NCBI GenBank assembly: GCA_963700145.1
Contig: OY969474.1
Location: forward strand, 4,512,001-4,576,000
Source of the DNA: an uncultured Acidobacteriota bacterium
GTDB taxonomy: Bacteria; Acidobacteriota; Thermoanaerobaculia; Multivoradales; UBA5704
Length of the DNA: 64,000 nucleotides
Direction: 5' to 3'
Under the pieces are notes generated by a model, which was given only the letters and a program-made list of their open reading frames with translations, did not search any database and was not told where the DNA came from. A program made the translations under genes and the position numbers. Of the stretch, positions 1 through 64,000 are shown one piece after another (positions within the stretch are counted from its first letter, which is position 1; every line of letters begins with the position of its first letter).

Positions 1-2
1 TC

Positions 3-509
3 ACCGCGAGCGGCCTTCACCTGCTGCACGGCCATCAGCGGCTCGACGAGGTCGATCAGCGGGTGGGCTTAGCCGACTCGAGGCGGGTGCGCGACCGCCT
101 GCGGGCGCTGCCCTATGACCTGGTCGTGATCGACACGCCGCCGGCGATCGGGGTTCGCCATCTCGGTCCGCAGGTCTGGGCCGACCTCGTGGTGACGCCG
201 CTCGAGCCGAACAGCTTCTCGCTCCTGGCGCTCGGTCAGACGCTGGCCACGATCGAGGAGATCCGCACCATCCGGCCCGGGCTCGAGAACCGGGTGCTCA
301 TCAACCGCTTCACGCGCTCGTCGGGCCAGCAGAACCGCTACATCGCGCTGCTCGGCGAGCACGTGCCGCTTACGCGGCCGTTTCTGACCCTGCGCGTCGC
401 CGTCTCTGATGCGCTCGACGAGGGAGTGCCGGTCTGGCGCTTCCGCCGCGCCGACCGTGAGACCCGTGAGACCTGGATGGAACTGTGCGGAGGGCTGATC
501 GGTGGCTGA
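3..509 (+). CDS. parA: ParA family partition ATPase (5' end outside the window)
   Basis: Frame is open from the window start; YDLVVIDTPP Walker-B-like motif, ADLVVTPLEP and VLINRF; overlaps the start of a ParB gene. Confidence 0.85.
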   Translation, partial: TASGLHLLHGHQRLDEVDQRVGLADSRRVRDRLRALPYDLVVIDTPPAIGVRHLGPQVWADLVVTPLEPNSFSLLALGQTLATIEEIRTIRPGLENRVLINRFTRSSGQQNRYIALLGEHVPLTRPFLTLRVAVSDALDEGVPVWRFRRADRETRETWMELCGGLIGG

Positions 510-1470
510 GAGAGCAGAAGCAACCCTGGGCATGAGCTCGCTCGACCGCCTGCGCGAGCTCAAGGAGGAGACCGAGCGCCGTCAGGCCGGCGGCAAGCGG
601 CGCGTGGTCGACCTGCCGATCGGCGAGGTCCACCCCGACCCCCGCCAGGTCCGCAGCGACTTCGTCGCCGATGTTCTGAGCGCCGAGGATCAGGAAGACC
701 TCGAAGGCCTCGCGCGGAACATCGCCGCGATCGGCATCCACAACCCGATCCACGTGCGGCCGGACGCCGAGGGCGGCTACGTCATCATCTCCGGCGAGCG
801 CCGCTGGCGCGCCGCCGGCATCGCGGGCCTCGATACCCTCCCTTGCCTGGTCGCCGCCGAGGGCGAGCTCGACACTGGCCGCAACACCCTTACCCAGCTC
901 TCCGAGAACCTCCAGCGCTCGAACCTCAAGCTCCTCGACGTCGCGAACGCGCTCAGGCGCTGCCTGGACGAGACCGGCCTTGGTCAAGGGGACCTGGCTA
1001 AGGAGCTTGGCAAGTCGAAGTCTTGGGTGTCGAAGTACCTGGCGCTCCTGAAGGCTGAGGGGCCGTTTCGGGCGGCACTGGATGATGGCTTGCTCGGCAA
1101 TCCGGAGACGGCGCGGATGTTCGGCAGACTCGATCGCGGTGAGCAGGATCGACTCCTCCGTCGAGCCAGGAAGAAGAAGGAGCCGATAAGCCACTCTGAG
1201 GTAGTCAGGCTCGATCGCAGGAGGGACAAGGAAGGCACGGAAGGATCCTCGGGGAATCCCGTCGCTCCAGCAGCAGACAGGGACGATACAACTGCCGTGC
1301 AGCGCGGCAGTCTCGCTGACGCGCCAGATCCGATGGAAGAGCCACGCTACATGGTGAGGCTGACGTCGTTGCAGCTGCGGCAGCTGATTGAGCGCATCGG
1401 CGGGAGCCCGGGCGGCGATCAGGACCTCGTAGAGAGTCTGTTCGCGCTCCTATCGTCTCCCGTCCCTTGA
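502..1470 (+). CDS. parB: ParB/Spo0J family partition protein
   Basis: PDPRQVR, GIHNPIHV, IISGERRWRA (ParB CTPase box), ENLQR and a downstream HTH (QGDLAKELGKSKSWVSKYL). Confidence 0.9.
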   Translation: MAERAEATLGMSSLDRLRELKEETERRQAGGKRRVVDLPIGEVHPDPRQVRSDFVADVLSAEDQEDLEGLARNIAAIGIHNPIHVRPDAEGGYVIISGERRWRAAGIAGLDTLPCLVAAEGELDTGRNTLTQLSENLQRSNLKLLDVANALRRCLDETGLGQGDLAKELGKSKSWVSKYLALLKAEGPFRAALDDGLLGNPETARMFGRLDRGEQDRLLRRARKKKEPISHSEVVRLDRRRDKEGTEGSSGNPVAPAADRDDTTAVQRGSLADAPDPMEEPRYMVRLTSLQLRQLIERIGGSPGGDQDLVESLFALLSSPVP

Positions 1471-1566
1471 TTGCGAGGCGCTCCGTCGGAGTGGGCCTGT
1501 TGAGGACGGCATCAGCTCCGCCTAGAATCAACACCTGTCTATCTCGACTTCGCGTGCCCGCGGCTG

Positions 1567-3234
1567 ATGGATGCCAAGACCGCCTGGCTCAAACCGCCTT
1601 TCAAGGCCGGGGGTGTCGACCACCTAGGCATCCAGCAGACGCCCGTCAGGATCTTCTCGACGCTTCTCCCTGGCCTAACCGTCGTTACCGATCGCGTCTC
1701 GAACTACTCCTTCTACCCCTGGGTGGCTTGGGCATTCGACCAGGAAGGAGACTGGGGCGAACTCGACTTCATTCGCGTCTTGCGGCGGGCAGAGTGCCTG
1801 CTCACACTCATTGCGGAGCGGCATTCCCAGGCACTGAGCGAAGACGTGGTGCTCCACAGCCGCGGGCTAGTCGGTCGCAACACGCTGGCGCCGGCCCTCC
1901 GAGCGGAAGCAGTAAGGCCGATCCCGTTGGGAGAGCTCGCCGCACCTCGCTCTGAGAACCCGGATTCGTACTTCCAGCACGAGGCCGGAGGTTTAGGGCA
2001 GTACTACCTCGGTCCACTTCGTGAGCTAGGAGTCCTTCAACGTTCGGGAGTGAAGTTCGAATACTCGGACGACATCGGGGTTCCACTCGCGCAAGCGCTT
2101 GACAGCCGGGTTGACCGTAAGGCCTTCTTGAAGGTCGTCAAGCGGGGGACGGTCGACGAGCGGGAGCTCGACCGGCTAGCGAGCTTCTGCCCCTGCCACC
2201 TCGCGGGTCATGTTCCTGAACGTGAACTTCTCATCGACCTGCTGTTCGGGCGAACGCGCGAACGAACTCCTCCCGACGACCTCCGCAGGCAAACACTCTT
2301 GCTCTTGCTGGATCTCGCCGCGTGCCGTGACCGCCTCGGGTCCGCGCCCCTCGACGCCGCTTTCCGAGCGGCTTGCCTTACCGGCGCGATCGACGACGGA
2401 ACGGCTTGGCCAGTTCCCGAGCCCTGGCAGGCGGTTGCGCGCTCCTGGGCTACCTATGAGCGTAACGACGAACTTTCGATTGGCATCCTTGGCGTCTTCT
2501 GGGCCGCGCTCAAGCTGCTCGACGAAGAGGGTGGCCAAGCCGAGAGCACTCGGGCGGTTGGGGCACTCGTCTCGCGGGCGGTCAAGGGGGCGCTCGGGAA
2601 GGAGTCCGGCCGGAAACTGTCTGACGCTATCCGAGCCAGAGCGGCGTCTCTCCCCCCGCTGTCGGAGTGGGAGGCTCCCGAGCACGAGTTCCTCCGCTCC
2701 TTCGATATTCGGAGTGAGGCGCGGAGTGGGGACGTCGAAGCTTGCTTGCGAGCAGCCCTCGACACTCTTACTGCTCTCGCTGCGCGTCACATGGAGCCGC
2801 AGCCGTATCGAGAGATTGCGATTCCGCCGGACTACCTGAACGACTACCCCCTCAATCTCGCCAGCTTTCACCTCAAGCTCGAAGGTGAGTGGCAGGCCCT
2901 CTCGCTTGCCGAGTGGGCGGCCGTGCTTGCGACCGACTGGGGCCTCGAAGCGCACCTGCGCGTAGCCCTTCGCAAGATGCACTACGAGTCGAGAGACAAG
3001 TTCTTGGTGTATGTGACGGACGAGGGCGTTAAGAGGCGGCCCAGCACGGAGGCACCCCTTCCTGGCTTCACTGCCTCGCGCTTGAATCGGGCAGTTCAGT
3101 TCCTCGCAGACCTTGGGCTGGCGACGTGGGAACGGCCTGCAGCTACGAGTGAGGAAGTGACGCAGTTCTCGGGTGAGTGGGTCGCGAGGATCTCGCCGAT
3201 GGGCCGCAAGCTCCGGGAGCAGCTCGGTGGCTGA
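1567..3234 (+). CDS. Hypothetical protein, 555 aa (DUF6361-like N-terminal motif), candidate defence component
   Basis: Long ORF with N-terminal DHLG...LLPGLTVVTDR..YSFYPW motif; its stop overlaps the GTG of the PLD gene. The family resemblance is from recall only. Confidence 0.65.
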   Translation: MDAKTAWLKPPFKAGGVDHLGIQQTPVRIFSTLLPGLTVVTDRVSNYSFYPWVAWAFDQEGDWGELDFIRVLRRAECLLTLIAERHSQALSEDVVLHSRGLVGRNTLAPALRAEAVRPIPLGELAAPRSENPDSYFQHEAGGLGQYYLGPLRELGVLQRSGVKFEYSDDIGVPLAQALDSRVDRKAFLKVVKRGTVDERELDRLASFCPCHLAGHVPERELLIDLLFGRTRERTPPDDLRRQTLLLLLDLAACRDRLGSAPLDAAFRAACLTGAIDDGTAWPVPEPWQAVARSWATYERNDELSIGILGVFWAALKLLDEEGGQAESTRAVGALVSRAVKGALGKESGRKLSDAIRARAASLPPLSEWEAPEHEFLRSFDIRSEARSGDVEACLRAALDTLTALAARHMEPQPYREIAIPPDYLNDYPLNLASFHLKLEGEWQALSLAEWAAVLATDWGLEAHLRVALRKMHYESRDKFLVYVTDEGVKRRPSTEAPLPGFTASRLNRAVQFLADLGLATWERPAATSEEVTQFSGEWVARISPMGRKLREQLGG

Positions 3235-5719
3235 CACGATCCGTCGGCCGGTCTCGCTGCTCGATGAGCTCCAGGCGGGTGCTGGGTTCGAGGCCGGACT
3301 GCTCACCAGCTTCAATTCTTATCTCCCATTCGTCGAGGAGGTTGTCTTCCCGCGCCTGCGGGCGACGGGTTGCCACTACCTCGTCGCGATGAGCGATCGG
3401 GCGCAGTTGGCAAGCGAGCTCGCGGAGAAAACGCGTCGGCCTCAGACGGCGGGGCGACGGTATGCGTTGCTGCCGATCGGATGCGGCGGCGCTTTCCACC
3501 CCAAGATCCTCCTCCTGGTGGGGCCGAAGCGAGCGCGGTTATTCATCGGCAGCCACAACCTCACCATGTCCGGCTTCATTCAGAACCGCGAGCTCACGAA
3601 CATCATTGAAATCACGGGGCCCAAGGACCGGGAAGGGGCCGCAGCGCTCATCGAGGCCATCGAGTTCTGCAAAGCATGGGCGGTCGATCTTCCGCTTGCT
3701 CTGCGGACCGTCATCGAGGACTTTGGGAAGCTCTGCGCGGCGTACGCAGGGCCGGTGCCGGAACGGATCTCGACTACGGTGGTTGGAGCGCGCCCGACAG
3801 GCCCCTCCCTTTGGCAGCGAGTAAGAAGCCTCCTGCCTGAATCGGCAAAGAGAATCGTCGTACTGGGTCCCTACTTTGACCAGGGCCTTTCGTTCCTGAA
3901 GCGTCTCCAAGACGATCTCGGCCCCCGGAGCTTGGTCGTGGGCCTGGACCCAAAGTCCGCCCACTTTCCGGGCGACATGAAGGCGCTACCAAGCGGCCTT
4001 CGAGTCGTCGACGCCCACGACCTGAGCCCAGGCCACAAGGGACGAGGATTCCTTCACGGAAAGGCGATCCTGATCGAGGGCAAGTCAGAGCGAATTCTGA
4101 TTACGGGAAGTGCCAACCCGACCGCTCGCGCCTGGCTGGCTCCCGCGGGCTCGCGAAATGCCGAGATCGTGGTCGTGCGGAGGCTCCCGGCGAGCCATCC
4201 GGACGACTTGGGCTTGGTCCAACTTTGCGACCAGGATCCGCTCGAGGAACGCGTACTCTCGAAGCTACGTGCTCGTCCAGAACCAAAGGGTGAGCCCGCG
4301 GACTCTAGCGGGCTCCTCGTGGGGGTCTGTCAGGAATCGACGATTCACATCGAAGGCACCTTCCGCGCGAGCAGCGCCGTGGTGGTTCGCGACTCCCGCG
4401 GGGCTGAGCTCAAGTCGCGCACGAGAAAGACGCCTGGAGGCATGGTCGTCGACGTTGAGGAGCGTGCCCACGATGCAAGCTCCCTCGAAGCAACCGTCGA
4501 CGGCCAGATTCGCTACGGGTTCGTCCATCATCCGGAACTCCTGCGGGAGGCGGCCTTGTCGTCCTCGCAAAGACGAGTCCGTGAGGCGCTGAGCGGCCTC
4601 AGCGGTGATGCCTCCCAGTTGGAGGGCCTGCTGCGTCTGGTGGAGAAGGTAATCTTCGAAGCCCCTGCCGTACGAGTCGTCGCCGGCCGTTCCAAGGAGG
4701 AGTCCAAGGAGCCCAAAGGAGGTCGGAAGGAGGGTCCGACCGTCGTCCTCGTCGAAACACTGAAGGCGGGGCAGATCCACGACCGTCGGCACCTAGCCGA
4801 GGGCGATCTGGGCCTACTTCTCGACTTCCTCTTGCGGAAGCTCTGGCAGAACCTCGCCCATGAGCCATCTGCCGGCGGGCGTTCGGAAGTCGAGCTGGTC
4901 GACAGTGAGAACGAGGACTTCGCGGAGCAGCTGCCCTCTGACCGGACCATTGCAGAGGCGTGGCATCGGAAGAGCCGGACACTTCTCAAGCGTCTCCGGC
5001 GAAGGATCGAAGAAGGAAGCGAAGCCTTGCCGGTCGTGATCGAGGCTGCCGCAGTATTGGGTGTGCTCGAGGCTGTCCGGAGAGTCGAAGATCAGGACCG
5101 CTGGCGCTCGGTGCGAGCCGAGTTCGTCGATCGCGAGGCGGCGGAAGAGTTCGTCCTGGCTGCGACGCCGCGACTGCTCACCGCCGCAACCGGCCTCGTC
5201 GACCGATCGACGGTCGAGGCAGGAGCACCCTTCGCAGAGCAGCAGGGCCTGATCGAGTGGATGACTTGGCTTGCGTGGCTGACAGGTTTCGGTCCGACGG
5301 ACCTTACGCTCGAGGAGGACCCCGAGGAGCCTGAGTCGGCAAGCGTGGAGGCTGATCGCCTCGCGTGCGCCTGCATCATCGGAGCGCATGCTTCTCGATG
5401 CAATCAGGCTCGACTGCTCGAGTTCTTGGAGGCAGCTCCATTCCCGGGGACCGACGCTCGCGGCTGGCTTGATGCGCTCTTGCAGCTGGGCGCAACGTTC
5501 GCCAACCCGCTGGCTGCACGGAAGCTCGATCGGCCACCACGACTGGGCGACCTTGTCTTGACCCTCGCTGGCGCCGGTCCGTTCGTCGTGCGGAGCGTTC
5601 GCGCTGGAAAGGTCGACCTCATCGACTTCGGGCGCGAGAACGGCGTGGCGACGTTCCTCTCGAGCTCAGTTCGCGTTCTCGACGCAGAAGTCAGCCGCCA
5701 GCGGCACGCTGCGGGCTGA
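3227..5719 (+). CDS. Phospholipase D-fold (double HKD-like) putative nuclease
   Basis: Two HxK...GSxN motifs: FHPKILLLVG..LFIGSHNLT and LHGKAILIEG..ITGSANPT. GTG at 3227 overlaps the upstream gene by 8 nt. Confidence 0.75.
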   Translation: MADTIRRPVSLLDELQAGAGFEAGLLTSFNSYLPFVEEVVFPRLRATGCHYLVAMSDRAQLASELAEKTRRPQTAGRRYALLPIGCGGAFHPKILLLVGPKRARLFIGSHNLTMSGFIQNRELTNIIEITGPKDREGAAALIEAIEFCKAWAVDLPLALRTVIEDFGKLCAAYAGPVPERISTTVVGARPTGPSLWQRVRSLLPESAKRIVVLGPYFDQGLSFLKRLQDDLGPRSLVVGLDPKSAHFPGDMKALPSGLRVVDAHDLSPGHKGRGFLHGKAILIEGKSERILITGSANPTARAWLAPAGSRNAEIVVVRRLPASHPDDLGLVQLCDQDPLEERVLSKLRARPEPKGEPADSSGLLVGVCQESTIHIEGTFRASSAVVVRDSRGAELKSRTRKTPGGMVVDVEERAHDASSLEATVDGQIRYGFVHHPELLREAALSSSQRRVREALSGLSGDASQLEGLLRLVEKVIFEAPAVRVVAGRSKEESKEPKGGRKEGPTVVLVETLKAGQIHDRRHLAEGDLGLLLDFLLRKLWQNLAHEPSAGGRSEVELVDSENEDFAEQLPSDRTIAEAWHRKSRTLLKRLRRRIEEGSEALPVVIEAAAVLGVLEAVRRVEDQDRWRSVRAEFVDREAAEEFVLAATPRLLTAATGLVDRSTVEAGAPFAEQQGLIEWMTWLAWLTGFGPTDLTLEEDPEEPESASVEADRLACACIIGAHASRCNQARLLEFLEAAPFPGTDARGWLDALLQLGATFANPLAARKLDRPPRLGDLVLTLAGAGPFVVRSVRAGKVDLIDFGRENGVATFLSSSVRVLDAEVSRQRHAAG

Positions 5720-5758
5720 GCCCCAGCGTCAGGCGACGCCGGCAGATGGCCCCGGCGC

Positions 5759-6385
5759 TTATCGGACAGGAAGAACCAAGCACGACTCCGATAGCAGGGA
5801 CACGGGAACGGACCAGCCGGTCCGGAGCAGTGCGGCACCGATTAGGGAGTAGACGGATGGTTCCGCGATGATGTTCGCGCCTGCCGGGTTGGGCAATGAC
5901 TTGACGAAGGCGTTGACAGCGAGGCCTGCGTCGCCACGGTGCGTGTCGGACTTCGCAGCCCCGGAGACGAAAGCCTCCCAGAGAAACAGGCCTCCTTTGT
6001 GCTTCTCGAAGTCGGGCCAGTTGAAGTAGACGCTAGGCTCGCGCGGAAGCGCCCTCCGAATGTGATCCAAGACCCAAGCGGCTTGTACGAGCCCGGTCGC
6101 GAGTGAGCCGCACCCTGCCCCAGCCGACCATGGGCGGTCCTTCTCTCCAGCCCGTGCGCGCATCAGCTCCGATGGCTCGGCGCGGAGCGGGACAAAGAGC
6201 GGGCACTCGAACCCGAGGGCCACAGATCGTCCCGATCGAAGCCTCGCCAGGACCGCGTCAGTGAACGCCCGGATCGAGCCGCTGTCTGGTACCTCCTCAG
6301 CGGCACCGGGCAAGTCACAGATCGCCCAGCCGAAGTTTCCCTTCACTTCTGACCCGACATCCGCGCACGCGACTGAGAGATTCAT
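5759..6385 (-). CDS. Hypothetical protein, possible RNase H-fold (DUF429-like) nuclease
   Basis: N-terminal strand VACADVG, then GFECPL, WEAFVS and HRGDA give an acidic-residue pattern; ATG at 6385. Confidence 0.55.
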   Translation of the reverse strand: MNLSVACADVGSEVKGNFGWAICDLPGAAEEVPDSGSIRAFTDAVLARLRSGRSVALGFECPLFVPLRAEPSELMRARAGEKDRPWSAGAGCGSLATGLVQAAWVLDHIRRALPREPSVYFNWPDFEKHKGGLFLWEAFVSGAAKSDTHRGDAGLAVNAFVKSLPNPAGANIIAEPSVYSLIGAALLRTGWSVPVSLLSESCLVLPVR

Positions 6386-6442
6386 GCGCCCAGGCTCCTC
6401 ACAGGGGGCGTAGCTCCCGGCCACTGAGCGGCGACCACTCGT

Positions 6443-7339
6443 CTAGTCCAGACCACATGCCCTTCGATGCCATCTTCGATCAAGATCACGATCCACGACG
6501 ATTTCTTGAGGGTGCCGCAGCGGAAAGCCAAGTCGAGAGCTCGGGACCCCAGCGTTCGGATCATCGGCAGCCCTGTGATGCGTAGCGTCCAGTCCAAATC
6601 CACGATTCTCAATCAGGTTCACCGACGGAACAGCGCAGCATCCACTCCGACGAAGGCACGCGAGGTTCCATGGCACAGCCCAAGAATCCAATTGGGACGC
6701 CGCAACGAGGTCGAAAAGGCGGGCTCGTTCGGCGAAGATCTCCTCATCTCCCAACAGCTTCCCTAGCTGCTCAAGGGTCCTTTGGTCAGTCCTCCAGGAT
6801 GCCAGGCTCGCATCGAAGTACCTCCATGCTCGACGCCAAGTAGCCCAACCCCAGGAACTGCCCAAATGAGAGAAGGAATAGCTGGCCTCGGCAGGCCGCC
6901 AGCTTCCGAGCAGGTTGAAGCCAGTGATCATCATTACCCGCTCTTGGTCTTCGAAGCGGGCCAGGAGTTCCTCGCAATAGGGGAAGAACGAAGCATCGGC
7001 AACGCAGTCCTCCTCCAGAAAGATCGCGCTTTGCTCGTGCTCTAGCACCCAAGACACGCCGCTTGCGATCCGGCGAGCGCAGCCCAGATGCGCTTGCGCG
7101 AAATTGCTGCGGACCCGGCAGGGCCAGTCCACCTCCTCAACGAGGCGTTGACTCTGGAGGCAGGCTGCGGCCTCGGAAGGCTCCCGTTCGCCGTCGGCGA
7201 TAAAGTACAGGCGAGACGGCTGGTGGCGTCGAATAGCCGCCAGAGCTTGGCGCGCAAGCTCCGGGCGGCGATAGACGAATAGCGCCACAGCCGACCCATC
7301 GGGGATTGAGACACCGCCATGCGGAGCTGAGTGCGTCAC
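6443..7339 (-). CDS. GT-A fold glycosyltransferase (GT2-like / HlpA-like)
   Basis: VALFVYRRP, YFIADG, HLGCARRIASGVSW, IFLEEDC, WGWATWRRAW and NLIENRGF motifs. Confidence 0.8.
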   Translation of the reverse strand: MTHSAPHGGVSIPDGSAVALFVYRRPELARQALAAIRRHQPSRLYFIADGEREPSEAAACLQSQRLVEEVDWPCRVRSNFAQAHLGCARRIASGVSWVLEHEQSAIFLEEDCVADASFFPYCEELLARFEDQERVMMITGFNLLGSWRPAEASYSFSHLGSSWGWATWRRAWRYFDASLASWRTDQRTLEQLGKLLGDEEIFAERARLFDLVAASQLDSWAVPWNLACLRRSGCCAVPSVNLIENRGFGLDATHHRAADDPNAGVPSSRLGFPLRHPQEIVVDRDLDRRWHRRACGLD

Positions 7340-7368
7340 AAGGTTGAGGTCCGACTAGAGTCTAACCA

Positions 7369-8199
7369 ATGCTCGAGATTCTGTACGCTCCGGCTGTCGA
7401 CACACTGGTTCCGTGGAGCGACTGCAACTCGATCGAGCGCTGGCATTACGATCGAGTGTTCGCTGAGCTTGTCCGCTCCAGGCCGAGTCTCGACTGGCAG
7501 TTCATCGTGACTGAGCTCGTCGAGGATTTGCCAAAGGTGGGCGCTCGCGTGGTAGTCATCCTCAAGAGCGATGAGCGTTCGCGGCCTCCCGCGTACACGG
7601 GCGCGGTTCGAGCGCTCTTTCGCAACTACCACAGCCCCGATTCGTCCTCGGAAAGCCGGAACGTCTTTCCGCTGCCACTTCCCAGTCTGATTTCCGCTCC
7701 GCCAGTTCTTCGGCCCACGCCGAGCAGACGACTGGACGTCGCCTTCATGGGGAATGTACGTGACCGCCGCTGGGACTTTGTGGCGAACTTCGCTGAGCTG
7801 CAGGCTAGTCGGCGCGACCTGCGTATTGCGTTCACGCCCACGGAGCGCTTTCGTGGTGGCCTCAGCGCCGTTGAGTACTCCCAGACCCTTGCGGATTCCA
7901 AGATAGCCCTGTGTCCAGCTGGCGGGGCCGTAGAGACCTTCCGATTCACCGAGGCCCTCCAGCATGGCTGCGTCGTGATTGCCGAAAGGCAGCCTCGCCA
8001 ACCCTTCTACCTCGCGGCTGAATACCACCCCGTCACGGACTGGCGGATGCTTGGGCCGTTGGTCGGGCACCTGTTGCCCTTGGAGAAGGAGTCGCGTATT
8101 CCCCCGGACGCGGCGAATCGAGCCATCTCCCACTGGGAGCGAGCGTTCAGCCCAGAAGCGGTTGCGCACTATGTTCTGGACACCCTGGAAGGCCTCTGA
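7369..8199 (+). CDS. GT-B fold glycosyltransferase (exostosin/Glyco_trans_1_2-like C-terminus)
   Basis: DVAFMG and YSQTLADSKIALCPAG..ETFRFTEALQHGCVVI donor-binding motif. Confidence 0.7.
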   Translation: MLEILYAPAVDTLVPWSDCNSIERWHYDRVFAELVRSRPSLDWQFIVTELVEDLPKVGARVVVILKSDERSRPPAYTGAVRALFRNYHSPDSSSESRNVFPLPLPSLISAPPVLRPTPSRRLDVAFMGNVRDRRWDFVANFAELQASRRDLRIAFTPTERFRGGLSAVEYSQTLADSKIALCPAGGAVETFRFTEALQHGCVVIAERQPRQPFYLAAEYHPVTDWRMLGPLVGHLLPLEKESRIPPDAANRAISHWERAFSPEAVAHYVLDTLEGL

Positions 8200-8230
8200 T
8201 TGTCGGCTTAGCAGATGACTAAAGCACGCG

Positions 8231-9031
8231 TCAGACGGCCCCTCGCTCGCCGAGAGCGAGAGCGCGGCGCGCAACAAGTACTGAGTCCCGCACCATTTCT
8301 ACGGTGAGCGACTCAAGGCATAGCGGCGTGTTGCACTCGATGTCCGTGTGTCGAGCGAAGTGCTTGCAGCCATTGCAGCCGACATCGGACATGATGGGGA
8401 TTGCGCATGGATCAAGCAGAACGAGCGAGGGGTGGGTAGCACCGAAGATAACGAAAGTCTCGCGGCCGAAGCATTGACTGAGAATCGCGGGCCCGGAGTC
8501 GTTGCCGACGAAGCATGAGGAGTGTTCGCAAAGACCTACCATCTCGGAGAAGGTATGGTGGGGCTCAAGTAAGACAAAGGGCATGTCCAGGGCGTCTTCG
8601 AGCTGGTCCCGTAGGTCTAGAAATCGTTCGCGCGGCCACTGCCTCATCAGTCGGACGAAGCTGCTTGTGTCAGGCGCGATAAGGCCATATGGGCCGGAGC
8701 GCATGCGTTGGGAACCCCGGCGAACCCGGGGGGTCCGGTAACGAGGCTCTACGCCGGCGAAGCGCGCGTATCCGTCCAAGTGATTGCAGCCGGGAAAGGT
8801 CTCGTAAACAAGCACTAGTGTCTCGTCGAACTCCCCCAGGTCGTTGGCCACGTACCGAGAGTACGGCAGGACTTCATCGTAGACATCCAACAGCCGGCCA
8901 GCTTGAACGTATTCAGAGCACAATGAAATGCTCGCGTAGCGCGGCCGGAGAGCACTGGCAATAGGCTCTGTTAGGAGCACGTCGCCCATGTGGCCGCGGC
9001 GCACAATGCAGAGTCGCGGGGTGTCCTTCAC
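8231..9031 (-). CDS. Glycosyltransferase family 9 (heptosyltransferase-like)
   Basis: GHMGDVLLTEP, RQWPRERF, FVGNDSGP..IFGAT and a C-terminal Cys cluster, all typical of GT9. Confidence 0.8.
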   Translation of the reverse strand: MKDTPRLCIVRRGHMGDVLLTEPIASALRPRYASISLCSEYVQAGRLLDVYDEVLPYSRYVANDLGEFDETLVLVYETFPGCNHLDGYARFAGVEPRYRTPRVRRGSQRMRSGPYGLIAPDTSSFVRLMRQWPRERFLDLRDQLEDALDMPFVLLEPHHTFSEMVGLCEHSSCFVGNDSGPAILSQCFGRETFVIFGATHPSLVLLDPCAIPIMSDVGCNGCKHFARHTDIECNTPLCLESLTVEMVRDSVLVARRALALGERGAV

Positions 9032-9711
9032 CGCGCTGGCGCACCAATAACGTCAGCGACAACGACGGGCGCGATGCGTTGGCAGAACAGCCACTCATCC
9101 TCGGTATCAATATCGAGAGCCTCCGGATAGGAAAGCTCAAGGAAGCTCACGGGCTTGAAGGCGAGAGAGCCGTGGCGTGTGAAGTTGAGGCCAGTGGCAA
9201 CGTGAACTCCACCGGTGACGCGCCACTGCGGCGGAAGATCCTGACTGCGAGGCTGCCGACTCGGATTGTAGTTCGGTGCATCTGGCGCCGACCACGTGAA
9301 ATCCTGGCACCGCTGAACGCCGAGAACGCAGACGTCGCTATCTTGCAGAACCTGTCCGATGGCGCGGTCGATTGTGCCTGGAAGAACGAAGGGAGAGGTT
9401 GGATGTGCCCAATAGACCGCGACGTGCTGAAAGTCGGCCAGTACGGCCTCGAAGAGCTCTCTGATCTCGACGTGCTCACCGCAGAGGCGCGGGTGACGGG
9501 GTCGCGGCTCCGCACCAAGCGACGCTGCTTGCTCCAGCGCAACGTCATCATCTGAGGAAACGACGATCCGTGTGACCAACGAACAACGCTGGAGTGCCAG
9601 GATCTTCAGCTGAAGGAGAGAGAGCTCCTCAAAAAATGGGCGGGTGTTCTTGGCTGGCACTCGGACGCTACCGCGCCGTGCTGGGACCAGCGCGATGGCT
9701 GCCCTGTTCAC
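9028..9711 (-). CDS. Acylneuraminate cytidylyltransferase (NeuA/KdsB-like)
   Basis: ALVPARRGSVRVPAKN, VVSSDD, HPTSPF, PRSQDLP and LDIDTEDEW motifs. Confidence 0.85.
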   Translation of the reverse strand: MNRAAIALVPARRGSVRVPAKNTRPFFEELSLLQLKILALQRCSLVTRIVVSSDDDVALEQAASLGAEPRPRHPRLCGEHVEIRELFEAVLADFQHVAVYWAHPTSPFVLPGTIDRAIGQVLQDSDVCVLGVQRCQDFTWSAPDAPNYNPSRQPRSQDLPPQWRVTGGVHVATGLNFTRHGSLAFKPVSFLELSYPEALDIDTEDEWLFCQRIAPVVVADVIGAPAR

Positions 9712-10877
9712 AATACTGCCTCGGGAACGAGGTGCGAGAGCGGGACGCGGGGAAACACCTCGAGCTCGCCGCCAACAGTGGCGTTCCAGACGCCACCGCC
9801 GGCCGCCTCAAAAGCGCCTCTGGCGCATTCGTACGCAGCCTCGACTCGAGCGCGCTGCGGTTGATGGTAGCGCCTCCCTTTGCCGAAGTACTCCGGGTCG
9901 AAGTGATTCGTGTCAGGCCCTTCAGCTACCACCACTGATTCGAGTGTCGCTCCGTGGTGAGCCGGATAGGTGCCGTCGACGCCAACCAGATAGACAGCTC
10001 TCGCGCCAGCGAAGTACGCGAGCTGGAGCAAGAGGTATGTTACGGACCAGCCTGTGAAGACTTCACTGGCGATGTCCACGGAGAACTGCGGATAGGGCGC
10101 GTAGGAGCGGATGACAGGAAGGTATGCGTCGCCAAGAAGGCGATCGCGTTGATCCCACGGGAAGAATTTAATCGCGCCTTCATAGGCCTGAATCTCCCGC
10201 TGCCTGTCCTCGGCGACGAGCCTGTCTTCGACGACATAAAAAGTCGGCCTGAAGAAGTAGCTGCGGTCAAGGAGAAATAGACCATTGCTTCCAAGCGTGA
10301 ACTCGCCAGCGAGAGCGCGGAGATTGGTACCCCGGAGACTAGGGCCGTTCCCGATGACGAAAGCCCGCCGACCCTGGAAGCGATTACGCCAGCATTGGAG
10401 TCGGCCTCTATTGGAGAGCAAGCTGGCGACCTCCGGGTCGGTGCGGACGTCCCCCAAATCAAGAGAGATCAGCAGTTCTTCCGGACCCCCGATAGCCAAC
10501 AAGGGCTCGGGCGGGTTTTCAGAGAGCAGCTTCGGGGTTCGTCGAACTGCAAAAGGCGTCGAGTAGGTTAGCGGCACGCACGAACTCTCGGTGTCGAGTG
10601 ATTCGAGGAACTCCGTCGCCCCTCCCACCTGGCTTTCGCGAAAGGCCTCATAGAGGCTCTCCTCCAAGCGAACGCGCCAGCCTTGCGGGAGGAAGAAGCG
10701 AAGATTGGCGCCGCGATGAGTGCGTCGCCGAAGGGATCTGATAGCGAGAACGGCGCTGCAGAGGTCTTCCCATGGGCAGGTTGGTGAGACGAAGACATCA
10801 GACGGGAGGGCTGGTGAGCTGGCGGCGCGCGATGGGGAGGCGCCGGCAGGTGTCGAACTAGTGGGCGGAGCGCTCAT
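9708..10877 (-). CDS. DUF115/Maf-like (MptE-like domain) putative nonulosonate glycosyltransferase
   Basis: RAFVIGNGPSL..TLGSN, SVTYLLLQLAYFAG..YLVGVD, NHFDPEYFG and NATVGGELEVFPRV motifs. Confidence 0.75.
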   Translation of the reverse strand: MSAPPTSSTPAGASPSRAASSPALPSDVFVSPTCPWEDLCSAVLAIRSLRRRTHRGANLRFFLPQGWRVRLEESLYEAFRESQVGGATEFLESLDTESSCVPLTYSTPFAVRRTPKLLSENPPEPLLAIGGPEELLISLDLGDVRTDPEVASLLSNRGRLQCWRNRFQGRRAFVIGNGPSLRGTNLRALAGEFTLGSNGLFLLDRSYFFRPTFYVVEDRLVAEDRQREIQAYEGAIKFFPWDQRDRLLGDAYLPVIRSYAPYPQFSVDIASEVFTGWSVTYLLLQLAYFAGARAVYLVGVDGTYPAHHGATLESVVVAEGPDTNHFDPEYFGKGRRYHQPQRARVEAAYECARGAFEAAGGGVWNATVGGELEVFPRVPLSHLVPEAVL

Positions 10878-11739
10878 GCCAGTCCCTTAGTGTTGTGCAA
10901 ACCTGAATTCGCTCGGGTGGAACAACTGTTCCCCAGAACGTTCTGTCGCCCTCGAACCAATCCGCTTCGAGGCCAGCGATGTCGCCGGCGTAACGAGCCG
11001 ACAGCTCGCGCAAGCGCTGAAGCTTCTCTGTCCACGGCGCATTGGCGGGATAGCCTGGTTCGACGAGGTGATCGGCCTGGTTTCGCCATTTTGTGAGGAG
11101 TGAGAGTGGCGTGTCGCGCCTCTCGAAGTGAAGCAGGCACGCCAGTGTTGCGGGCAGAGGTACGGGGGACTGAGCCGAACCAGCGAAGAATGCTGGACTA
11201 TTCTCCCTGCGAAAGTAGTGGCCACCAACTACGACTGCGATTCCATCGTGAGTTCGGCAGAAGCTCTTGCGGAAGTGGCCTTCCTGTTCCCAGGAGCGCT
11301 CCGGCCATGGCTCGAAGAAGCGTACAGTCTCAAAGACGGACTGCCCGCTCGACCTCAGAGACGGTAGGGCGTTCAGCCACCCAATGGAGGCATAGGAGAT
11401 GCCGCCGCGCTCGAGGGCGTCTAGGAAATCAGGGAGCGGTCTGGAGAGACGGAGAAACTCGTCTGCATCCAGCGGGAAGAGCCACTCTGGGTTCCAGATG
11501 TCAACCGCGAGGTTGAGTGCGCGATTGGCATACTCCTCGTGGTCGAAGGCCAGGGCAGGTTCATAGAGCACCTTAACCCGCGCGTCCTGAGCGATGTCCG
11601 CCAGGATCGCCGAGGTCCCGTCAGTGGAGGCGTGGTCGACTATTACCAAGCCCTCGATCCCCAACTCGAGGTGCCACCTAACGTTCGCCTCGATAAGGGG
11701 GAGTTCGTCACGCACGACCATGAAAGCACAGGATCTCAT
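10858..11739 (-). CDS. Glycosyltransferase family 2 (Glyco_tranf_2_4-like)
   Basis: MVVRDE..WHLELG..IVDHASTDGT and WLFPLDADEF (DxD) motifs. Confidence 0.8.
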   Translation of the reverse strand: MRSCAFMVVRDELPLIEANVRWHLELGIEGLVIVDHASTDGTSAILADIAQDARVKVLYEPALAFDHEEYANRALNLAVDIWNPEWLFPLDADEFLRLSRPLPDFLDALERGGISYASIGWLNALPSLRSSGQSVFETVRFFEPWPERSWEQEGHFRKSFCRTHDGIAVVVGGHYFRRENSPAFFAGSAQSPVPLPATLACLLHFERRDTPLSLLTKWRNQADHLVEPGYPANAPWTEKLQRLRELSARYAGDIAGLEADWFEGDRTFWGTVVPPERIQVCTTLRDWHERSAH

Positions 11740-11743
11740 CTAC

Positions 11744-12556
11744 TCACCGCCCGTCGGCGCGCCAAGGTGGGGGCTCTGCGTTCAAGCCGCTCACTGCTGC
11801 GATCTCTGGAAGAAAGCGCCAGAAGGCTGGGTGTTGGGGGTACGTGGCGTGTAGGGCCTTGATGCCGGCCAGCGTCTCGACCGGGGTTGAGTTGAGAGGA
11901 CAAACAACTCTGTAGTGTGCGGGATCGAGGAGCATTACCTCGGAACGGCGACAGTATGCCTGAAGGAGAAGTGCCACTGCCCCTTGTTCGTCGTGGTAGA
12001 GATACCCCTCACTTTCTGCCCGTGAAATCCAGGCGTTGTAGAGGGCCCACAGATCTATCGAGATGTCTACGCCAGCCCTTTGGCCGACAATGCCGGCGTT
12101 TATCGGGACGAAGGGAGTAGGAAGCTGAGGGCCAAACGTCCCATAGGGCCAGAGTGCGACGAACTCCTCCTGCGCGGCGAGAAGAAGGTGGGGAGACGAT
12201 GTGCGGAGAAAAGAGCGCAGCTCGTGTGGCTCGCTAACAAGAAATACATCCGCATCCAGATGCACTTCCGCCAGGCTCGCGTCCAGACGCCCGCACGGCG
12301 CCCACTTCATCCACGTGCTGCGCGAATCGCAAAACTGTCGTTGAGAATGACTGGAGTAGTCGCGCACAAGAGCGGGAGCGAGGAGATTGGCTTCGACGGC
12401 AGCGGCGTTGTCCGTATGGACAACGCAAGTCGCCTTGTCCTTGAAGAAGGCCCTAACTGTGCCGATACTGTGGGAGAGCATGAAGACGGATTCGGGCGTC
12501 GGGTTCCACAACGACCACCGGAAGAGCACCGAAGGTGTCGCCACTGTGTCGCTCAA
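11744..12556 (-). CDS. Putative GT-A fold nucleotide-sugar transferase
   Basis: VVHTDN, WMKW, VHLDADVFL (DxD), INAGIVG and DEQG motifs; sits inside the GT operon. Confidence 0.6.
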   Translation of the reverse strand: MSDTVATPSVLFRWSLWNPTPESVFMLSHSIGTVRAFFKDKATCVVHTDNAAAVEANLLAPALVRDYSSHSQRQFCDSRSTWMKWAPCGRLDASLAEVHLDADVFLVSEPHELRSFLRTSSPHLLLAAQEEFVALWPYGTFGPQLPTPFVPINAGIVGQRAGVDISIDLWALYNAWISRAESEGYLYHDEQGAVALLLQAYCRRSEVMLLDPAHYRVVCPLNSTPVETLAGIKALHATYPQHPAFWRFLPEIAAVSGLNAEPPPWRADGR

Positions 12557-13998
12557 GCGGGCGGCTCCTCATTCGCGGGTGTCCTGAGAAGATGGCCATC
12601 GCGCACCCAGCGGCCGAGCTGCTCGTCGTCTATTCCCGCGGCCAGTAGTTCTGCGACACAAACGGGTGTGGAATGCCGAGACAGGACATCGAGCAATCGG
12701 GAATCCCTGCAGTACCCGTACTCGTAGTCGTTGTAGTAGCCGGCCTGAGAGTACTCGCACCACGGTGGCGTGAGGAGCAGGTCACTTGATGAGTTGGCGC
12801 GGACGGGTAGTTCGAGAGCCGCGGGTGTTCGCGTGGCCGTGGTGATGGTATTGGCGTACCCCTCGACCATCTGACGCAGAGAATAGTGCCGTGAAACATA
12901 GTCACGAACATCGGCTCGCTGTTGCCTAGGTGAAAGCAAATGCCCAGCCAGCACTTCGGCAGTTTGGTCTAGGCGACCGTAAGGAATCTTGGAGACCAGC
13001 TCGTCGGGGAGAATGTCGCGCTGAGCGCCCACGCGCGACACAATTGCTGGCGTCCCGCAGAGCTCCGACTCGACCGCGACGTTTCCGAAGGATTCAATGA
13101 AGTTGCCAATGGAAAGAGTGGCCCGGCCCAGCGAGTAGTAGGCAGGCATCAAATCGGGCGCCAGCCAAGGATGCAAAACAAGAAGGTCTGGCATCCCGAG
13201 CGCGGCGGCCTGCTCCTCTGCGTCCTTGTAGAGCCCCTGATAGACATGGCTGCTGCCAGGAGCAATGGCAGAGTCCATCCAGATCGGGACTGCCAGTCGC
13301 ACTCGCCGCATCGCACTCTCGGGCAGGTAGCTCTTGCAGAGGGAGAGTGTGGCAATGGCTTCGGTGAGGCCCTTGCGCGGGTCGGGGCGGTGGGGATGAA
13401 GGACCAGCAACTCGTCCCCACGAAGTCGCAGCGCGCGCCGAACGGGTTCAGGCTCGGTAGGTCGAAGGTCGTCGAGGTCAAAGCCGTTCGGGACGACAGA
13501 TACGTTCGATGGCGCTAGTTTCCGGAAGTCGGCGAAGATCGCTGTCACACATGCCCGGAGATAGGTGGAGGGCAGAACTAGATGGTCACGGCGGAAACCG
13601 AAGGCGCCCCCAAGCGTGTCTGGATAAACAAAGTCTTGAAGTGCGATGACGGCGGGGATGTCTTCATAGAGGAAATGAAACAGCAGCTCTCCGTCGTGAA
13701 CATAGAGAACGTCAGCGCGATCCAGAGCGCGCCTGAGTGTTGTGATGACATCGCGAAGTCGGTAGACCGCAGTGTAGTAGGGCTCCGGGTATGTCTGCTT
13801 GAAGCCGAGGACTGGGTGAACTTCGACCAGCGGATGGAGCTTGAAAGGGGCGCTGTTGTCGGTACGCCGTGTGCAGAAGACGGTGCACTCATGCCCACCG
13901 TCGCCTAGATGGCGCAAGACGGCTCCAAGTGTCTTCTGGGAACCACCGTGAACGAGAGCAGGGAAGATTGGGCCCAAGGAGAAGACGACTATGCGCAT
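12553..13998 (-). CDS. Glycosyltransferase family 4
   Basis: HGGSQK, VVPNGFD, RPDPRKG and ESFGNVAVESELCGTPAIVSRVG (EX7E motif). Confidence 0.85.
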   Translation of the reverse strand: MRIVVFSLGPIFPALVHGGSQKTLGAVLRHLGDGGHECTVFCTRRTDNSAPFKLHPLVEVHPVLGFKQTYPEPYYTAVYRLRDVITTLRRALDRADVLYVHDGELLFHFLYEDIPAVIALQDFVYPDTLGGAFGFRRDHLVLPSTYLRACVTAIFADFRKLAPSNVSVVPNGFDLDDLRPTEPEPVRRALRLRGDELLVLHPHRPDPRKGLTEAIATLSLCKSYLPESAMRRVRLAVPIWMDSAIAPGSSHVYQGLYKDAEEQAAALGMPDLLVLHPWLAPDLMPAYYSLGRATLSIGNFIESFGNVAVESELCGTPAIVSRVGAQRDILPDELVSKIPYGRLDQTAEVLAGHLLSPRQQRADVRDYVSRHYSLRQMVEGYANTITTATRTPAALELPVRANSSSDLLLTPPWCEYSQAGYYNDYEYGYCRDSRLLDVLSRHSTPVCVAELLAAGIDDEQLGRWVRDGHLLRTPANEEPPA

Positions 13999-14375
13999 TG
14001 ATGAGAACTCAGGCTGGGCTCTGCATTTCTAGCCGGTGGGACAACCGGGGGGCCATGGGGTGCGAGGCAAAGATGCGCCCCTGGCTGTGTGTCGAGCGGA
14101 AGCTGCCCGAGTCGGCAGCGCAATAGGACGGCGATCTGGTTAGGGTTTGCACCATTTCGCGTGACCGGTAGTGGCGAGTGGAGCTGATCAGGGCGCGGGC
14201 TGCCGAGTCTCAACCGGTCCCTACACTTCTCGCGAGCCAGGGACCCCAAGGGTACCGACGCGCCGAAATGTGCCCGTTTCAGCTTTCATTGATTATAGAA
14301 GAAGGTCTGCGCGTCGGAATCACGCCACTGATGAACGCCACGGGACCAAGTCGAGAGGATGTCTGCTAGTTCGCC

Positions 14376-14535
14376 CTCTCCCGGCCCGGTGTCGTCCATC
14401 GGCGCCCCACATTCGATTCCGCTGCTCGCGGCCCGCAAGGCCGAGCCCTTCGGGTGGCCTGCGGCCAGCCTTGTCGCGCCGCTGCGCGGCTACATCTCGG
14501 GTGGGCATGCGCCGAACGACACCCAACCGCGAGAG
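14376..14535 (+). promoter_or_regulatory. Long branched hairpin, putative ssDNA (Frpo-like) promoter upstream of radC
   Basis: CAAGGC(14436)...GCCTTG(14468-14473) stem closes two small hairpins; the outer arms ggtgtcgt..cggcgc..cccac and gtggg..gcgccg..acgacacc pair. Confidence 0.55.
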
Positions 14536-15040
14536 CCGAGACCCCCAGCCCCAGAACCGCCTCAACTTCGTCGAGCCCGGTGAGCCGGGCTTCGAGCCGG
14601 AGACCATCGCCCGCTACCGCGTAGCCCTGGTCCGAGAAGAGGCCACCCCGTACGAGTCGCCCGAGCACTGCGGCGACCCCGCAGCAGCCGCCAGATTCCT
14701 CCACACCATCCTGTCGTCCTGGGACCGCGAGGTCATGGGCGCGCTGTTCCTCGACACGCGCAACCGCGCGATCGGCCATCAGCTCGCCTACATCGGGACG
14801 CTGACCCGCGCCGCCGTCGAGCCTCGCGGCATCCTGACCGCCGCGCTGCTCTCGAACGCCGCCGGCATACTTCTATTCCACAACCACCCAAGTGGGGACC
14901 CCTCGCCCAGTGCCGAGGATCTCGCCTTCACCCGCCGGATGGCGGAGGCGGGGGAGGTCGTTGGGGTCCGGGTCCTCGACCACATCATCATCGGAGAAGC
15001 CCCAGCCTTCGTCTCGCTCCGTCAGCGCGGAGCCTTCTGA
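14507..15040 (+). CDS. radC: RadC-like JAB domain protein
   Basis: DREVMGALFLDTRNR and FHNHPSGDPSPSAED..VLDHIIIG JAB motif; start codon uncertain. Confidence 0.9.
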   Translation: MRRTTPNRESRDPQPQNRLNFVEPGEPGFEPETIARYRVALVREEATPYESPEHCGDPAAAARFLHTILSSWDREVMGALFLDTRNRAIGHQLAYIGTLTRAAVEPRGILTAALLSNAAGILLFHNHPSGDPSPSAEDLAFTRRMAEAGEVVGVRVLDHIIIGEAPAFVSLRQRGAF

Positions 15041-15196
15041 CTCCGCAGCGCAACGGCGCCCAACGAGCTGAACCGTAGCCGCGAGAGTGGCTGAAGGCGC
15101 CGCCCGCGGCGACTCCAGGCCGAGCGAGCAGCGCGCCAGCTGAAGACCGCTGTCACGCCGCTCGCGGACTCCCGTTGCGCCCCTCCGCCCTCGCTC

Positions 15197-15233
15197 CGCG
15201 CGAGCCCCTCGTTTCCTCCGGGGCGTCGTGCTC
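15197..15233 (+). repeat. 37-nt direct repeat, copy 1 (copy 2 at 20939-20975)
   Basis: cgcgcgagcccctcgt[t/c]tcctccggggcgtcgtgctc, 1 mismatch; ccgctgtcacgcc is also shared (15147-15159 and 20889-20901). Confidence 0.85.
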
Positions 15234-15273
15234 ACCAGGGCTGCTCACGGTAGAAGCACCTTAGTCCCACCCA

Positions 15274-15428
15274 CCTCCCGGCATCGCCGCCCCCGTCAGC
15301 GCGCGCAGCGTCGCACGGCCTGCGCGAGGCGCAAGGCAACCCTGCGGGCAGCGCTACGCGCTGGCCTTGCGCCTCGCGCCTCACGGCCGCCCGTCTTGGC
15401 GCTCGACGGCGACAGCGACACCGGGAGG
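15274..15428 (+). promoter_or_regulatory. Long branched hairpin, putative ssDNA (Frpo-like) promoter; outer stem includes the RBS
   Basis: Perfect 15-bp IR gcgcgaggcgcaagg (15322-15336) / ccttgcgcctcgcgc (15365-15379) with two internal hairpins; cctcccgg pairs with ccgggagg (15421-15428). Confidence 0.6.
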
Positions 15429-15432
15429 CGCG

Positions 15433-16197
15433 ATGCACTTTCCATATCTCACGATTGGCAAGAAGGATGATCCGAAGGGGCGGACGTTCACCGTCCACTG
15501 CGTGGCCTCGATCCAGGCGACGGGGCTGTGCCCGCCCGCTGGGAACGGGACGGTGCGACCGGTGCTCCTGGCCTACGCCGGGAGCTCGAGCGCGGTGCGG
15601 GCCTTCACCGCCAACCTGCGGGCCGGCCTTGCCGCGGCGACCACCGACCGGCGCTTCGAGCTGCTGCGCTCGCTCGGCTACAAGTACCAGCTGACCTCGC
15701 CGGCGACCGGGCAGACGCTCGCCGTCGCCTACCTGCCCGATTTCTTCCACCTCCAGCCAGGGGTCCAGGAGCACGACGCCCTGCGGTTCATCAGCGCGCC
15801 GCCCCGTTGGTGGCTCGACCGCCAGGAGGAGCTGCTGGCTCCCGAGTTCGGCTCCCTCGCACGCGACCACGCTCTCGCGATGGCCTTCGTCGCGCGCTTG
15901 GACGCGCGCACGCCGCTGCCCATCGCGAACGACCCGGAGTTCCACCACGGGCTCTTCGGGATGGCGCTGGAGGAGCCCTGGACCGAAACCGGCGACAACC
16001 GCCAGGCCTTCACGTTCGACGGCATTGAAGCCCTCGGCCTTGCCGCACCGGTCCTCTGCGACGTGCCGAAGCGGGCCTTCGCCGACTTCCTGGCGTGCGC
16101 GACCGCGAAGCTCCTGCCGCGGCATCTGGCTCCCGCTCTCCGACCACCCATCCCGAGCTTCGCGTCCCAGCTCGTTTTCAACTTCCTGACTGCCTAA
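15433..16197 (+). CDS. Hypothetical protein of the element backbone
   Basis: ATG 15433 preceded by GGGAGG; GC3-rich codons; lies 16 nt upstream of the methyltransferase-helicase. Confidence 0.7.
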   Translation: MHFPYLTIGKKDDPKGRTFTVHCVASIQATGLCPPAGNGTVRPVLLAYAGSSSAVRAFTANLRAGLAAATTDRRFELLRSLGYKYQLTSPATGQTLAVAYLPDFFHLQPGVQEHDALRFISAPPRWWLDRQEELLAPEFGSLARDHALAMAFVARLDARTPLPIANDPEFHHGLFGMALEEPWTETGDNRQAFTFDGIEALGLAAPVLCDVPKRAFADFLACATAKLLPRHLAPALRPPIPSFASQLVFNFLTA

Positions 16198-16213
16198 GAG
16201 AGGAGACCGCTTC

Positions 16214-19200
16214 ATGGCACGCCCCGAGTCCCAGGCCATCGCTGGCTACTTTCCCACCCCGGAACACCTCGTTCCGGCGATCGCGTCCCTCGTCGCGCTC
16301 GAGCGCGAACGGTACGACCGACCGGTCTTCTTCGACCCCTGCGCGGGGACCGGCTCCGCGCTCGTGGCGCTTACCGCCGCGGTCCTCGACGTCGCGCCCG
16401 CAGAGGCAGCCCGCTACTGCCAGGCGATCGAGCTCGAAGCGACCCGCGCCGAGGCCCTGAGCCGGCGCCTGCCGCACGGCGGCGCACGGAGCGGTGACGC
16501 GCTGACCTTCGGCATCGCTGCGAGCCCGGGGGCGTCCGTCCTCTTTCTCAATCCACCGTACGACACGGACCGCGAGCACCGACGCCTCGAGCAACGCTTT
16601 CTCGCGCGCTTCACCGACGCGCTCGCCCCGGGCGGGGCGCTCCTCTTCGTCGTCCCCCACACCGCGCTCGCGGCATCGGCCGAGCATCTCGCCTCGCGCT
16701 ACACCAATGTCCAGGCCTGGCGATTCCCGGATCCCGACTTCGCTGCCTTCAAGCAGGTCGTCGTCGTGGCCGAGCGTCGGTGCGAGTCGGTGCCGCCGGA
16801 TCGCATGACTCTCCAGAGACTCCGCGCCGCGGCCGAGACCGCGAGCGCTCTTCCGGTGCTTCAGGGCGGAGAAGGGTCGGCCGCAGTCACCGTGCGCCTG
16901 CCGCATGCGCATCTCACCCTCCACGCGCAAGCCCTCGACGTCGAAGACCTGCTCTCGCACGCCCAGCTATTCGCGCCGAGCGCCTCTCTGATGGGCTTCG
17001 ATCGCGAGGCCCGCCAGCTCCTGGGGTCGCCGCTTCCGGTCGCGCTCCCGCCGCGCCCCGCGCACATCGCGCTCGCGCTCGCCGCGGGGCTCCTCAACGG
17101 TCGTCGGCTCGCACCGAACGACTCGAGCTGGTTGCCCTACCTCCTGGCCAAGGGCACGTTCACCCGCACTCTCCAGACCGTCGACCAGCGGCGTAACAAG
17201 AAGGGGGAGGTGACCGGCGAGGTCTGCGTGCAGCAGCCCCGTCTCGACCTCCACATCCTCCGGCTGGACACCCTGACGTTCCACCAGTTGGCGCTGGGGA
17301 CCGAGACCTCCGGGGCACCGTCCCTGGACGAGTTCAATACCGCCGACCTCCTCGAGCACTACAGCGAGTCGCTCGTGCGGCTTGTCCGCGAGCAACTCCC
17401 GGCGATGCATGATCCCGACGACCCCGAACACCAGATCGCGCTGCCCAGCCTGGCCCGCCGTCCGTACCGGCGGCAGGCGGCGCTGATCCAAGCGGGTCTA
17501 AAGCTCCTCGCTCTCGGCGAGAACCCTCAGCTCCTGGCCGAGGTTGGCACCGGGAAGTCGACCGTGGCGCTTTCGATCGCCGGTGCCCTCGCGCCCAGCC
17601 GCTTCGCCGCGACGAGGACGGAGCTCGTGCGAGTCGGCCTCACTCCGCGTCGCCTCCGTCCGGTGTCCAGGATGCTGGTCGTCTGCCCACCGCACCTGCT
17701 CCAGAGCTGGACCGATCAGGCACGCGCCGTTCTTCCGGGTGCGCCCGTGCAGATCGTTCAGGCGCCTTCGGACCTCGACCGGCCTGCCGCGATCTACGTC
17801 TTGAGCCGCGAGACCGCCAAGCTCGGATCGAGCATCGCCGGCGTGGCCGGCACGCGCTGCCCCGACTGTGGGCACCCGCTGCCGGAAGGAAGCCCAGAGA
17901 GCTTCGCCGCGCAACGCCTCCGCTGTCAGGGAGAGGTGGTCGTGCCCTCGAATCCGTTCGCGCGCCTGGCACGAGACCTGGGCCTCGTCCTGCAGCGCTC
18001 GCTAACGGGCTCCCTTCGCGAGCGGCTCTTGCCGTACCTGGAAGCTCACCCCGCCGCGCACCGGCGAGCTCTTCAGTTCTACCGTCAGGATTCGCCGACT
18101 GCTCCGATCTCGCCGTCCGGCCGCGTCGCGCTGCAGGCCGCGCTTGCCCAGGTCGCCGAGCTCGTCGAGACCAACTTCCTGCGCCTGTCGAACTGGGAGC
18201 ACCGGTTCTGGGAGCCGTTCCGCGTTGCCGCGCACCTGGCTCTGGTGCTTGATGCGTTCGAGCCGTTCGCCGCTCGCTGTCGCGAGCTGGCGGCCCGCCG
18301 CGTCGCCGAGGCGGTTCCGCGCCTCTACCTTCAGTCGATCGACGAGCTGCTGGAGAAGCAGCTCACGGAGCTCGCGCCATTGGCCGAGCGCCTGCGAGAT
18401 GCCGACTCCGACGAGGATCTCCGCAGCGAGCTCCTCGGCCGCGTGCTCGAGATGCTCCTTTCGGGCGCGACCTGGGCGACGAAGCCCGGTTGCGGCGCCG
18501 CGCTCCACACGACCACGCCCGAACCGCGACGTTACCCGCTGGCGCGGTACATCCTGAGCAAGAAGCGCCGACTGTTCGACCTGGTCATCCTCGACGAGGC
18601 CCACGAGTTCTCGACCAGCGGCAGCGCGCAGCAGAAGGCCGCGCACCGCTTGGCGCAGCTTCCGCGCGTGCCGGTGATCGCCCTGACCGGGAGTCTGATG
18701 GGTGGCTACGCGAGCTCGCTCTTCGCGAACGCCTGGGCGCTCTCGCGGCGGTTCCGGTCGCAATTCGACCTCGACGAGAAGCCCTCGTTCGTCACCCGGT
18801 ATGGGTACCGGAAGCTCCTCGTCACGCCGACCGCGGCCAAGCCGCTTCCTGGCAACCGGAGCTACGGTCGCCAGAGCGATCGCACCGACGGCGACGGCTT
18901 CGAGATTCGCCAGCTCGGCGAGGCGCCAGGGGTCCTACCTCTCTACATCCTGGAGCACATTCTCCCGACCGGTCTGGTGATGCACAAGGGCGATCTCGAC
19001 GAGGAGCTTCCGCCGTGCAGCGAGGAGCCGACCCCGGTGCGCACGTCGCCCGACGACTTCCTCGACGCGAAGCTCCTGGCCGAGTTCAGCCGCCTGCGTG
19101 CCGCGTTGGTCTCCCGGATTCACGCCGATCGGGGCACCGAGCGTGCCGGCCTCCTCTGGGGTGCGATGTCCGAGCTGCCGTCGTATCTCGACCTCGCGAA

Positions 19201-19891
19201 CGAGGAGTGCGGCCCGTTCGTCATCCGGTATCCAGACGAGGCCGGGGGAGAAGAGGTTGCCACCGGAGTCGCCTTCCCCGCGAGTTGGCGTTCGCCTAAG
19301 GAGCGCTGGCTGTTGGCCGAGCTCCGCGTCGAGCTCGACGCTGGCCGGCGGGCGATCGTCTTCCTCCGTCACACCGGCAATCGCGGCTTCCTGCGGCGGC
19401 TTCACCGCCTCATCGCCGAGGACCTCGAGCAGGCGCCCACCTTCCTCGATCCCGCAAAGGTCCCGACCGGCGTGCGCGAGAGCTGGCTCAACGAGGTCAT
19501 CGACGGCGGTTGCCGCGTGCTCCTGGTTCACCCGAAGGCGGTCCAGACGGGCCTCAACAACCTCACCGCGTTCCACACCGCGATCTGGTTCGAGGGTCCG
19601 GACTACGACGCCCGCGTCACGCGGCAGGCGAACGGCCGTCCGCACCGGATCGGGCAGACGGAGCCGGTGCGGCTCATCTACCCCTACTACGCCGACACGC
19701 TCCAGAAGGCCGCCCTCGATCTCGTCGCGCGGAAGATCACCGCGTCGCTGCAGGTCGACGGGCTCTCGCTGGCCGGCGCGCTCGAGGCTGCCGGCGCCCT
19801 CTCGGATGAAGACCGTCTGCACGCCACCGCGGCGCTCGCCATCGGCCAGGCGCTCTACCGCGCGGCGACTGGGGGCGGGGGGTCGCGATGA
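16214..19891 (+). CDS. DUF6094-like DNA methyltransferase fused to an SF2 (SNF2-like) helicase
   Basis: GYFPTP, FDPCAGTG (SAM binding), LFLNPPY (amino-MTase catalytic motif), AEVGTGKST (Walker A), ILDEAHE, LTGS and QANGRPHRIGQ; AGGAG RBS. Confidence 0.85.
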   Translation: MARPESQAIAGYFPTPEHLVPAIASLVALERERYDRPVFFDPCAGTGSALVALTAAVLDVAPAEAARYCQAIELEATRAEALSRRLPHGGARSGDALTFGIAASPGASVLFLNPPYDTDREHRRLEQRFLARFTDALAPGGALLFVVPHTALAASAEHLASRYTNVQAWRFPDPDFAAFKQVVVVAERRCESVPPDRMTLQRLRAAAETASALPVLQGGEGSAAVTVRLPHAHLTLHAQALDVEDLLSHAQLFAPSASLMGFDREARQLLGSPLPVALPPRPAHIALALAAGLLNGRRLAPNDSSWLPYLLAKGTFTRTLQTVDQRRNKKGEVTGEVCVQQPRLDLHILRLDTLTFHQLALGTETSGAPSLDEFNTADLLEHYSESLVRLVREQLPAMHDPDDPEHQIALPSLARRPYRRQAALIQAGLKLLALGENPQLLAEVGTGKSTVALSIAGALAPSRFAATRTELVRVGLTPRRLRPVSRMLVVCPPHLLQSWTDQARAVLPGAPVQIVQAPSDLDRPAAIYVLSRETAKLGSSIAGVAGTRCPDCGHPLPEGSPESFAAQRLRCQGEVVVPSNPFARLARDLGLVLQRSLTGSLRERLLPYLEAHPAAHRRALQFYRQDSPTAPISPSGRVALQAALAQVAELVETNFLRLSNWEHRFWEPFRVAAHLALVLDAFEPFAARCRELAARRVAEAVPRLYLQSIDELLEKQLTELAPLAERLRDADSDEDLRSELLGRVLEMLLSGATWATKPGCGAALHTTTPEPRRYPLARYILSKKRRLFDLVILDEAHEFSTSGSAQQKAAHRLAQLPRVPVIALTGSLMGGYASSLFANAWALSRRFRSQFDLDEKPSFVTRYGYRKLLVTPTAAKPLPGNRSYGRQSDRTDGDGFEIRQLGEAPGVLPLYILEHILPTGLVMHKGDLDEELPPCSEEPTPVRTSPDDFLDAKLLAEFSRLRAALVSRIHADRGTERAGLLWGAMSELPSYLDLANEECGPFVIRYPDEAGGEEVATGVAFPASWRSPKERWLLAELRVELDAGRRAIVFLRHTGNRGFLRRLHRLIAEDLEQAPTFLDPAKVPTGVRESWLNEVIDGGCRVLLVHPKAVQTGLNNLTAFHTAIWFEGPDYDARVTRQANGRPHRIGQTEPVRLIYPYYADTLQKAALDLVARKITASLQVDGLSLAGALEAAGALSDEDRLHATAALAIGQALYRAATGGGGSR

Positions 19892-20547
19892 CCGCCGCAA
19901 CTCGGAAGGAGGAACGAATGCTGGAGCAACTCGGACTCTTCAGCTCGGCGTCGCCGGCTGGCGATCCTTGCCTCACCAAGGAACGCGCCGCGACCGACGA
20001 CGCCTGGCCACATCGAACCTGGAGGTTCGGTCCGGGGCACTCGATCGAGTACCGCAACCCCGAGCCGGCGTCGCCTGCGCCGCCCGCCGTGTTGGGCGGC
20101 GAATGGGCATGGAACCCGCTGGTTCCGGGCTGGCAGATCGACTACCCTGTTCCGCCGTTCTCCCTCGATCCGCGCGGCGAGGGCGCCGACCGACATGGCC
20201 CGAAGCTGCTCCCGCCGCCGGGCTTCCTCGAGATCGACCGGAGACGCCTGGCGGGCCGCTGTCCACACTGCGGCGAGCGGAGCGGCGGGCGCTGGGGCGG
20301 CCCCGGCTGGTGCGGTTGGAGCGACTCCCGGGTTGGGGCTGCCTTCGAGGCGGAGGAGGCGGCCGGGCGTCGTTGCTACGGGCTCACCGTGGTCGACGTG
20401 GAGGGACTCGGTCCCGTCAATCCGTTGTCTCACTACACGCGGTGGGGCGCCGGATTCTGTGCCTCCTGCGGCGCCGTCTCCTGGAACGACTTCCGAGATC
20501 CTGCCAGCGCCTACTACCGGCCGCCCGCGAAGGCGGTCGGCCCCTGA
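19888..20547 (+). CDS. Hypothetical protein with two CxxC motifs
   Basis: ATGA overlap with the upstream gene; CPHC and CASC motifs. Confidence 0.6.
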   Translation: MTAATRKEERMLEQLGLFSSASPAGDPCLTKERAATDDAWPHRTWRFGPGHSIEYRNPEPASPAPPAVLGGEWAWNPLVPGWQIDYPVPPFSLDPRGEGADRHGPKLLPPPGFLEIDRRRLAGRCPHCGERSGGRWGGPGWCGWSDSRVGAAFEAEEAAGRRCYGLTVVDVEGLGPVNPLSHYTRWGAGFCASCGAVSWNDFRDPASAYYRPPAKAVGP

Positions 20548-20631
20548 ATCCCCGCGGGTTCTACTCCCCGGTGCTGGAGGCGCTCGAGTCAGGTCCCCGA
20601 GGCAAAGGCCGCACGTCGTCTAGCGGGAAAC

Positions 20632-20677
20632 GGCAGGCGCGCTCTCACCCTCGACCTTCACGCGGTCACCCTTGCCG
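20632..20677 (-). pseudogene. Inverted remnant of an ssb paralogue (middle part)
   Basis: Reverse complement ggcaagggtgaccgcgtgaaggtcgagggt matches ssb 21488-21517 at 28/30; gagcgcgcctgcc then resembles ssb gagcgcacctacc. Confidence 0.7.
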
Positions 20678-20938
20678 GGCGTTCGAGGAGGAGGCGGTGT
20701 CCAAGCGGCGCAGCGAAATCGGTGACTGCCCTCGGCATCGAGCTGACGGCTGAAGGCAGGACCTCGCGTTCGGGGGAGCGCCGGACCAGAGACTCGCGCT
20801 GAGATCGGCCACTGCTCCCTGACCTGCTTGCCGGGAGGCGAGCCTGCTACCGAGGCCCGGGCAGGCGAGCGTCGCGCCAGCCAAAAGGCCGCTGTCACGC
20901 CTCTCGCCCCACGCTCCAGGGTGCCCCCACCCGGGCTG

Positions 20939-20975
20939 CGCGCGAGCCCCTCGTCTCCTCCGGGGCGTCGTGCTC
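20939..20975 (+). repeat. 37-nt direct repeat, copy 2, inside a hairpin closed by cgctccagggtg/caccctggagcg
   Basis: Matches 15197-15233 with 1 mismatch; flanked by a perfect 12-bp inverted repeat. Confidence 0.85.
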
Positions 20976-21055
20976 GCCCAGCCACCCACCCTGGAGCGGC
21001 CCGTGCCTCTTCGTCCTCGAGCCCCACCGACGTCAAGAGTGCGAGGCGCGGTCCC

Positions 21056-21240
21056 GTCATCTGTCTCCTTCGGTCGAGGTCCCCGCCCAACGTCCCGTAA
21101 ACCGTGCCCGCGGTGCGCCCGGCCGCAAGGCCAAGCCTGCGGAGCGCTGCGCGCTGCCTTGTCGGCCGGGCTTCGTTCACCCCGGGCTCCCACCGGTCCG
21201 TGTTGGACGGAAACCACAACCAAAGGAGAAAGCAGATGAC
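21056..21240 (+). promoter_or_regulatory. Long branched hairpin, putative ssDNA (Frpo-like) promoter; outer stem includes the ssb RBS and ATG
   Basis: gcccggccgcaaggc (21117-21131) / gccttgtcggccgggc (21156-21171) with two internal hairpins; gtcatctg-tctccttcggt pairs with accaaaggaga..cagatgac. Confidence 0.65.
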
Positions 21241-21628
21241 CAGCCAGACCGCAATCACCCTCTACGGCAACGTCGGCGGAGACCCGGAGACCCGCACCAT
21301 CCCCGGCAAGCAGGTCACGAAGCAGTTCTACGACCCGATCATCGACGACATGGTCGAGCGCGAGTTCACCACCCCCGAACGCGAGGTCCGGACCTTCTCG
21401 ATCGCCGTCAGCAAGAAGGACACCGAGGGCAACGACGTCACCCGCTGGATCCGCTGCGACGACTGGAACCGCCTCTCCCGCCTGGTCGGCAAGGGCGACC
21501 GCGTGAAGGTCAAGGGTCACTTCCGCGAGCGCACCTACCAGAAGGACGGCGAGACGAAGACCGTGCGCGACTTCGTCGTCGAGGACCTCAAGATCGAGCG
21601 CCACAAGATCCGGCACCGGGCGGAGTAG
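21236..21628 (+). CDS. ssb: Single-stranded DNA-binding protein
   Basis: ITLYGNVGGDPE, FSIAV, TRWIRC..W and KGDRVKVKG..RTY OB-fold pattern; AAGGAG RBS; no acidic C-terminal tail. Confidence 0.85.
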   Translation: MTSQTAITLYGNVGGDPETRTIPGKQVTKQFYDPIIDDMVEREFTTPEREVRTFSIAVSKKDTEGNDVTRWIRCDDWNRLSRLVGKGDRVKVKGHFRERTYQKDGETKTVRDFVVEDLKIERHKIRHRAE

Positions 21629-21639
21629 CCGCTGGTCAG

Positions 21640-21663
21640 GGGCCGCCCCACCGGGGGCGGCCC
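21640..21663 (+). terminator. GC-rich stem-loop downstream of ssb (no U-tract)
   Basis: gggccgcccc-accg-ggggcggccc, a perfect 10-bp stem 11 nt after the stop codon. Confidence 0.5.
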
Positions 21664-21917
21664 TCCCGCTCCTGGCCCCGCCGAAGCTCCTGGCGAGAGG
21701 GCAGTCGCTCATCGGACGTTCCTCCAGGCCTTGGTCGACCCGCCGGGCAACAAGCCGATGGAATGGCGAGGATTCGCCGATCACCAGCCGAGCCAGCGTT
21801 CAGCCCTCCTGGCGTGCCGGCCTGGCTCGGACCTCGAGTCGGCGCATAGCCGAATCACCGCAGGGTCCCACGCGCTCCTCAGAGACCCTCTGCCGCAGGA
21901 AGCGCGCGAGGCCTCTT

Positions 21918-22008
21918 CCAGAAGAACGGCGAGACCAAGACCGTGCGCGACTTCGTCATCCAGGACCTGGCGTTCGAGCGCCAGAAGATCCGGGAGCACG
22001 CCAGGTAG
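21918..22008 (+). pseudogene. 3' remnant of an ssb paralogue
   Basis: Gap-free 91-nt alignment to ssb 21538-21628; translates QKNGETKTVRDFVIQDLAFERQKIREHAR* versus QKDGETKTVRDFVVEDLKIERHKIRHRAE*. Confidence 0.8.
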
Positions 22009-22138
22009 CGACGACGGTGCTGCAAGGGTCGCCCCCTTGTGGGGTGGCTATTCACGCCACTGCCATCGTTCCATCGAACGTCTTGAAGTCCCAATTCGTC
22101 GCCGCAACTATTCGACCAAAGCGCGCCGGGCGCCCTTG

Positions 22139-24187
22139 CTACGTAGGTGAGTCTGGCGTCCCCGAAACAACTTCGAGGACTTGCCATCCGCGCTGACTCA
22201 CCCTCTGAACGTGCTGGTCGAAAGTCTGACCTTCACCAAAGGCAGACCGTCTCACTGCAATGCATAGCAAGTGACTAGGCCGAGTCATCGCCACGTAGGT
22301 CTGCAGGAGACGCTTCCGATCCTGCTGTCCAGCGCTGCTCCGATTGACCTTCTCCCCCTGAAGCCAAGGCGCCATTTGACGAGACGAGTGAGCATGCCAA
22401 TAGGTATTCAGCAGTAGCGTTGCCAGGTGGGTTTGGCCCTTCACGGAATGGATCGACCCGAGGCGGATATCCACGTGCCGTTCGCCAACGCGAACTCGAT
22501 AGCAGTTTGGCGCAGCGTTGGCTCGCGGTTGGCGGGTGGACGTCGGCGGAGAAGGACTACCTACAACGTAGTCCAGGAAAGCATCTGCCGCGCCTCGATC
22601 GACGGTGCCCTCGCAGAGCGCCCCGGCGACGGCTAGGCTGTCCACCCGCATAGTGCTCCACTCTTCCTCGGTTAATGGTGCCGACTCCACCAGAAGCCTC
22701 TTGATGAGCCGGCGATACGTAGCTAGTGCGGTCTGATCTGGCTGCAACGCATGAACGAGAATCGTATGGGTTCGGCTTCTCCCTTTGAGGCGACCGGCGT
22801 TTCCGATGCGGCAGGCGAGGCGAAGGAGTCCGAGGCTGATCCGCTCGACACCCGGGGAGAGGTCGCCTCGATCCCGAGCCGCAAGCTGCGCGGCGCGAGC
22901 GTACTGGATCAGTGTTCGGGGGTGTGGATCCTTCCGGGAGATCTCGGCGGCGTACCCGATCCAGTAGTGTGACACTGACTTTGGATAGTGAGCATGCCCA
23001 GGCTGGATGGAGGGCTCATCTCGATGGACCGCGCCAACGGCCACCACGTCGGCCTTTCTCAACGTCGGGTCGTCGAAGCTCTCTAGCACGAGCCTCCCGT
23101 AGGCATCCAAGATGCCCGCCGTAGAATCATCTGCAAAGACGAAGACGGTGTGGGGGCACTTCGCCGATGTGCCGGGAGTTGCCTTCGGGCCGTGACCGCA
23201 CAGGCCTTGTGTTCCGACAGCAGTTACTGCGAAAGGTGAGGCGAGGGCAGCAATCTCAGGTCCAAAGCGGTAGCTGTTTGGGATGCTGAGGTGCGGAGTC
23301 GGGCTCGGCGCTGGAAACTCGGCGGGCGAGTCGTCTCGCTCGAGCTCGTGGAAGATGGCTTGATTAGGGTCTCCTACGCGTTGCACAACGGTCTCTGCCG
23401 AGTCTCGTGGAAAAAACTTGTTTAGGAGCTCGCTCTGAACGGCTGTCGTGTCCTGCATCTCGTCGACCAGCACGAGAGGGAAGCGCCGCCGAAGCCATTG
23501 AACCACATTTGGCGAGTCCGCCAAGAGTGCGCGCGCCCAGACAAACATTTCATCGTGGCAGAAGTAGCCGGCTTGCGCGCTACCTGTGACCGCCTTCCTG
23601 GCGGCGTTGAAGGTGCTGGTGTTCGCTCCGGCTGGGAAAGGCTTACCACCGAGATCGAAGGCTAGGTCGCGCGCGCAGATGCGAATCTGCTCGAAGCGGC
23701 TATGTTTCTGCTCCAAGAAGTAGGACAGTGCCACATGCTCCTTGTAGGAGAGAATTGAGCGACGATGTGCAGTGGCGACCTCGTCGTCGATCGTGGGCGA
23801 AGGGTAGCCGTTACTCCTCAGCCAGGGCAGGGCAGCAAACCGATTCACAAAGCCGTGAATAGTGTCGATAAAGTGGGGATAGTTCAGAAGGCGATGCCCG
23901 ACGACGGTTGATCCCAGCCGACGTTGCACTTCTTCGCGTGCCACGTTGGTGTGGGACAGGACGCAAATACCCTTCGTGCGGTGCGGCCAGTTGCGGGCCA
24001 GCATGGCGAGCTTCGCCACGATTAGCGTGGTCTTGCCGCTGCCAGGGCACGCCGATACGTCGAGCGTGTGTCTCGCGGTTAAGAATGCCAGCCGTGGAGC
24101 GTCGAGCGCATCCAGCCGCATGAGTACGCTTACCCAATTGATGTCATCGTCACTGATCTCTGGAAGGAGGGGCGGCGCGGCTGGCAT
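22139..24187 (-). CDS. gajB: UvrD-like helicase, Gabija GajB-like
   Basis: ACPGSGKTT, VDEMQDT, VGDPNQAIF, NSYRFG, SIHSVKGQT and YVAMTRP; 6 nt downstream of an OLD nuclease. Confidence 0.85.
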   Translation of the reverse strand: MPAAPPLLPEISDDDINWVSVLMRLDALDAPRLAFLTARHTLDVSACPGSGKTTLIVAKLAMLARNWPHRTKGICVLSHTNVAREEVQRRLGSTVVGHRLLNYPHFIDTIHGFVNRFAALPWLRSNGYPSPTIDDEVATAHRRSILSYKEHVALSYFLEQKHSRFEQIRICARDLAFDLGGKPFPAGANTSTFNAARKAVTGSAQAGYFCHDEMFVWARALLADSPNVVQWLRRRFPLVLVDEMQDTTAVQSELLNKFFPRDSAETVVQRVGDPNQAIFHELERDDSPAEFPAPSPTPHLSIPNSYRFGPEIAALASPFAVTAVGTQGLCGHGPKATPGTSAKCPHTVFVFADDSTAGILDAYGRLVLESFDDPTLRKADVVAVGAVHRDEPSIQPGHAHYPKSVSHYWIGYAAEISRKDPHPRTLIQYARAAQLAARDRGDLSPGVERISLGLLRLACRIGNAGRLKGRSRTHTILVHALQPDQTALATYRRLIKRLLVESAPLTEEEWSTMRVDSLAVAGALCEGTVDRGAADAFLDYVVGSPSPPTSTRQPRANAAPNCYRVRVGERHVDIRLGSIHSVKGQTHLATLLLNTYWHAHSSRQMAPWLQGEKVNRSSAGQQDRKRLLQTYVAMTRPSHLLCIAVRRSAFGEGQTFDQHVQRVSQRGWQVLEVVSGTPDSPT

Positions 24188-24193
24188 CGACGT

Positions 24194-26215
24194 CTACTCT
24201 GCAGGGTTTGGCGAGAGATGCTCTCGGGTGGGGTCGACTACGTGCGTAATCGCATCAACGATGTATCGGGGAAGGTTGGCGGTAAAGGATGCTCTGTCGA
24301 AGGTTAGCTTGTCGTGCGCTGCGAGGAGCAATTCAGCCAGATACTGAGCTCCCACAGCCTTCGAAGCATGGCCTGAGTGGAACGGCTGGTAGATCCTTGT
24401 GCATAGCACAGCGAGGTCGCCCTGCGCGGCAGCTAATAGCTCAGCATAGTCGGCTCTGGCAAGAGACTCGATTTCCGCCCGCTCCTCCTTTCCGGCCTTC
24501 CCCGTCCCGTCGTGCTTCGCCAGCCATGCGGCGAGGTGGACATCCTCTGGCATGCCGCAATATGCGAGGTCGTACTCGAGCGTCCAGTGGTCAGCGACGA
24601 ACGTTCTTACGGACTGTCCATCGTCGGCCGCGAGACGCTCGCGCCTAGTAGCGAGGAGTTGGTCTTGGTTCAGGTCACCGGCAATGAAGTCACGACGGGC
24701 CTTCCAGCGGCGACGCGGGCTTGTCCATCTCGGGTCGTCATTGTTCTCCACCAGTCCGAGAATCACGGGTGCGCAGTCCGGCATCACGTCCATGTCGGCG
24801 ATACATGCGATCGGGACGGAGAGGGGAGTTGCGGCTGAGTCGGATCGTTGGAAGATTCTGCTGAAGCGCCTCAGTCCGGTGCTGCCGACGTTTACGACGG
24901 AGACACCATGCTCAGTGAGGTCGTGACCCATGAGCTTCGCAATGACCGGCAGGAGAATCGCCTCCGCATCACCTTCAACGACTATGACGGCGTGGGCGAA
25001 GAAGAGATTGGCCTTGGTGACATCGAGAAACCGCTCTAGAAATCTGTAGTCGCTTGGGTCGAGTCTTGTATAGCCATCAGCCAAGGGAAAGGCTCGGCCA
25101 CCATCCAGCAAGAGCAGGCTCTCTAGCGGAATCCTTGAGGCGAGGTTGGGGCTGTGGGTGGTGAGTATTACCTGGACAGGACGGCGCGAGTCTTCTGTCT
25201 TGGCGGATGCGGCGCGCATCAGAAATTCCACCAGCCTGAGTTGCCGCTGAGGATGGAGGTGTGCCTCTGGCTCTTCGACAAGGAGTAGCGGCAGTCCCTC
25301 TGGCTCATAGCCAAGGAGGAGCAACTCACAGGCCATGTATAGCAAGTTGTTTGAGCCGAGGCCAAAACGGCCCCTGGCTGTTCCGGACGAGGATTCGAGC
25401 AAGGCGAGCTCTAGGCGCTCCAACATCTGCCGAAGCCGAGCCTTCTCTGTTCCCCCTTCCGTGATGTCGATTCGCCCGAGGAGTCGATCGCCACTGAGGG
25501 ACAGTGAGGAGAGGTACTGGTCATTGATCGCCTGTTCGGCGCCGCTAACGCCCTTGTGCTGCCTGACGCTGTAACGGAGATAGTCCGTGAGCCCCACGAT
25601 CCCCAGAGAGGCCACCGCGGCGGCGTCCTCTGGCAGAACGCTGGCATCGAACGAGTTGCCATCCTTGATCGCGGGGACATTTGCGAGAATCTGCGAGAGG
25701 CGAGAGCCGCGCCCGGCGGACATCTCGCGTTCAGCATCGCGCAGTGGCCTCAGGTAGGCGGTGCTCAAGAGCTCACGCACCGAGGACTCGAGGGTCGGGC
25801 CCGAGCCGTCCAATCCAGAGCGTACGGTTACGTCGACCCATCGTCGAGCGCTAGGCGATTCGCTGAGCCTCGCGGCTGTCCAGTTGATAATGAGGCTGAC
25901 GTCTTGGCCCTCGTACGACAAGTACTCGACGAATGCGCCCTTCTCGTCGTCATTGAGCTCAGTCAATTTGCAGCAGATCGCGATGTCGGTGGCCTGCCGC
26001 CCTTCTTTGTCGAGGTGGAAGTCCGCCGGCTGGACACGGAAGTACTCTTGGTCGCGCGTGAGTAGCGCATACCTGATGGCATCGATGATCGTCGATTTGC
26101 CGCTGTCATTGCGCCCTACCAACGCGGTTAGCCCACTGCTAATGGATAGGTGTAGAGCGGAATTGCCATCACCGAATTGGCGAAAATTGCGAACGGTAAG
26201 TCTAGAGAGACGCAC
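24194..26215 (-). CDS. gajA: OLD family ATP-dependent endonuclease (ABC ATPase + TOPRIM), Gabija GajA-like
   Basis: LVGRNDSGKST, VEEPEAHLHPQRQ, TTHSP, TOPRIM VIVVEGDAE and IADMD; GTG start with GAGGAG RBS. Confidence 0.88.
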   Translation of the reverse strand: MRLSRLTVRNFRQFGDGNSALHLSISSGLTALVGRNDSGKSTIIDAIRYALLTRDQEYFRVQPADFHLDKEGRQATDIAICCKLTELNDDEKGAFVEYLSYEGQDVSLIINWTAARLSESPSARRWVDVTVRSGLDGSGPTLESSVRELLSTAYLRPLRDAEREMSAGRGSRLSQILANVPAIKDGNSFDASVLPEDAAAVASLGIVGLTDYLRYSVRQHKGVSGAEQAINDQYLSSLSLSGDRLLGRIDITEGGTEKARLRQMLERLELALLESSSGTARGRFGLGSNNLLYMACELLLLGYEPEGLPLLLVEEPEAHLHPQRQLRLVEFLMRAASAKTEDSRRPVQVILTTHSPNLASRIPLESLLLLDGGRAFPLADGYTRLDPSDYRFLERFLDVTKANLFFAHAVIVVEGDAEAILLPVIAKLMGHDLTEHGVSVVNVGSTGLRRFSRIFQRSDSAATPLSVPIACIADMDVMPDCAPVILGLVENNDDPRWTSPRRRWKARRDFIAGDLNQDQLLATRRERLAADDGQSVRTFVADHWTLEYDLAYCGMPEDVHLAAWLAKHDGTGKAGKEERAEIESLARADYAELLAAAQGDLAVLCTRIYQPFHSGHASKAVGAQYLAELLLAAHDKLTFDRASFTANLPRYIVDAITHVVDPTREHLSPNPAE

Positions 26216-26303
26216 GGGCCCTCCTCAGAGGCGTCGCGCTTGCGCGCCAAGCAGTCCTACTTGATGCACGTCAACCGCCTCCGTGGAGTTGCATGGCTAG
26301 CCC

Positions 26304-29300
26304 TCAGCCCGCGCGTCGAATCTTCTCCGTGAGATCGATCCGCCTGATGCTTGCAGATTGACCAGCAGGATTCATGTAGTCATCTTGGCGGCATGTCAGC
26401 ACGACCACCTGCACGAGCGCGGCGGCTTGGTGCAGGGCCGCGCGGAACCACTCCAGCCGAGTCTGGTCGCTCTGAACGAGCTGATCGTCGAGGATGATCG
26501 CGCTCCCGATGCGTTCAGCGATCGCGAGGCGCAGGAGCGTTGCCAGCTGGTCCCGGGTACCGACGGACAGAACGTCCACCGCCCGTTGGCCACCGCCGGC
26601 CGCGATGTTCTGCACACGGAGATGCGGGCTCATGTCGAGGTCGCCGTAGCGGCCTTGGGTGAGCTCGCCGAACCGTCGGGCAACCTCACCCCCGAGCGCT
26701 CTGCCGAGATGCTGCGCGCCCGAGGCTTCGCAATCCTTCAGCGTGTCGCGAAGAAGCTTCCAGCCCTCGGCATCCAGCTCCAACGTGTGCTGCCGGTCGG
26801 CCGCCTCGTCGAGCGCGGCTTGGAGCGGTGCCTGCCGGTCGCGCGCGACCTTGCCGCCGACCCGCAGCAGCTCGCCTTCCACCTGATGCAGCTCGCCCTT
26901 CTTCTCCGTCAGCTCCGCTTCGAGGGTGGAGGCCGCCTTCTCGGCTGCTTGGACGTCAGCTTCGGTTGTGGGGGGATCCGGAGCGTCCAATGCAGCAAGG
27001 GTCGCCTGCTGCACGCGTACTTCCTCTTCGGCCTGGCGTAGAGGCAGGGACTCCGCGTGCTTCTTCTGCGCTTCCAGCTCTCCGCGCGCCTGGTCACGCT
27101 TGGAGCGCCCCTCGGTCGCGGCGGTGTCAGCTGTCTTGGTCGCGTCGACTGCGGTGGATAGTGCCTGCTCGGCGGCGTCCATCCTCGACTTCGCCGCGCT
27201 GACCGCGTTGCTCCCCGCGCCCTGCAGCGCGAGCAGCTCCGCCTTGATGCCGCCCGCCTCGACGTCGAGTGCAGCGATGTCGGTGGTGACGGTTCTCAGG
27301 AGCGCCTCCGGGTCGCCTGCCAGCGCGGCGCGCGCCCGTTCGGACTCCTCGCGAGCCGCCGCGAGCGACGCTGTGATTTGCGTGATCTGACCGCCAAGGC
27401 CGGCGAGCTCCGCAGACGCCGCGTCGCGGTCCGCTCTCGCTTTGATCTCGGCGCGATCCAGGTCCTTGGCTGCGTTCTCCGTCTGGCTCTCCCAGCCGGG
27501 GCCGACCGTCTTCACGATGGTGGCAAGCGCCTGGCGATCGCGCCCCTCCAGCGCTGCCTCGAGCTCGCGGACACGGCTCTCGTGTCTCGGGACCTCGGCG
27601 GATCGTGATTCGAGCGCCGAAGCCTTCTCGAGGTCGTGGCGCGCGTCCTTGTCGAGCTGCTCGGCCTGCCGCAAGGTGCCATCGGCATGTGCGCGCGCCT
27701 CCGAAAGCGCAGCAACGGAATCGAGGCCGGCCAGGATCAAGACGGGCTGGGCCTCTGCGTTCCACCGCTGCCGCAGCGCCTCGGCCCGCCTGCGATTGCC
27801 GGCATCTCCCGCGACGACGCGGACCTCCGCCACATCCTCGATCGAGAGCTCGATCGCCCGGTTTGCGTCGACGGTGAGGTCGGCGCCGGCGCGGCTCGGC
27901 TCCCCGCCGTCAACGCGGACCTCCACCTCGATACCGCTCTTCCTGAGGGAGATGGTCGCCGACAGGCCCCCTCCGAGGGCGGCCTCCGCTCGTTCCAGCT
28001 CGCCATGGAGCTCGTGGAGCGCCTTGATGGTCCCCGCCTCGGGAAGGGAACGCGCAGCGACCGCCGACCGGAGCTGGGCGGCCTCCTGACTAGCGCCCTG
28101 CGCCTTGGCCTGTAGCTCCGCGGCTTGCTGGCGGGCCTGGAGGAGCGTGCTCAGCGCCTCGGCGGCCTCGCTCCAGCGCCCGTACGCCAGCAGGCCTTGG
28201 AGCTGCTCCCGCTGGGCTCGGGCCTCTGCGAGGGCTTGGTCCGCCTTGCTGAGCCGCGCACGAGCAGCGACCGCCTTGCCTTCGATCTCCGCGTTCTGCG
28301 CTTCCAGCTTCGTCACGCCCGCGGCGCAGCCGCGAGCGTGTTCGGCGGCCTTCTGGCGAGCTACGATGCCGCCGCGCCGGACTTCGGTCGCGGCGAGCGC
28401 TTGCTCGAGCTTGGCTACCTTGAGCGCGCGCTTGCTCGCGGCCTTCTCGCTGGTCGCCTCGGCGTGGGCCTCCCTCGCCGCGGCAAACGCTGCACGCGCG
28501 GCGTCCTCGGCGGCGCGCGCTTCGGTGAGCGAAGCCTCCTGTGCGGCCGTCGCGGCAACCAGCGCGCCCAACTCCTGTTCCTTCGCCCCAACGCGAGCGC
28601 GCTCCTCCTCGATGCGCCGGAGCGCCTCCCTTGCCTGGTCGAGCCCGTGCAGCGCTGCAGCCAACCGACGGACTCTCGTCAGCCGTTCATCTGCTTCGTG
28701 GCGCCGCTCCGCTAGGTTCCCTACGCTGTCGCGCAGGGCCCTCAACCGGCTCTCGACCTCCTCGGTTGACCGCAGCTGCTCGCTGAGGGCATCGAGGTCG
28801 TCGCGCAGTCTCGTCACCTGCTCGGCGGCCTGGGTCATGGGCGAGCTCTTGCCGCGCTTTAGCTTCCCCGTCGGGCTGAAGTGCTGGTCGCACTCTGCCT
28901 CTGCCTGGTCGAGGAGTCTCTTGAACCGCGGGTCGCGGGCCAGGCCCTGCAGGGCTCGCGTGAGACGCAGCCGCCCAGACTCGCCTGGATCCGGGTCCAT
29001 CTCCAGGCTCTCCTCGAGGATCGCGGCGACGTCGGTCTGCTCCGCGAGGAGGACGTGGGAGAGGAAGGTCTGGGGCAGGCCGCGCGGAGCTCCTGCGCGC
29101 GCGCCCGCGAGTGGGGCTCCCCACTCCAGCATCTTGCGCAGGCGCTCGTCGACCTCGCGGCCCTTCGTCTCGTTCAGGAAGTCGCGCCCGTCCTTGGACG
29201 ACTCCAGGAAGGACGAGCCGCCGCGGCTGCCCCCGAACGACTTGGTGACCCTCCAGAGGCGGTCGTCGGCGTCGGCGAAGGTGAGCTTCACCTCCGGCGA

Positions 29301-29498
29301 AAAGTCACCGCGCCACGGAACGAACTTTTCCGCCTCCGAGGAGCCGTGCGGCAGGAGCAAGACGGCCCGGATCGCCGCCGCGAGCGAGGACTTTCCGAGG
29401 TCGTTCGGGCCGTAGAGGATGTTGAGCCCGGGACCGAGCTCCACCTCCGCATGCTCGATCCCGCAGAAGTGATCGACCACGAGGCGGACGAAGCGCAC
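26304..29498 (-). CDS. SMC/SbcC-like (YhaN-type) coiled-coil ABC ATPase
   Basis: YGPNDLGKSS Walker A, a long Ala/Glu coiled coil, LSVGTRDQ signature and IILDDQLVQSD Walker B; GTG at 29498 is 2 nt after the nuclease stop. Confidence 0.85.
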   Translation of the reverse strand: MRFVRLVVDHFCGIEHAEVELGPGLNILYGPNDLGKSSLAAAIRAVLLLPHGSSEAEKFVPWRGDFSPEVKLTFADADDRLWRVTKSFGGSRGGSSFLESSKDGRDFLNETKGREVDERLRKMLEWGAPLAGARAGAPRGLPQTFLSHVLLAEQTDVAAILEESLEMDPDPGESGRLRLTRALQGLARDPRFKRLLDQAEAECDQHFSPTGKLKRGKSSPMTQAAEQVTRLRDDLDALSEQLRSTEEVESRLRALRDSVGNLAERRHEADERLTRVRRLAAALHGLDQAREALRRIEEERARVGAKEQELGALVAATAAQEASLTEARAAEDAARAAFAAAREAHAEATSEKAASKRALKVAKLEQALAATEVRRGGIVARQKAAEHARGCAAGVTKLEAQNAEIEGKAVAARARLSKADQALAEARAQREQLQGLLAYGRWSEAAEALSTLLQARQQAAELQAKAQGASQEAAQLRSAVAARSLPEAGTIKALHELHGELERAEAALGGGLSATISLRKSGIEVEVRVDGGEPSRAGADLTVDANRAIELSIEDVAEVRVVAGDAGNRRRAEALRQRWNAEAQPVLILAGLDSVAALSEARAHADGTLRQAEQLDKDARHDLEKASALESRSAEVPRHESRVRELEAALEGRDRQALATIVKTVGPGWESQTENAAKDLDRAEIKARADRDAASAELAGLGGQITQITASLAAAREESERARAALAGDPEALLRTVTTDIAALDVEAGGIKAELLALQGAGSNAVSAAKSRMDAAEQALSTAVDATKTADTAATEGRSKRDQARGELEAQKKHAESLPLRQAEEEVRVQQATLAALDAPDPPTTEADVQAAEKAASTLEAELTEKKGELHQVEGELLRVGGKVARDRQAPLQAALDEAADRQHTLELDAEGWKLLRDTLKDCEASGAQHLGRALGGEVARRFGELTQGRYGDLDMSPHLRVQNIAAGGGQRAVDVLSVGTRDQLATLLRLAIAERIGSAIILDDQLVQSDQTRLEWFRAALHQAAALVQVVVLTCRQDDYMNPAGQSASIRRIDLTEKIRRAG

Positions 29499-29500
29499 CC

Positions 29501-30643
29501 TCAGGCCACCTTCCGCACCAGCGTGTAGAGGTGGTAGAGAGCCCGCCGTGCGACCTCGGCCTGCGGGCCTGTCTCCAGGTCCTGGAGGCGTCGCACCGTC
29601 TCGAGCACTGCGTCGGGCATGTCGGTGAAGAGCTGGTCGATGTTGCGGGTGTCGAGCTCGAGGAGCGATCGGTCGCACCTCAGGATGCCGACCTTGGGCC
29701 GCACAGCCTCGCTCCCTGCGAGCTCACCGAGGATCCGCTCGGCCTCTTCGTACTCGGCAGCGGGGAGGCTCGCGGCTATGGTGAGCTCGAGGACTCGCTG
29801 GGAGAGGTCGGGACGCGCGGCAAGCGCCCGCAAGGCTTCGAGACTCTCGACCCGGATCGACTCCCATCGCCACTTCGCGACGCGCTCCTTCTCGACCCGC
29901 ACCCGCCGGCGCTGGGTGATGAAGACGAGGGCAACGTGTCCGGGATCCTTGTCGCCGAAGGTTGTGGGCTCGGGTGCGCCGGGATACACAGTGGGCTTGT
30001 CGGCGGGCGGAAAGACGCGGAAACCGTGCGTGTCGCCGATTGCGAGGTAGTCGAACCCGCGCTGGACGGCCGCGTCGGGCGCGATGGGGAAGTTCGTCTG
30101 GTAGTCGTCCATCTCGAACGTGCTGCCGTGGACGAGGCCCACCCGGATGCGTTCGTCCCCGAGCGCGCGGGCCGGAAGAGCGAGGGCGATGTCCTTGCTC
30201 TGAGCGGAAGACCGGCACGGGGTGGCATGTAGCTCGGCGCCGTCCTTGAGCTGGAACGTGAAATCGTCACGGTCGATCACGTGGACGTGCGCCGGAAGCT
30301 TCCTGCGGAAGGACCCAGTGGGATCCCAGACCGAGTCCGGCAACAGCGGGTCGTGATTGCCGGGCAGTAGGAAGACGGGGCGGTGCGGTGAGGCGCGGCG
30401 CGCGATCAGGCTCGCGAGACCGTCTGCCCACTTGGGATCGGGCCTCGGCTCGTCGAAGAGGTCGCCCGCGCAGAGGACGGCGTCCGCCTCGTAGCGATCG
30501 GCGACGCCGAAGATCTGCTCGACGACGTCCAGGCGAGCGCGCATCAGCTCGAGCTCCTGTTCGTCGCTAAAGCCACGGAACCGCATCCCCAGATGCCAGT
30601 CGGCGGTGTGCACCAGTGTGAGGGCCACGTCGTCCTCCGTCAT
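29501..30643 (-). CDS. Mre11/SbcD-like (YhaO-type) metallophosphoesterase nuclease
   Basis: HTADWHLG, AGDLFD, PGNHD, VHGS, AIGDTH and YPGAPEP motifs; ATGA overlap with the helicase stop. Confidence 0.88.
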   Translation of the reverse strand: MTEDDVALTLVHTADWHLGMRFRGFSDEQELELMRARLDVVEQIFGVADRYEADAVLCAGDLFDEPRPDPKWADGLASLIARRASPHRPVFLLPGNHDPLLPDSVWDPTGSFRRKLPAHVHVIDRDDFTFQLKDGAELHATPCRSSAQSKDIALALPARALGDERIRVGLVHGSTFEMDDYQTNFPIAPDAAVQRGFDYLAIGDTHGFRVFPPADKPTVYPGAPEPTTFGDKDPGHVALVFITQRRRVRVEKERVAKWRWESIRVESLEALRALAARPDLSQRVLELTIAASLPAAEYEEAERILGELAGSEAVRPKVGILRCDRSLLELDTRNIDQLFTDMPDAVLETVRRLQDLETGPQAEVARRALYHLYTLVRKVA

Positions 30644-33606
30644 TCGAGGAGCATCTCCAGCTCGAAGAGCCGTTCTACAGTGGCGGTCGAGTACCGGCGC
30701 GCGAGGAGCCGCTCTCGACAGCGGCGGTAGGTGTCGTCGTCGCGCCGCTCCAGCCGGTCGATCTCTGCTTCGATCGCCTCGATCTCGACCGCCAGCCTTC
30801 CGAGCAGGCCCTCCGCCTCTTCGCGGGCGTCCAAGCTGAGCGCCGCGTCCCGCCGCGCGCGTGCCTCCTCGCTGCGACGCTCGAGGTCGCCTCGGTCGCG
30901 GCGGCGCAGGAGGAGCCGATCCTCGATGTACCGCTCCACCTGCTCGAGCCCACGGTCGAAGCGCCCCGCCTCGCCGCTCGTCGCCGCCTGCCGGTCCGCA
31001 AAGAGCGCCTCCTCGACGATGTCCTCGAAGACCTCGTCGGGAGCCACCCCAACGAGCCCCTCGGGCAGGTCGCTGATCTCGGACAGCAGCAGCGCCTCGC
31101 CGAGGTGCGGAGCCAAAGCCGTCTCGTCGCCTTCAAAAAGCGCTACGGGGATGAGCCGCTCGACCGGTTCGAGGCCCTCGTAGCGGACCCGCAGGAGCGC
31201 GAACCGGCCGCGACGGCTGCGACGAGCGACGAGCTCGGCCGGTGCCTCGGGGCCGAGCCTGATGGTCACCGCCCGCTTGCCGTCGCGCGGAGTGCGGGCG
31301 GCTGCGATTGCAGAGAGGACGAGCGGATGAGAGAGGTGAAGGGACTCGTCCGTCCCGCCGGAGGAGCCCACGGCTACCGCGAGCCCCTCACGAAGCCCCT
31401 CCGGAAGCGCCGCGCAGGGCTCGACTCGGAGGAAGGTCCCGCTCTCGCCAACAACCCTCTCCCAGCCGGCACCGATGGCCGCCAGGTAGGAGGTGACGAG
31501 TCGCTCCATGTCCGCGTCGAACTCCGCGAGCGCAGCGGGAAGCTCGTCGCGCCGCTTCGCAAAAACGCCGCGGACCTCCTCGTCGAAGGCGCTCTCGATG
31601 AGGCGGGCCGTCTTGTTGCGCTCGTCCTCGAAGCGCTCGCGCTTCTCGCCGACGCTGTCGCGTAGCTGCCGCAGCTCGGCCTCCACCTCGTCGATCGTTC
31701 GCGCGCGCTCCCAGATCCGGTTGAGGCTCGCCTCCAGCTCGACGCCGAACGTCCCGGCCAGCACTTCAGGCGTCGGCTCACCAGCTCGGTGCAGGACGAC
31801 GTCCGAGGCATCGAGCACGGTCCCGAAGAGGTCGAGCTTGCGGCTCAGGATGTCGAAGGTGAGGCGCGCGGCCTCGTTGTCCCGGGCGAGGAAGTTGATG
31901 ACGGTGACGTCGCGCTCCTGGCCGTAGCGGTGGCAGCGGCCGATGCGCTGCTCGATGCGCTGTGGGTTCCAGGGCAGGTCGTAGTTGACGACTGTCTCGC
32001 AGAACTGGAGGTTCAGGCCCTTGGCGCCAGCTTCGGTCGACACCAGGACCTTCGAGCGGGTCTTGAACTCGTGGACGAGGGCAAGCCGAACCGCCACGTC
32101 GCGGCTTGGTCGCGAGTGGGTGGAGAGCTCAGAGCCGACCTCATCCCACCAGCGATCGAGTGCTTGACGTGCGCGCGGGGTGGCGTTGTCGCCGCGAAAC
32201 AGCGTGACCTCCTCGTCTTGCACGAGGCCGCTGCCGATTAGAAGGCTCCGCAGGTATTCCTGAGTGACGAGCGACTCGGTGAAGATGACGACCTTGCCGC
32301 TGCCCTCGCCGCGGCGGCCGCGATCGAAGATCAAGCGGACGGCCTTGAGGAGGGCGCGCGACTTACCGTCGTCGCGAAGGGCGTTGGCCCGGCGAATGAA
32401 GTCCTCGACTCTCGCGAGCTCGCCGCGGGCATTCTCTGGCGCCACCGCAGCGGGGGTCGAGCCAGCTGCAGGCTCGTCGACTTGCTCGACCAGTTCCTCG
32501 TCCTCGAGATCCGCCACGAAATCGGCGCCGGCCGCCTCGGCTTCGGGCATGCCCTTCAGAAGGCGGCGTAGACGCCCTGCGACCTTCTCGAGGCTCGCCG
32601 CGAGGGCGGCGGTCGAGGAGGCCATGAGCCGATGAAATCCGATGAGGAGAAGCCGACGGTGGTTCCCCTGGAACGCAGCGAGGTTTGGCTCGAGGAGGTA
32701 GCGGGTGACGTCTTCGTAGAGGAGGCGCTCGTCGGCGCTCATCGGGTACTCGTAGAGCCGCGCCTGGCGGTCCACGAACGGCCGGCTCAGGAACTCCTGC
32801 GCCTGACGCCGCAGGGTCCGCTTGAGAACGACCTGAGTTCGACGGCGCAGCTCGTGCGACTGCCCCTCGGCCATGTCGCGCTCGTCGCGATCGCAGAAGG
32901 TGTCGCGGAAGGTGCGGAGGTCACCGAGGAGAGTGCCCGTCGGATCGACGAAGCGAACGAGCGCCCACAGCTCTGACAGGTTGTTCTGGATTGGCGTCGC
33001 CGTGAGGAGCAGGACGGGCGTGCGGCTCGCGCTAATCAGGTCGAAGATCCGGCCCGCCGTGCGCGCCGACGGCGATTCGTCGCGGAGGTTGCCGGCAGCG
33101 TCGAAGCGCCGGTGAAGGCCCGCGAAGCTCTCGTGGGCCTCGTCGATGACGATCAGGTCGAAGGGGTCGCTGGCGAGGAGCGCCGCCTGGCCGCGCTCGC
33201 CCCCGGCAGCCTCGCGCCCCGCCAGGAAGACACCGTCGCCCTCGAATGCTGCGGTGTCAGGCCGCCCTTCGCGCGCGTCGATGCCGAAGAGGGTGTAGAG
33301 CTCCTGCCGCCATTGGCCGAGGAGGGGCTTCGGCACGATCAGCAGGATGCGGCGAGCCCCCTCCGCGCGGAGCTGAGCGATGACCAACCCCGCCTCGATC
33401 GTCTTCCCGAGGCCCACCTCGTCGGCGAGGATGCAGCCGCCCTCCCCGAGCCTCGACAGGGCGAAGATGACGGCTTCGATCTGGTGGGGGTTGGCGTCGA
33501 TATGGCCCGACCGCTGCGGAGCGGCATAGCGGCGCAGCTCGTCGGAGCGGCGCAGGCGGACGAGGTCCTCTGCGTACCATCGCATCTGGAGAGGGTGCAG
33601 GGTCAC
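30640..33606 (-). CDS. SNF2-family helicase
   Basis: NPHQIEA, ILADEVGLGKTIEAG, IDEAH, LLTATPIQN, STEAGAKGLNLQ and YDLPWNPQRIEQRIGRCHRYGQ; coiled-coil C-terminus. Confidence 0.9.
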   Translation of the reverse strand: MTLHPLQMRWYAEDLVRLRRSDELRRYAAPQRSGHIDANPHQIEAVIFALSRLGEGGCILADEVGLGKTIEAGLVIAQLRAEGARRILLIVPKPLLGQWRQELYTLFGIDAREGRPDTAAFEGDGVFLAGREAAGGERGQAALLASDPFDLIVIDEAHESFAGLHRRFDAAGNLRDESPSARTAGRIFDLISASRTPVLLLTATPIQNNLSELWALVRFVDPTGTLLGDLRTFRDTFCDRDERDMAEGQSHELRRRTQVVLKRTLRRQAQEFLSRPFVDRQARLYEYPMSADERLLYEDVTRYLLEPNLAAFQGNHRRLLLIGFHRLMASSTAALAASLEKVAGRLRRLLKGMPEAEAAGADFVADLEDEELVEQVDEPAAGSTPAAVAPENARGELARVEDFIRRANALRDDGKSRALLKAVRLIFDRGRRGEGSGKVVIFTESLVTQEYLRSLLIGSGLVQDEEVTLFRGDNATPRARQALDRWWDEVGSELSTHSRPSRDVAVRLALVHEFKTRSKVLVSTEAGAKGLNLQFCETVVNYDLPWNPQRIEQRIGRCHRYGQERDVTVINFLARDNEAARLTFDILSRKLDLFGTVLDASDVVLHRAGEPTPEVLAGTFGVELEASLNRIWERARTIDEVEAELRQLRDSVGEKRERFEDERNKTARLIESAFDEEVRGVFAKRRDELPAALAEFDADMERLVTSYLAAIGAGWERVVGESGTFLRVEPCAALPEGLREGLAVAVGSSGGTDESLHLSHPLVLSAIAAARTPRDGKRAVTIRLGPEAPAELVARRSRRGRFALLRVRYEGLEPVERLIPVALFEGDETALAPHLGEALLLSEISDLPEGLVGVAPDEVFEDIVEEALFADRQAATSGEAGRFDRGLEQVERYIEDRLLLRRRDRGDLERRSEEARARRDAALSLDAREEAEGLLGRLAVEIEAIEAEIDRLERRDDDTYRRCRERLLARRYSTATVERLFELEMLLE

Positions 33607-33688
33607 TGAGTTCCTCGACAGCCGCCGATCTGACTCACTGCGGTCGCCTGTACGAGCTTCGCAGCTGGGCCCCTTGGCGCGCCCATGT

Positions 33689-35762
33689 TCACCCTCCGCC
33701 CAGCACCTTCATCGCCGCCGTCTTCGGATCCCCGTAGAAGATCGGATCGACGTGCTCCATGATGTCGGCGCTCACGTCGAGGAAGTTCCGCTTGTTCTCG
33801 ATCGGCACCAAGGCCCGCTTCGCGCCATTGTCCTTCGCGACCTGGAGGGGTTCGGTCAGGGAGCGAACCGGCTTGATGTTGCCTTGCACGCTGAGGTCCC
33901 CGAGGATGAGCAGGGCCGGGCTCATCGGAGCCTTGCGGAGGGCGGAGTAGGCGGCAACGAAGAAGGCGACACCGATCTCGGCTTCCACGCGATTGCCGAG
34001 GAGGTCGATCACCTCGACGTGGAGGTCGGAGTTGTCGAGATCGCGCGCGACGCCCAATTCGCTCTTCTTGGTCTGCAGGTAGCCGAAGGCGCGCTGCACC
34101 GACTCCTTCATCGCGCCGGCGAGCCCGCCCGCCATCTTGAGCTTGCCGGTGCCGGTGGAGACCGAAACCTCGAGCCGGTAGAGACCGACCGTGCCGTCCG
34201 ACGTGACGCCGGCGGTGTACACGGTGCCTGGCGCCAACGGGTCGGATGAGATGAGGTCGCGGCCACCCTGCTCCGGCACACCGACGAACCGCTCCTCGCC
34301 AGTCTGCTGGTCCGTGTAACTGAACGAGGTGTGGTAGTACTCGAAGGACCCCATCTTCTTGAGCTGCTCCTTCACCCGGCGCCGGCCTTCCAGGGCGAGC
34401 TCCAGGATCTCCGCCAGCTCGTCGGGCTCGATCTCGCCGTGCGGGAAGAGGATCTTCATGAGCCCGGAGACCGTCTTGCGCACAGCCTTGCGGTCGCGGG
34501 CGTTGAGGTGCGCTCCGAGAGCGAAGTGGCGGTCGATGACCTCGGTGAAGTTGTGCTTGCGGAGTTCCCGCAACGCCTCCGCCAGGTAGTCGACGACGAA
34601 TCCGTAGTGATCGGTGAACAGGTCGTTGCGCATCTTCGGGATCTCCCACCCGGGGAGATAGAAGTGCAGGCGGTCAATGAAGGCCATGTCCTCGCGGATG
34701 ACGTCGGGCATCGGCGCGAAGAGGTGACCGGTCTGTACCATCACGTCGATCGGCTGGTTGGTGTTGCCGAACATCGCGACGCTCGCCTCGCCCGAGGCCG
34801 CCTCGCTGCCACGCTGGTAGGTGCCCGACTCGCAGTAGGTCTTCATCGTCGTGACGACCTCCTTGGGCATCTTCTGGAGGTCGGCCACCTCGTCGAAACC
34901 GACGACGTCCCAGATCTGCACCATCCCCTTCTGGCGGCCGCTCATGTGACCGAAGAGATTGGCCACGGTCGTCGGCCCAGTCAGCAGCGCGGCGTAGGGG
35001 GACACCTCCTGGATCACGTAGCTCTTGCCAGTCCCGCGCGGGCCGAGCTCGACCAGGTTGAAGTTGCGCTCGGCCAGGGGCACGAGGCGGAGGAGGAAGA
35101 GCATCTTCAGGCGCCGCGTCATCGCGCTCGGCTCGTAGCCCATGCTCCGGACCATCAGGTCGAGCCACTCGTCGGTCGTGACCTCCCGCCGGAGGCGGCG
35201 GTACTCCTCGAGGTCGAACGTCGCGATCTGGATCGGGGTCAGCTTCTCGATCCAGAACGGGTTCTTGCCCTTGGTCTCCTCGTCGTACTCGAAGCGCATG
35301 TCCACCTGCGCCCAGACGCCGCCCATCACCAGGCGCTCGTAGTCGCGGACGTAGTGCTCGGGAATGTGGACGTTGCGGTGACCGAAGTTGTTGAGCTCGG
35401 CCCAGTAGTCGGAGTCGACGAGGCGCACCTTGACCTTGTCGATGAAGGTGTGCCGGCCGCGGTCCTTGACCTTGGCCTGGGCCTTCATCGACTCGTCGGA
35501 CCGGATGTAGTTGTTGGCGAGCGTGTCGTTGACGACCGGAGAGGCCCATCTGGATCGCGAGCTCGTCGCTCGACGCGCAGTACTTTCCGAGTAGGTACTC
35601 GAGGACGAACACAGGGACGTTGGCGCCGACCTTCACCTTGCGGACGAGATCCTTGCGGACGACCTTTCCGGCGAAGAGCCGATTGACCTTGTCGTCGAGC
35701 GGGTCCCTCGGCGGGATCGCGGGGCCCGTGGCCGTCCCATTCAGTGCAGTGCCGTCGCTCAT
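33689..35762 (-). pseudogene. brxL: BREX Lon-like protein BrxL, split by a +1 frameshift near 35540 (true mutation or sequencing error)
   Basis: N-terminal FAGKVVRKDL..GANVPVFVLEYLLGKYC lies in one frame; VVNDTLANNYI..ELGPRGTGKS..VGFDEV and the Lon-like C-domain lie in the next; the junction ctc tcc g gtc gtc carries one extra base. Confidence 0.85.
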
Positions 35763-35767
35763 GGTCG

Positions 35768-38341
35768 TCAGACTCCGAGTCGAACCGGAATGTCGGTGGG
35801 TGAACGGTAGAGCTCGGCGTCGCTCGCCGGGTCCTGGACGACGACCCGAACGGTGTCCGCTGTCTCGTCTGCCAGCAGCAGGGCGACGGTCACCGGTCGC
35901 CCGGCCTCGATCGTGACGCACCCGGTGGCGCGATCGAATGGCGCGTCGACCACCATGCCCGCCTGCCCGACCTGTCGTCCGCCGGCGACGAGAAGCGGCC
36001 GCACGACCGCTCCGCCACCGGCGAGCGTCATCTGGGCTCCGAGCGACACCGTGACGCTGAAGATGCGGTTCGTCACGACCTCGGGAAGCCCGCTCACGAC
36101 CACACGGGCGGCCCCACTGGATGGTAGAGCGCCCGGGGCCGATCGCCCCGGCGTGCGCAGGGTCAGAACGGGGATCACGACCTCCTGGAGCGACGGTCCG
36201 CCGTGGTGGAACGCGAGATCGCCGCCGGCTCGAAAGACGGCAGCACCGCCGGGGAAGACGAGGTCGAGGTCGGACTCGTAGCCCAGGGTCGTCGCTGAAA
36301 TGCGAAAACACCCGGGCGGGGTCGCCCCGCCTCGTCCGATCCAGCACCTCCGGTGGAGATCCACGGTCTGACCTCCGGGAGAGTCGACGCGCATCGACTC
36401 ATCGCGGTCCGATGCAAAGAAGAGGTGGCCGTGATCGGCCGTCACGACCGCGCTCTCCACCCCTGCATTCGCGAGCTTGCGAATCGCGCGGGCCAGGTTC
36501 TCGATCACCGTGTCCATGACCTGGCGCGCCTGGAAGGTGAAGCCGGTCTCGCCCGCGTGGTCGATCTCCTGCGAGCGTACGAGGACGACCGGCGCGTTCT
36601 CGACCTTCTTGGCGAGCTTGGTCGGCGTGAGACTCAGAAGTTCGTCGAGTGCCAGGTCGACCATCCCCGGGACTCGGGCTGCCGTCCACTTGCGGCGCGC
36701 CGCGAGATCCGGGAGCAGGTTTCCCTCGATGCGCGCTCCGAACTTGCCTCCCTGCTCGGCGATGGAGAAGCTGCCCGAGGCTCCCGGGAGGAGCGCGGCC
36801 ATACCGATCGGCGTAATGCTCGGTAGCACGCCGATCGCGGGTCGCAGCGACACCTCGGAACCGCCGGGTAAGCGGGCGGCCAGCTCGGCGCCCATCTCAT
36901 AACGCATGGCGTCGACGAGGAAATAGGCGCAGGGCTTCGGCCTCACCGAGATGACGCCGCTCCACAGGTCCGTCTGGTGCAGAGTGTCCGGCACCGACCA
37001 AGCGGCCTCCCCCAGCGCGCGCACGAAGCCCTTCGCCATCGCCTGGCAGGCGTCCTCGTAGGCGCGGCGAGCGATACCGAGTGGCTTCTCGGCAGGCTCG
37101 TCGTCGAGGTTAGCGACCCATGCTTCGAGCCGGCGCTGAGTCTGGTCGAGCCGATACCAGCCGGCGTTCGGATCGGTGTAGGCGGACACCCAGCTCGCTG
37201 CGTCCCCCCGAAACTTCGCAACGGCATCCCTGACCTCGATCGCGCGAGCCCCCAGCTCCGCCATCTGGCGCACCGCTTCCCACTGAGCCTTGCGGGCTAC
37301 GACGCGATCTAGCCAGAAGCAGTGATCGCGGGCCACGACGACGCCGAGCGCCTCGGAATGGCGACCCGCCGCGACGAGCTCGCCGGCGTGCTCGAGGAGC
37401 CTGCGCTCCTCGAATCGGAAGGTGTCGATCGATCCCAGCGCTTCGGCGGGCAGGTGTGCGCTGGCGAGACCGAGTTCCTTTTCTACCCCATCCGCGAGCC
37501 GCTCGTAGGCCTCCGGGTGTGTCGTCCGGAGGAGCGCGGCGAGCTGGCGCACGCCGACAACCTCCTCTTTGGAAGGAACTCCTGGAACGCCTTCGAGGGA
37601 GGCCGGCGGGGCGCAGGCGAGGTCGGAGCGGAGCTCGCCGACAAGCAGGTACCGGATGGTGATGGCTCGCAGCTTGGCCACGGGCGCGTCGGCGGACAGG
37701 TCGAGGCCGAGCCGCGCGCGCACGAGCTTGGCCAGCTCCGGCGTCGCGCTCTTGGCCGCAATCGCCTGGTCGTGGGAGTCGCTCGCGAGCCAGGCAGCGA
37801 GCAGGTTGTCGTGGCTGAGCAGCCCCTTCGCCTGCTCAGAGAAGACGGTCTTGAGGACCGAGGGTGCCTCGTCCCCATTTCCCGAGGCGGCTCGTGCGAG
37901 GTCGTGGTAGGAGAGCCCTCGGTCGACCGACAGTAGCTCGTCGACGACGCCGAGGGTGAACCTCTGGAGCAGAAGGTTCCGGGCGAGCTGCCGGAGCTGC
38001 GGCTCCCAGGTCGCCCCCGCCTTCTCGAGCTCCATCAGCACGGAGCCACGCCGGTCGCGTGCCGTGTACGGCAGGTAAAGCACGACCGGCTCCGGTCGGT
38101 CGCTGCAGACCAGCGGCTCGACCGCACTGCGCAGCTCGAAGAGCGAGGCAGAAGACTCCACGAGGTGGACCCTTCGGTCCCCTAGCTGGATCTCGACGGG
38201 CCCACTGCCTCCCGCAGCGCCGCGACGCAGCTCTTCGACGAACGGCGCGAGCTCGGCACGCTCGTCGTACCAGACGACCACGCCTCGGGTGGCGATCTTG
38301 TCGCCGAGTTGCTTCGCGACGTACTCGTGGAGCGGGTGCAT
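35768..38341 (-). CDS. pglZ: BREX PglZ alkaline-phosphatase-domain protein
   Basis: VVVWYD, FLVDAMRYEMG, LPSITPIGMAALLP, IDHAGE, VTADHGH and FHHGGPSLQEVVIP; ATG overlaps the pglX TGA. Confidence 0.92.
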   Translation of the reverse strand: MHPLHEYVAKQLGDKIATRGVVVWYDERAELAPFVEELRRGAAGGSGPVEIQLGDRRVHLVESSASLFELRSAVEPLVCSDRPEPVVLYLPYTARDRRGSVLMELEKAGATWEPQLRQLARNLLLQRFTLGVVDELLSVDRGLSYHDLARAASGNGDEAPSVLKTVFSEQAKGLLSHDNLLAAWLASDSHDQAIAAKSATPELAKLVRARLGLDLSADAPVAKLRAITIRYLLVGELRSDLACAPPASLEGVPGVPSKEEVVGVRQLAALLRTTHPEAYERLADGVEKELGLASAHLPAEALGSIDTFRFEERRLLEHAGELVAAGRHSEALGVVVARDHCFWLDRVVARKAQWEAVRQMAELGARAIEVRDAVAKFRGDAASWVSAYTDPNAGWYRLDQTQRRLEAWVANLDDEPAEKPLGIARRAYEDACQAMAKGFVRALGEAAWSVPDTLHQTDLWSGVISVRPKPCAYFLVDAMRYEMGAELAARLPGGSEVSLRPAIGVLPSITPIGMAALLPGASGSFSIAEQGGKFGARIEGNLLPDLAARRKWTAARVPGMVDLALDELLSLTPTKLAKKVENAPVVLVRSQEIDHAGETGFTFQARQVMDTVIENLARAIRKLANAGVESAVVTADHGHLFFASDRDESMRVDSPGGQTVDLHRRCWIGRGGATPPGCFRISATTLGYESDLDLVFPGGAAVFRAGGDLAFHHGGPSLQEVVIPVLTLRTPGRSAPGALPSSGAARVVVSGLPEVVTNRIFSVTVSLGAQMTLAGGGAVVRPLLVAGGRQVGQAGMVVDAPFDRATGCVTIEAGRPVTVALLLADETADTVRVVVQDPASDAELYRSPTDIPVRLGV

Positions 38342-41300
38342 CAGACCTCCTCCGCGAGCCCGGTGCCGGCTCGCTTCCTTCGGCCACCCTTGCGGGGACC
38401 GTTCGCGCCGGTGAGTTGCGGCGCTTCGAGCAGGCTCTTCAGCGCAGCCTTCACAGCCGGCGAGGTACGCTCCCGCACGAGCTCGTCGATCGGTCGGGTT
38501 GGCCTCTTCCGCGCGGCCCACTTCCCGTCGCTGCCCTCGACCCAGAAGACCTCCTCGAGTCCATGGGCAATCGCGAAGCTTCGATCGGTAGCGCACTTCG
38601 GGACCACGCGCTCAGGCCAGAACCGCATCGCCGACCGCGACCAGTCCAGGTCACCGTCACAGAGTTCCTTCCAGGCAGCTTCGGCCTTGGTTCGTGAGTC
38701 CCGGTGAGGAATCAGGCGGAAGAACGGCGCCATATTGATTACGACCCCGTCGTCGACGCTCGGCGCCCACAGCGGGATGACGCGATCCAACTCCCCAGCG
38801 AACTCGCGAAGCTCGGTCACGAGGGCTTCAGCAGCGGCCAGAGCAGCGCGGGTGGCGGTGTTTCCCTTCTCACCGGCTTCGCTTCGTGCGGCCTCAGCAG
38901 CTCGTTCGGCGCGAGCCAGACGTGGCGCGAGGATCTCGTTGCGTAGGATGAACAGGGTGTCGGAGTTTGCTGCATGCGCCATGAGCAGCACGCCGAAGCT
39001 GCCCGACGTGGTGCCAAACCACGTGTAAAGCGGGGCTCGTCGACGTCCCTTGCTGTAGCGGCGCGCATGATCGGTGTAGAAGCCCGACGCACCGGCGTCG
39101 GAGAGGTAACTGCTCAAGTGGTCGACACGAAGAGCACCGCACAATTGCGCGAGGGCGTCGGGCGCAGCGTTCGGCCAGATGTGCGCTAGGGCCTCTTCGA
39201 GGAGACGGTCCGCGAAGTCGGGATCTGCCCGGTCGACGACAACCATGGCCGACGAAGGCAGGTCGATCGGATAGCCCCTCGGCTTGGCCGACTTGAGAAA
39301 GGTGGTCGGCGCAACATCGAAGCAGGCGAGAGGGGAGAGCTTGGGCGCGTCCTCCGCGAAGCGCCGGACGTCGAAGCGTCCGATCGCGACCCCAACCGCC
39401 AGCGACGTGAGCGCGCGCGCCGTCTCCCTCCTGCGATCGTTGTCCAACGCAGGCCGCTGAGGGCACCAGGGGCCATCGGTCGGCGCATCGCACTCGGCGA
39501 ACTCTTCCTTCATTGCCTCGACGTCCTCACGCTTGAAACCGAGCGACGTCGAAACCAGATTGTCGAGCGATGCCCGCGCCGACAGCGCTGCTCCCACCAA
39601 GCGTTCATCTTCGGCCAGCTCGGCGGTGATGAACTCGTCGAGCGTCTTGGCCGTGCAAAGCGCCTGCGAGGGGTGGTACTGATGGGTCGTTTCGTCGTTA
39701 CGCAGCAGCAGCATCGCGGCGCTACTGATCGAGTCACCGAGTTCACCGACCTGCTTCGCCACCTCCGGCGTGAAGTCCGGCCACGGGAGGTCGCCAACCT
39801 GGCCGACCTCATAGTGGTTCTGGTAGGCGCCCTTGCGGCCTTGGATTGACCCGTTCGAGAAGCTGAGGATGTACTCGGCAGGGCGACTCGAGAGATAGCC
39901 GAGCAACGTGCCGGCGCTTGTGCTCTTGGGGAAGGCCACCGACCCCATATGGCCGAATCCAATGCCAGACGGGAACGCGCGCGGGTTGAAGCCGAGGACT
40001 GCCCGCGCCGGGAACGTGACACCGGGGCGGCCGAAGAACTGGATGTTCTGGGGACGCGCCTTTTCGTAGGCACGCACCTCTCGACCATCGCGTTCCCAGC
40101 GGATGATCCAGGTGATGTCGTCCCAGAAGGGACTGTACTCGCTGCTTTTGGCGAACGGCAGCCAGTCCTCTCCAGCACCGACGCGTTCCACCGGCAGTTC
40201 CCACCACGCGCGCACGAAGCGCGGGTCATCGGCGCACGCTACGCCCTGCCTCACCTCCGCGCCGGTGCCTTCGAGCGCCGGGAAACGCGTCAGGTCGGAG
40301 CGCAGTGCGGTCGAGATCCAGTAGACGAGCGGCGACGTCCGATACGCGCGAAGTGCATCGATGGTCACCGCGAAGGCGGGTGGCTGCTCGATTCCTTGGC
40401 GTCGGTCCTTGATGCTCGCAGCGAGCGCGGCCGCCTTGTCTTCGGCGCGGAGGCATCGGAAGAACACCGCCCCGGCCTTCTCTCGCGCGGGACCAACGAC
40501 GGTCGCTGCTGCACCGACGCTCGCATTGTCGAGGACGTGGCCACCAAGGTGAGCCCCCACCGCGACGGAGCTTTCGGCACCGACCAGAATGCGTTGTCGC
40601 CACGTTGCAAGCGTGTGCTTGAACCACAGCGTGCTCGAGGAGACCACGCCCGTGAGCCCGCCGCGGGCCCATCGCGTTGCCGACGCATGTATGAACGCGG
40701 CACCGAGATCGTCGTCGCAGCTCGCCAGGTGTGGGTTGCTCGCCTTCTTCCCTGCGTTGGTCGGCTCACCAAAGGGCGGGTTCATCAAGACGACGTCGAA
40801 CGACTTCTCGGCGACGGCAAGCAGTCCGATGCCCTGCTCGGCATCGTCGGCGAAGAGCCTGCGTCGAGTACTGGTACGCGCCTCCTCCGATACGAAACGA
40901 AGGAGTGCGGCGCGGATGCGCTCCTCCGGCGGCGCGAAGAGGCTCCGGGTCTTGCCCCGCTCTGGTGTCTGACTCATGAACGTCTCGACCGGAAGCAGTA
41001 GACCGAGGTCCCCTGCAAGGTTCAGCTTCGCGACAAGCGCAATGAAGACTCGCCCGAGCTCCGCATCGCCGAGCCGCGAGACGAATTCCTTGGTGAGCTG
41101 CTCGTCGGCGACGAGCGGTTCGGCTATGACAATGTTCGACCGTCGAATCTGCGACCGGTCAACACGGGCAAGCGAGAGATCGCGGAAGGCGCGTTGCGCG
41201 CGCATCCACAGGGCGAGTTGGGCGATCTGTGCGCAGCGCGGATCGATATCGACGCCGTAGAGGTTGTGCGCGACCACCAAACCCGGCACGGCCCTCCGCA

Positions 41301-42306
41301 GTGTCTCGATGCTCGCGTAGTCCTCAGCGATCGTCCTTCCCGTCGCCTCGCTCTTTGGGCTCGCCGGGTCGGCGTGCGCCTCTTCGTAGATCGCGAGCAG
41401 GAGGTCGAAGGCGTAGAGCAGAAAGTGACCGCTGCCGCATGCTGGGTCGAGCACGCGCAGGTCGCGCGGGTCCTTCTTCGCGCGCGGCGCGAACTCCTCG
41501 CCGGGCTTGCGCACCATGTACGCGCATTTGTCCGCGAGCGCGGTCTCCGTGCCGCGCATCTCGTACCAGATGCGACCAAGCGTGTTGTCGGTGAGGAACT
41601 GGACGACGTAGCGCGGCGTGAAGAACTGATTCCGCACGGCCAGCTCGCGGCTGTTGCGCGGCTCTTGGCTCTCCTCGCGCATCTTGCGGCGCTCGTCGCC
41701 GCCGTTGAAGTACTGGTAGACCCAGCCGATCGTCTCGTCCTCGCCCCAGACGCTCGCCAGCTCCGCGCCATTCAGGAGGGCGAGCAGCGCCTCGAAGGCG
41801 GCCCTGCGCGGCCAGAGCACCGACGCCGGGTCGCGTCGGTCGAAGAGGACCTTGATCTCGGTGGAAAGCTCGTCGAATAGAGATTCGATGTAGAGCCGAT
41901 ACCCCGTGCTGTCAGGGAGAAGGAGGAGGCCGGCGGCCAAGCCGCAGAACTCCCGGTAGCCCGCCGAGTCTTCTCCCTTGCTGATGCACTCCTGCACCAG
42001 ATCGCGCGCCTCCAGCATCTTGAGCGCCACGAACCGGTTGAGCGTCGTGAACGCGGCGTCGCGGAGATAGTCCGCTATGGCCTCGGCATCCTTCATCCCG
42101 GCAGCGCGCTTGTGCTCGATCGAGGCCACGATCCGCTCGCGCTGGGCTGCGCGACGGGGATCGAGGTGCCGGCCGGCTACCGCCGCGACGGCGCCCGAGC
42201 GTTGGACATCGAAGTCGCCCTCGAGCTGCGCGGCGAAGTCCTCCGCGAGCAGGCCCCGGGCGCGCTGCGTCGCCCGTTCGATGGCGTTGCGTGTGTCCTT
42301 GTCCAT
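38341..42306 (-). CDS. pglX: BREX adenine-specific DNA methyltransferase PglX
   Basis: AAFTTLNRFVALKMLEAR, IGWVYQYF, QFFTPRYVV, VLDPACGSGHFL and MNPPF; located between brxC and pglZ. Confidence 0.9.
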   Translation of the reverse strand: MDKDTRNAIERATQRARGLLAEDFAAQLEGDFDVQRSGAVAAVAGRHLDPRRAAQRERIVASIEHKRAAGMKDAEAIADYLRDAAFTTLNRFVALKMLEARDLVQECISKGEDSAGYREFCGLAAGLLLLPDSTGYRLYIESLFDELSTEIKVLFDRRDPASVLWPRRAAFEALLALLNGAELASVWGEDETIGWVYQYFNGGDERRKMREESQEPRNSRELAVRNQFFTPRYVVQFLTDNTLGRIWYEMRGTETALADKCAYMVRKPGEEFAPRAKKDPRDLRVLDPACGSGHFLLYAFDLLLAIYEEAHADPASPKSEATGRTIAEDYASIETLRRAVPGLVVAHNLYGVDIDPRCAQIAQLALWMRAQRAFRDLSLARVDRSQIRRSNIVIAEPLVADEQLTKEFVSRLGDAELGRVFIALVAKLNLAGDLGLLLPVETFMSQTPERGKTRSLFAPPEERIRAALLRFVSEEARTSTRRRLFADDAEQGIGLLAVAEKSFDVVLMNPPFGEPTNAGKKASNPHLASCDDDLGAAFIHASATRWARGGLTGVVSSSTLWFKHTLATWRQRILVGAESSVAVGAHLGGHVLDNASVGAAATVVGPAREKAGAVFFRCLRAEDKAAALAASIKDRRQGIEQPPAFAVTIDALRAYRTSPLVYWISTALRSDLTRFPALEGTGAEVRQGVACADDPRFVRAWWELPVERVGAGEDWLPFAKSSEYSPFWDDITWIIRWERDGREVRAYEKARPQNIQFFGRPGVTFPARAVLGFNPRAFPSGIGFGHMGSVAFPKSTSAGTLLGYLSSRPAEYILSFSNGSIQGRKGAYQNHYEVGQVGDLPWPDFTPEVAKQVGELGDSISSAAMLLLRNDETTHQYHPSQALCTAKTLDEFITAELAEDERLVGAALSARASLDNLVSTSLGFKREDVEAMKEEFAECDAPTDGPWCPQRPALDNDRRRETARALTSLAVGVAIGRFDVRRFAEDAPKLSPLACFDVAPTTFLKSAKPRGYPIDLPSSAMVVVDRADPDFADRLLEEALAHIWPNAAPDALAQLCGALRVDHLSSYLSDAGASGFYTDHARRYSKGRRRAPLYTWFGTTSGSFGVLLMAHAANSDTLFILRNEILAPRLARAERAAEAARSEAGEKGNTATRAALAAAEALVTELREFAGELDRVIPLWAPSVDDGVVINMAPFFRLIPHRDSRTKAEAAWKELCDGDLDWSRSAMRFWPERVVPKCATDRSFAIAHGLEEVFWVEGSDGKWAARKRPTRPIDELVRERTSPAVKAALKSLLEAPQLTGANGPRKGGRRKRAGTGLAEEV

Positions 42307-42318
42307 CCGAGGCGCCCT

Positions 42319-45300
42319 TTACTGAACGATGACCTTCTTGCCCGCGCCGATCAGCCGGGCACATTCCTCGCGGACTCCGTCGAGCGCCGCGTCGAGCTGC
42401 TCCTCCGTCTCCACACCACCGGCGAAGTAGCTCCCGAGGTTCACGGCGACGACCCGCTCGCCGTCGAGGAGCTTGCGAATCTCGGCCACAGCACTGCGTA
42501 GGCGGCCGTCGCAGGCGTCTCGATCGGCACGGAGCTGGGGAATCGGCGTGCGCCCCTCGTCCCGGTGCGTTGCCCGCTGAAACGGCCCGGCGAGTCGCTG
42601 CTGCTCGGGTTCGGCGATCTCGTCCCAGCCAGGTGTCTTGACGAGGGATTCGTAGGCCTGGGAGTAGTCGGCGATCCGGGACGCGAGCGCTCGCGCGAAG
42701 CGGGCCTCGTATTCCGACTCGATCGCCTTGGTGTGCTGCTCGATCGCCACCAGATCGCGGAAGAAGGTCTCCCGCAGCAGAAGCTCTTCCAGCTCGTGAG
42801 CTCGGGTTCGGAGGTCCTCGCCGATGTCGGGCTCCTGGCGAAGAAATCCCCAGAGCGCGGCCTGGGCGTGGCGCGCGCGCTCGAGATCGTGAAGTCTGGG
42901 CTCGGTCAGGGCGGCTTCGAGCTCGAGGGAGCGCTTGATCGCGTCCTTGATCGTGCGATGGCTCGCATTGAAAGTGGCGATCGCAGCATCCTCCGTTCCC
43001 CGGAGGATGGCCTTCATCTGCCCCAGCGCTCCTTCCAGGAGGCTCCCGCCGGGCAGACGATGGGCGGTGAGAAGAGAAGAGGCCGAAGCCACGGTGTCCT
43101 CGTTACGGGCGATCTCGCGCCGGAGCTCGGCCGCCACCGCTCCCGCGTTCAGTTCGCGCACTTCGCTGCCAAACGTCTCCCGGAACGCCTCGGCGGCGCG
43201 GATGAGCTCCTCGAACTCGATCCCCTTCTTCGGGCGGAAGGAGGCTTGGCGGAAGAGGTTGTTGTTCGAGAAGGTCTCTCGCGCTTCGACCCCGGTCGTC
43301 GAGTCCAGAATCTGGCCCTTGCTCGTCGCCTCGATCTTCCCAGCACGCAGCAGTGACAACACCAGCAGCCGGACGATCTCGAAGTCCCAGCCGAAGGGCT
43401 CCTTCGCGAGCTCATCGGTCAGATAGCGCCCGCTCGCGGTGTCGCCGTAGTTGGCGCGTTCCTCGATCCGGTCGAGAATCTCCTTGAGCGGTCCGCTCTC
43501 GACGCGGAACACGGTTTTCCCCTTCTCGTCGCGCAGCAGGCCGAGGCTGGCGAACACGGGGGGGAGCCCTTGCAGGTTGTCGGCGGAAAAGAGGGCGTCG
43601 GCGCCCTTGCGGACCTCCGTTGCCTTTGCTGCGGCCTCCTTGAAGCGGTCGAAGACCTCGGGCAGCACCTGCCCGAGCACCTCGGTTGCGGTCTTGCCGA
43701 CGTCGACCGCCCGGTCGCCTGGGCTTCGGTCGTTGCCCCGGAAGTAGATGCGGCCGGCGAGGCAGGCACCGCGAACGAGCCGGCGCAGCTCATCGGTGTG
43801 GCGCCGCAGCCGAAGGCGCTCCTCGGCGAGGAGCGCCGGCGTGTCCTCGCCTTTCGTCTCGCGCTCCTTGCGGGCCAGCATCTCCTTGGAGCGAAACAGC
43901 TGAACGGTCTCACGGTCGATGGCGTCCGTCAGTCCGACCGCCCAGAAGACGCTCTTGCGCTCCTGCTGGCTCCTCACCCTAAGCTCGGCGGCCAGACTTT
44001 CAAACGCCTTCCCGTCTTCAGCGAGATAAAGCTGGAAGACGAGGTCGCCGGCGGTGAGCTCCCGTCCTTGGATCGACAGGCCTGCCTTGAAAGTCTTGGT
44101 GTCGTGGAGGGTGAACGAAGGCTGTGGCTGCCAGAATCCCGCGAGCAGCTCGGCATAGATGCGGTGAGCGTCGCCCGGCTTCGGGTTGATGCCGTTGCGC
44201 AGGCGCTCCCAGTCGTCCTCGGCCGGCGTGGGGATTCGGTAACCGTCGTCCCCGCGGCGCACCTGGTGCGCGGCCTCGAGCTGCCGCAACGCCTCCTTGA
44301 CCGATGCGAGCTGCCCATCGGCGTCGACGCTCGGATGAAGCGCCGCGGCGATGTTCTCGGCGCTGCGGTGCACGCTCTTGACGTACTGGAGGAGACAGAT
44401 GACCTTGGCGACGGGCTGCGCGAGCGGGTGATCGACCTTGCGCGCGATCTCGGCGATCTTGGCCCTCACCTCCGATCCGATGTTCCCTTCGACCAGGTCG
44501 TAGACATGGTCCAGGCGCACGAGGGCGCCAATGGGTTGATCGGCGAGGTTGACCGCCGGGTTGATCAGCAGCTGCTGCGCGAGCTTGATGATGGTGCGGT
44601 TCGCGCCCCCGACGTGCTTGCTCGCGCCGCCTTGGGTGCGCAGGCCCGAGACGACCTGGATGATGAGGTCGATCTGGTAGGGCAGGAGCGGGTAGAGGTC
44701 GACGAAGGCATCCCGGGTGAGCTCGGGCAGCTTGATGTCTGCGGTCAGCCGGATGTTCTCGGTCAGCCGACCACGATGCTCCTCGAAAAGCTGGCCGAGG
44801 GCCGTCTGTGCCGCCGCGTTCTTGGACAGGACTCGGCGGCTCGTGACCTCCGAGATGTCCGACGGCTCGAGGTGGACCTGAAGGGGAAAGCGATCCATCA
44901 AGCGGGCCAGCTCGATCTTCTTGTCGTCGAGGCCGCTGACCAGCTCGCCCAGCTTTTCCTGGGAGGTCACGACGACCCAGTGCTTACCCCGGCCCTTGAC
45001 GCCGAGGCTCTGAACGATCGCCTGCAGGTCGAGCATCTTCTGGACGTCGCGGGCGACGAACTGGCCGACTTCGTCGACGACGAACATCAGCGCGCGCCCG
45101 GGCTTGCGACGCTTCATCAGCTCGCCGGCGCGCTCGGCGAGCTTGCCGGGAGAGATGTCGGCCTTGTTCTTGACCGCCTTCACCCAGGAGTCGGCCGCGG
45201 GATAGGTCTCGGGGTCGAGGCTGTGCAGAACCCGGCTGGCCTCGCTGAGCGCGAAGGCCACCTTGCCCTTCTCCGCGTTCCACTCCTTGCCGAACAGGCG

Positions 45301-45861
45301 CCTGTACTCCCCCTCGAATTGCTCCAGCTGACCTTTCTCCTCCAGCCCGATCTCCAACTCCGAAAGATCCAGGTCCTTCGCGTAGCCGAGGCTCTGGAGG
45401 AAGAGCCCGTACATGATCTCGGTGAGGGTTTGGTTGCCGCTGCGAATGCCGCGATCCGTCGAGACGTCGAAGATGACGGCGTGGGTGGGGATGCGTTCAT
45501 TGATGCCGCGGAGGAGCACGGCGAGCTTGTTGTCGACGGTGCGCTCGGCGAACCGCACGCCCGCGGGCGAACCGGCAATCGCCCGATTCGCGATCGCCAG
45601 GCCGAGCATCTTGGCGAAGCTGGACTTGCCCGACCCGAAGAACCCCGAGACCCAGACCGCGATCCCTTCGTGGGGCTTGTTGGGAGTCTCCAGGTAAGCG
45701 TCGAAGATGCCGGTGTAGTGACTCCGAATCGCGTCGGTGACGACGTACTCGCTGATCTCCTCCCGGATGATCTCTTCGTCGGTCTGATCGACCTTGATGA
45801 CTTCTTCGATCCGACGGTGGATGTCGTTCGCGAAGAGGCTCTTGATCGAGGTGGGCGTCAT
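42319..45861 (-). CDS. brxC: BREX P-loop ATPase BrxC
   Basis: IEEVIKVDQ..EYVVT, VWVSGFFGSGKSSFAK, FVVDEVGQF, VVTSQE and YPLLPYQ motifs. Confidence 0.92.
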   Translation of the reverse strand: MTPTSIKSLFANDIHRRIEEVIKVDQTDEEIIREEISEYVVTDAIRSHYTGIFDAYLETPNKPHEGIAVWVSGFFGSGKSSFAKMLGLAIANRAIAGSPAGVRFAERTVDNKLAVLLRGINERIPTHAVIFDVSTDRGIRSGNQTLTEIMYGLFLQSLGYAKDLDLSELEIGLEEKGQLEQFEGEYRRLFGKEWNAEKGKVAFALSEASRVLHSLDPETYPAADSWVKAVKNKADISPGKLAERAGELMKRRKPGRALMFVVDEVGQFVARDVQKMLDLQAIVQSLGVKGRGKHWVVVTSQEKLGELVSGLDDKKIELARLMDRFPLQVHLEPSDISEVTSRRVLSKNAAAQTALGQLFEEHRGRLTENIRLTADIKLPELTRDAFVDLYPLLPYQIDLIIQVVSGLRTQGGASKHVGGANRTIIKLAQQLLINPAVNLADQPIGALVRLDHVYDLVEGNIGSEVRAKIAEIARKVDHPLAQPVAKVICLLQYVKSVHRSAENIAAALHPSVDADGQLASVKEALRQLEAAHQVRRGDDGYRIPTPAEDDWERLRNGINPKPGDAHRIYAELLAGFWQPQPSFTLHDTKTFKAGLSIQGRELTAGDLVFQLYLAEDGKAFESLAAELRVRSQQERKSVFWAVGLTDAIDRETVQLFRSKEMLARKERETKGEDTPALLAEERLRLRRHTDELRRLVRGACLAGRIYFRGNDRSPGDRAVDVGKTATEVLGQVLPEVFDRFKEAAAKATEVRKGADALFSADNLQGLPPVFASLGLLRDEKGKTVFRVESGPLKEILDRIEERANYGDTASGRYLTDELAKEPFGWDFEIVRLLVLSLLRAGKIEATSKGQILDSTTGVEARETFSNNNLFRQASFRPKKGIEFEELIRAAEAFRETFGSEVRELNAGAVAAELRREIARNEDTVASASSLLTAHRLPGGSLLEGALGQMKAILRGTEDAAIATFNASHRTIKDAIKRSLELEAALTEPRLHDLERARHAQAALWGFLRQEPDIGEDLRTRAHELEELLLRETFFRDLVAIEQHTKAIESEYEARFARALASRIADYSQAYESLVKTPGWDEIAEPEQQRLAGPFQRATHRDEGRTPIPQLRADRDACDGRLRSAVAEIRKLLDGERVVAVNLGSYFAGGVETEEQLDAALDGVREECARLIGAGKKVIVQ

Positions 45862-45876
45862 CGGTGGCTTCCCTGG

Positions 45877-46452
45877 TCAGAAGATCTTCGGCCGATAGTT
45901 GTGTTCAGCGTCGAGCACGCCCATGAAGCGGAGACCTGCCGCGCCATCGAGGTCTCCGGGATAGAAGAGGACAGTTGGCACGTGGACTTGGCCCTTGAGC
46001 TGCTCGAGCAGAGAAAATGTGCGGTAGACGGGGAAGAGGGCACCTGTCCGAAGGATGAACACCAGGTCTCGTCGCGGATCGGGGTCCGCGGGCATTCGAG
46101 CAACGACGAGATCCACGAGCGGGGAGTACTCGGACAGCACGGAGTGGATGGTCTCGACGATGGTGTCGACGCCCTGCTCGCGTTCGGCCGCGAACCATTC
46201 CTCGAGCGGTCGCTGCGACCGCATGGCCTCGTCGAGGCATTCGGCAAGGGAGATCCTGTGGACTCGCTTGCCCTTCTGCGAGAGGCGCGTCTCCAGTAGC
46301 GTGACTTGCTGCCGCAGCGCGAACTCCTCCTCCGGGTCGTAGCGGAAGAGTGCGTACGGCATGTCGTGGTAAGCGCTGATCCGCTGGGCCGGATCCACGA
46401 GCTCGAGGATCGGCTCGAGGTCCTGTTTGAGGCGCCGCTCGAAGTCGCTCAT
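45877..46452 (-). CDS. brxB: BREX protein BrxB (DUF1788)
   Basis: ALFRYDPEEE, GALFPVYR and LFYPG..LRFMG..NYRP motifs; ATGA overlap with brxA. Confidence 0.88.
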   Translation of the reverse strand: MSDFERRLKQDLEPILELVDPAQRISAYHDMPYALFRYDPEEEFALRQQVTLLETRLSQKGKRVHRISLAECLDEAMRSQRPLEEWFAAEREQGVDTIVETIHSVLSEYSPLVDLVVARMPADPDPRRDLVFILRTGALFPVYRTFSLLEQLKGQVHVPTVLFYPGDLDGAAGLRFMGVLDAEHNYRPKIF

Positions 46453-47234
46453 GCCACCATCCTCTCGGCGAACTCGCGCGCGCTCGCGCACGGCAACGAG
46501 ATCTGCACCAGACTGCCGGCAGCCTGGTAGTCGACCTTTCGGAACTGGTGCAGCCGGAGGAGCTCGCGTTCGACCTCGCTCGGCCTCATCAGGTAGAGGC
46601 GCCAGTCCGGAGACGCGATCAACTTTGCGGGCCCTCCCTGCTCGTCGCGGATCGCATGGAGGAGATACAGAAAGCTGCGCTCCGGCAGATGGTAGGAAGC
46701 GAGCTCCTTGCTGACCGCACCCCGGAGCAGGCCGAAGTCTGCGGCGATCTTGAGCAAGCCAGCAGCGACGCGCTCGGTGGTTTGCACCGACCAAGCGTGC
46801 TCGGTCGTGCCGCCGCGCTTTTCGACGCCCCGGAGGTACGGCACGACGTCTTGGGTGCGGATCCGAAAGGCCCCGGCATCGAACGCCTCGAAGAGCCACC
46901 CGGTGATGAAGTCCCGAACGAGGAACTCGTCGCGAGTCATGTGCCAGAGCAGGAGCGGCTTCCACTCTTCGACGGGCACGCCGTTCTGCGCCAGGGTCAC
47001 CAGCGACCGGTCGCGCGAATCGGGATCGAACCGCCGATTCAGTACCTTCGCGACATCGCGCAGCCAGGTCGCGCTCCGAGCACCGATGAAGTTCTCGACG
47101 CGCAGCCGCTCGAGGTTCTCCCGTTTCGAGCGCGTCAAGTCCCAAGCCGCGAAGGTGGCATACGTCTCTTCGACCATCGCGCCCTTGACGACGGTGAACG
47201 ACGAGACCACGTTGGAGCGGGACGCTCGCCTCAC
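46449..47234 (-). CDS. brxA: BREX protein BrxA (DUF1819)
   Basis: NFIGARSATW..VLNRRF, LVRDFI and WSVQTTERVA..LLK..DFGLL motifs; directly upstream of brxB. Confidence 0.82.
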   Translation of the reverse strand: MRRASRSNVVSSFTVVKGAMVEETYATFAAWDLTRSKRENLERLRVENFIGARSATWLRDVAKVLNRRFDPDSRDRSLVTLAQNGVPVEEWKPLLLWHMTRDEFLVRDFITGWLFEAFDAGAFRIRTQDVVPYLRGVEKRGGTTEHAWSVQTTERVAAGLLKIAADFGLLRGAVSKELASYHLPERSFLYLLHAIRDEQGGPAKLIASPDWRLYLMRPSEVERELLRLHQFRKVDYQAAGSLVQISLPCASAREFAERMVA

Positions 47235-47803
47235 GAGTCGATCCTCATGAAGGGCACGACGGGGGCGCCTGCCTCACCGAGCGTGAAGCCCAGAGCCAGT
47301 AGTGCGATGTCTTCGTCAGAGCCCGAGTAGATGCCGGGAATTGCGACGGCGCGTCCTTCCGCCGATCGCCGCAGGCGGGCAGCCGCTTCGAGCTCGGCGC
47401 TCTTGACCAGCCCCAGCGCTCCGAGTTCGTTTCGCAGGTGCTCCCAGCGCAATCGCTCCACGGCGAGGAAGAACGGCTCCCACTCGGGCGCCGCGTCCAG
47501 CCAGACTTCGAATCGAGCGTCGAGCATCTCCTCCAACGCGGCTGGCAAGCCCCAGAGCGTTACGGCCCCAGGCGGCGCGTACACCTCACAGCACCGGTGG
47601 GCCGCCACCGCGAAGACGGAACGAGCTTGAGCGAAGCGGTGAGTGCGCGGTAGGCCGCGGCGGAGGGCCTTCGCTCCGAGAGGCCCGAGCTGGCCCCGGG
47701 TGTTCCACCACCTCGCGAAGTCCATCTCGCCGGCGCGCGCGATCGCGACCCGGAGCTTGAAGAGGCGCTCCACGTCCACGATCGAAGCGACCAGCGAGCT
47801 CAT
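47231..47803 (-). CDS. brxE: BREX protein BrxE
   Basis: LRVAIARAGEMD..RWWNT, PRTHRFAQARSVFAVA..C and VTLWGLP..EE match the BrxE pattern; GTGA overlap with brxA. Confidence 0.78.
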   Translation of the reverse strand: MSSLVASIVDVERLFKLRVAIARAGEMDFARWWNTRGQLGPLGAKALRRGLPRTHRFAQARSVFAVAAHRCCEVYAPPGAVTLWGLPAALEEMLDARFEVWLDAAPEWEPFFLAVERLRWEHLRNELGALGLVKSAELEAAARLRRSAEGRAVAIPGIYSGSDEDIALLALGFTLGEAGAPVVPFMRIDS

Positions 47804-48015
47804 CGGCGGGCCTTCTCGTCGTCGGAGGGCTTTCGCGCCGCGCCCCCAGCGCGCACCCATTCGTCGACTTCGTCGGTCTTGAACTTCCAGAGCCGGCCGA
47901 CCCGATGGCCCGGCATACCCTTCTCCGAGACCCAGGAGTAGACGGTGTCGCGGCTCACTCCGAGGTAGTCCGCGATCTCTTCCACGGACAGCCAGCGATC
48001 GGAGACGTTGGGCAT
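47800..48015 (-). CDS. Excisionase-family (HTH_17) DNA-binding protein
   Basis: RWLSVEEIADYLGVSRDTVYSW...GHRVGRLWKFKTDEVDEW; ATGA overlap with brxE. Confidence 0.85.
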   Translation of the reverse strand: MPNVSDRWLSVEEIADYLGVSRDTVYSWVSEKGMPGHRVGRLWKFKTDEVDEWVRAGGAARKPSDDEKARR

Positions 48016-48057
48016 TGCGCGCTCCATGCGGATCGGACGCGAAAGTAAATTGCTGAA

Positions 48058-48079
48058 CAGCTCAATCATAGTCGAGCTG
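48058..48079 (-). promoter_or_regulatory. Inverted repeat around a -10-like TATGAT upstream of the HTH-BREX operon
   Basis: Minus strand reads CAGCTC-gacTATGATt-GAGCTG, about 45 nt upstream of the HTH start; no well-spaced -35 box is visible. Confidence 0.35.
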
Positions 48080-48165
48080 AGCCGATCAAGCCGGATCTCT
48101 CCGGTTCTTTTCGGGATGGTGTGGCAGGATGGCGGAGGTCCGAGGCCAAGCCCCGGCGTCCCCGA

Positions 48166-49275
48166 CTACATCAGCGCTCGGAGGCGCTCGGCCAGTTGCT
48201 CGGCGTCGCGAGGTCGAAGGGTCGAGTCAGGCGCAAACGCCGTCTTGAAGTACCTCGTCAGGCCCGAGGAGCAGGTCGGAAGTCGCTCAGTGAGAGGGAT
48301 CGCGCGGGACTCGACGATCCTCGCTGCAAGCTCTTCTGGGCTGCCGCCCTCGAACGGGCGGCGTCCGGTCAGGACTTCATAGAAGACCACGCTGAGCGCC
48401 CAGAGATCGAAAGAGGGATGAGCACGCTGGTGGCCGTGCGCCTCGGGCGAGAGGTAGGCGGGTGTGCCCACGACCACGTGCCCGGAGATGCCCGACATCG
48501 TTGCCTCGCGTTCCAGCCGCGCCAAGCCGAAGTCGAGGAGCTTCAGGTCGCCGGCGCTATTCAAGGCGATGTTGCGCGGTTTGATGTCGCGGTGGACGAC
48601 GCCGGCCTTGTGGAGGCAGCCGACGACCTCGGTGACCTGGAGCATCACCTCGATCGCCTCGTCGAGCGGCATCGGGATGCGCTCGGCCAGCGTGCCCCCG
48701 TCGACGAACTCCATGATGATCATCGGCGTGCCGCGATAGACCTTGAAGCCGAAGACCGTTGCGAGATTCCGGTGCGAGACTGCGGCGAGGGTCTGGGCTT
48801 CGCGCCGCAGGCGGGCGATGTCGTTCGGCGAGCACACGGTCGGCAGCGTCTTGACCGCAACGCGGCGGCCAAGCGAGAGATCGAGCGCCTCATAGACGAC
48901 GCCGGATCCGCCTTTGCCGATCCGCCGCTCGAACTGGAGCCGACCGGGGATGGCTTTCGGGACGAGGCTCGGCGTCAGCGCGGCGCCGCAGCGGCTACAG
49001 AAGTGGTGCTCGGCCGAGTAGACCCAGCCGCCGCACCCGCACTCGTTGCCGACCGGCACTTGGTCGAAGCTGTCCGGCAAGTCCGGCGTGACGCGATACT
49101 CGGCGCGCTCCTCGGCGATCTCCGAGTGGACGGCCTCAGCCATGCGAACCAGAGCTTCCGCGACTCGCTCGCGGTCGATGCCGTCACCGAGACACCTGTC
49201 CACGGCCCGCCGCAGGTAGCGATTCGCCGCGACGGAGCCTGCCTGCTCTGCTTTCGTGTCTTCGGTGGACTCCAT
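48166..49275 (-). CDS. Cytoplasmic Hanks-type Ser/Thr protein kinase with an N-terminal Cys cluster
   Basis: IGKGGSGVVY, VAVK, HRDIKPRN, DFGLA and GTPAYLSPE; ECGC..CSRC precedes the kinase domain; no TM segment seen. Confidence 0.9.
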   Translation of the reverse strand: MESTEDTKAEQAGSVAANRYLRRAVDRCLGDGIDRERVAEALVRMAEAVHSEIAEERAEYRVTPDLPDSFDQVPVGNECGCGGWVYSAEHHFCSRCGAALTPSLVPKAIPGRLQFERRIGKGGSGVVYEALDLSLGRRVAVKTLPTVCSPNDIARLRREAQTLAAVSHRNLATVFGFKVYRGTPMIIMEFVDGGTLAERIPMPLDEAIEVMLQVTEVVGCLHKAGVVHRDIKPRNIALNSAGDLKLLDFGLARLEREATMSGISGHVVVGTPAYLSPEAHGHQRAHPSFDLWALSVVFYEVLTGRRPFEGGSPEELAARIVESRAIPLTERLPTCSSGLTRYFKTAFAPDSTLRPRDAEQLAERLRALM

Positions 49276-49289
49276 CCCTCGCTCTGAAC

Positions 49290-49319
49290 TTGAACTCTGA
49301 ACAAAAGTCCCCGTATGCT
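49290..49319 (+). promoter_or_regulatory. Putative sigma70-type promoter
   Basis: TTGAAC-18 nt-TATGCT, 37 nt upstream of ATG 49357; CTCTGAAC direct repeats at 49282 and 49295. Confidence 0.4.
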
Positions 49320-49356
49320 AAGAGTCTTGGGGGGAGTTGTCCACACCCTGACTGTC

Positions 49357-49947
49357 ATGAAGACCACACATTCTGACCCCCTGGCCCTGGAGGAGATCGC
49401 CGCCGTGCTGCGCGCTGCGCGCGAGGGTCGCCACGGCGTGCGCGACCACGCGATGCTCCTGACCCTCTATCACCACGGTCTGCGCGTAAGCGAGCTCTGC
49501 CGGCTGACTCTTCCCGACCTCGACCTCGGGAGTCGGAGGCTGTGGGTGGAGCGACTCAACCGAGGCCGCTCGGGCGTGCATCCGATACCCGACGACGAGG
49601 CGCGGGCGCTCGCCGCTTACCTCGCCGAGCGTGAGGACCAAGGCACGTTGAATCTCTCGGCGCTGTTCCTCAACGAGCGTCGGGCAACGCTCAGCCGCAA
49701 CGCGGTGTACTACCTGGTGCGTCGTGCCGGCGAGGCCGCCGGGCTCGAGCGCCCGTTGTTTCCACACCTTCTACGCCGCTCGACCGGCTCGAAGCTCGTC
49801 GGCGAGGGGCATGACGTTCGACTCGTTCAGGACTATCTCGGCTTGCGTTCCGCTCGCAGCGTGCTCCGGTTCATCGGCGAGGCACCGCCGGACAACCCGA
49901 ACGGCGAGCGGTTCACGGCACTTTGGGGGGAGGCAGGAGGAGGATGA
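49357..49947 (+). CDS. FimB/FimE-like tyrosine recombinase homologue with a degenerate active site
   Basis: RDHAMLLTLYHHGLRVSEL, PHLLRRS and GHDVRLVQDYLGL..SVLRF; the expected catalytic K, LGH His and Tyr are replaced by N, L and F. Confidence 0.8.
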   Translation: MKTTHSDPLALEEIAAVLRAAREGRHGVRDHAMLLTLYHHGLRVSELCRLTLPDLDLGSRRLWVERLNRGRSGVHPIPDDEARALAAYLAEREDQGTLNLSALFLNERRATLSRNAVYYLVRRAGEAAGLERPLFPHLLRRSTGSKLVGEGHDVRLVQDYLGLRSARSVLRFIGEAPPDNPNGERFTALWGEAGGG

Positions 49948-50609
49948 CGGATCGACCACTGAATCCGCTGAAACTCGCCGCGACGCTGCACTGGAATCCA
50001 GAGGACCGGGTGACGCCGCGGGACCTGGACTCGAAGCGCGTGCTCGACCACTGGCTCCAGCAGATCGAGCACTTCGACCCGATCTTCGCTCCCGAGTACG
50101 TCGAGGCACCGGCGCTGCTCTCGGAGCTGTTCATCGAGGAGACGGGCCACGCCGGCCGCATGGAGCGCGTCGACGAGGACAATCGGTTCCATCACTGGGG
50201 GCTCTGTCAGCACTTGCTGGCCGAATCCCAGCGCTCGGCTGCTTCCAGCGCCGTCCTGTCGCGCGACCTGAGCGAGCTGGCGGTCGCCGTTGCAATGCGC
50301 CTCGATCCCGGGCACTATCACCTGAGCTGGACCGAGGATCTTCGCGCCAAGGCGTGGTGCGTTCACGCGGGAGCGTGGCGCCGCCTGAACCGGCTCGAGG
50401 ACGCCGCGGTCGCCATGGGCGAGGCCCAGAAGCACGCCCGGGCGGGGACCTCGAGCGCCGAGCTCGCGGCACGGATCGAGAAGACCGAGATGAGCTTGAA
50501 CTGGCGGGTCGACAGCAAGAGGTGGAATGGAAGCGCGTGCGCTTCGATGGGCGCGACCTTGCCGGTCGTCGTTGCCGACGATCCTTCCTCGCACTCCAGG
50601 GTCTCTTGA
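49944..50609 (+). CDS. Hypothetical alpha-helical (TPR-like) protein
   Basis: ATGA overlap and GGAGG RBS; helical repeat motifs RFHHWGLCQHLL and DLRAKAW..AWRR. Confidence 0.6.
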   Translation: MTDRPLNPLKLAATLHWNPEDRVTPRDLDSKRVLDHWLQQIEHFDPIFAPEYVEAPALLSELFIEETGHAGRMERVDEDNRFHHWGLCQHLLAESQRSAASSAVLSRDLSELAVAVAMRLDPGHYHLSWTEDLRAKAWCVHAGAWRRLNRLEDAAVAMGEAQKHARAGTSSAELAARIEKTEMSLNWRVDSKRWNGSACASMGATLPVVVADDPSSHSRVS

Positions 50610-50614
50610 CGGAG

Positions 50615-51019
50615 ATGGCGCGTCCGCGGTCGAACGAGCGCCCGAAGGCACGGGCCAAGGCGATGCCGGAGAAGCCGCTCTCCCCAGCGGAGTGGCGCAT
50701 CATGCAGTCGTGCTGGAAGCTCGGCCGCACGACGATCCGCGACATCCTGCTCGACATCGCCGACCGGCCGCCGGCCATGTCGTACAGCATGATCCACATG
50801 CTCCTCACACGAATCGTCGAGAAGGGCTACCTCGCGCTCGAGCAGGATCGCGGCAACAACTACTACGCCGCGGCCGTCGAGCGCGACAGCATCGTCCGCC
50901 TCGCGGCCGAGGACTTCATCGACAACACCCTCGCCGGCGAAGCCAAGAACCTCGAGATCCTCAACGAGGTTCTCGCCGAGCGCAAGGCGGCTCGCCCGCG
51001 CGGGCGCAAGGCAACCTAG
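50615..51019 (+). CDS. BlaI/MecI/CopY family transcriptional regulator
   Basis: LSPAEWRIMQSCW..TIRDI..SYSMIHMLLTRIVEKGYL..YYAAAV winged-helix pattern. Confidence 0.85.
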   Translation: MARPRSNERPKARAKAMPEKPLSPAEWRIMQSCWKLGRTTIRDILLDIADRPPAMSYSMIHMLLTRIVEKGYLALEQDRGNNYYAAAVERDSIVRLAAEDFIDNTLAGEAKNLEILNEVLAERKAARPRGRKAT

Positions 51020-51311
51020 GGGGCCGTTCACTACGGTGGTTGCCTTGGTGCGCTCGAATCTCTACAATTGTTGAGATCGACGACCGAGGACGGTCGCTGG
51101 CGACGCCGGTTGGCGAATCGCGGAAGGCGGACGTGCCCCCGGGTGTCAACATCCGTTGAACTTAGACGTGTCGGGAGTAGAATGCTCACCGTAGTCCGAT
51201 GCCGCGAGATTCTCGGCGCCGATTGCCGGCTGACCGACGCCGAAGTCGAGAAGCTGCGCGACTTCGTCTACGGCTTTGCGGACATCGCGCTGAGGATCGC
51301 CAGGGAGAGTC

Positions 51312-52910
51312 ATGACGCAGGACGGAGCTGGAACCCTCAACGGCGGCGCTGGGAAGAGCGCCAAGCGGAGCGCCGCCCGGGCGGTGGTCTACTGCCGGGT
51401 GTCCAGCCACGAGCAGCTCAAGGGCCTGAGTCTGGAGACGCAGTCGAAGGCCTGCATCGACTACTGCCGTTCCCAGGGGATGGAAGTGGCGGAAGTCTTC
51501 GTGGAGCGGGCCGAGTCGGCGAGCACGACCGACCGGACGCAGCTCCAGCGGATGCTGACCTACTGCCGGACGCACCGGGGGCGGATCCACTTCCTGGTGG
51601 TCTACATGCTGGACCGCTTCGCGCGGAACCAGTACGACCACCACGCTTTGAAGGCCCACCTGCAGAAGCTCGGGATCACGCTGCGGGCGGTCGCTCAGCC
51701 GATCGACGACTCGTCGACCGGGAAGCTGATGGACGGCATCCTGGCGGCGTTCAACGAGTTCGACAACAACGTCCGACGGGAACGCTGCGTCACGGGGATG
51801 CAGGCGGCGGCGAGCAAGGGACGCTGGGTGTTCCCGCCGCCGCTCGGCTATCGAATCGCGCTGAAGGCTGACGGCGCGAAGACGATCGAGCCGGACCCCG
51901 AGGCGGCTCCTCTGGTCCGCCACGCTTTCGCGATGGCGGCCTCCGGCCTCCACAGCGTCGCCGACATCCTGCGCGAGGTGCGGCGCCGTGGCCTCACGGG
52001 CCGGCGGGGGGCAACGCTGTCGAGCACGATGATGCACAAGATCCTGCGCAAGACGGTCTATCAGGGCCGCGTCGTGGTCGAGGAGTGGGGCATCGACGTC
52101 GCGGGCGACTTCGAGCCCCTCGTCGACGCGGAGACCTTCCTGTTGGCGCAGGCTGGGCGCGATGTCAAACGCCAGCCGATCGCCGGCTATCAGCGCAACC
52201 ACCCGGACTTTCCGCTGCGTCGTTTCGTGCGTTGTGGTCACTGCTCCCGGCCCCTGACCGGCGCCTGGTCGAAGGGGAAGCGGGCGCGCTACGCCTACTA
52301 CAACTGCCCAGGTTGCCGCCGGATCAACGTTCCGCAGCAGCAGTTCGAGGCGCGCTTTGTCGAGCTCCTGGACCGCCTCAGTCCTCGGCCCGAGGTGCTG
52401 CGGCTACTCTCCGCCGCCGTGCTCGAGCGCTGGAACGAGGAGCAGAAGGGTGTCGTCGAGAAGCGGCGGGCGATCGAGCAGCGGCTCGAAGTGCTTCAAC
52501 AGCGCAAGGAGCGGGTCGTGAGCGCCTACCTCTACGAGGGCGCGATCGACAAGGAGACCTACCAGTCCCACATGGCGCGGGTCGAGGAGGAGCTGACGCT
52601 CGCCAAGATCGACCGCCACGACGCCGAGATCGACGAGTTCGACATCGAGGGCACCCTGGCGTTCGCCGAACACCTGGTCACCCACTCGAGTCGCCTTTGG
52701 ATTGAGGCTGCGCTGGATCAGCGGCAGCGGCTGCAGAAGCTGTTTTTCCCGGAAGGTCTCAGCTTCGACGGCGAAGAATTTCGAACACCCCTAACATGTC
52801 CATTTTTCAACAACATCGAGGGGACTTCCCAACAGGTGAGTGAAATGGTGGAGCAGAAGGGATTCGAACCCTCGACCCCCACGTTGCGAACGTGGTGCTC
52901 TCCCAGCTGA
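51312..52910 (+). CDS. Large serine recombinase (integrase)
   Basis: VVYCRVSS (catalytic Ser), LDRFARN, PPLGY, recombinase domain, CGHC..CPGC zinc ribbon and coiled coil; the last codons are antisense to the tRNA. Confidence 0.93.
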   Translation: MTQDGAGTLNGGAGKSAKRSAARAVVYCRVSSHEQLKGLSLETQSKACIDYCRSQGMEVAEVFVERAESASTTDRTQLQRMLTYCRTHRGRIHFLVVYMLDRFARNQYDHHALKAHLQKLGITLRAVAQPIDDSSTGKLMDGILAAFNEFDNNVRRERCVTGMQAAASKGRWVFPPPLGYRIALKADGAKTIEPDPEAAPLVRHAFAMAASGLHSVADILREVRRRGLTGRRGATLSSTMMHKILRKTVYQGRVVVEEWGIDVAGDFEPLVDAETFLLAQAGRDVKRQPIAGYQRNHPDFPLRRFVRCGHCSRPLTGAWSKGKRARYAYYNCPGCRRINVPQQQFEARFVELLDRLSPRPEVLRLLSAAVLERWNEEQKGVVEKRRAIEQRLEVLQQRKERVVSAYLYEGAIDKETYQSHMARVEEELTLAKIDRHDAEIDEFDIEGTLAFAEHLVTHSSRLWIEAALDQRQRLQKLFFPEGLSFDGEEFRTPLTCPFFNNIEGTSQQVSEMVEQKGFEPSTPTLRTWCSPS

Positions 52911-52921
52911 GCTACTGCCCC
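52846..52921 (-). tRNA. tRNA-Ala (anticodon CGC)
   Basis: GGGGCAGTAGCTCAGCTGGGAGAGCACCACGTTCGCAACGTGGGGGTCGAGGGTTCGAATCCCTTCTGCTCCACCA: 76 nt, G3:U70 pair, TTCGAA T-loop and encoded CCA. Confidence 0.96.
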
Positions 52922-53070
52922 ACGAGACGGGAGACCGGGCATTGTACCCGGCGCCTGCGCGACCCGGCAACTCGACGCACCGCGAGGCACGGTTCATGCT
53001 ACCGCTATCGGTACGGCCCGGAGGACGGGCCGTCCCGGACATCCCGAAGAACCAGATTGGAGGCTCGAAC

Positions 53071-53427
53071 ATGCCAGAGACATTCGGAGACACCGACACC
53101 CTGGGCGGCGGCGCGGCCGACGCCGCGGGTGCCGAAACGGCGGCCGGACGCGCCGACGGCGACGTGCTGACCGCCCGCGACAAGTTCCGCAAGGTGAGCG
53201 AAGAGGTGCGGCGCGGCGCCGAGGTGGCGCGCGAGCGCTACAACGACGCGGCCGAGAACCTCCGCCTCGGTTACGACAAGGTGCGGGTCCAGGCCAACGA
53301 CGTCGGCGGCCAGGTCAACACCTTCGTGCGCGACAACCCCGGCAAGGCGGTGCTGCTCGCCGCCGCCGCCGGTTTCCTGGTCGGGCTCGTGGTGCGCCGC
53401 GGCCGCGACGAGGAAGACGCCGACTGA
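53071..53427 (+). CDS. DUF883/ElaB-YqjD-like tail-anchored membrane protein
   Basis: GGAGG RBS; C-terminal FVRDNPGKAVLLAAAAGFLVGLVVRR motif. Confidence 0.75.
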   Translation: MPETFGDTDTLGGGAADAAGAETAAGRADGDVLTARDKFRKVSEEVRRGAEVARERYNDAAENLRLGYDKVRVQANDVGGQVNTFVRDNPGKAVLLAAAAGFLVGLVVRRGRDEEDAD

Positions 53428-53489
53428 CGACGCGTGAGGCGGGGCGGCCGGGGGGTCCCACCCGGCCGGCCGCCCCCCGGGAGACCTGC

Positions 53490-53729
53490 ATGGCGAGCGT
53501 GGAACAGCGATCGATGGTGGACGAGGTGCTCGACGAGCTCCTCCCCGAGGGGTTCGACTGGGAGCGGCTGGTGCGCAGCTACCCGCTGCCCGCCCTGCTG
53601 GCGGCGGCGGCCGGGGGCTTCCTCCTGGCCTACAGCCGCGGCCCTGCTATCATCGGCGGGCTCTCGGCCCTGGCGACCGCGCAGGTCGCCGACGCGGTCA
53701 AAGACGCGGTGGCCGAGCGGCTCTTCTGA
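53490..53729 (+). CDS. Small hypothetical membrane protein
   Basis: GGAG RBS; WERLVRSYPLPALLAAAAGGFLL hydrophobic segment resembling the neighbouring gene. Confidence 0.6.
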   Translation: MASVEQRSMVDEVLDELLPEGFDWERLVRSYPLPALLAAAAGGFLLAYSRGPAIIGGLSALATAQVADAVKDAVAERLF

Positions 53730-53804
53730 CGCGGTTCCCTCGCAGGCGGTGAGGCGGGCGGCCCGCGGCGCCGGGCGGCGACGCCCGCACCCCTTCGTCC
53801 CGCC

Positions 53805-54668
53805 TTGCGCACCATCTTCCACATCTCCGACGTCCACTTCGGGCCGCCGCACCGGCCCCGCATGGCCCAGGGGGTGCACGAGTTCATCGCCGCCCACAAG
53901 CCGGACGTCGTCGTCCTCTCCGGCGACCTGACCCAGCGGGCGCGCCCCGAGCAGTTCCGGCAGGCGCGCGAGTTCGTCGACCGCATCCCGGTCCCCACCC
54001 TCGTCGTCCCCGGCAACCACGACGTGCCGCTCTACCGCGTCTGGGAGCGGGCCCTCGACCCCTTCGGCGCCTACCGGCGGCACTTCGCCCCCGAGCTCGA
54101 GCCGATCTTCCGCGACGACGAGATGCTGATCGTCGGCATCAACACCGCCTACAACTGGACCTGGAAGGAGGGACGGATCACGCCGGCGCGCCTCTTGGAG
54201 GTGGGGGAGCTGCTGTCGGCGACGCCGGAGACGATCTTCAAGGTGGTCGTCGCCCACCACCACCTCATCCCGCCCCCCAACTTCGGCACCCAGCGGGTCT
54301 GCGCCAACGCCTACGAGGCGATCGACGTCTTCTCGAGCGCCGGGGTGGACCTGATCCTCTCCGGCCACCTCCACCAGGCCTACATCGGCAACTCCGAGGA
54401 GTTCTACCCCAAGGGGCGGCCGCCGGTCGTCATCCTCCACTCCGGCACCACGACCTCCGGCCGCGGCCGCGCCGGCGAGCGCGAGAAGAACACCTGCAAC
54501 TGGATCCGCCTGGACGGTAAGTCCATGGTGGCGTCGCACTTCCGCTGGCACGACGAACTGGGCCGCTTCGCCGAGCACAGCCGCCACTGGTACCCCCGCC
54601 AGGAGGTCCATCCCTACACCCTCGAGGGCCTTCAGGGGCAGGAGGGGGATCAGGACGATCCGCTATGA
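53805..54668 (+). CDS. Calcineurin-like metallophosphoesterase (CpdA/Icc-like)
   Basis: HISDVHFG, SGDLT, PGNHD, AHHH and SGHLH motifs. Confidence 0.88.
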   Translation: MRTIFHISDVHFGPPHRPRMAQGVHEFIAAHKPDVVVLSGDLTQRARPEQFRQAREFVDRIPVPTLVVPGNHDVPLYRVWERALDPFGAYRRHFAPELEPIFRDDEMLIVGINTAYNWTWKEGRITPARLLEVGELLSATPETIFKVVVAHHHLIPPPNFGTQRVCANAYEAIDVFSSAGVDLILSGHLHQAYIGNSEEFYPKGRPPVVILHSGTTTSGRGRAGEREKNTCNWIRLDGKSMVASHFRWHDELGRFAEHSRHWYPRQEVHPYTLEGLQGQEGDQDDPL

Positions 54669-54699
54669 TCCCCGCCACCTTCGGAGTGCAATCGCAGAC

Positions 54700-56753
<2,054 letters not shown>

Positions 56754-56757
<4 letters not shown>

Positions 56758-58046
56758 GGCGCGCCGCCGCGCCGGCCGCCGAGCTGGAAGTCCTCCACGG
56801 CCTCCCCGGGCACATCGCCGTCGAGCGGCTGGACAACGGGCTGACCGTCTGCCTGCTCGAGAACCGGCAGGCGCCGCTGGTCACCACCGCCCTCTGGTAC
56901 CGCGCCGGCACCCGCGACGAGGCGCCGGCGCTGGGGGGCACCGCCCACTTCCTCGAGCACATGATGTTCAAGGGCAGCCCGCGCTACGGCCCGGGCGAGA
57001 TCGACCGCCGCACCCAGGCCCTCGGCGGCGCCAACAACGCCTTCACCAGCCACGACGCCACCGCCTACTACTTCAACTTCGCCGCCGACCGCTGGGGCGA
57101 GGCGCTGGCGATCGAGGCCGACCGCATGGCCGCCCTGCTGCTCGACCCCGACGAGGTGGCGAGCGAGCGGCAGGTGATCCTCGAAGAGATCGCCATGTAC
57201 GACAGCGAGCCCTGGGACGCGCTGGAGATGGCGGTACAGCCGCGGCTCTTCGGCGGCCACCCCTACGGCCGCCCGGTGCTGGGGACGGCGGACGAGCTGG
57301 GCGCGATCGGCCGCGAGGAGCTGGCGGCCTTCCACGCCCGCTACTACCGGCCCGACAACGCCGTGCTGGTGGTGGCCGGCGACCTCGGCCCGGACGCCTT
57401 GGGCACGGTCGAGCGCGCCCTCGGCGGCCTCCCCGCCGGCGGCCACGGCCGCGCGCCGGCGACCGAGCCCGCCTACCCTGCGGCGCTCGACCGGCTGGAG
57501 CGGCGGAAGGGCGAGGTGCCGCGTCTCCTGCTCTCCCTGCCCGCGCCGCCCGGCGGCCACCCCGACCACGCGCCCCTCCGCCTCCTCGTCTCCCTCCTCG
57601 GCTCCGGCCGCACCAGCCGCCTGCAGCGCGCCCTGGTCGACGAGGGGCAGCTCTGCGTCTGGGTCTCGGCCGACCTCTCGGAGAACCAGGGGCCGGGGCA
57701 GGTCACCCTGGGCGCCGAGGTTGTGCCCGGCGCCGAGCCGGCGGTGGTCGAGGCCGAGCTGCTGCGCCAGCTCGCCCTCCTCGCCGGCGAGCCGCCCGGC
57801 GCCGAGGAGCTGGCGCGGGCCAAGCAGGTGGCGCTCGCCGACTGGGTCTTCGGCCACGAGCGGGTCCACCAGCAGGCGCTGGCCGCCGGCTTCGCGCTCG
57901 CCCTCTTCGACCTCGAGCACCTCGAGCGCGAGCTGGAGCGGCTGAGCGCGGTCGGCCCCGAGCGGCTCCTCGATGTCGCCGACCGCTACCTCCGCCCCGA
58001 GCGCGGCGGCGTCCTCGGCTGGTCGCTTCCGAGGTCGGCGGCGTGA
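56754..58046 (+). CDS. M16 family zinc peptidase, catalytic subunit
   Basis: GTAHFLEHMMFKG (HxxEH), NAFTSHDAT and ERQVILEE. Confidence 0.92.
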
Positions 58047-59356
58047 GCGGCGGCCGGGCGAGCGACGAGCGGGCGGCCGCCGGAGTCGTCGCCGCCGAGG
58101 CGGAGCGGGTGGCCGCCCCGGCGCTCCACCCGGCCGAGCGGCTGGGCCTGCGGGTGAAGCGCGTCGAGGGGGCGCCGGTCGTGGCGGTGCGGGTCTGGGT
58201 GCGGTCGGGGGCGCGTGTCGAGACGGTCCCCGGCCAGGCGCTGATCACCGGGCGGATGCTCGCCGAGGGCACCCGCCGGCGCGACTGGCGGCGGATCGCC
58301 GACGAGGCCGAGGCGCGCGGCATGATCGTGGCGAGCTTCGGCGGCTTCGAGCTGCACGGGGTGGCGATCGACGCCCTGGCGCAGGACTGGGAGCTGGGCC
58401 TGGAGTGGGCGGCGGAGCTGCTGCTCGAGCCCTCGTTCCCCGAGGACCGCACCGCCTGGCTGGCGCGGCAGGCGGCGGCCGAGCTGGAGAGCCTGGCCGA
58501 CCAGCCGGAGGTCAGGACTGCCTGGGGTTTCAACGAGCAGCTCTACGCGCCGCACCCGCGCAGCCGGCCGGTGCAGGGGGACGCCGCGAGCCTCCTCGCG
58601 CTCACCTCCGCCGACCTCGCGGTCTTCCACCGCCACGCCCTGGGCGGGCGCGTGGTGCTGACCGTCGCCGGGCGGCTGGACCGCGAGGCCGTCGAGCGGC
58701 GGGCGCGCGAGCTCTTCGCCGACCTGCCCGCCGCCTCCCCGGCTTGGCCGGAGCCGCCGCCGCCGGACGGCCGCGCCGCCCCGCGCCGGGTGGTGGAGGT
58801 CGAGGCGGAGGAGCAGGCGCACCTCTACATGGGCCACTTGACCGTGCCGCGCCGGCACCCGGACTACGCGGCGCTGGAGCTGCTGGCCGTGGTGCTCGGC
58901 TCGGGCTCCGGGCTCACCGGCCGCATCCCCACCCGCATCCGCGAGCGCGAAGGGCTGGCCTACAGCGCCCACGCCCAGGTCGTCGCCGGCGCCGGCCTCG
59001 ACCCGGGACGGCTGGTGGCCTACGTCGGCACCGCGCCGGCCCACGCCGCCCGGGCCGAACAGGGGGTCGCCGAGGAGCTGCGCCGGCTGGTCGACGACGG
59101 GATCGAGGAGAGCGAGCTCGAGGAAGCGCGGGCCTACCTGCTCGGACGCGAGCCCTTCCGCCGCGAGACTGCGCGGCAGTGGGCCGACCTGATGGCCGAG
59201 GCCGAGCACTACGGGCTGCCGCTCGAGGACGCCGCGTGGCGGGCCGCGCGCTTCGCGGAGCTGGACCGCCCGGCGGTCGAGGCCGCCGCACGCCGCCACC
59301 TGCGCCCGGACGAGCTGAAAGTGACCCTGGGACTGCCGGAAGGAGACGCCGGATGA
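58043..59356 (+). CDS. M16 family peptidase, non-catalytic subunit
   Basis: M16 fold motifs with RIREREGLAYS and no HxxEH; GTGA overlap with the catalytic subunit. Confidence 0.88.
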   Translation: MSGGRASDERAAAGVVAAEAERVAAPALHPAERLGLRVKRVEGAPVVAVRVWVRSGARVETVPGQALITGRMLAEGTRRRDWRRIADEAEARGMIVASFGGFELHGVAIDALAQDWELGLEWAAELLLEPSFPEDRTAWLARQAAAELESLADQPEVRTAWGFNEQLYAPHPRSRPVQGDAASLLALTSADLAVFHRHALGGRVVLTVAGRLDREAVERRARELFADLPAASPAWPEPPPPDGRAAPRRVVEVEAEEQAHLYMGHLTVPRRHPDYAALELLAVVLGSGSGLTGRIPTRIREREGLAYSAHAQVVAGAGLDPGRLVAYVGTAPAHAARAEQGVAEELRRLVDDGIEESELEEARAYLLGREPFRRETARQWADLMAEAEHYGLPLEDAAWRAARFAELDRPAVEAAARRHLRPDELKVTLGLPEGDAG

Positions 59357-59859
59357 CGGCGACGTGCCGCCGCGCCGCGGCGCTGTTCCTGCTGCTGGCG
59401 GCCGCCGCCCTGCCGGCCGGCGCCGCGGAGCTGTACACCCTGGCCGACCTCCACTGGATCGCCGGGCGCTGGGCCACCACCGTGAACGGCATGCCGGGCG
59501 AAGAGATCTGGCACGAGCCGCTCGGTGAGACGATGACCGGCACCTTCGCCCTGGTGCGCGAAGGGCAGCCGGCCTTCTACGAGATGATGGCGATCGAAGT
59601 GGACCGCAAGGGCCCGGTGCTGCTGCTGCGGCAGTTCAATGCCGGCCTCGCCGACGCGCGGCCGGACGTCCTGCGCTTTCCGCTCGTCCGTCTCGAAGTC
59701 GGCGACGAGGTCCGGGAGGCGGTCTTCGAGGGCCCGGACGGCGAAGGCTCCGCCCGCCTCACCTACCGGCGCAAGAAGGACGAGCTGACGGTCGTCCTCG
59801 ACAAGACGAAGGGCGGCAAGACCGAGAGCCGGACCTTCGAGTTCCGGCTGCAGCGTTAG
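59353..59859 (+). CDS. Exported protein, DUF6265-like
   Basis: Signal peptide, then LADLHWIAGRW..EEIW..TMTG..FYE; ATGA overlap. Confidence 0.7.
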   Translation: MTATCRRAAALFLLLAAAALPAGAAELYTLADLHWIAGRWATTVNGMPGEEIWHEPLGETMTGTFALVREGQPAFYEMMAIEVDRKGPVLLLRQFNAGLADARPDVLRFPLVRLEVGDEVREAVFEGPDGEGSARLTYRRKKDELTVVLDKTKGGKTESRTFEFRLQR

Positions 59860-59879
59860 CAAGTCACCCAACGTACCGG

Positions 59880-61124
59880 CTATGTCATCCCGAGCGTAGC
59901 CGAGGGATCTGGGTGGGGGAGGTCTGGCGCGCCACCCTCGGAATGACGTTGGGCGACCAGCAGCACGTTCGCGTACGGGGTACCCTCATCCAGCCTGGCG
60001 GGGGGCTCCACCACCAGTCCCTTCGCCATCAGGAGCGCCCGCCACTCTTCGCCGGTGCGGTAGCGGAAGCGCTGGCGCAGGTGGCCGCGCGCCAGGGCGC
60101 AGAGCCGCTCGGCGGCGCGGGTGGCGAGGAAGCGGGCGCCGCCGGCGGCGTCGGCCTCGCGCACCAGGAGCACCCCTCCTGGTTCCAGGCAACCCGCGGC
60201 GCGCGCCAGCAAGTTCTCCTGCGCGGCGGCGGGCAGGTAGTGGAGAACGTCGAGGAGCAGCACCGCGCGGGCGGGCGGCAGCGGCGCCGTCGTCAGGTCC
60301 GCCGGCTCGATCGTCGCCGCGCCGTCGAGCGCCGCCACGGCCGCCGCGGCGATCCGCGGTCGGCCTTCGATCCCGTGCAGCACCGCGTTCATGGGCGGGC
60401 TCGGCCAGCCCGCCGGCAGCTCGCCGCGCGCCGCCGCCGCCCGCGCCGCGACGACCAGCGCGAGCAGGATCCCCCGGCCGCACCCGAGATCGAGCAGCCG
60501 CCCGCCGTCCGGCAGCGCCCCCCGCCGCAAGAGGTCCAGGTAGACGGGGTCGTGGCGCAGCTTCCCGCGCACGAACTCCCAGTGGAAGATCCCGGCCGCG
60601 AGGTACGGCCGCGCCGCCGCCTCGATCAGCGCCTCGACCGTGGCCGGCCGGCGGCGGCTGCGCAGGGTGAGCCAGGTCGCGGCACCGAGCGCCGCGCCGA
60701 GCACCGTCCCCACCGCCAGGCTGCCGAGCGCGAGGTCCAACCCGATGCCCGCCGCGCCGCGCTCGGCGAGCTGCGCCGGCGCCAGGCCGGCGAGGCTGCC
60801 GCCGCGTAGGAGGCGGCCGGCGCCGATCTCGGCCGCGATCAGGAAGGGCGCGGTGAGCGGGTTGTTGAGCTGCGCCGCCAGGTAGGCCTTCATGCGGTTC
60901 AAGCCGAGGAGGCGCCCGGCGGCCAGGCAGAGGGCGAGGTGGAGGCCGTAGAGCGGCAGGCAGCCGATGAAGACGCCGGCGGCGACCGCCCAGGCTTGGC
61001 GGGCCGGCGAGCCGCCCTCGGTGCGCAGGCGGTAGACGAGCTCGGCGAAGGCGCGGCCGGGGCGGTCCCGCCGCGGCGGCGGCTCGGCGGCGTCCGGCGC
61101 CGCCGACCCCTCGGCCGTGCTCAC
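59880..61124 (-). CDS. DUF2062 membrane domain fused to a class I SAM methyltransferase
   Basis: AVAAGVFIGCLPLYGLH..NNPLTAP, then RGKLRHDP, LLDLGCGRG and LDVLHYL; GTGA overlap with the upstream gene. Confidence 0.8.
   Translation of the reverse strand: MSTAEGSAAPDAAEPPPRRDRPGRAFAELVYRLRTEGGSPARQAWAVAAGVFIGCLPLYGLHLALCLAAGRLLGLNRMKAYLAAQLNNPLTAPFLIAAEIGAGRLLRGGSLAGLAPAQLAERGAAGIGLDLALGSLAVGTVLGAALGAATWLTLRSRRRPATVEALIEAAARPYLAAGIFHWEFVRGKLRHDPVYLDLLRRGALPDGGRLLDLGCGRGILLALVVAARAAAARGELPAGWPSPPMNAVLHGIEGRPRIAAAAVAALDGAATIEPADLTTAPLPPARAVLLLDVLHYLPAAAQENLLARAAGCLEPGGVLLVREADAAGGARFLATRAAERLCALARGHLRQRFRYRTGEEWRALLMAKGLVVEPPARLDEGTPYANVLLVAQRHSEGGAPDLPHPDPSATLGMT
59884..59947. repeat. REP-like palindromic element
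   Basis: gtcatcccgagcgtagccgagggatctggg...ctcggaatgac; same family as 61925-62014. Confidence 0.7.
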
Positions 61125-61990
61125 GCCGCGGCGGCCTCGTCCGGGGCCGGCAGCGGCACGGCGCGGAGGCTGCGCGCCGCGAGCGCGTCGAGCAGGCGCG
61201 GCAGGGCCTCCAGCACCACCGGGCGGCCGTTGCGGTCGCGGGCGCCGCCGCCGTCGTGGAGGAGGAGGACGTCGCCGGCGGCGAGGCCGCGCACGAGGCG
61301 GTCCGCCACCCGCCGCGGGTCGCGCGCCACGGCGTCGAAGCCGCGCCGGGTCCAGGTGGCGAGGGCGAGGCCCGAGCGGTGGAGGACGAGGTCGGTCCAA
61401 GGGGCGCGGAAGCCGGCCGGCGGCCGGAAGAGACGCGGCGCCCGGCCGCAGGCGCGGCCGATCGCCTCCTGCGCGCCGGCGATCTCCCGCTCCATGACGC
61501 GCGGGCCGCGGAAGGCGAAGTGAGCGGGGTGGGTGTGGGTGTGGTTCTCGATCCGGTGGCCGGCTGCGGCGGCGGCGGCGGCGATCTCGGGGTGCGCGGC
61601 GGCGCGCCGGCCGACGCAGAAGAAGCTGGCGTGCGCGCCGCGCGCGACGAGGAGCTCGAGGACGCGCGGCGTGACCTCGGGGTCCGGACCGTCGTCGAAG
61701 GTGAGGGCCACCTCGCCCCGCGCCGCCGCAGCCTCCGGGAGCCGGGTGAGGTTCGGTCCGAGGAGACGGCTGCGCGGGCGCAGGCAGGCCTGGGCCACGG
61801 CGAGGTGGTCGGCGAGCGCCGCGCCGAGGAGCCACGGCCACTGCTGCGGAGCGGCGAGAAGGGCGATGGCCGCCGCGCCGTGAATCGCCAGCGACCCGGC
61901 AACCAAGGCTGGCGGTCTCCACCGCCCAGATCCTTCGCTACGCTCAGGATGACGGCGGGGGTTGTGCGCGAGATGAACCAACACCGTCAT
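61121..61990 (-). CDS. Polysaccharide deacetylase (NodB/CE4) family protein
   Basis: VALTFDDGPDP, IENHTHTH, LFRPPAG and LLLHDG; N-terminal hydrophobic segment; the only nearby ATG lies inside the REP-like repeat. Confidence 0.85.
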   Translation of the reverse strand: MTVLVHLAHNPRRHPERSEGSGRWRPPALVAGSLAIHGAAAIALLAAPQQWPWLLGAALADHLAVAQACLRPRSRLLGPNLTRLPEAAAARGEVALTFDDGPDPEVTPRVLELLVARGAHASFFCVGRRAAAHPEIAAAAAAAGHRIENHTHTHPAHFAFRGPRVMEREIAGAQEAIGRACGRAPRLFRPPAGFRAPWTDLVLHRSGLALATWTRRGFDAVARDPRRVADRLVRGLAAGDVLLLHDGGGARDRNGRPVVLEALPRLLDALAARSLRAVPLPAPDEAAAA

Positions 61991-62014
61991 CCTGAGCGAA
62001 GCGAAGGATCTGGG
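61925..62014. repeat. REP-like inverted repeat pair (31-bp arms)
   Basis: cccagatccttcgctacgctcaggatgacgg (61925-61955) / ccgtcatcctgagcgaagcgaaggatctggg (61984-62014), 1 mismatch. Confidence 0.85.
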
Positions 62015-63567
62015 GGCCGGGCATTCTGCCGTTCCATCTCCGGCGCCAGCAGCGCCGCACGGTCGAGCTTGCCGCGTTCGGTCCGCGGCAGCGCAGGCAC
62101 GAGCACCAGGCTGCGCGGCACCTTGTGCGGCGCCAGATGAGCGCGGCACCAGGCGAGGACCTCCTCGGCGGCGAGGCCGCCGCGGCAGGCGACGACGGCG
62201 CGCAGCACCGGCTCGGCGCCGGCGAGCGGCAGGCCGACGACCGCCACCTCCTCGACGCCGGCCAGGCGCGCCAGCACGCCTTCGACCTCGCGCGGGTCCA
62301 CCTTCCTGCCCTTGATGTTGATCAGGTCGTCCACCCGGCCGAGGAGCCGCAGCTCGCCGCCGTCCCAGGCGGCGAGGTCGCCGGTGGTGAAGCGGCCGCC
62401 GCCGAGCCGCGGGTCCGGCTCCGGCAGGTAACCCGCCGCCACCGCCGCCGACTCCACCCGCACGACGCCGCGGCCGGCCGCGCCGCCGTTCTCGTCGAGC
62501 GGCGCCAGCTCCACCCGCACGCCGTCCACCGGCGCGCCCACCGTGCCGCGCTCGCCGGCGCCGCCCTCGCGGTCGTAGCAGATGCCGCCGCATTCGCTGG
62601 CGCCGTAGAAGACGTGGACCGGCAGGCCGAAGGTGGCACGGAAGCGGGCGGCGGTGGCCGGCGGCAGCGGCGCGCCGGCGCTGACGACCAGGCGCAGGCT
62701 GCGCGGCCAGGCGGGCGGCTGCGACACCGCGAGGAGGGCGTTCAGGTAGGCCGGGACGGTGGGGAAGACGGTCGCCCCGGCCGCCACGGCGGCGGCGAAG
62801 GGGCCGAACGGGTCGCCGGCGTCGGCGAGCACCAGCGGCGTGCCGCGCACCAGCGCCGGCAGCGCCAGGCTGGAGAGGCCGTAGGAGTGCGACAGCGGGA
62901 TGGCGGCGAGGAGGCGGTCGTCCGTGCCGATCCCCATCGTCGCGGCGAGCGCCGCGTCGTCGGCGACCAGCGCTTCCGCCGGCGCGGCGATGCCGCGCGG
63001 CGCCCCGGTCGAGCCGGAGGTGAGCTTGACGACGGCGATCCCCGGCAGCTCGGCCGGCGCCCGCTCGGGGTCGGCGACCTCCGCCAGCGTCCAGTCCTCC
63101 GGGCCCGCCGGCCAGCCGGTGCGGCAGTCGAGGAGCGCCCGCGCCCCGAGCGCGCGCGCCGTGCGCTGCCGCTCGGCGGCGGGGGTCTGGGGGTCGAAGA
63201 GGAGCGCCGCGAGCCCCGCCCGCCGCAGCGCCAGGAGCGAGGCGAGGAAGCCGGGGCCGTTCGGGGCCGCGAGGCCGACGAGCGCCCCGTCCGGCAGCGC
63301 CGCCGCGCGCTCGGCGAGGCGCGCCCCGGCCGCCCGCGCCAGGGCGTCCACGTCCCCCGCGGTCGCGGTGCGCCGCGGCGAGACCACGAGCGGCCGGGAG
63401 GGGTCGCGCGCCATCCGCGCGAACGCGGCGAGGATCGGGTCCTGCGAGGGGGAGCTCTTCGGCTTCAGGGCCGCGGCATCGTAGCACTCGCTCCGCGGCG
63501 CGGGCCGGCGCTCGGCGCTTGCCCGGCCCGCGCGGGAACGGCTAGGATGGCGGCTCCGGCGCACCAC
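61987..63567 (-). CDS. AMP-binding acyl-CoA/acyl-ACP ligase (start uncertain, probably about 63414-63470)
   Basis: KLTSGSTGAPRG, FYGASECG, FTTGDL, GRVDDLINIKG and LPRTERGK adenylation motifs. Confidence 0.88.
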   Translation of the reverse strand: MVRRSRHPSRSRAGRASAERRPAPRSECYDAAALKPKSSPSQDPILAAFARMARDPSRPLVVSPRRTATAGDVDALARAAGARLAERAAALPDGALVGLAAPNGPGFLASLLALRRAGLAALLFDPQTPAAERQRTARALGARALLDCRTGWPAGPEDWTLAEVADPERAPAELPGIAVVKLTSGSTGAPRGIAAPAEALVADDAALAATMGIGTDDRLLAAIPLSHSYGLSSLALPALVRGTPLVLADAGDPFGPFAAAVAAGATVFPTVPAYLNALLAVSQPPAWPRSLRLVVSAGAPLPPATAARFRATFGLPVHVFYGASECGGICYDREGGAGERGTVGAPVDGVRVELAPLDENGGAAGRGVVRVESAAVAAGYLPEPDPRLGGGRFTTGDLAAWDGGELRLLGRVDDLINIKGRKVDPREVEGVLARLAGVEEVAVVGLPLAGAEPVLRAVVACRGGLAAEEVLAWCRAHLAPHKVPRSLVLVPALPRTERGKLDRAALLAPEMERQNARPPDPSLRSG

Positions 63568-63647
63568 CGAGGTCGGGCAGTCCAGCGGAGCGGCGGCCCG
63601 CGCGCCCGCGGGGCGGAGGGTGCGCGCGGTCCTTTGGAGTCGATGCC

Positions 63648-63923
63648 ATGTCGCCAGCCGCAGCCATCCAGTCCCGCGTCAAGCGCCTCATCGTCGAGAG
63701 CCTCAACCTGGACGGCATGACCCCCGAGATGATCGACGAGCACGCCCCGCTCTTCGGCGACGGGCTGGGGCTCGACTCGGTGGACGCCCTCGAGCTGGTC
63801 GTGGCGCTGGAGCGGGAGTTCGGGATCAAGATCAAGAGCCAGGAGCTGGGTCAGGAGGTCTTCTCCTCGGTCACCAGCCTGTCGCACTTCATCGCCGGCC
63901 GCACCGCTCCGACCTCGAACTAG
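63648..63923 (+). CDS. Acyl carrier protein
   Basis: PLFGDGLGLDSVDALELVV phosphopantetheine motif. Confidence 0.92.
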   Translation: MSPAAAIQSRVKRLIVESLNLDGMTPEMIDEHAPLFGDGLGLDSVDALELVVALEREFGIKIKSQELGQEVFSSVTSLSHFIAGRTAPTSN

Positions 63924-63938
63924 CCGCCGGGAGCCCGC

Positions 63939-64000
63939 TTGGACGATCGCTTCGCGGACGCGCCCCCCCGGCGCGTCGTCGTCACCGGCCTCGGCGCGGT
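63939..64000 (+). CDS. Beta-ketoacyl-ACP synthase (5' fragment, runs off the window)
   Basis: TTG start after GGGAG; translates LDDRFADAPPRRVVVTGLGA, the N-terminal motif of FabF/FabB-type ketosynthases. Confidence 0.7.
   Translation, partial: MDDRFADAPPRRVVVTGLGA

Follow-up and report, generated by a model that had tools for sequence, protein, structure and literature searches.

The SNF2, nuclease and ATPase genes that adjoin a BREX operon in the window (the whole 64,000-nt stretch of DNA analysed here) form a conserved autonomous cassette, which BREX accompanies at none of the other loci where we found it. Its adjacency to BREX here is island clustering and not a fused system. We think it reasonably likely that this DNA belongs to a defence island, carried by a mobile element integrated at tRNA-Ala, in which independent modules lie side by side and the trio acts as a stand-alone restriction system. 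The first module would be a BREX of the type-1 clade with a small HTH gene and a BrxE-family gene at its head; the second, the three-gene cassette, whose products are an SNF2 ATPase resembling RapA, a metallonuclease of the Mre11/SbcD kind and an ABC ATPase that is SMC/Rad50-like but lacks the hook; and the third, Gabija.

Gene content of the island

An earlier note on this DNA had described a co-oriented run, HTH-brxE-brxA-brxB-brxC-pglX-pglZ-brxL-SNF2-nuclease-ATPase, at 26304..48015. All eleven genes are indeed found there on the minus strand, each confirmed by family scans; the HTH gene starts at 48069, the start at 48015 given in that note being an internal ATG. The run extends past these limits, to a Ser/Thr kinase upstream and gajA-gajB downstream, which the first reading had missed. 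The features are:

51312..52921, island boundary: large serine recombinase (51312-52910, plus strand) abutting tRNA-Ala (52846-52921, minus strand)
48166..49275, minus: Ser/Thr protein kinase with a Cys-rich N-terminal stretch (Pfam Pkinase, 5e-45)
47800..48069, minus: small excisionase-type HTH heading the BREX operon (Pfam HTH_17, 4.3e-17)
47231..47860, minus: BrxE-family protein (NCBIfam BrxE_fam NF033447, 132 bits, cut-off 40, 2-169/169)
46449..47234, minus: BrxA (PADLOC BrxA PDLC02454, 7e-111, full length; Pfam BrxA, 1.2e-17)
45877..46452, minus: BrxB (PADLOC BrxB PDLC02459, 3.4e-65; Pfam BrxB, 4e-18)
42319..45861, minus: BrxC P-loop ATPase (PADLOC BrxC, 2145 bits, 2-1180/1180)
38341..42306, minus: PglX adenine methyltransferase, a single uninterrupted 1321-aa ORF (PADLOC PglX, 1137 bits)
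35768..38341, minus: PglZ (PADLOC PglZ PDLC02559, 1158 bits, 1-860/860)
33689..35762, minus: BrxL, split in the assembly (PADLOC BrxL, two frames)
33607..33688, minus: brxL-SNF2 spacer, 82 nt
30640..33606, minus: SNF2-family ATPase with a RapA-like C-terminal region, trio gene 1 (Pfam SNF2-rel_dom, Helicase_C, ResIII)
29501..30643, minus: Mre11/SbcD-like metallophosphoesterase, trio gene 2 (Pfam Metallophos, 3.9e-13)
26304..29504 (start about 29504), minus: SMC/Rad50-like ABC ATPase with a long coiled coil, trio gene 3 (Pfam SMC_N and AAA_23, both weak)
22139..26215, minus: Gabija (gajA 26215-24194, gajB 24187-22139), a separate downstream system

The tight junctions claimed for the run, the largest being the 82 nt after brxL, were borne out by the coordinates. 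HTH/brxE, brxE/brxA, brxA/brxB and SNF2/nuclease overlap by 4 nt and pglX/pglZ by 1 nt, the nuclease/ATPase junction lies within 4 nt, and the remaining small gaps are 15, 12 and 5 nt. The overlap between HTH and brxE rests on a likely brxE start at 47803. The two junctions inside the trio speak for translational coupling of its genes. No promoter-like or terminator-like sites were seen in 26000-36000, and the RNA fold of the 82-nt spacer was no better than that of shuffled sequences (z = -0.44). Since the spacer holds no terminator-like site, the trio may be co-transcribed with BREX in this genome.

Outside the eleven-gene run, the kinase gene lies 96 nt upstream of the HTH gene in the same orientation. 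It matches the PADLOC models PD-T4-6 (4.6e-67) and mad6 (3e-60) and scores under the cut-off of every NCBIfam kinase model; it is possibly a PD-T4-6-like single-gene defence. On the other side, gajA starts 88 nt downstream of the SMC-like ATPase gene, and GajA (637.5 bits) and GajB (572.7 bits) both match PADLOC models over their full length. Gabija has a GC content of 0.605, compared to 0.66-0.70 in the BREX and trio stretch, and the GC3 of gajA is 0.69, compared to 0.80-0.93. At the island boundary, the recombinase carries the Pfam domains Resolvase, Recombinase and Zn_ribbon_recom, and the tRNA-Ala was called by ARAGORN. Past 54 kb, GC climbs from 0.60-0.70 to 0.72-0.78.

BrxE together with BrxL in the BREX operon

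In BREX, PglX methylates a short motif in host DNA, and replication of incoming DNA that lacks the methylation is blocked by BrxA, BrxB, BrxC, PglZ and BrxL acting jointly. The window resembles type 1 BREX in having all six genes, brxA-brxB-brxC-pglX-pglZ-brxL, in canonical order, with PglX, BrxC and BrxL passing NCBI cut-offs (for PglX, that of BREX_1_MTaseX, 540.6 bits against 500; for BREX_BrxC, 879.7 against 400). It differs from type 1 in the HTH and BrxE-family genes ahead of brxA, and in its PglZ, which scores best against the BREX-6 model but falls under every curated PglZ cut-off (BREX_PglZ_6, 262 bits against 400; BREX-1 type A, 127.6 against 270). With type 6 (brxE-brxA-brxB-brxC-pglX-pglZ-brxD-brxHI) it shares this nearest PglZ model and a BrxE-family protein that follows an HTH of like kind; genome G003, whose locus is a true type 6, has a homologous HTH ahead of BrxE. 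The window's HTH passes the NCBIfam MAD1 model (83.1 bits, cut-off 80) and scores 72 bits against the excisionase domain. Unlike type 6, the window ends in BrxL and not in BrxD plus an Lhr-like helicase, and its proteins fall under the type 6 cut-offs, with PglX at 320.9 bits against 900 and BREX_6_BrxE at 30.3 against 80, in addition to PglZ. The BrxE match is thus to the broad family model and not to the BREX-6 equivalog; the PADLOC BrxE match is weak (6.5e-5).

The description of this operon as a non-canonical BREX combining BrxE with BrxL holds as anatomy but not as a one-off hybrid. The order BrxE_fam-BrxA-BrxB-BrxC-PglX-PglZ-BrxL recurs in a genome of the same phylum (G091), where BrxL is 79-80% identical, and on the Thioflavicoccus mobilis RefSeq plasmid pTHIMO01, where NCBI annotates a 'BrxE family protein' and 'BrxL'. 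A 2026 survey (PMC12839542) considers BREX types 5 and 6 better treated as type 1 subtypes. The premise that classical BREX has no restriction endonuclease subunit is dated, as section 35 of that survey cites a study in which PglZ showed nuclease activity (PMC11974810).

Three-frame translation places brxL in two frames, the N-terminal ~75 codons in one and the other 599 in another, with a 1-nt frameshift near 35536; PADLOC BrxL model positions 6-66 and 79-678 are matched in the respective frames. Taken at face value, this frameshift would mean that brxL is genuinely broken in the organism, that BREX methylates only, and that neighbouring systems carry the defence load, which we regard as quite unlikely. 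A single near-identical contig covers the site (run X1 record 5, 269 nt, 35455-35724, 3 mismatches, 1 gap; depth 2.8); it omits the letter at 35536, so the extra base is probably an assembly error; run X1 may be the genome's own assembly sample, and hence this contig is not independent proof. Related contigs from run X2 likewise omit one letter, at 35536, 35540 or 35541. Apart from the shift, the two pieces align to BrxL models end to end with no further stop, and without the extra base brxL would have 690 codons.

Distribution and role of the trio

Homologous loci show the trio to be a unit of its own. Of the 32 loci whose sequence reaches 1 kb or more upstream, 28 have SNF2 immediately before the nuclease (11/11 genome loci, L001-L011; 11/15 metagenome loci; 6/6 same-phylum genomes); among the other four, L084 retains only remnants of SNF2, and there is none in L085, L088 or L089. 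The SMC-like gene follows the nuclease wherever the sequence is long enough, except in L011, L088 and L089. The cassette spans several phyla at 47-57% identity, in records titled Polyangiaceae, Terriglobales, Gammaproteobacteria, Vicinamibacterales, Bryobacteraceae and others.

The earlier note had read the three distal genes as extending BREX as its effector. On that reading, this would be a new BREX subtype with the trio as its built-in effector: once BREX had recognised unmethylated DNA, the trio would be brought in to destroy it. The genes are co-oriented with brxL, 82 nt away with no terminator-like site between; GC3 is alike (0.81-0.86 in the trio, 0.80-0.93 in the BREX genes); and section 35 of PMC12839542 makes the case that auxiliary nucleases are often recruited beside the core of BREX loci. 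However, tblastn with BrxA, BrxB, BrxC, PglX, PglZ and BrxL gave no match in any of 35 homologous loci, about 20 of which extend 5 kb or more beyond SNF2 on its upstream side; this set leaves out the window's closest relatives (nucleases 86-95% identical), records near the window's genome not being in the collections. The BREX relatives examined have no adjoining trio: it is absent from the 16 kb downstream of the G091 locus and from pTHIMO01, despite the shared gene order. In a 401-genome sample of the phylum, the nuclease was found in 8 genomes, BrxL in 21 and BrxE_fam in 5, and the window's genome is the sole one to combine the nuclease with BrxL or BrxE_fam (among the other 400, 20 have BrxL, 7 the nuclease and none both). 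The nuclease classes named in section 35 are HNH, HKD, PD-(D/E)XK, TOPRIM/OLD, HEPN, PIN and Schlafen, and Mre11, SbcC and calcineurin have no occurrences in the survey's main text. Synteny thus largely refutes the trio as a BREX effector arm, which we now consider highly improbable; in the homologous loci examined, the distal genes are unlinked to BREX.

What the autonomous cassette does is a separate matter. Most likely it would serve as stand-alone restriction of phage or plasmid DNA, needing no methyltransferase: the ATPase and nuclease would form an SbcCD-like ATP-driven nuclease sensing DNA ends or abnormal DNA structures, and the SNF2 motor would move along duplex DNA, loading the nuclease or stripping proteins off the substrate. 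The literature searched held no description of the trio, nor any experiment or paper linking it to defence. In the window the trio sits between BREX and Gabija, and defence-type neighbours occur at 6 of 13 annotated trio loci; L002, L082 and G130 each carry a PDC-S37/Hhe-like helicase-REase immediately upstream, and conjugation genes adjoin the trio in L002. No orthologue was found on phage contigs.

The cassette could also be autonomous as an accessory DNA-repair module that merely landed in the island, in which a second nuclease of SbcCD type would process DNA ends or hairpins with an SNF2 remodeller of its own. The nuclease is a member of the Mre11/SbcD superfamily and the ATPase of the Rad50/SMC-like one; flanks at L004, L008, L093 and L098 (4 of the 13 annotated loci) are housekeeping or unassigned only; in three genomes of one genus the trio lies between the GluRS and GlnRS genes, a position that would also fit repair; and a Rhizobium plasmid (one of 231 plasmid records with distant nuclease matches) has a 30%-identical nuclease and an AAA ATPase, without SNF2, amid ordinary metabolic genes. 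We nevertheless hold this explanation unlikely, given the sporadic distribution (8/401 genomes, 4/228 genera, 3/9 genomes within one genus), the spread over several phyla, and the mobile or defence surroundings in the window and at nearly half of the annotated loci. The trio is a plausible candidate for stand-alone defence.

The trio proteins and known systems

The trio shares with SbcCD and Mre11-Rad50 an Mre11-type metallophosphoesterase whose gene adjoins and overlaps that of a long coiled-coil ABC ATPase. A PDB profile search with the nuclease returned SbcD and Mre11 at 1.7e-18 and weaker, and invariant columns comprise D15-x-H17, G60-D61-x-x-D64, G95-N96-H97-D98, H172 and G203-D204-x-H206; judged by sequence, its metal-binding, Mre11-type motifs are intact. 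In contrast to SbcCD, the match of the nuclease to SbcD models is confined to its N-terminal ~90 residues and stays under cut-off (NCBIfam sbcd, 58.9 bits against 77.65), and no PADLOC model matches it at 1e-3. The ATPase conserves GPNxLGKS, LSxGTxxQ and LDDxLxQxD (Walker A, signature and Walker B-like motifs), but its alignment has no conserved mid-protein CxxC zinc hook, showing instead a conserved non-helical mid-coil segment. A dedicated SNF2 gene further separates the trio from SbcCD.

Bacillus subtilis SbcEF (YhaN-YhaO) is a second, hook-less SbcCD-like pair that may resemble the nuclease and ATPase of the trio. ESM Atlas neighbours of the window ATPase carry AAA_23 and AAA_27, the latter being the Pfam family of YhaN; the window ATPase itself differs in not reaching AAA_27 at E 1e-3. 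An SNF2 partner is not known in Bacillus.

The trio SNF2 is related to the RapA, BrxHII and DrmD-type ATPases. Its core matches DrmD_b, BrxHI/HII and RapA models, and its last 389 aa (predicted fold, pLDDT 84.3) have four RapA entries as best PDB matches (E 6.5e-6 to 7e-5); according to PMC12839542, BrxHII has the same RapA-like layout. Unlike these ATPases, it falls under every curated cut-off (NCBIfam DISARM_DrmD_b, 414 bits against 950, core only, 26-617/868), and its constant partners are the nuclease and SMC-like ATPase. DrmA, DrmB and DrmC were absent among the 16 window proteins scanned, the lone DrmA match being partial and on SNF2 itself (1e-29).

With Lamassu and Wadjet, the trio has in common a long coiled-coil ABC ATPase coupled with a nuclease and no methyltransferase; the PADLOC match of the ATPase to LmuB is weak (8e-10), and LmuA, LmuC and JetA/B/D models had no match among the same 16 proteins. 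The trio differs from both in having an Mre11-like nuclease and an SNF2 motor.

The gene run and its setting

The gene order proposed in the earlier note, HTH-brxE-brxA-brxB-brxC-pglX-pglZ-brxL followed by genes for an SNF2 ATPase, an Mre11/SbcD-like metallophosphoesterase (here "nuclease") and an SMC/Rad50-like ATPase, was borne out by ORF listing and translation, with identities from PADLOC, Pfam and NCBIfam. We refer to the last three genes as the cassette. The junctions are also as claimed there: 4-nt overlaps or gaps of at most 15 nt, the largest being 82 nt between the end of brxL (33689) and the start of the SNF2 gene (33606). The HTH protein at the head of the run is of the small excisionase type (HTH_17) and scores 83.1 bits with the MAD1 model (cut-off 80). 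Beyond BREX and the cassette the run extends both ways, with a Ser/Thr kinase upstream and Gabija downstream (PADLOC).

Features of the window:
51312-52921: large serine recombinase (Pfam), ORF overlapping a tRNA-Ala (ARAGORN)
within 48166-49947: small divergent tyrosine recombinase, 210 aa, similar to FimB/E-type invertases, though under the cut-off (125.8 of 222 bits)
49275-48166 (-): Ser/Thr kinase with a Cys-rich N-terminus, PD-T4-6/MAD6-like, co-oriented with BREX
48069-26304 (-): co-oriented run of BREX and cassette, the cassette occupying 33606-26304
22139-26215: Gabija gajA-gajB; GajA 637.5 bits with OLD-like TOPRIM, GajB 572.7 bits with UvrD-helicase domain (PADLOC, Pfam)
within 1-21700 and 51312-52921: ParA/ParB-like genes, PLD-domain protein, glycosyltransferases (GC ~0.60), SSB (Pfam)
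within the lower-GC part of the window: DUF6094 methyltransferase-family protein, 1225 aa (Pfam)

The Gabija system is complete, with GajA (ABC ATPase and TOPRIM) adjoining the UvrD-like helicase GajB. Its GC content is 0.605 and GC3 of gajA is 0.69, compared to GC3 values of 0.80-0.93 for the BREX and cassette genes; this lower GC suggests that Gabija was acquired separately. The 88-nt spacer preceding gajA folds better than its shuffles (z = -2.5).

GC content is 0.60-0.70 in the window up to ~53 kb, versus 0.72-0.78 past 54 kb. The lower-GC stretch is an integrated mobile element with a defence island on it, apparently of the integrative, possibly conjugative, kind. We considered whether the tyrosine recombinase next to BREX might make it phase-variable and rejected this, as inverted repeats within 33-52 kb are only imperfect, chance-level pairs.

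BREX with both BrxE and BrxL

The window holds the type 1 set, brxA, brxB, brxC, pglX, pglZ and brxL, co-oriented and in order (PADLOC, Pfam), and its PglX passes the NCBI BREX-1 methyltransferase cut-off (540.6 vs 500 bits). PglZ falls below both BREX-1 PglZ cut-offs of NCBIfam (type A, 127.6 vs 270.35 bits; type B, 69.2 vs 400). The BrxE-family protein passes only the broad BrxE_fam model NF033447 (132 bits, cut-off 40), scoring 30.3 bits with the BREX-6 BrxE equivalog against a cut-off of 80. The ending typical of type 6, in which BrxD and an Lhr-like BrxHI replace BrxL, is absent: PglZ is followed by BrxL, and the only BrxHI/HII matches in the window (PADLOC) are partial and fall on the SNF2 core of the cassette helicase.

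The BrxE_fam model matched five of the 401 genomes sampled from the phylum, the window's own included, and we annotated the locus in the other four (G003, G091, G101, G353). G003 carries a true type 6 locus, namely HTH, BrxE (242 bits, BREX-6 model), BrxA, BrxB, BrxC, PglX-6, PglZ-6 and a DEXH helicase, the last standing where the window has BrxL. G091 has BrxE_fam-BrxA-BrxB-BrxC-PglX-PglZ-BrxL, with a BrxL 79-80% identical to the window's and a PglZ that, like the window's, scores best on the BREX-6 model yet stays below its cut-off. The G101 locus reads BrxE_fam-A-B-C-PglX and then meets the contig end, and that of G353 is interrupted by an IS91 transposase. Plasmid tblastn with the window PglZ reached pTHIMO01 of Thioflavicoccus mobilis, annotated in RefSeq with a BrxE family protein, DUF1819, BrxB, BrxC, a methyltransferase with inserted genes, PglZ and BrxL. 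The window BrxE itself gave no plasmid match by tblastn at 1e-5, despite the annotated pTHIMO01 copy, because sequences of this family have diverged beyond the reach of such a search.

Several further features of these loci were recorded. Downstream of the type 6 locus of G003 come Gabija-like genes and a large kinase (L106:19173-19658, L107:1169-8477), echoing the BREX, Gabija and kinase company of the window. PglX is split into two ORFs in relatives of the BrxE-BrxL kind (L110:8662-12860, L105:8652-13003, L123:5561-12464), compared to one 1321-aa ORF in the window; the two ORFs overlap in G091 and G101, and on pTHIMO01 an ATP-binding protein gene and a DUF2290 gene lie between them. In G091, a NucS-like gene sits between pglX and pglZ.

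In the available sections of a 2026 survey of BREX (PMC12839542, NAR), types 5 and 6 fall within the type-1 clade in trees of BrxC and PglZ and are better seen as type-1 subtypes; BrxE comes up a single time, described as confined to type 6 under the scheme of 2015, and its combination with BrxL is not spelled out in those sections. BrxE also occurs outside type 6: BrxE-family proteins lead BREX loci of the BrxL kind on no fewer than three unrelated replicons, an argument for folding type 6 into the type-1 clade. The combination of BrxE with BrxL singled out in the earlier note is present but is no one-off hybrid: the arrangement recurs in those replicons and was already named by the NCBI pipeline. 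This BREX is an ordinary, previously annotated variant inside a known clade.

As assembled, brxL lies in two frames, with positions 6-66 of the PADLOC BrxL model matched in the frame starting at 35762 and positions 79-678 in the ORF 35488-33689; the switch falls within 35531-35545. One contig (269 nt, 35455-35724, 3 mismatches, depth 2.8) from X1, a public sequencing run that is possibly the source sample itself, has one letter fewer at 35536, and related contigs from a second run, X2, have one letter fewer at 35536, 35540 or 35541. Minus one base, brxL has 690 codons, and the BrxL open frames of most relatives encode 686-703 aa. Because these contigs lack the extra base and the restored frame has the length seen in relatives, the extra base is probably an assembly consensus error in a GG/CC run, a reading whose direct basis is the single X1 contig.

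The cassette beside BREX and elsewhere

The earlier note read the cassette as an extension of BREX acting as its DNA-destroying effector. We searched for the cassette using the nuclease, its most specific member, as marker; 1822 of 8000 candidates scored were homologues at E ≤ 1e-3. In a genome collection, the nuclease profile led to 11 loci with 47-57% identical matches, in records of several phyla, which were compared with 14 window proteins by tblastn. SNF2 lies directly upstream of the nuclease in all 11, and the SMC-like gene downstream in 10; the exception is L011, where the nuclease is truncated and the ATPase absent. A metagenome scan gave 18 nuclease loci, three of them too short to judge; among those with at least 1 kb upstream, the SNF2 gene ahead of the nuclease is intact in 11, reduced to remnants in L084 and absent in L085, L088 and L089. 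Among the 401 same-phylum genomes, 8 have the nuclease at E ≤ 1e-40, representing 4 of 228 genera, and all six of those fetched, with at least 17 kb on each side where available, have the cassette in the same order. Decay was seen in two places: of the SNF2 gene, L084:2757-2904 retains just two short pieces ahead of the nuclease, and in L011:10001-10561 the nuclease ends at residue 187 and the ATPase is missing. Viral contigs yielded no orthologue of the cassette, just phage Mre11-like genes 22-37% identical.

Adjacency, shared orientation and short junctions in the window are what an integrated BREX effector would have going for it. The 82-nt brxL-SNF2 spacer has no terminator-like site or unusual fold, and co-transcription of the cassette by read-through from brxL is possible in this genome, although it would not unite the modules into one system. 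Outside the window the two part company: the six BREX proteins gave no tblastn match in any of these 35 loci, no cassette follows BREX in G091 or pTHIMO01, and BrxL, present in 21 of these 401 genomes, shares only the window's genome with the nuclease set. With synteny to BREX thus absent from homologous loci, an integrated effector is very improbable, and the evidence says that the adjacency reflects island clustering, the cassette being a neighbouring independent unit. A BREX with an SbcCD-type effector, had it held, would have explained the killing of phage DNA by BREX.

Defence-type neighbours flank the cassette in 6 of 13 annotated loci, a count that leaves out Ser/Thr kinase matches to PD-T4-6 models because such kinases are generic.

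Neighbours of the cassette in other loci (L, fetched loci; G, sampled same-phylum genomes):
L002, L082, and likewise G130: PDC-S37/Hhe-like helicase with MTES_1575 nuclease domain, directly upstream
L002, additionally: relaxase, coupling-protein and secretion ATPase genes
L005: type II restriction enzyme and PDC-S03-like gene
L006: Ppl/mad3-like ATPase and Schlafen-domain gene
L007: Hma-like helicase and methylase
L010: GmrSD-like HEC-05 gene
G069: integrase, transposase and broken DUF6079 gene

The upstream PDC-S37/Hhe-like helicase-nuclease may be a recurrent partner or favoured neighbour. SF1 helicases of 1536-1747 aa with a C-terminal MTES_1575 domain, oriented as the cassette, were seen at L002:1408-6018, L082:1793-6859 and L112:12232-17475, from different sources.

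Other surroundings are plainer. Neighbours in L004, L008, L093 and L098 are housekeeping genes or unassigned, and three of the nine genomes sampled from one genus (G186, G332, G196; L114-L117, L120-L121) have the cassette between the GluRS and GlnRS genes. The GluRS-GlnRS site shows presence/absence polymorphism of a single cassette in a core region. An accessory repair module might sit in either kind of company, and we regard that role as unlikely, though far less so than a BREX effector. The cassette is autonomous, with a conserved gene order, overlapping genes and intact catalytic motifs; on the whole we lean towards an autonomous cassette acting in defence.

Proteins, proposed mechanism and known systems

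The nuclease has the motifs of an Mre11-type phosphoesterase, with D15-x-H17, G60-D61-x-x-D64, G95-N96-H97-D98, H172 and G203-D204-x-H206 invariant in 19 aligned sequences; D204 stands where SbcD has a His. Its profile matches SbcD and Mre11 structures in the PDB (1.7e-18 and weaker) over the N-terminal ~90 residues. It stays under the NCBI SbcD cut-off (sbcd, 58.9 vs 77.65 bits) and has no PADLOC model. The ATPase keeps GPNxLGKS, LSxGTxxQ and LDDxLxQxD and has long helical arms with a conserved non-helical segment mid-way; it scores 18-34 bits with curated Rad50 models (cut-offs 700-1000), and no Cys pair of a CxxC zinc hook is conserved mid-alignment (16 rows, one merely a 16-residue fragment). 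The SNF2 protein matches DISARM DrmD_b over the helicase core only (414 bits, cut-off 950). Its last 389 residues have a predicted fold of pLDDT 84.3, with four RapA entries as best PDB matches (E 6.5e-6 to 7e-5, low TM-scores); an identical RapA-like layout is described for BrxHII in the available part of PMC12839542.

The ATPase and nuclease would make up an ATP-driven nuclease resembling SbcCD, with DNA ends or abnormal structures as its targets and the SNF2 motor as its helper. Methylation-based self-marking would play no part, because no methyltransferase is conserved beside the cassette. A bolder version, to which we give a little less than even weight, makes it a new, widespread, methylation-independent anti-phage/anti-plasmid system of soil and sediment bacteria, in which a remodeller-type motor feeds or unmasks DNA for the SbcCD-like nuclease; here it would supply a second, DNA-destroying layer behind, and outside, BREX. 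In the full texts searched, an SNF2, SbcD-like and SbcC-like cassette is undescribed as a defence system or BREX accessory, although ABC-ATPase surveys and BREX supplementary neighbourhoods may hold it; the available portion of preprint 10.64898/2026.07.06.735840 mentions core SbcCD alone. The cassette is a conserved, uncharacterised, horizontally scattered candidate of moderate interest that pairs an SNF2 motor with an Mre11/Rad50-like nuclease.

Compared with known systems, the DISARM set is lacking: DrmD_b is below cut-off, 16 window proteins scanned include no DrmA, DrmB or DrmC, and the single DrmA match in the window is partial, on the SNF2 core. For Lamassu, the LmuB match reaches 36 bits, with no LmuA or LmuC among the 16 proteins (PADLOC). 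MADS, considered on the strength of the HTH and kinase matches, was rejected, as MAD1 alone passes (83.1 vs 80 bits) and MAD2, MAD3 and MAD6 matches lie far under their cut-offs (NCBIfam, window proteins); MAD3-MAD4, moreover, is an OLD-type pair.

SbcCD/Mre11-Rad50 has its motifs in common with the window nuclease, but the curated models are not reached and no CxxC hook is conserved. Plasmid records with distant nuclease matches number 231; one of them, a Rhizobium plasmid, carries a 30%-identical nuclease and AAA-ATPase pair without SNF2, and the ESM Atlas neighbours of the ATPase carry AAA_23 and AAA_27. Because of this SNF2-less pair, the hook's absence and the AAA_23/AAA_27 neighbours, the nuclease and ATPase belong to a broader group of SbcCD-like pairs that lack the hook; Bacillus SbcEF is likewise such a pair. 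Remodeller-assisted DNA end processing is known in eukaryotes, and the cassette, if it proves a defence system, would be its bacterial parallel.
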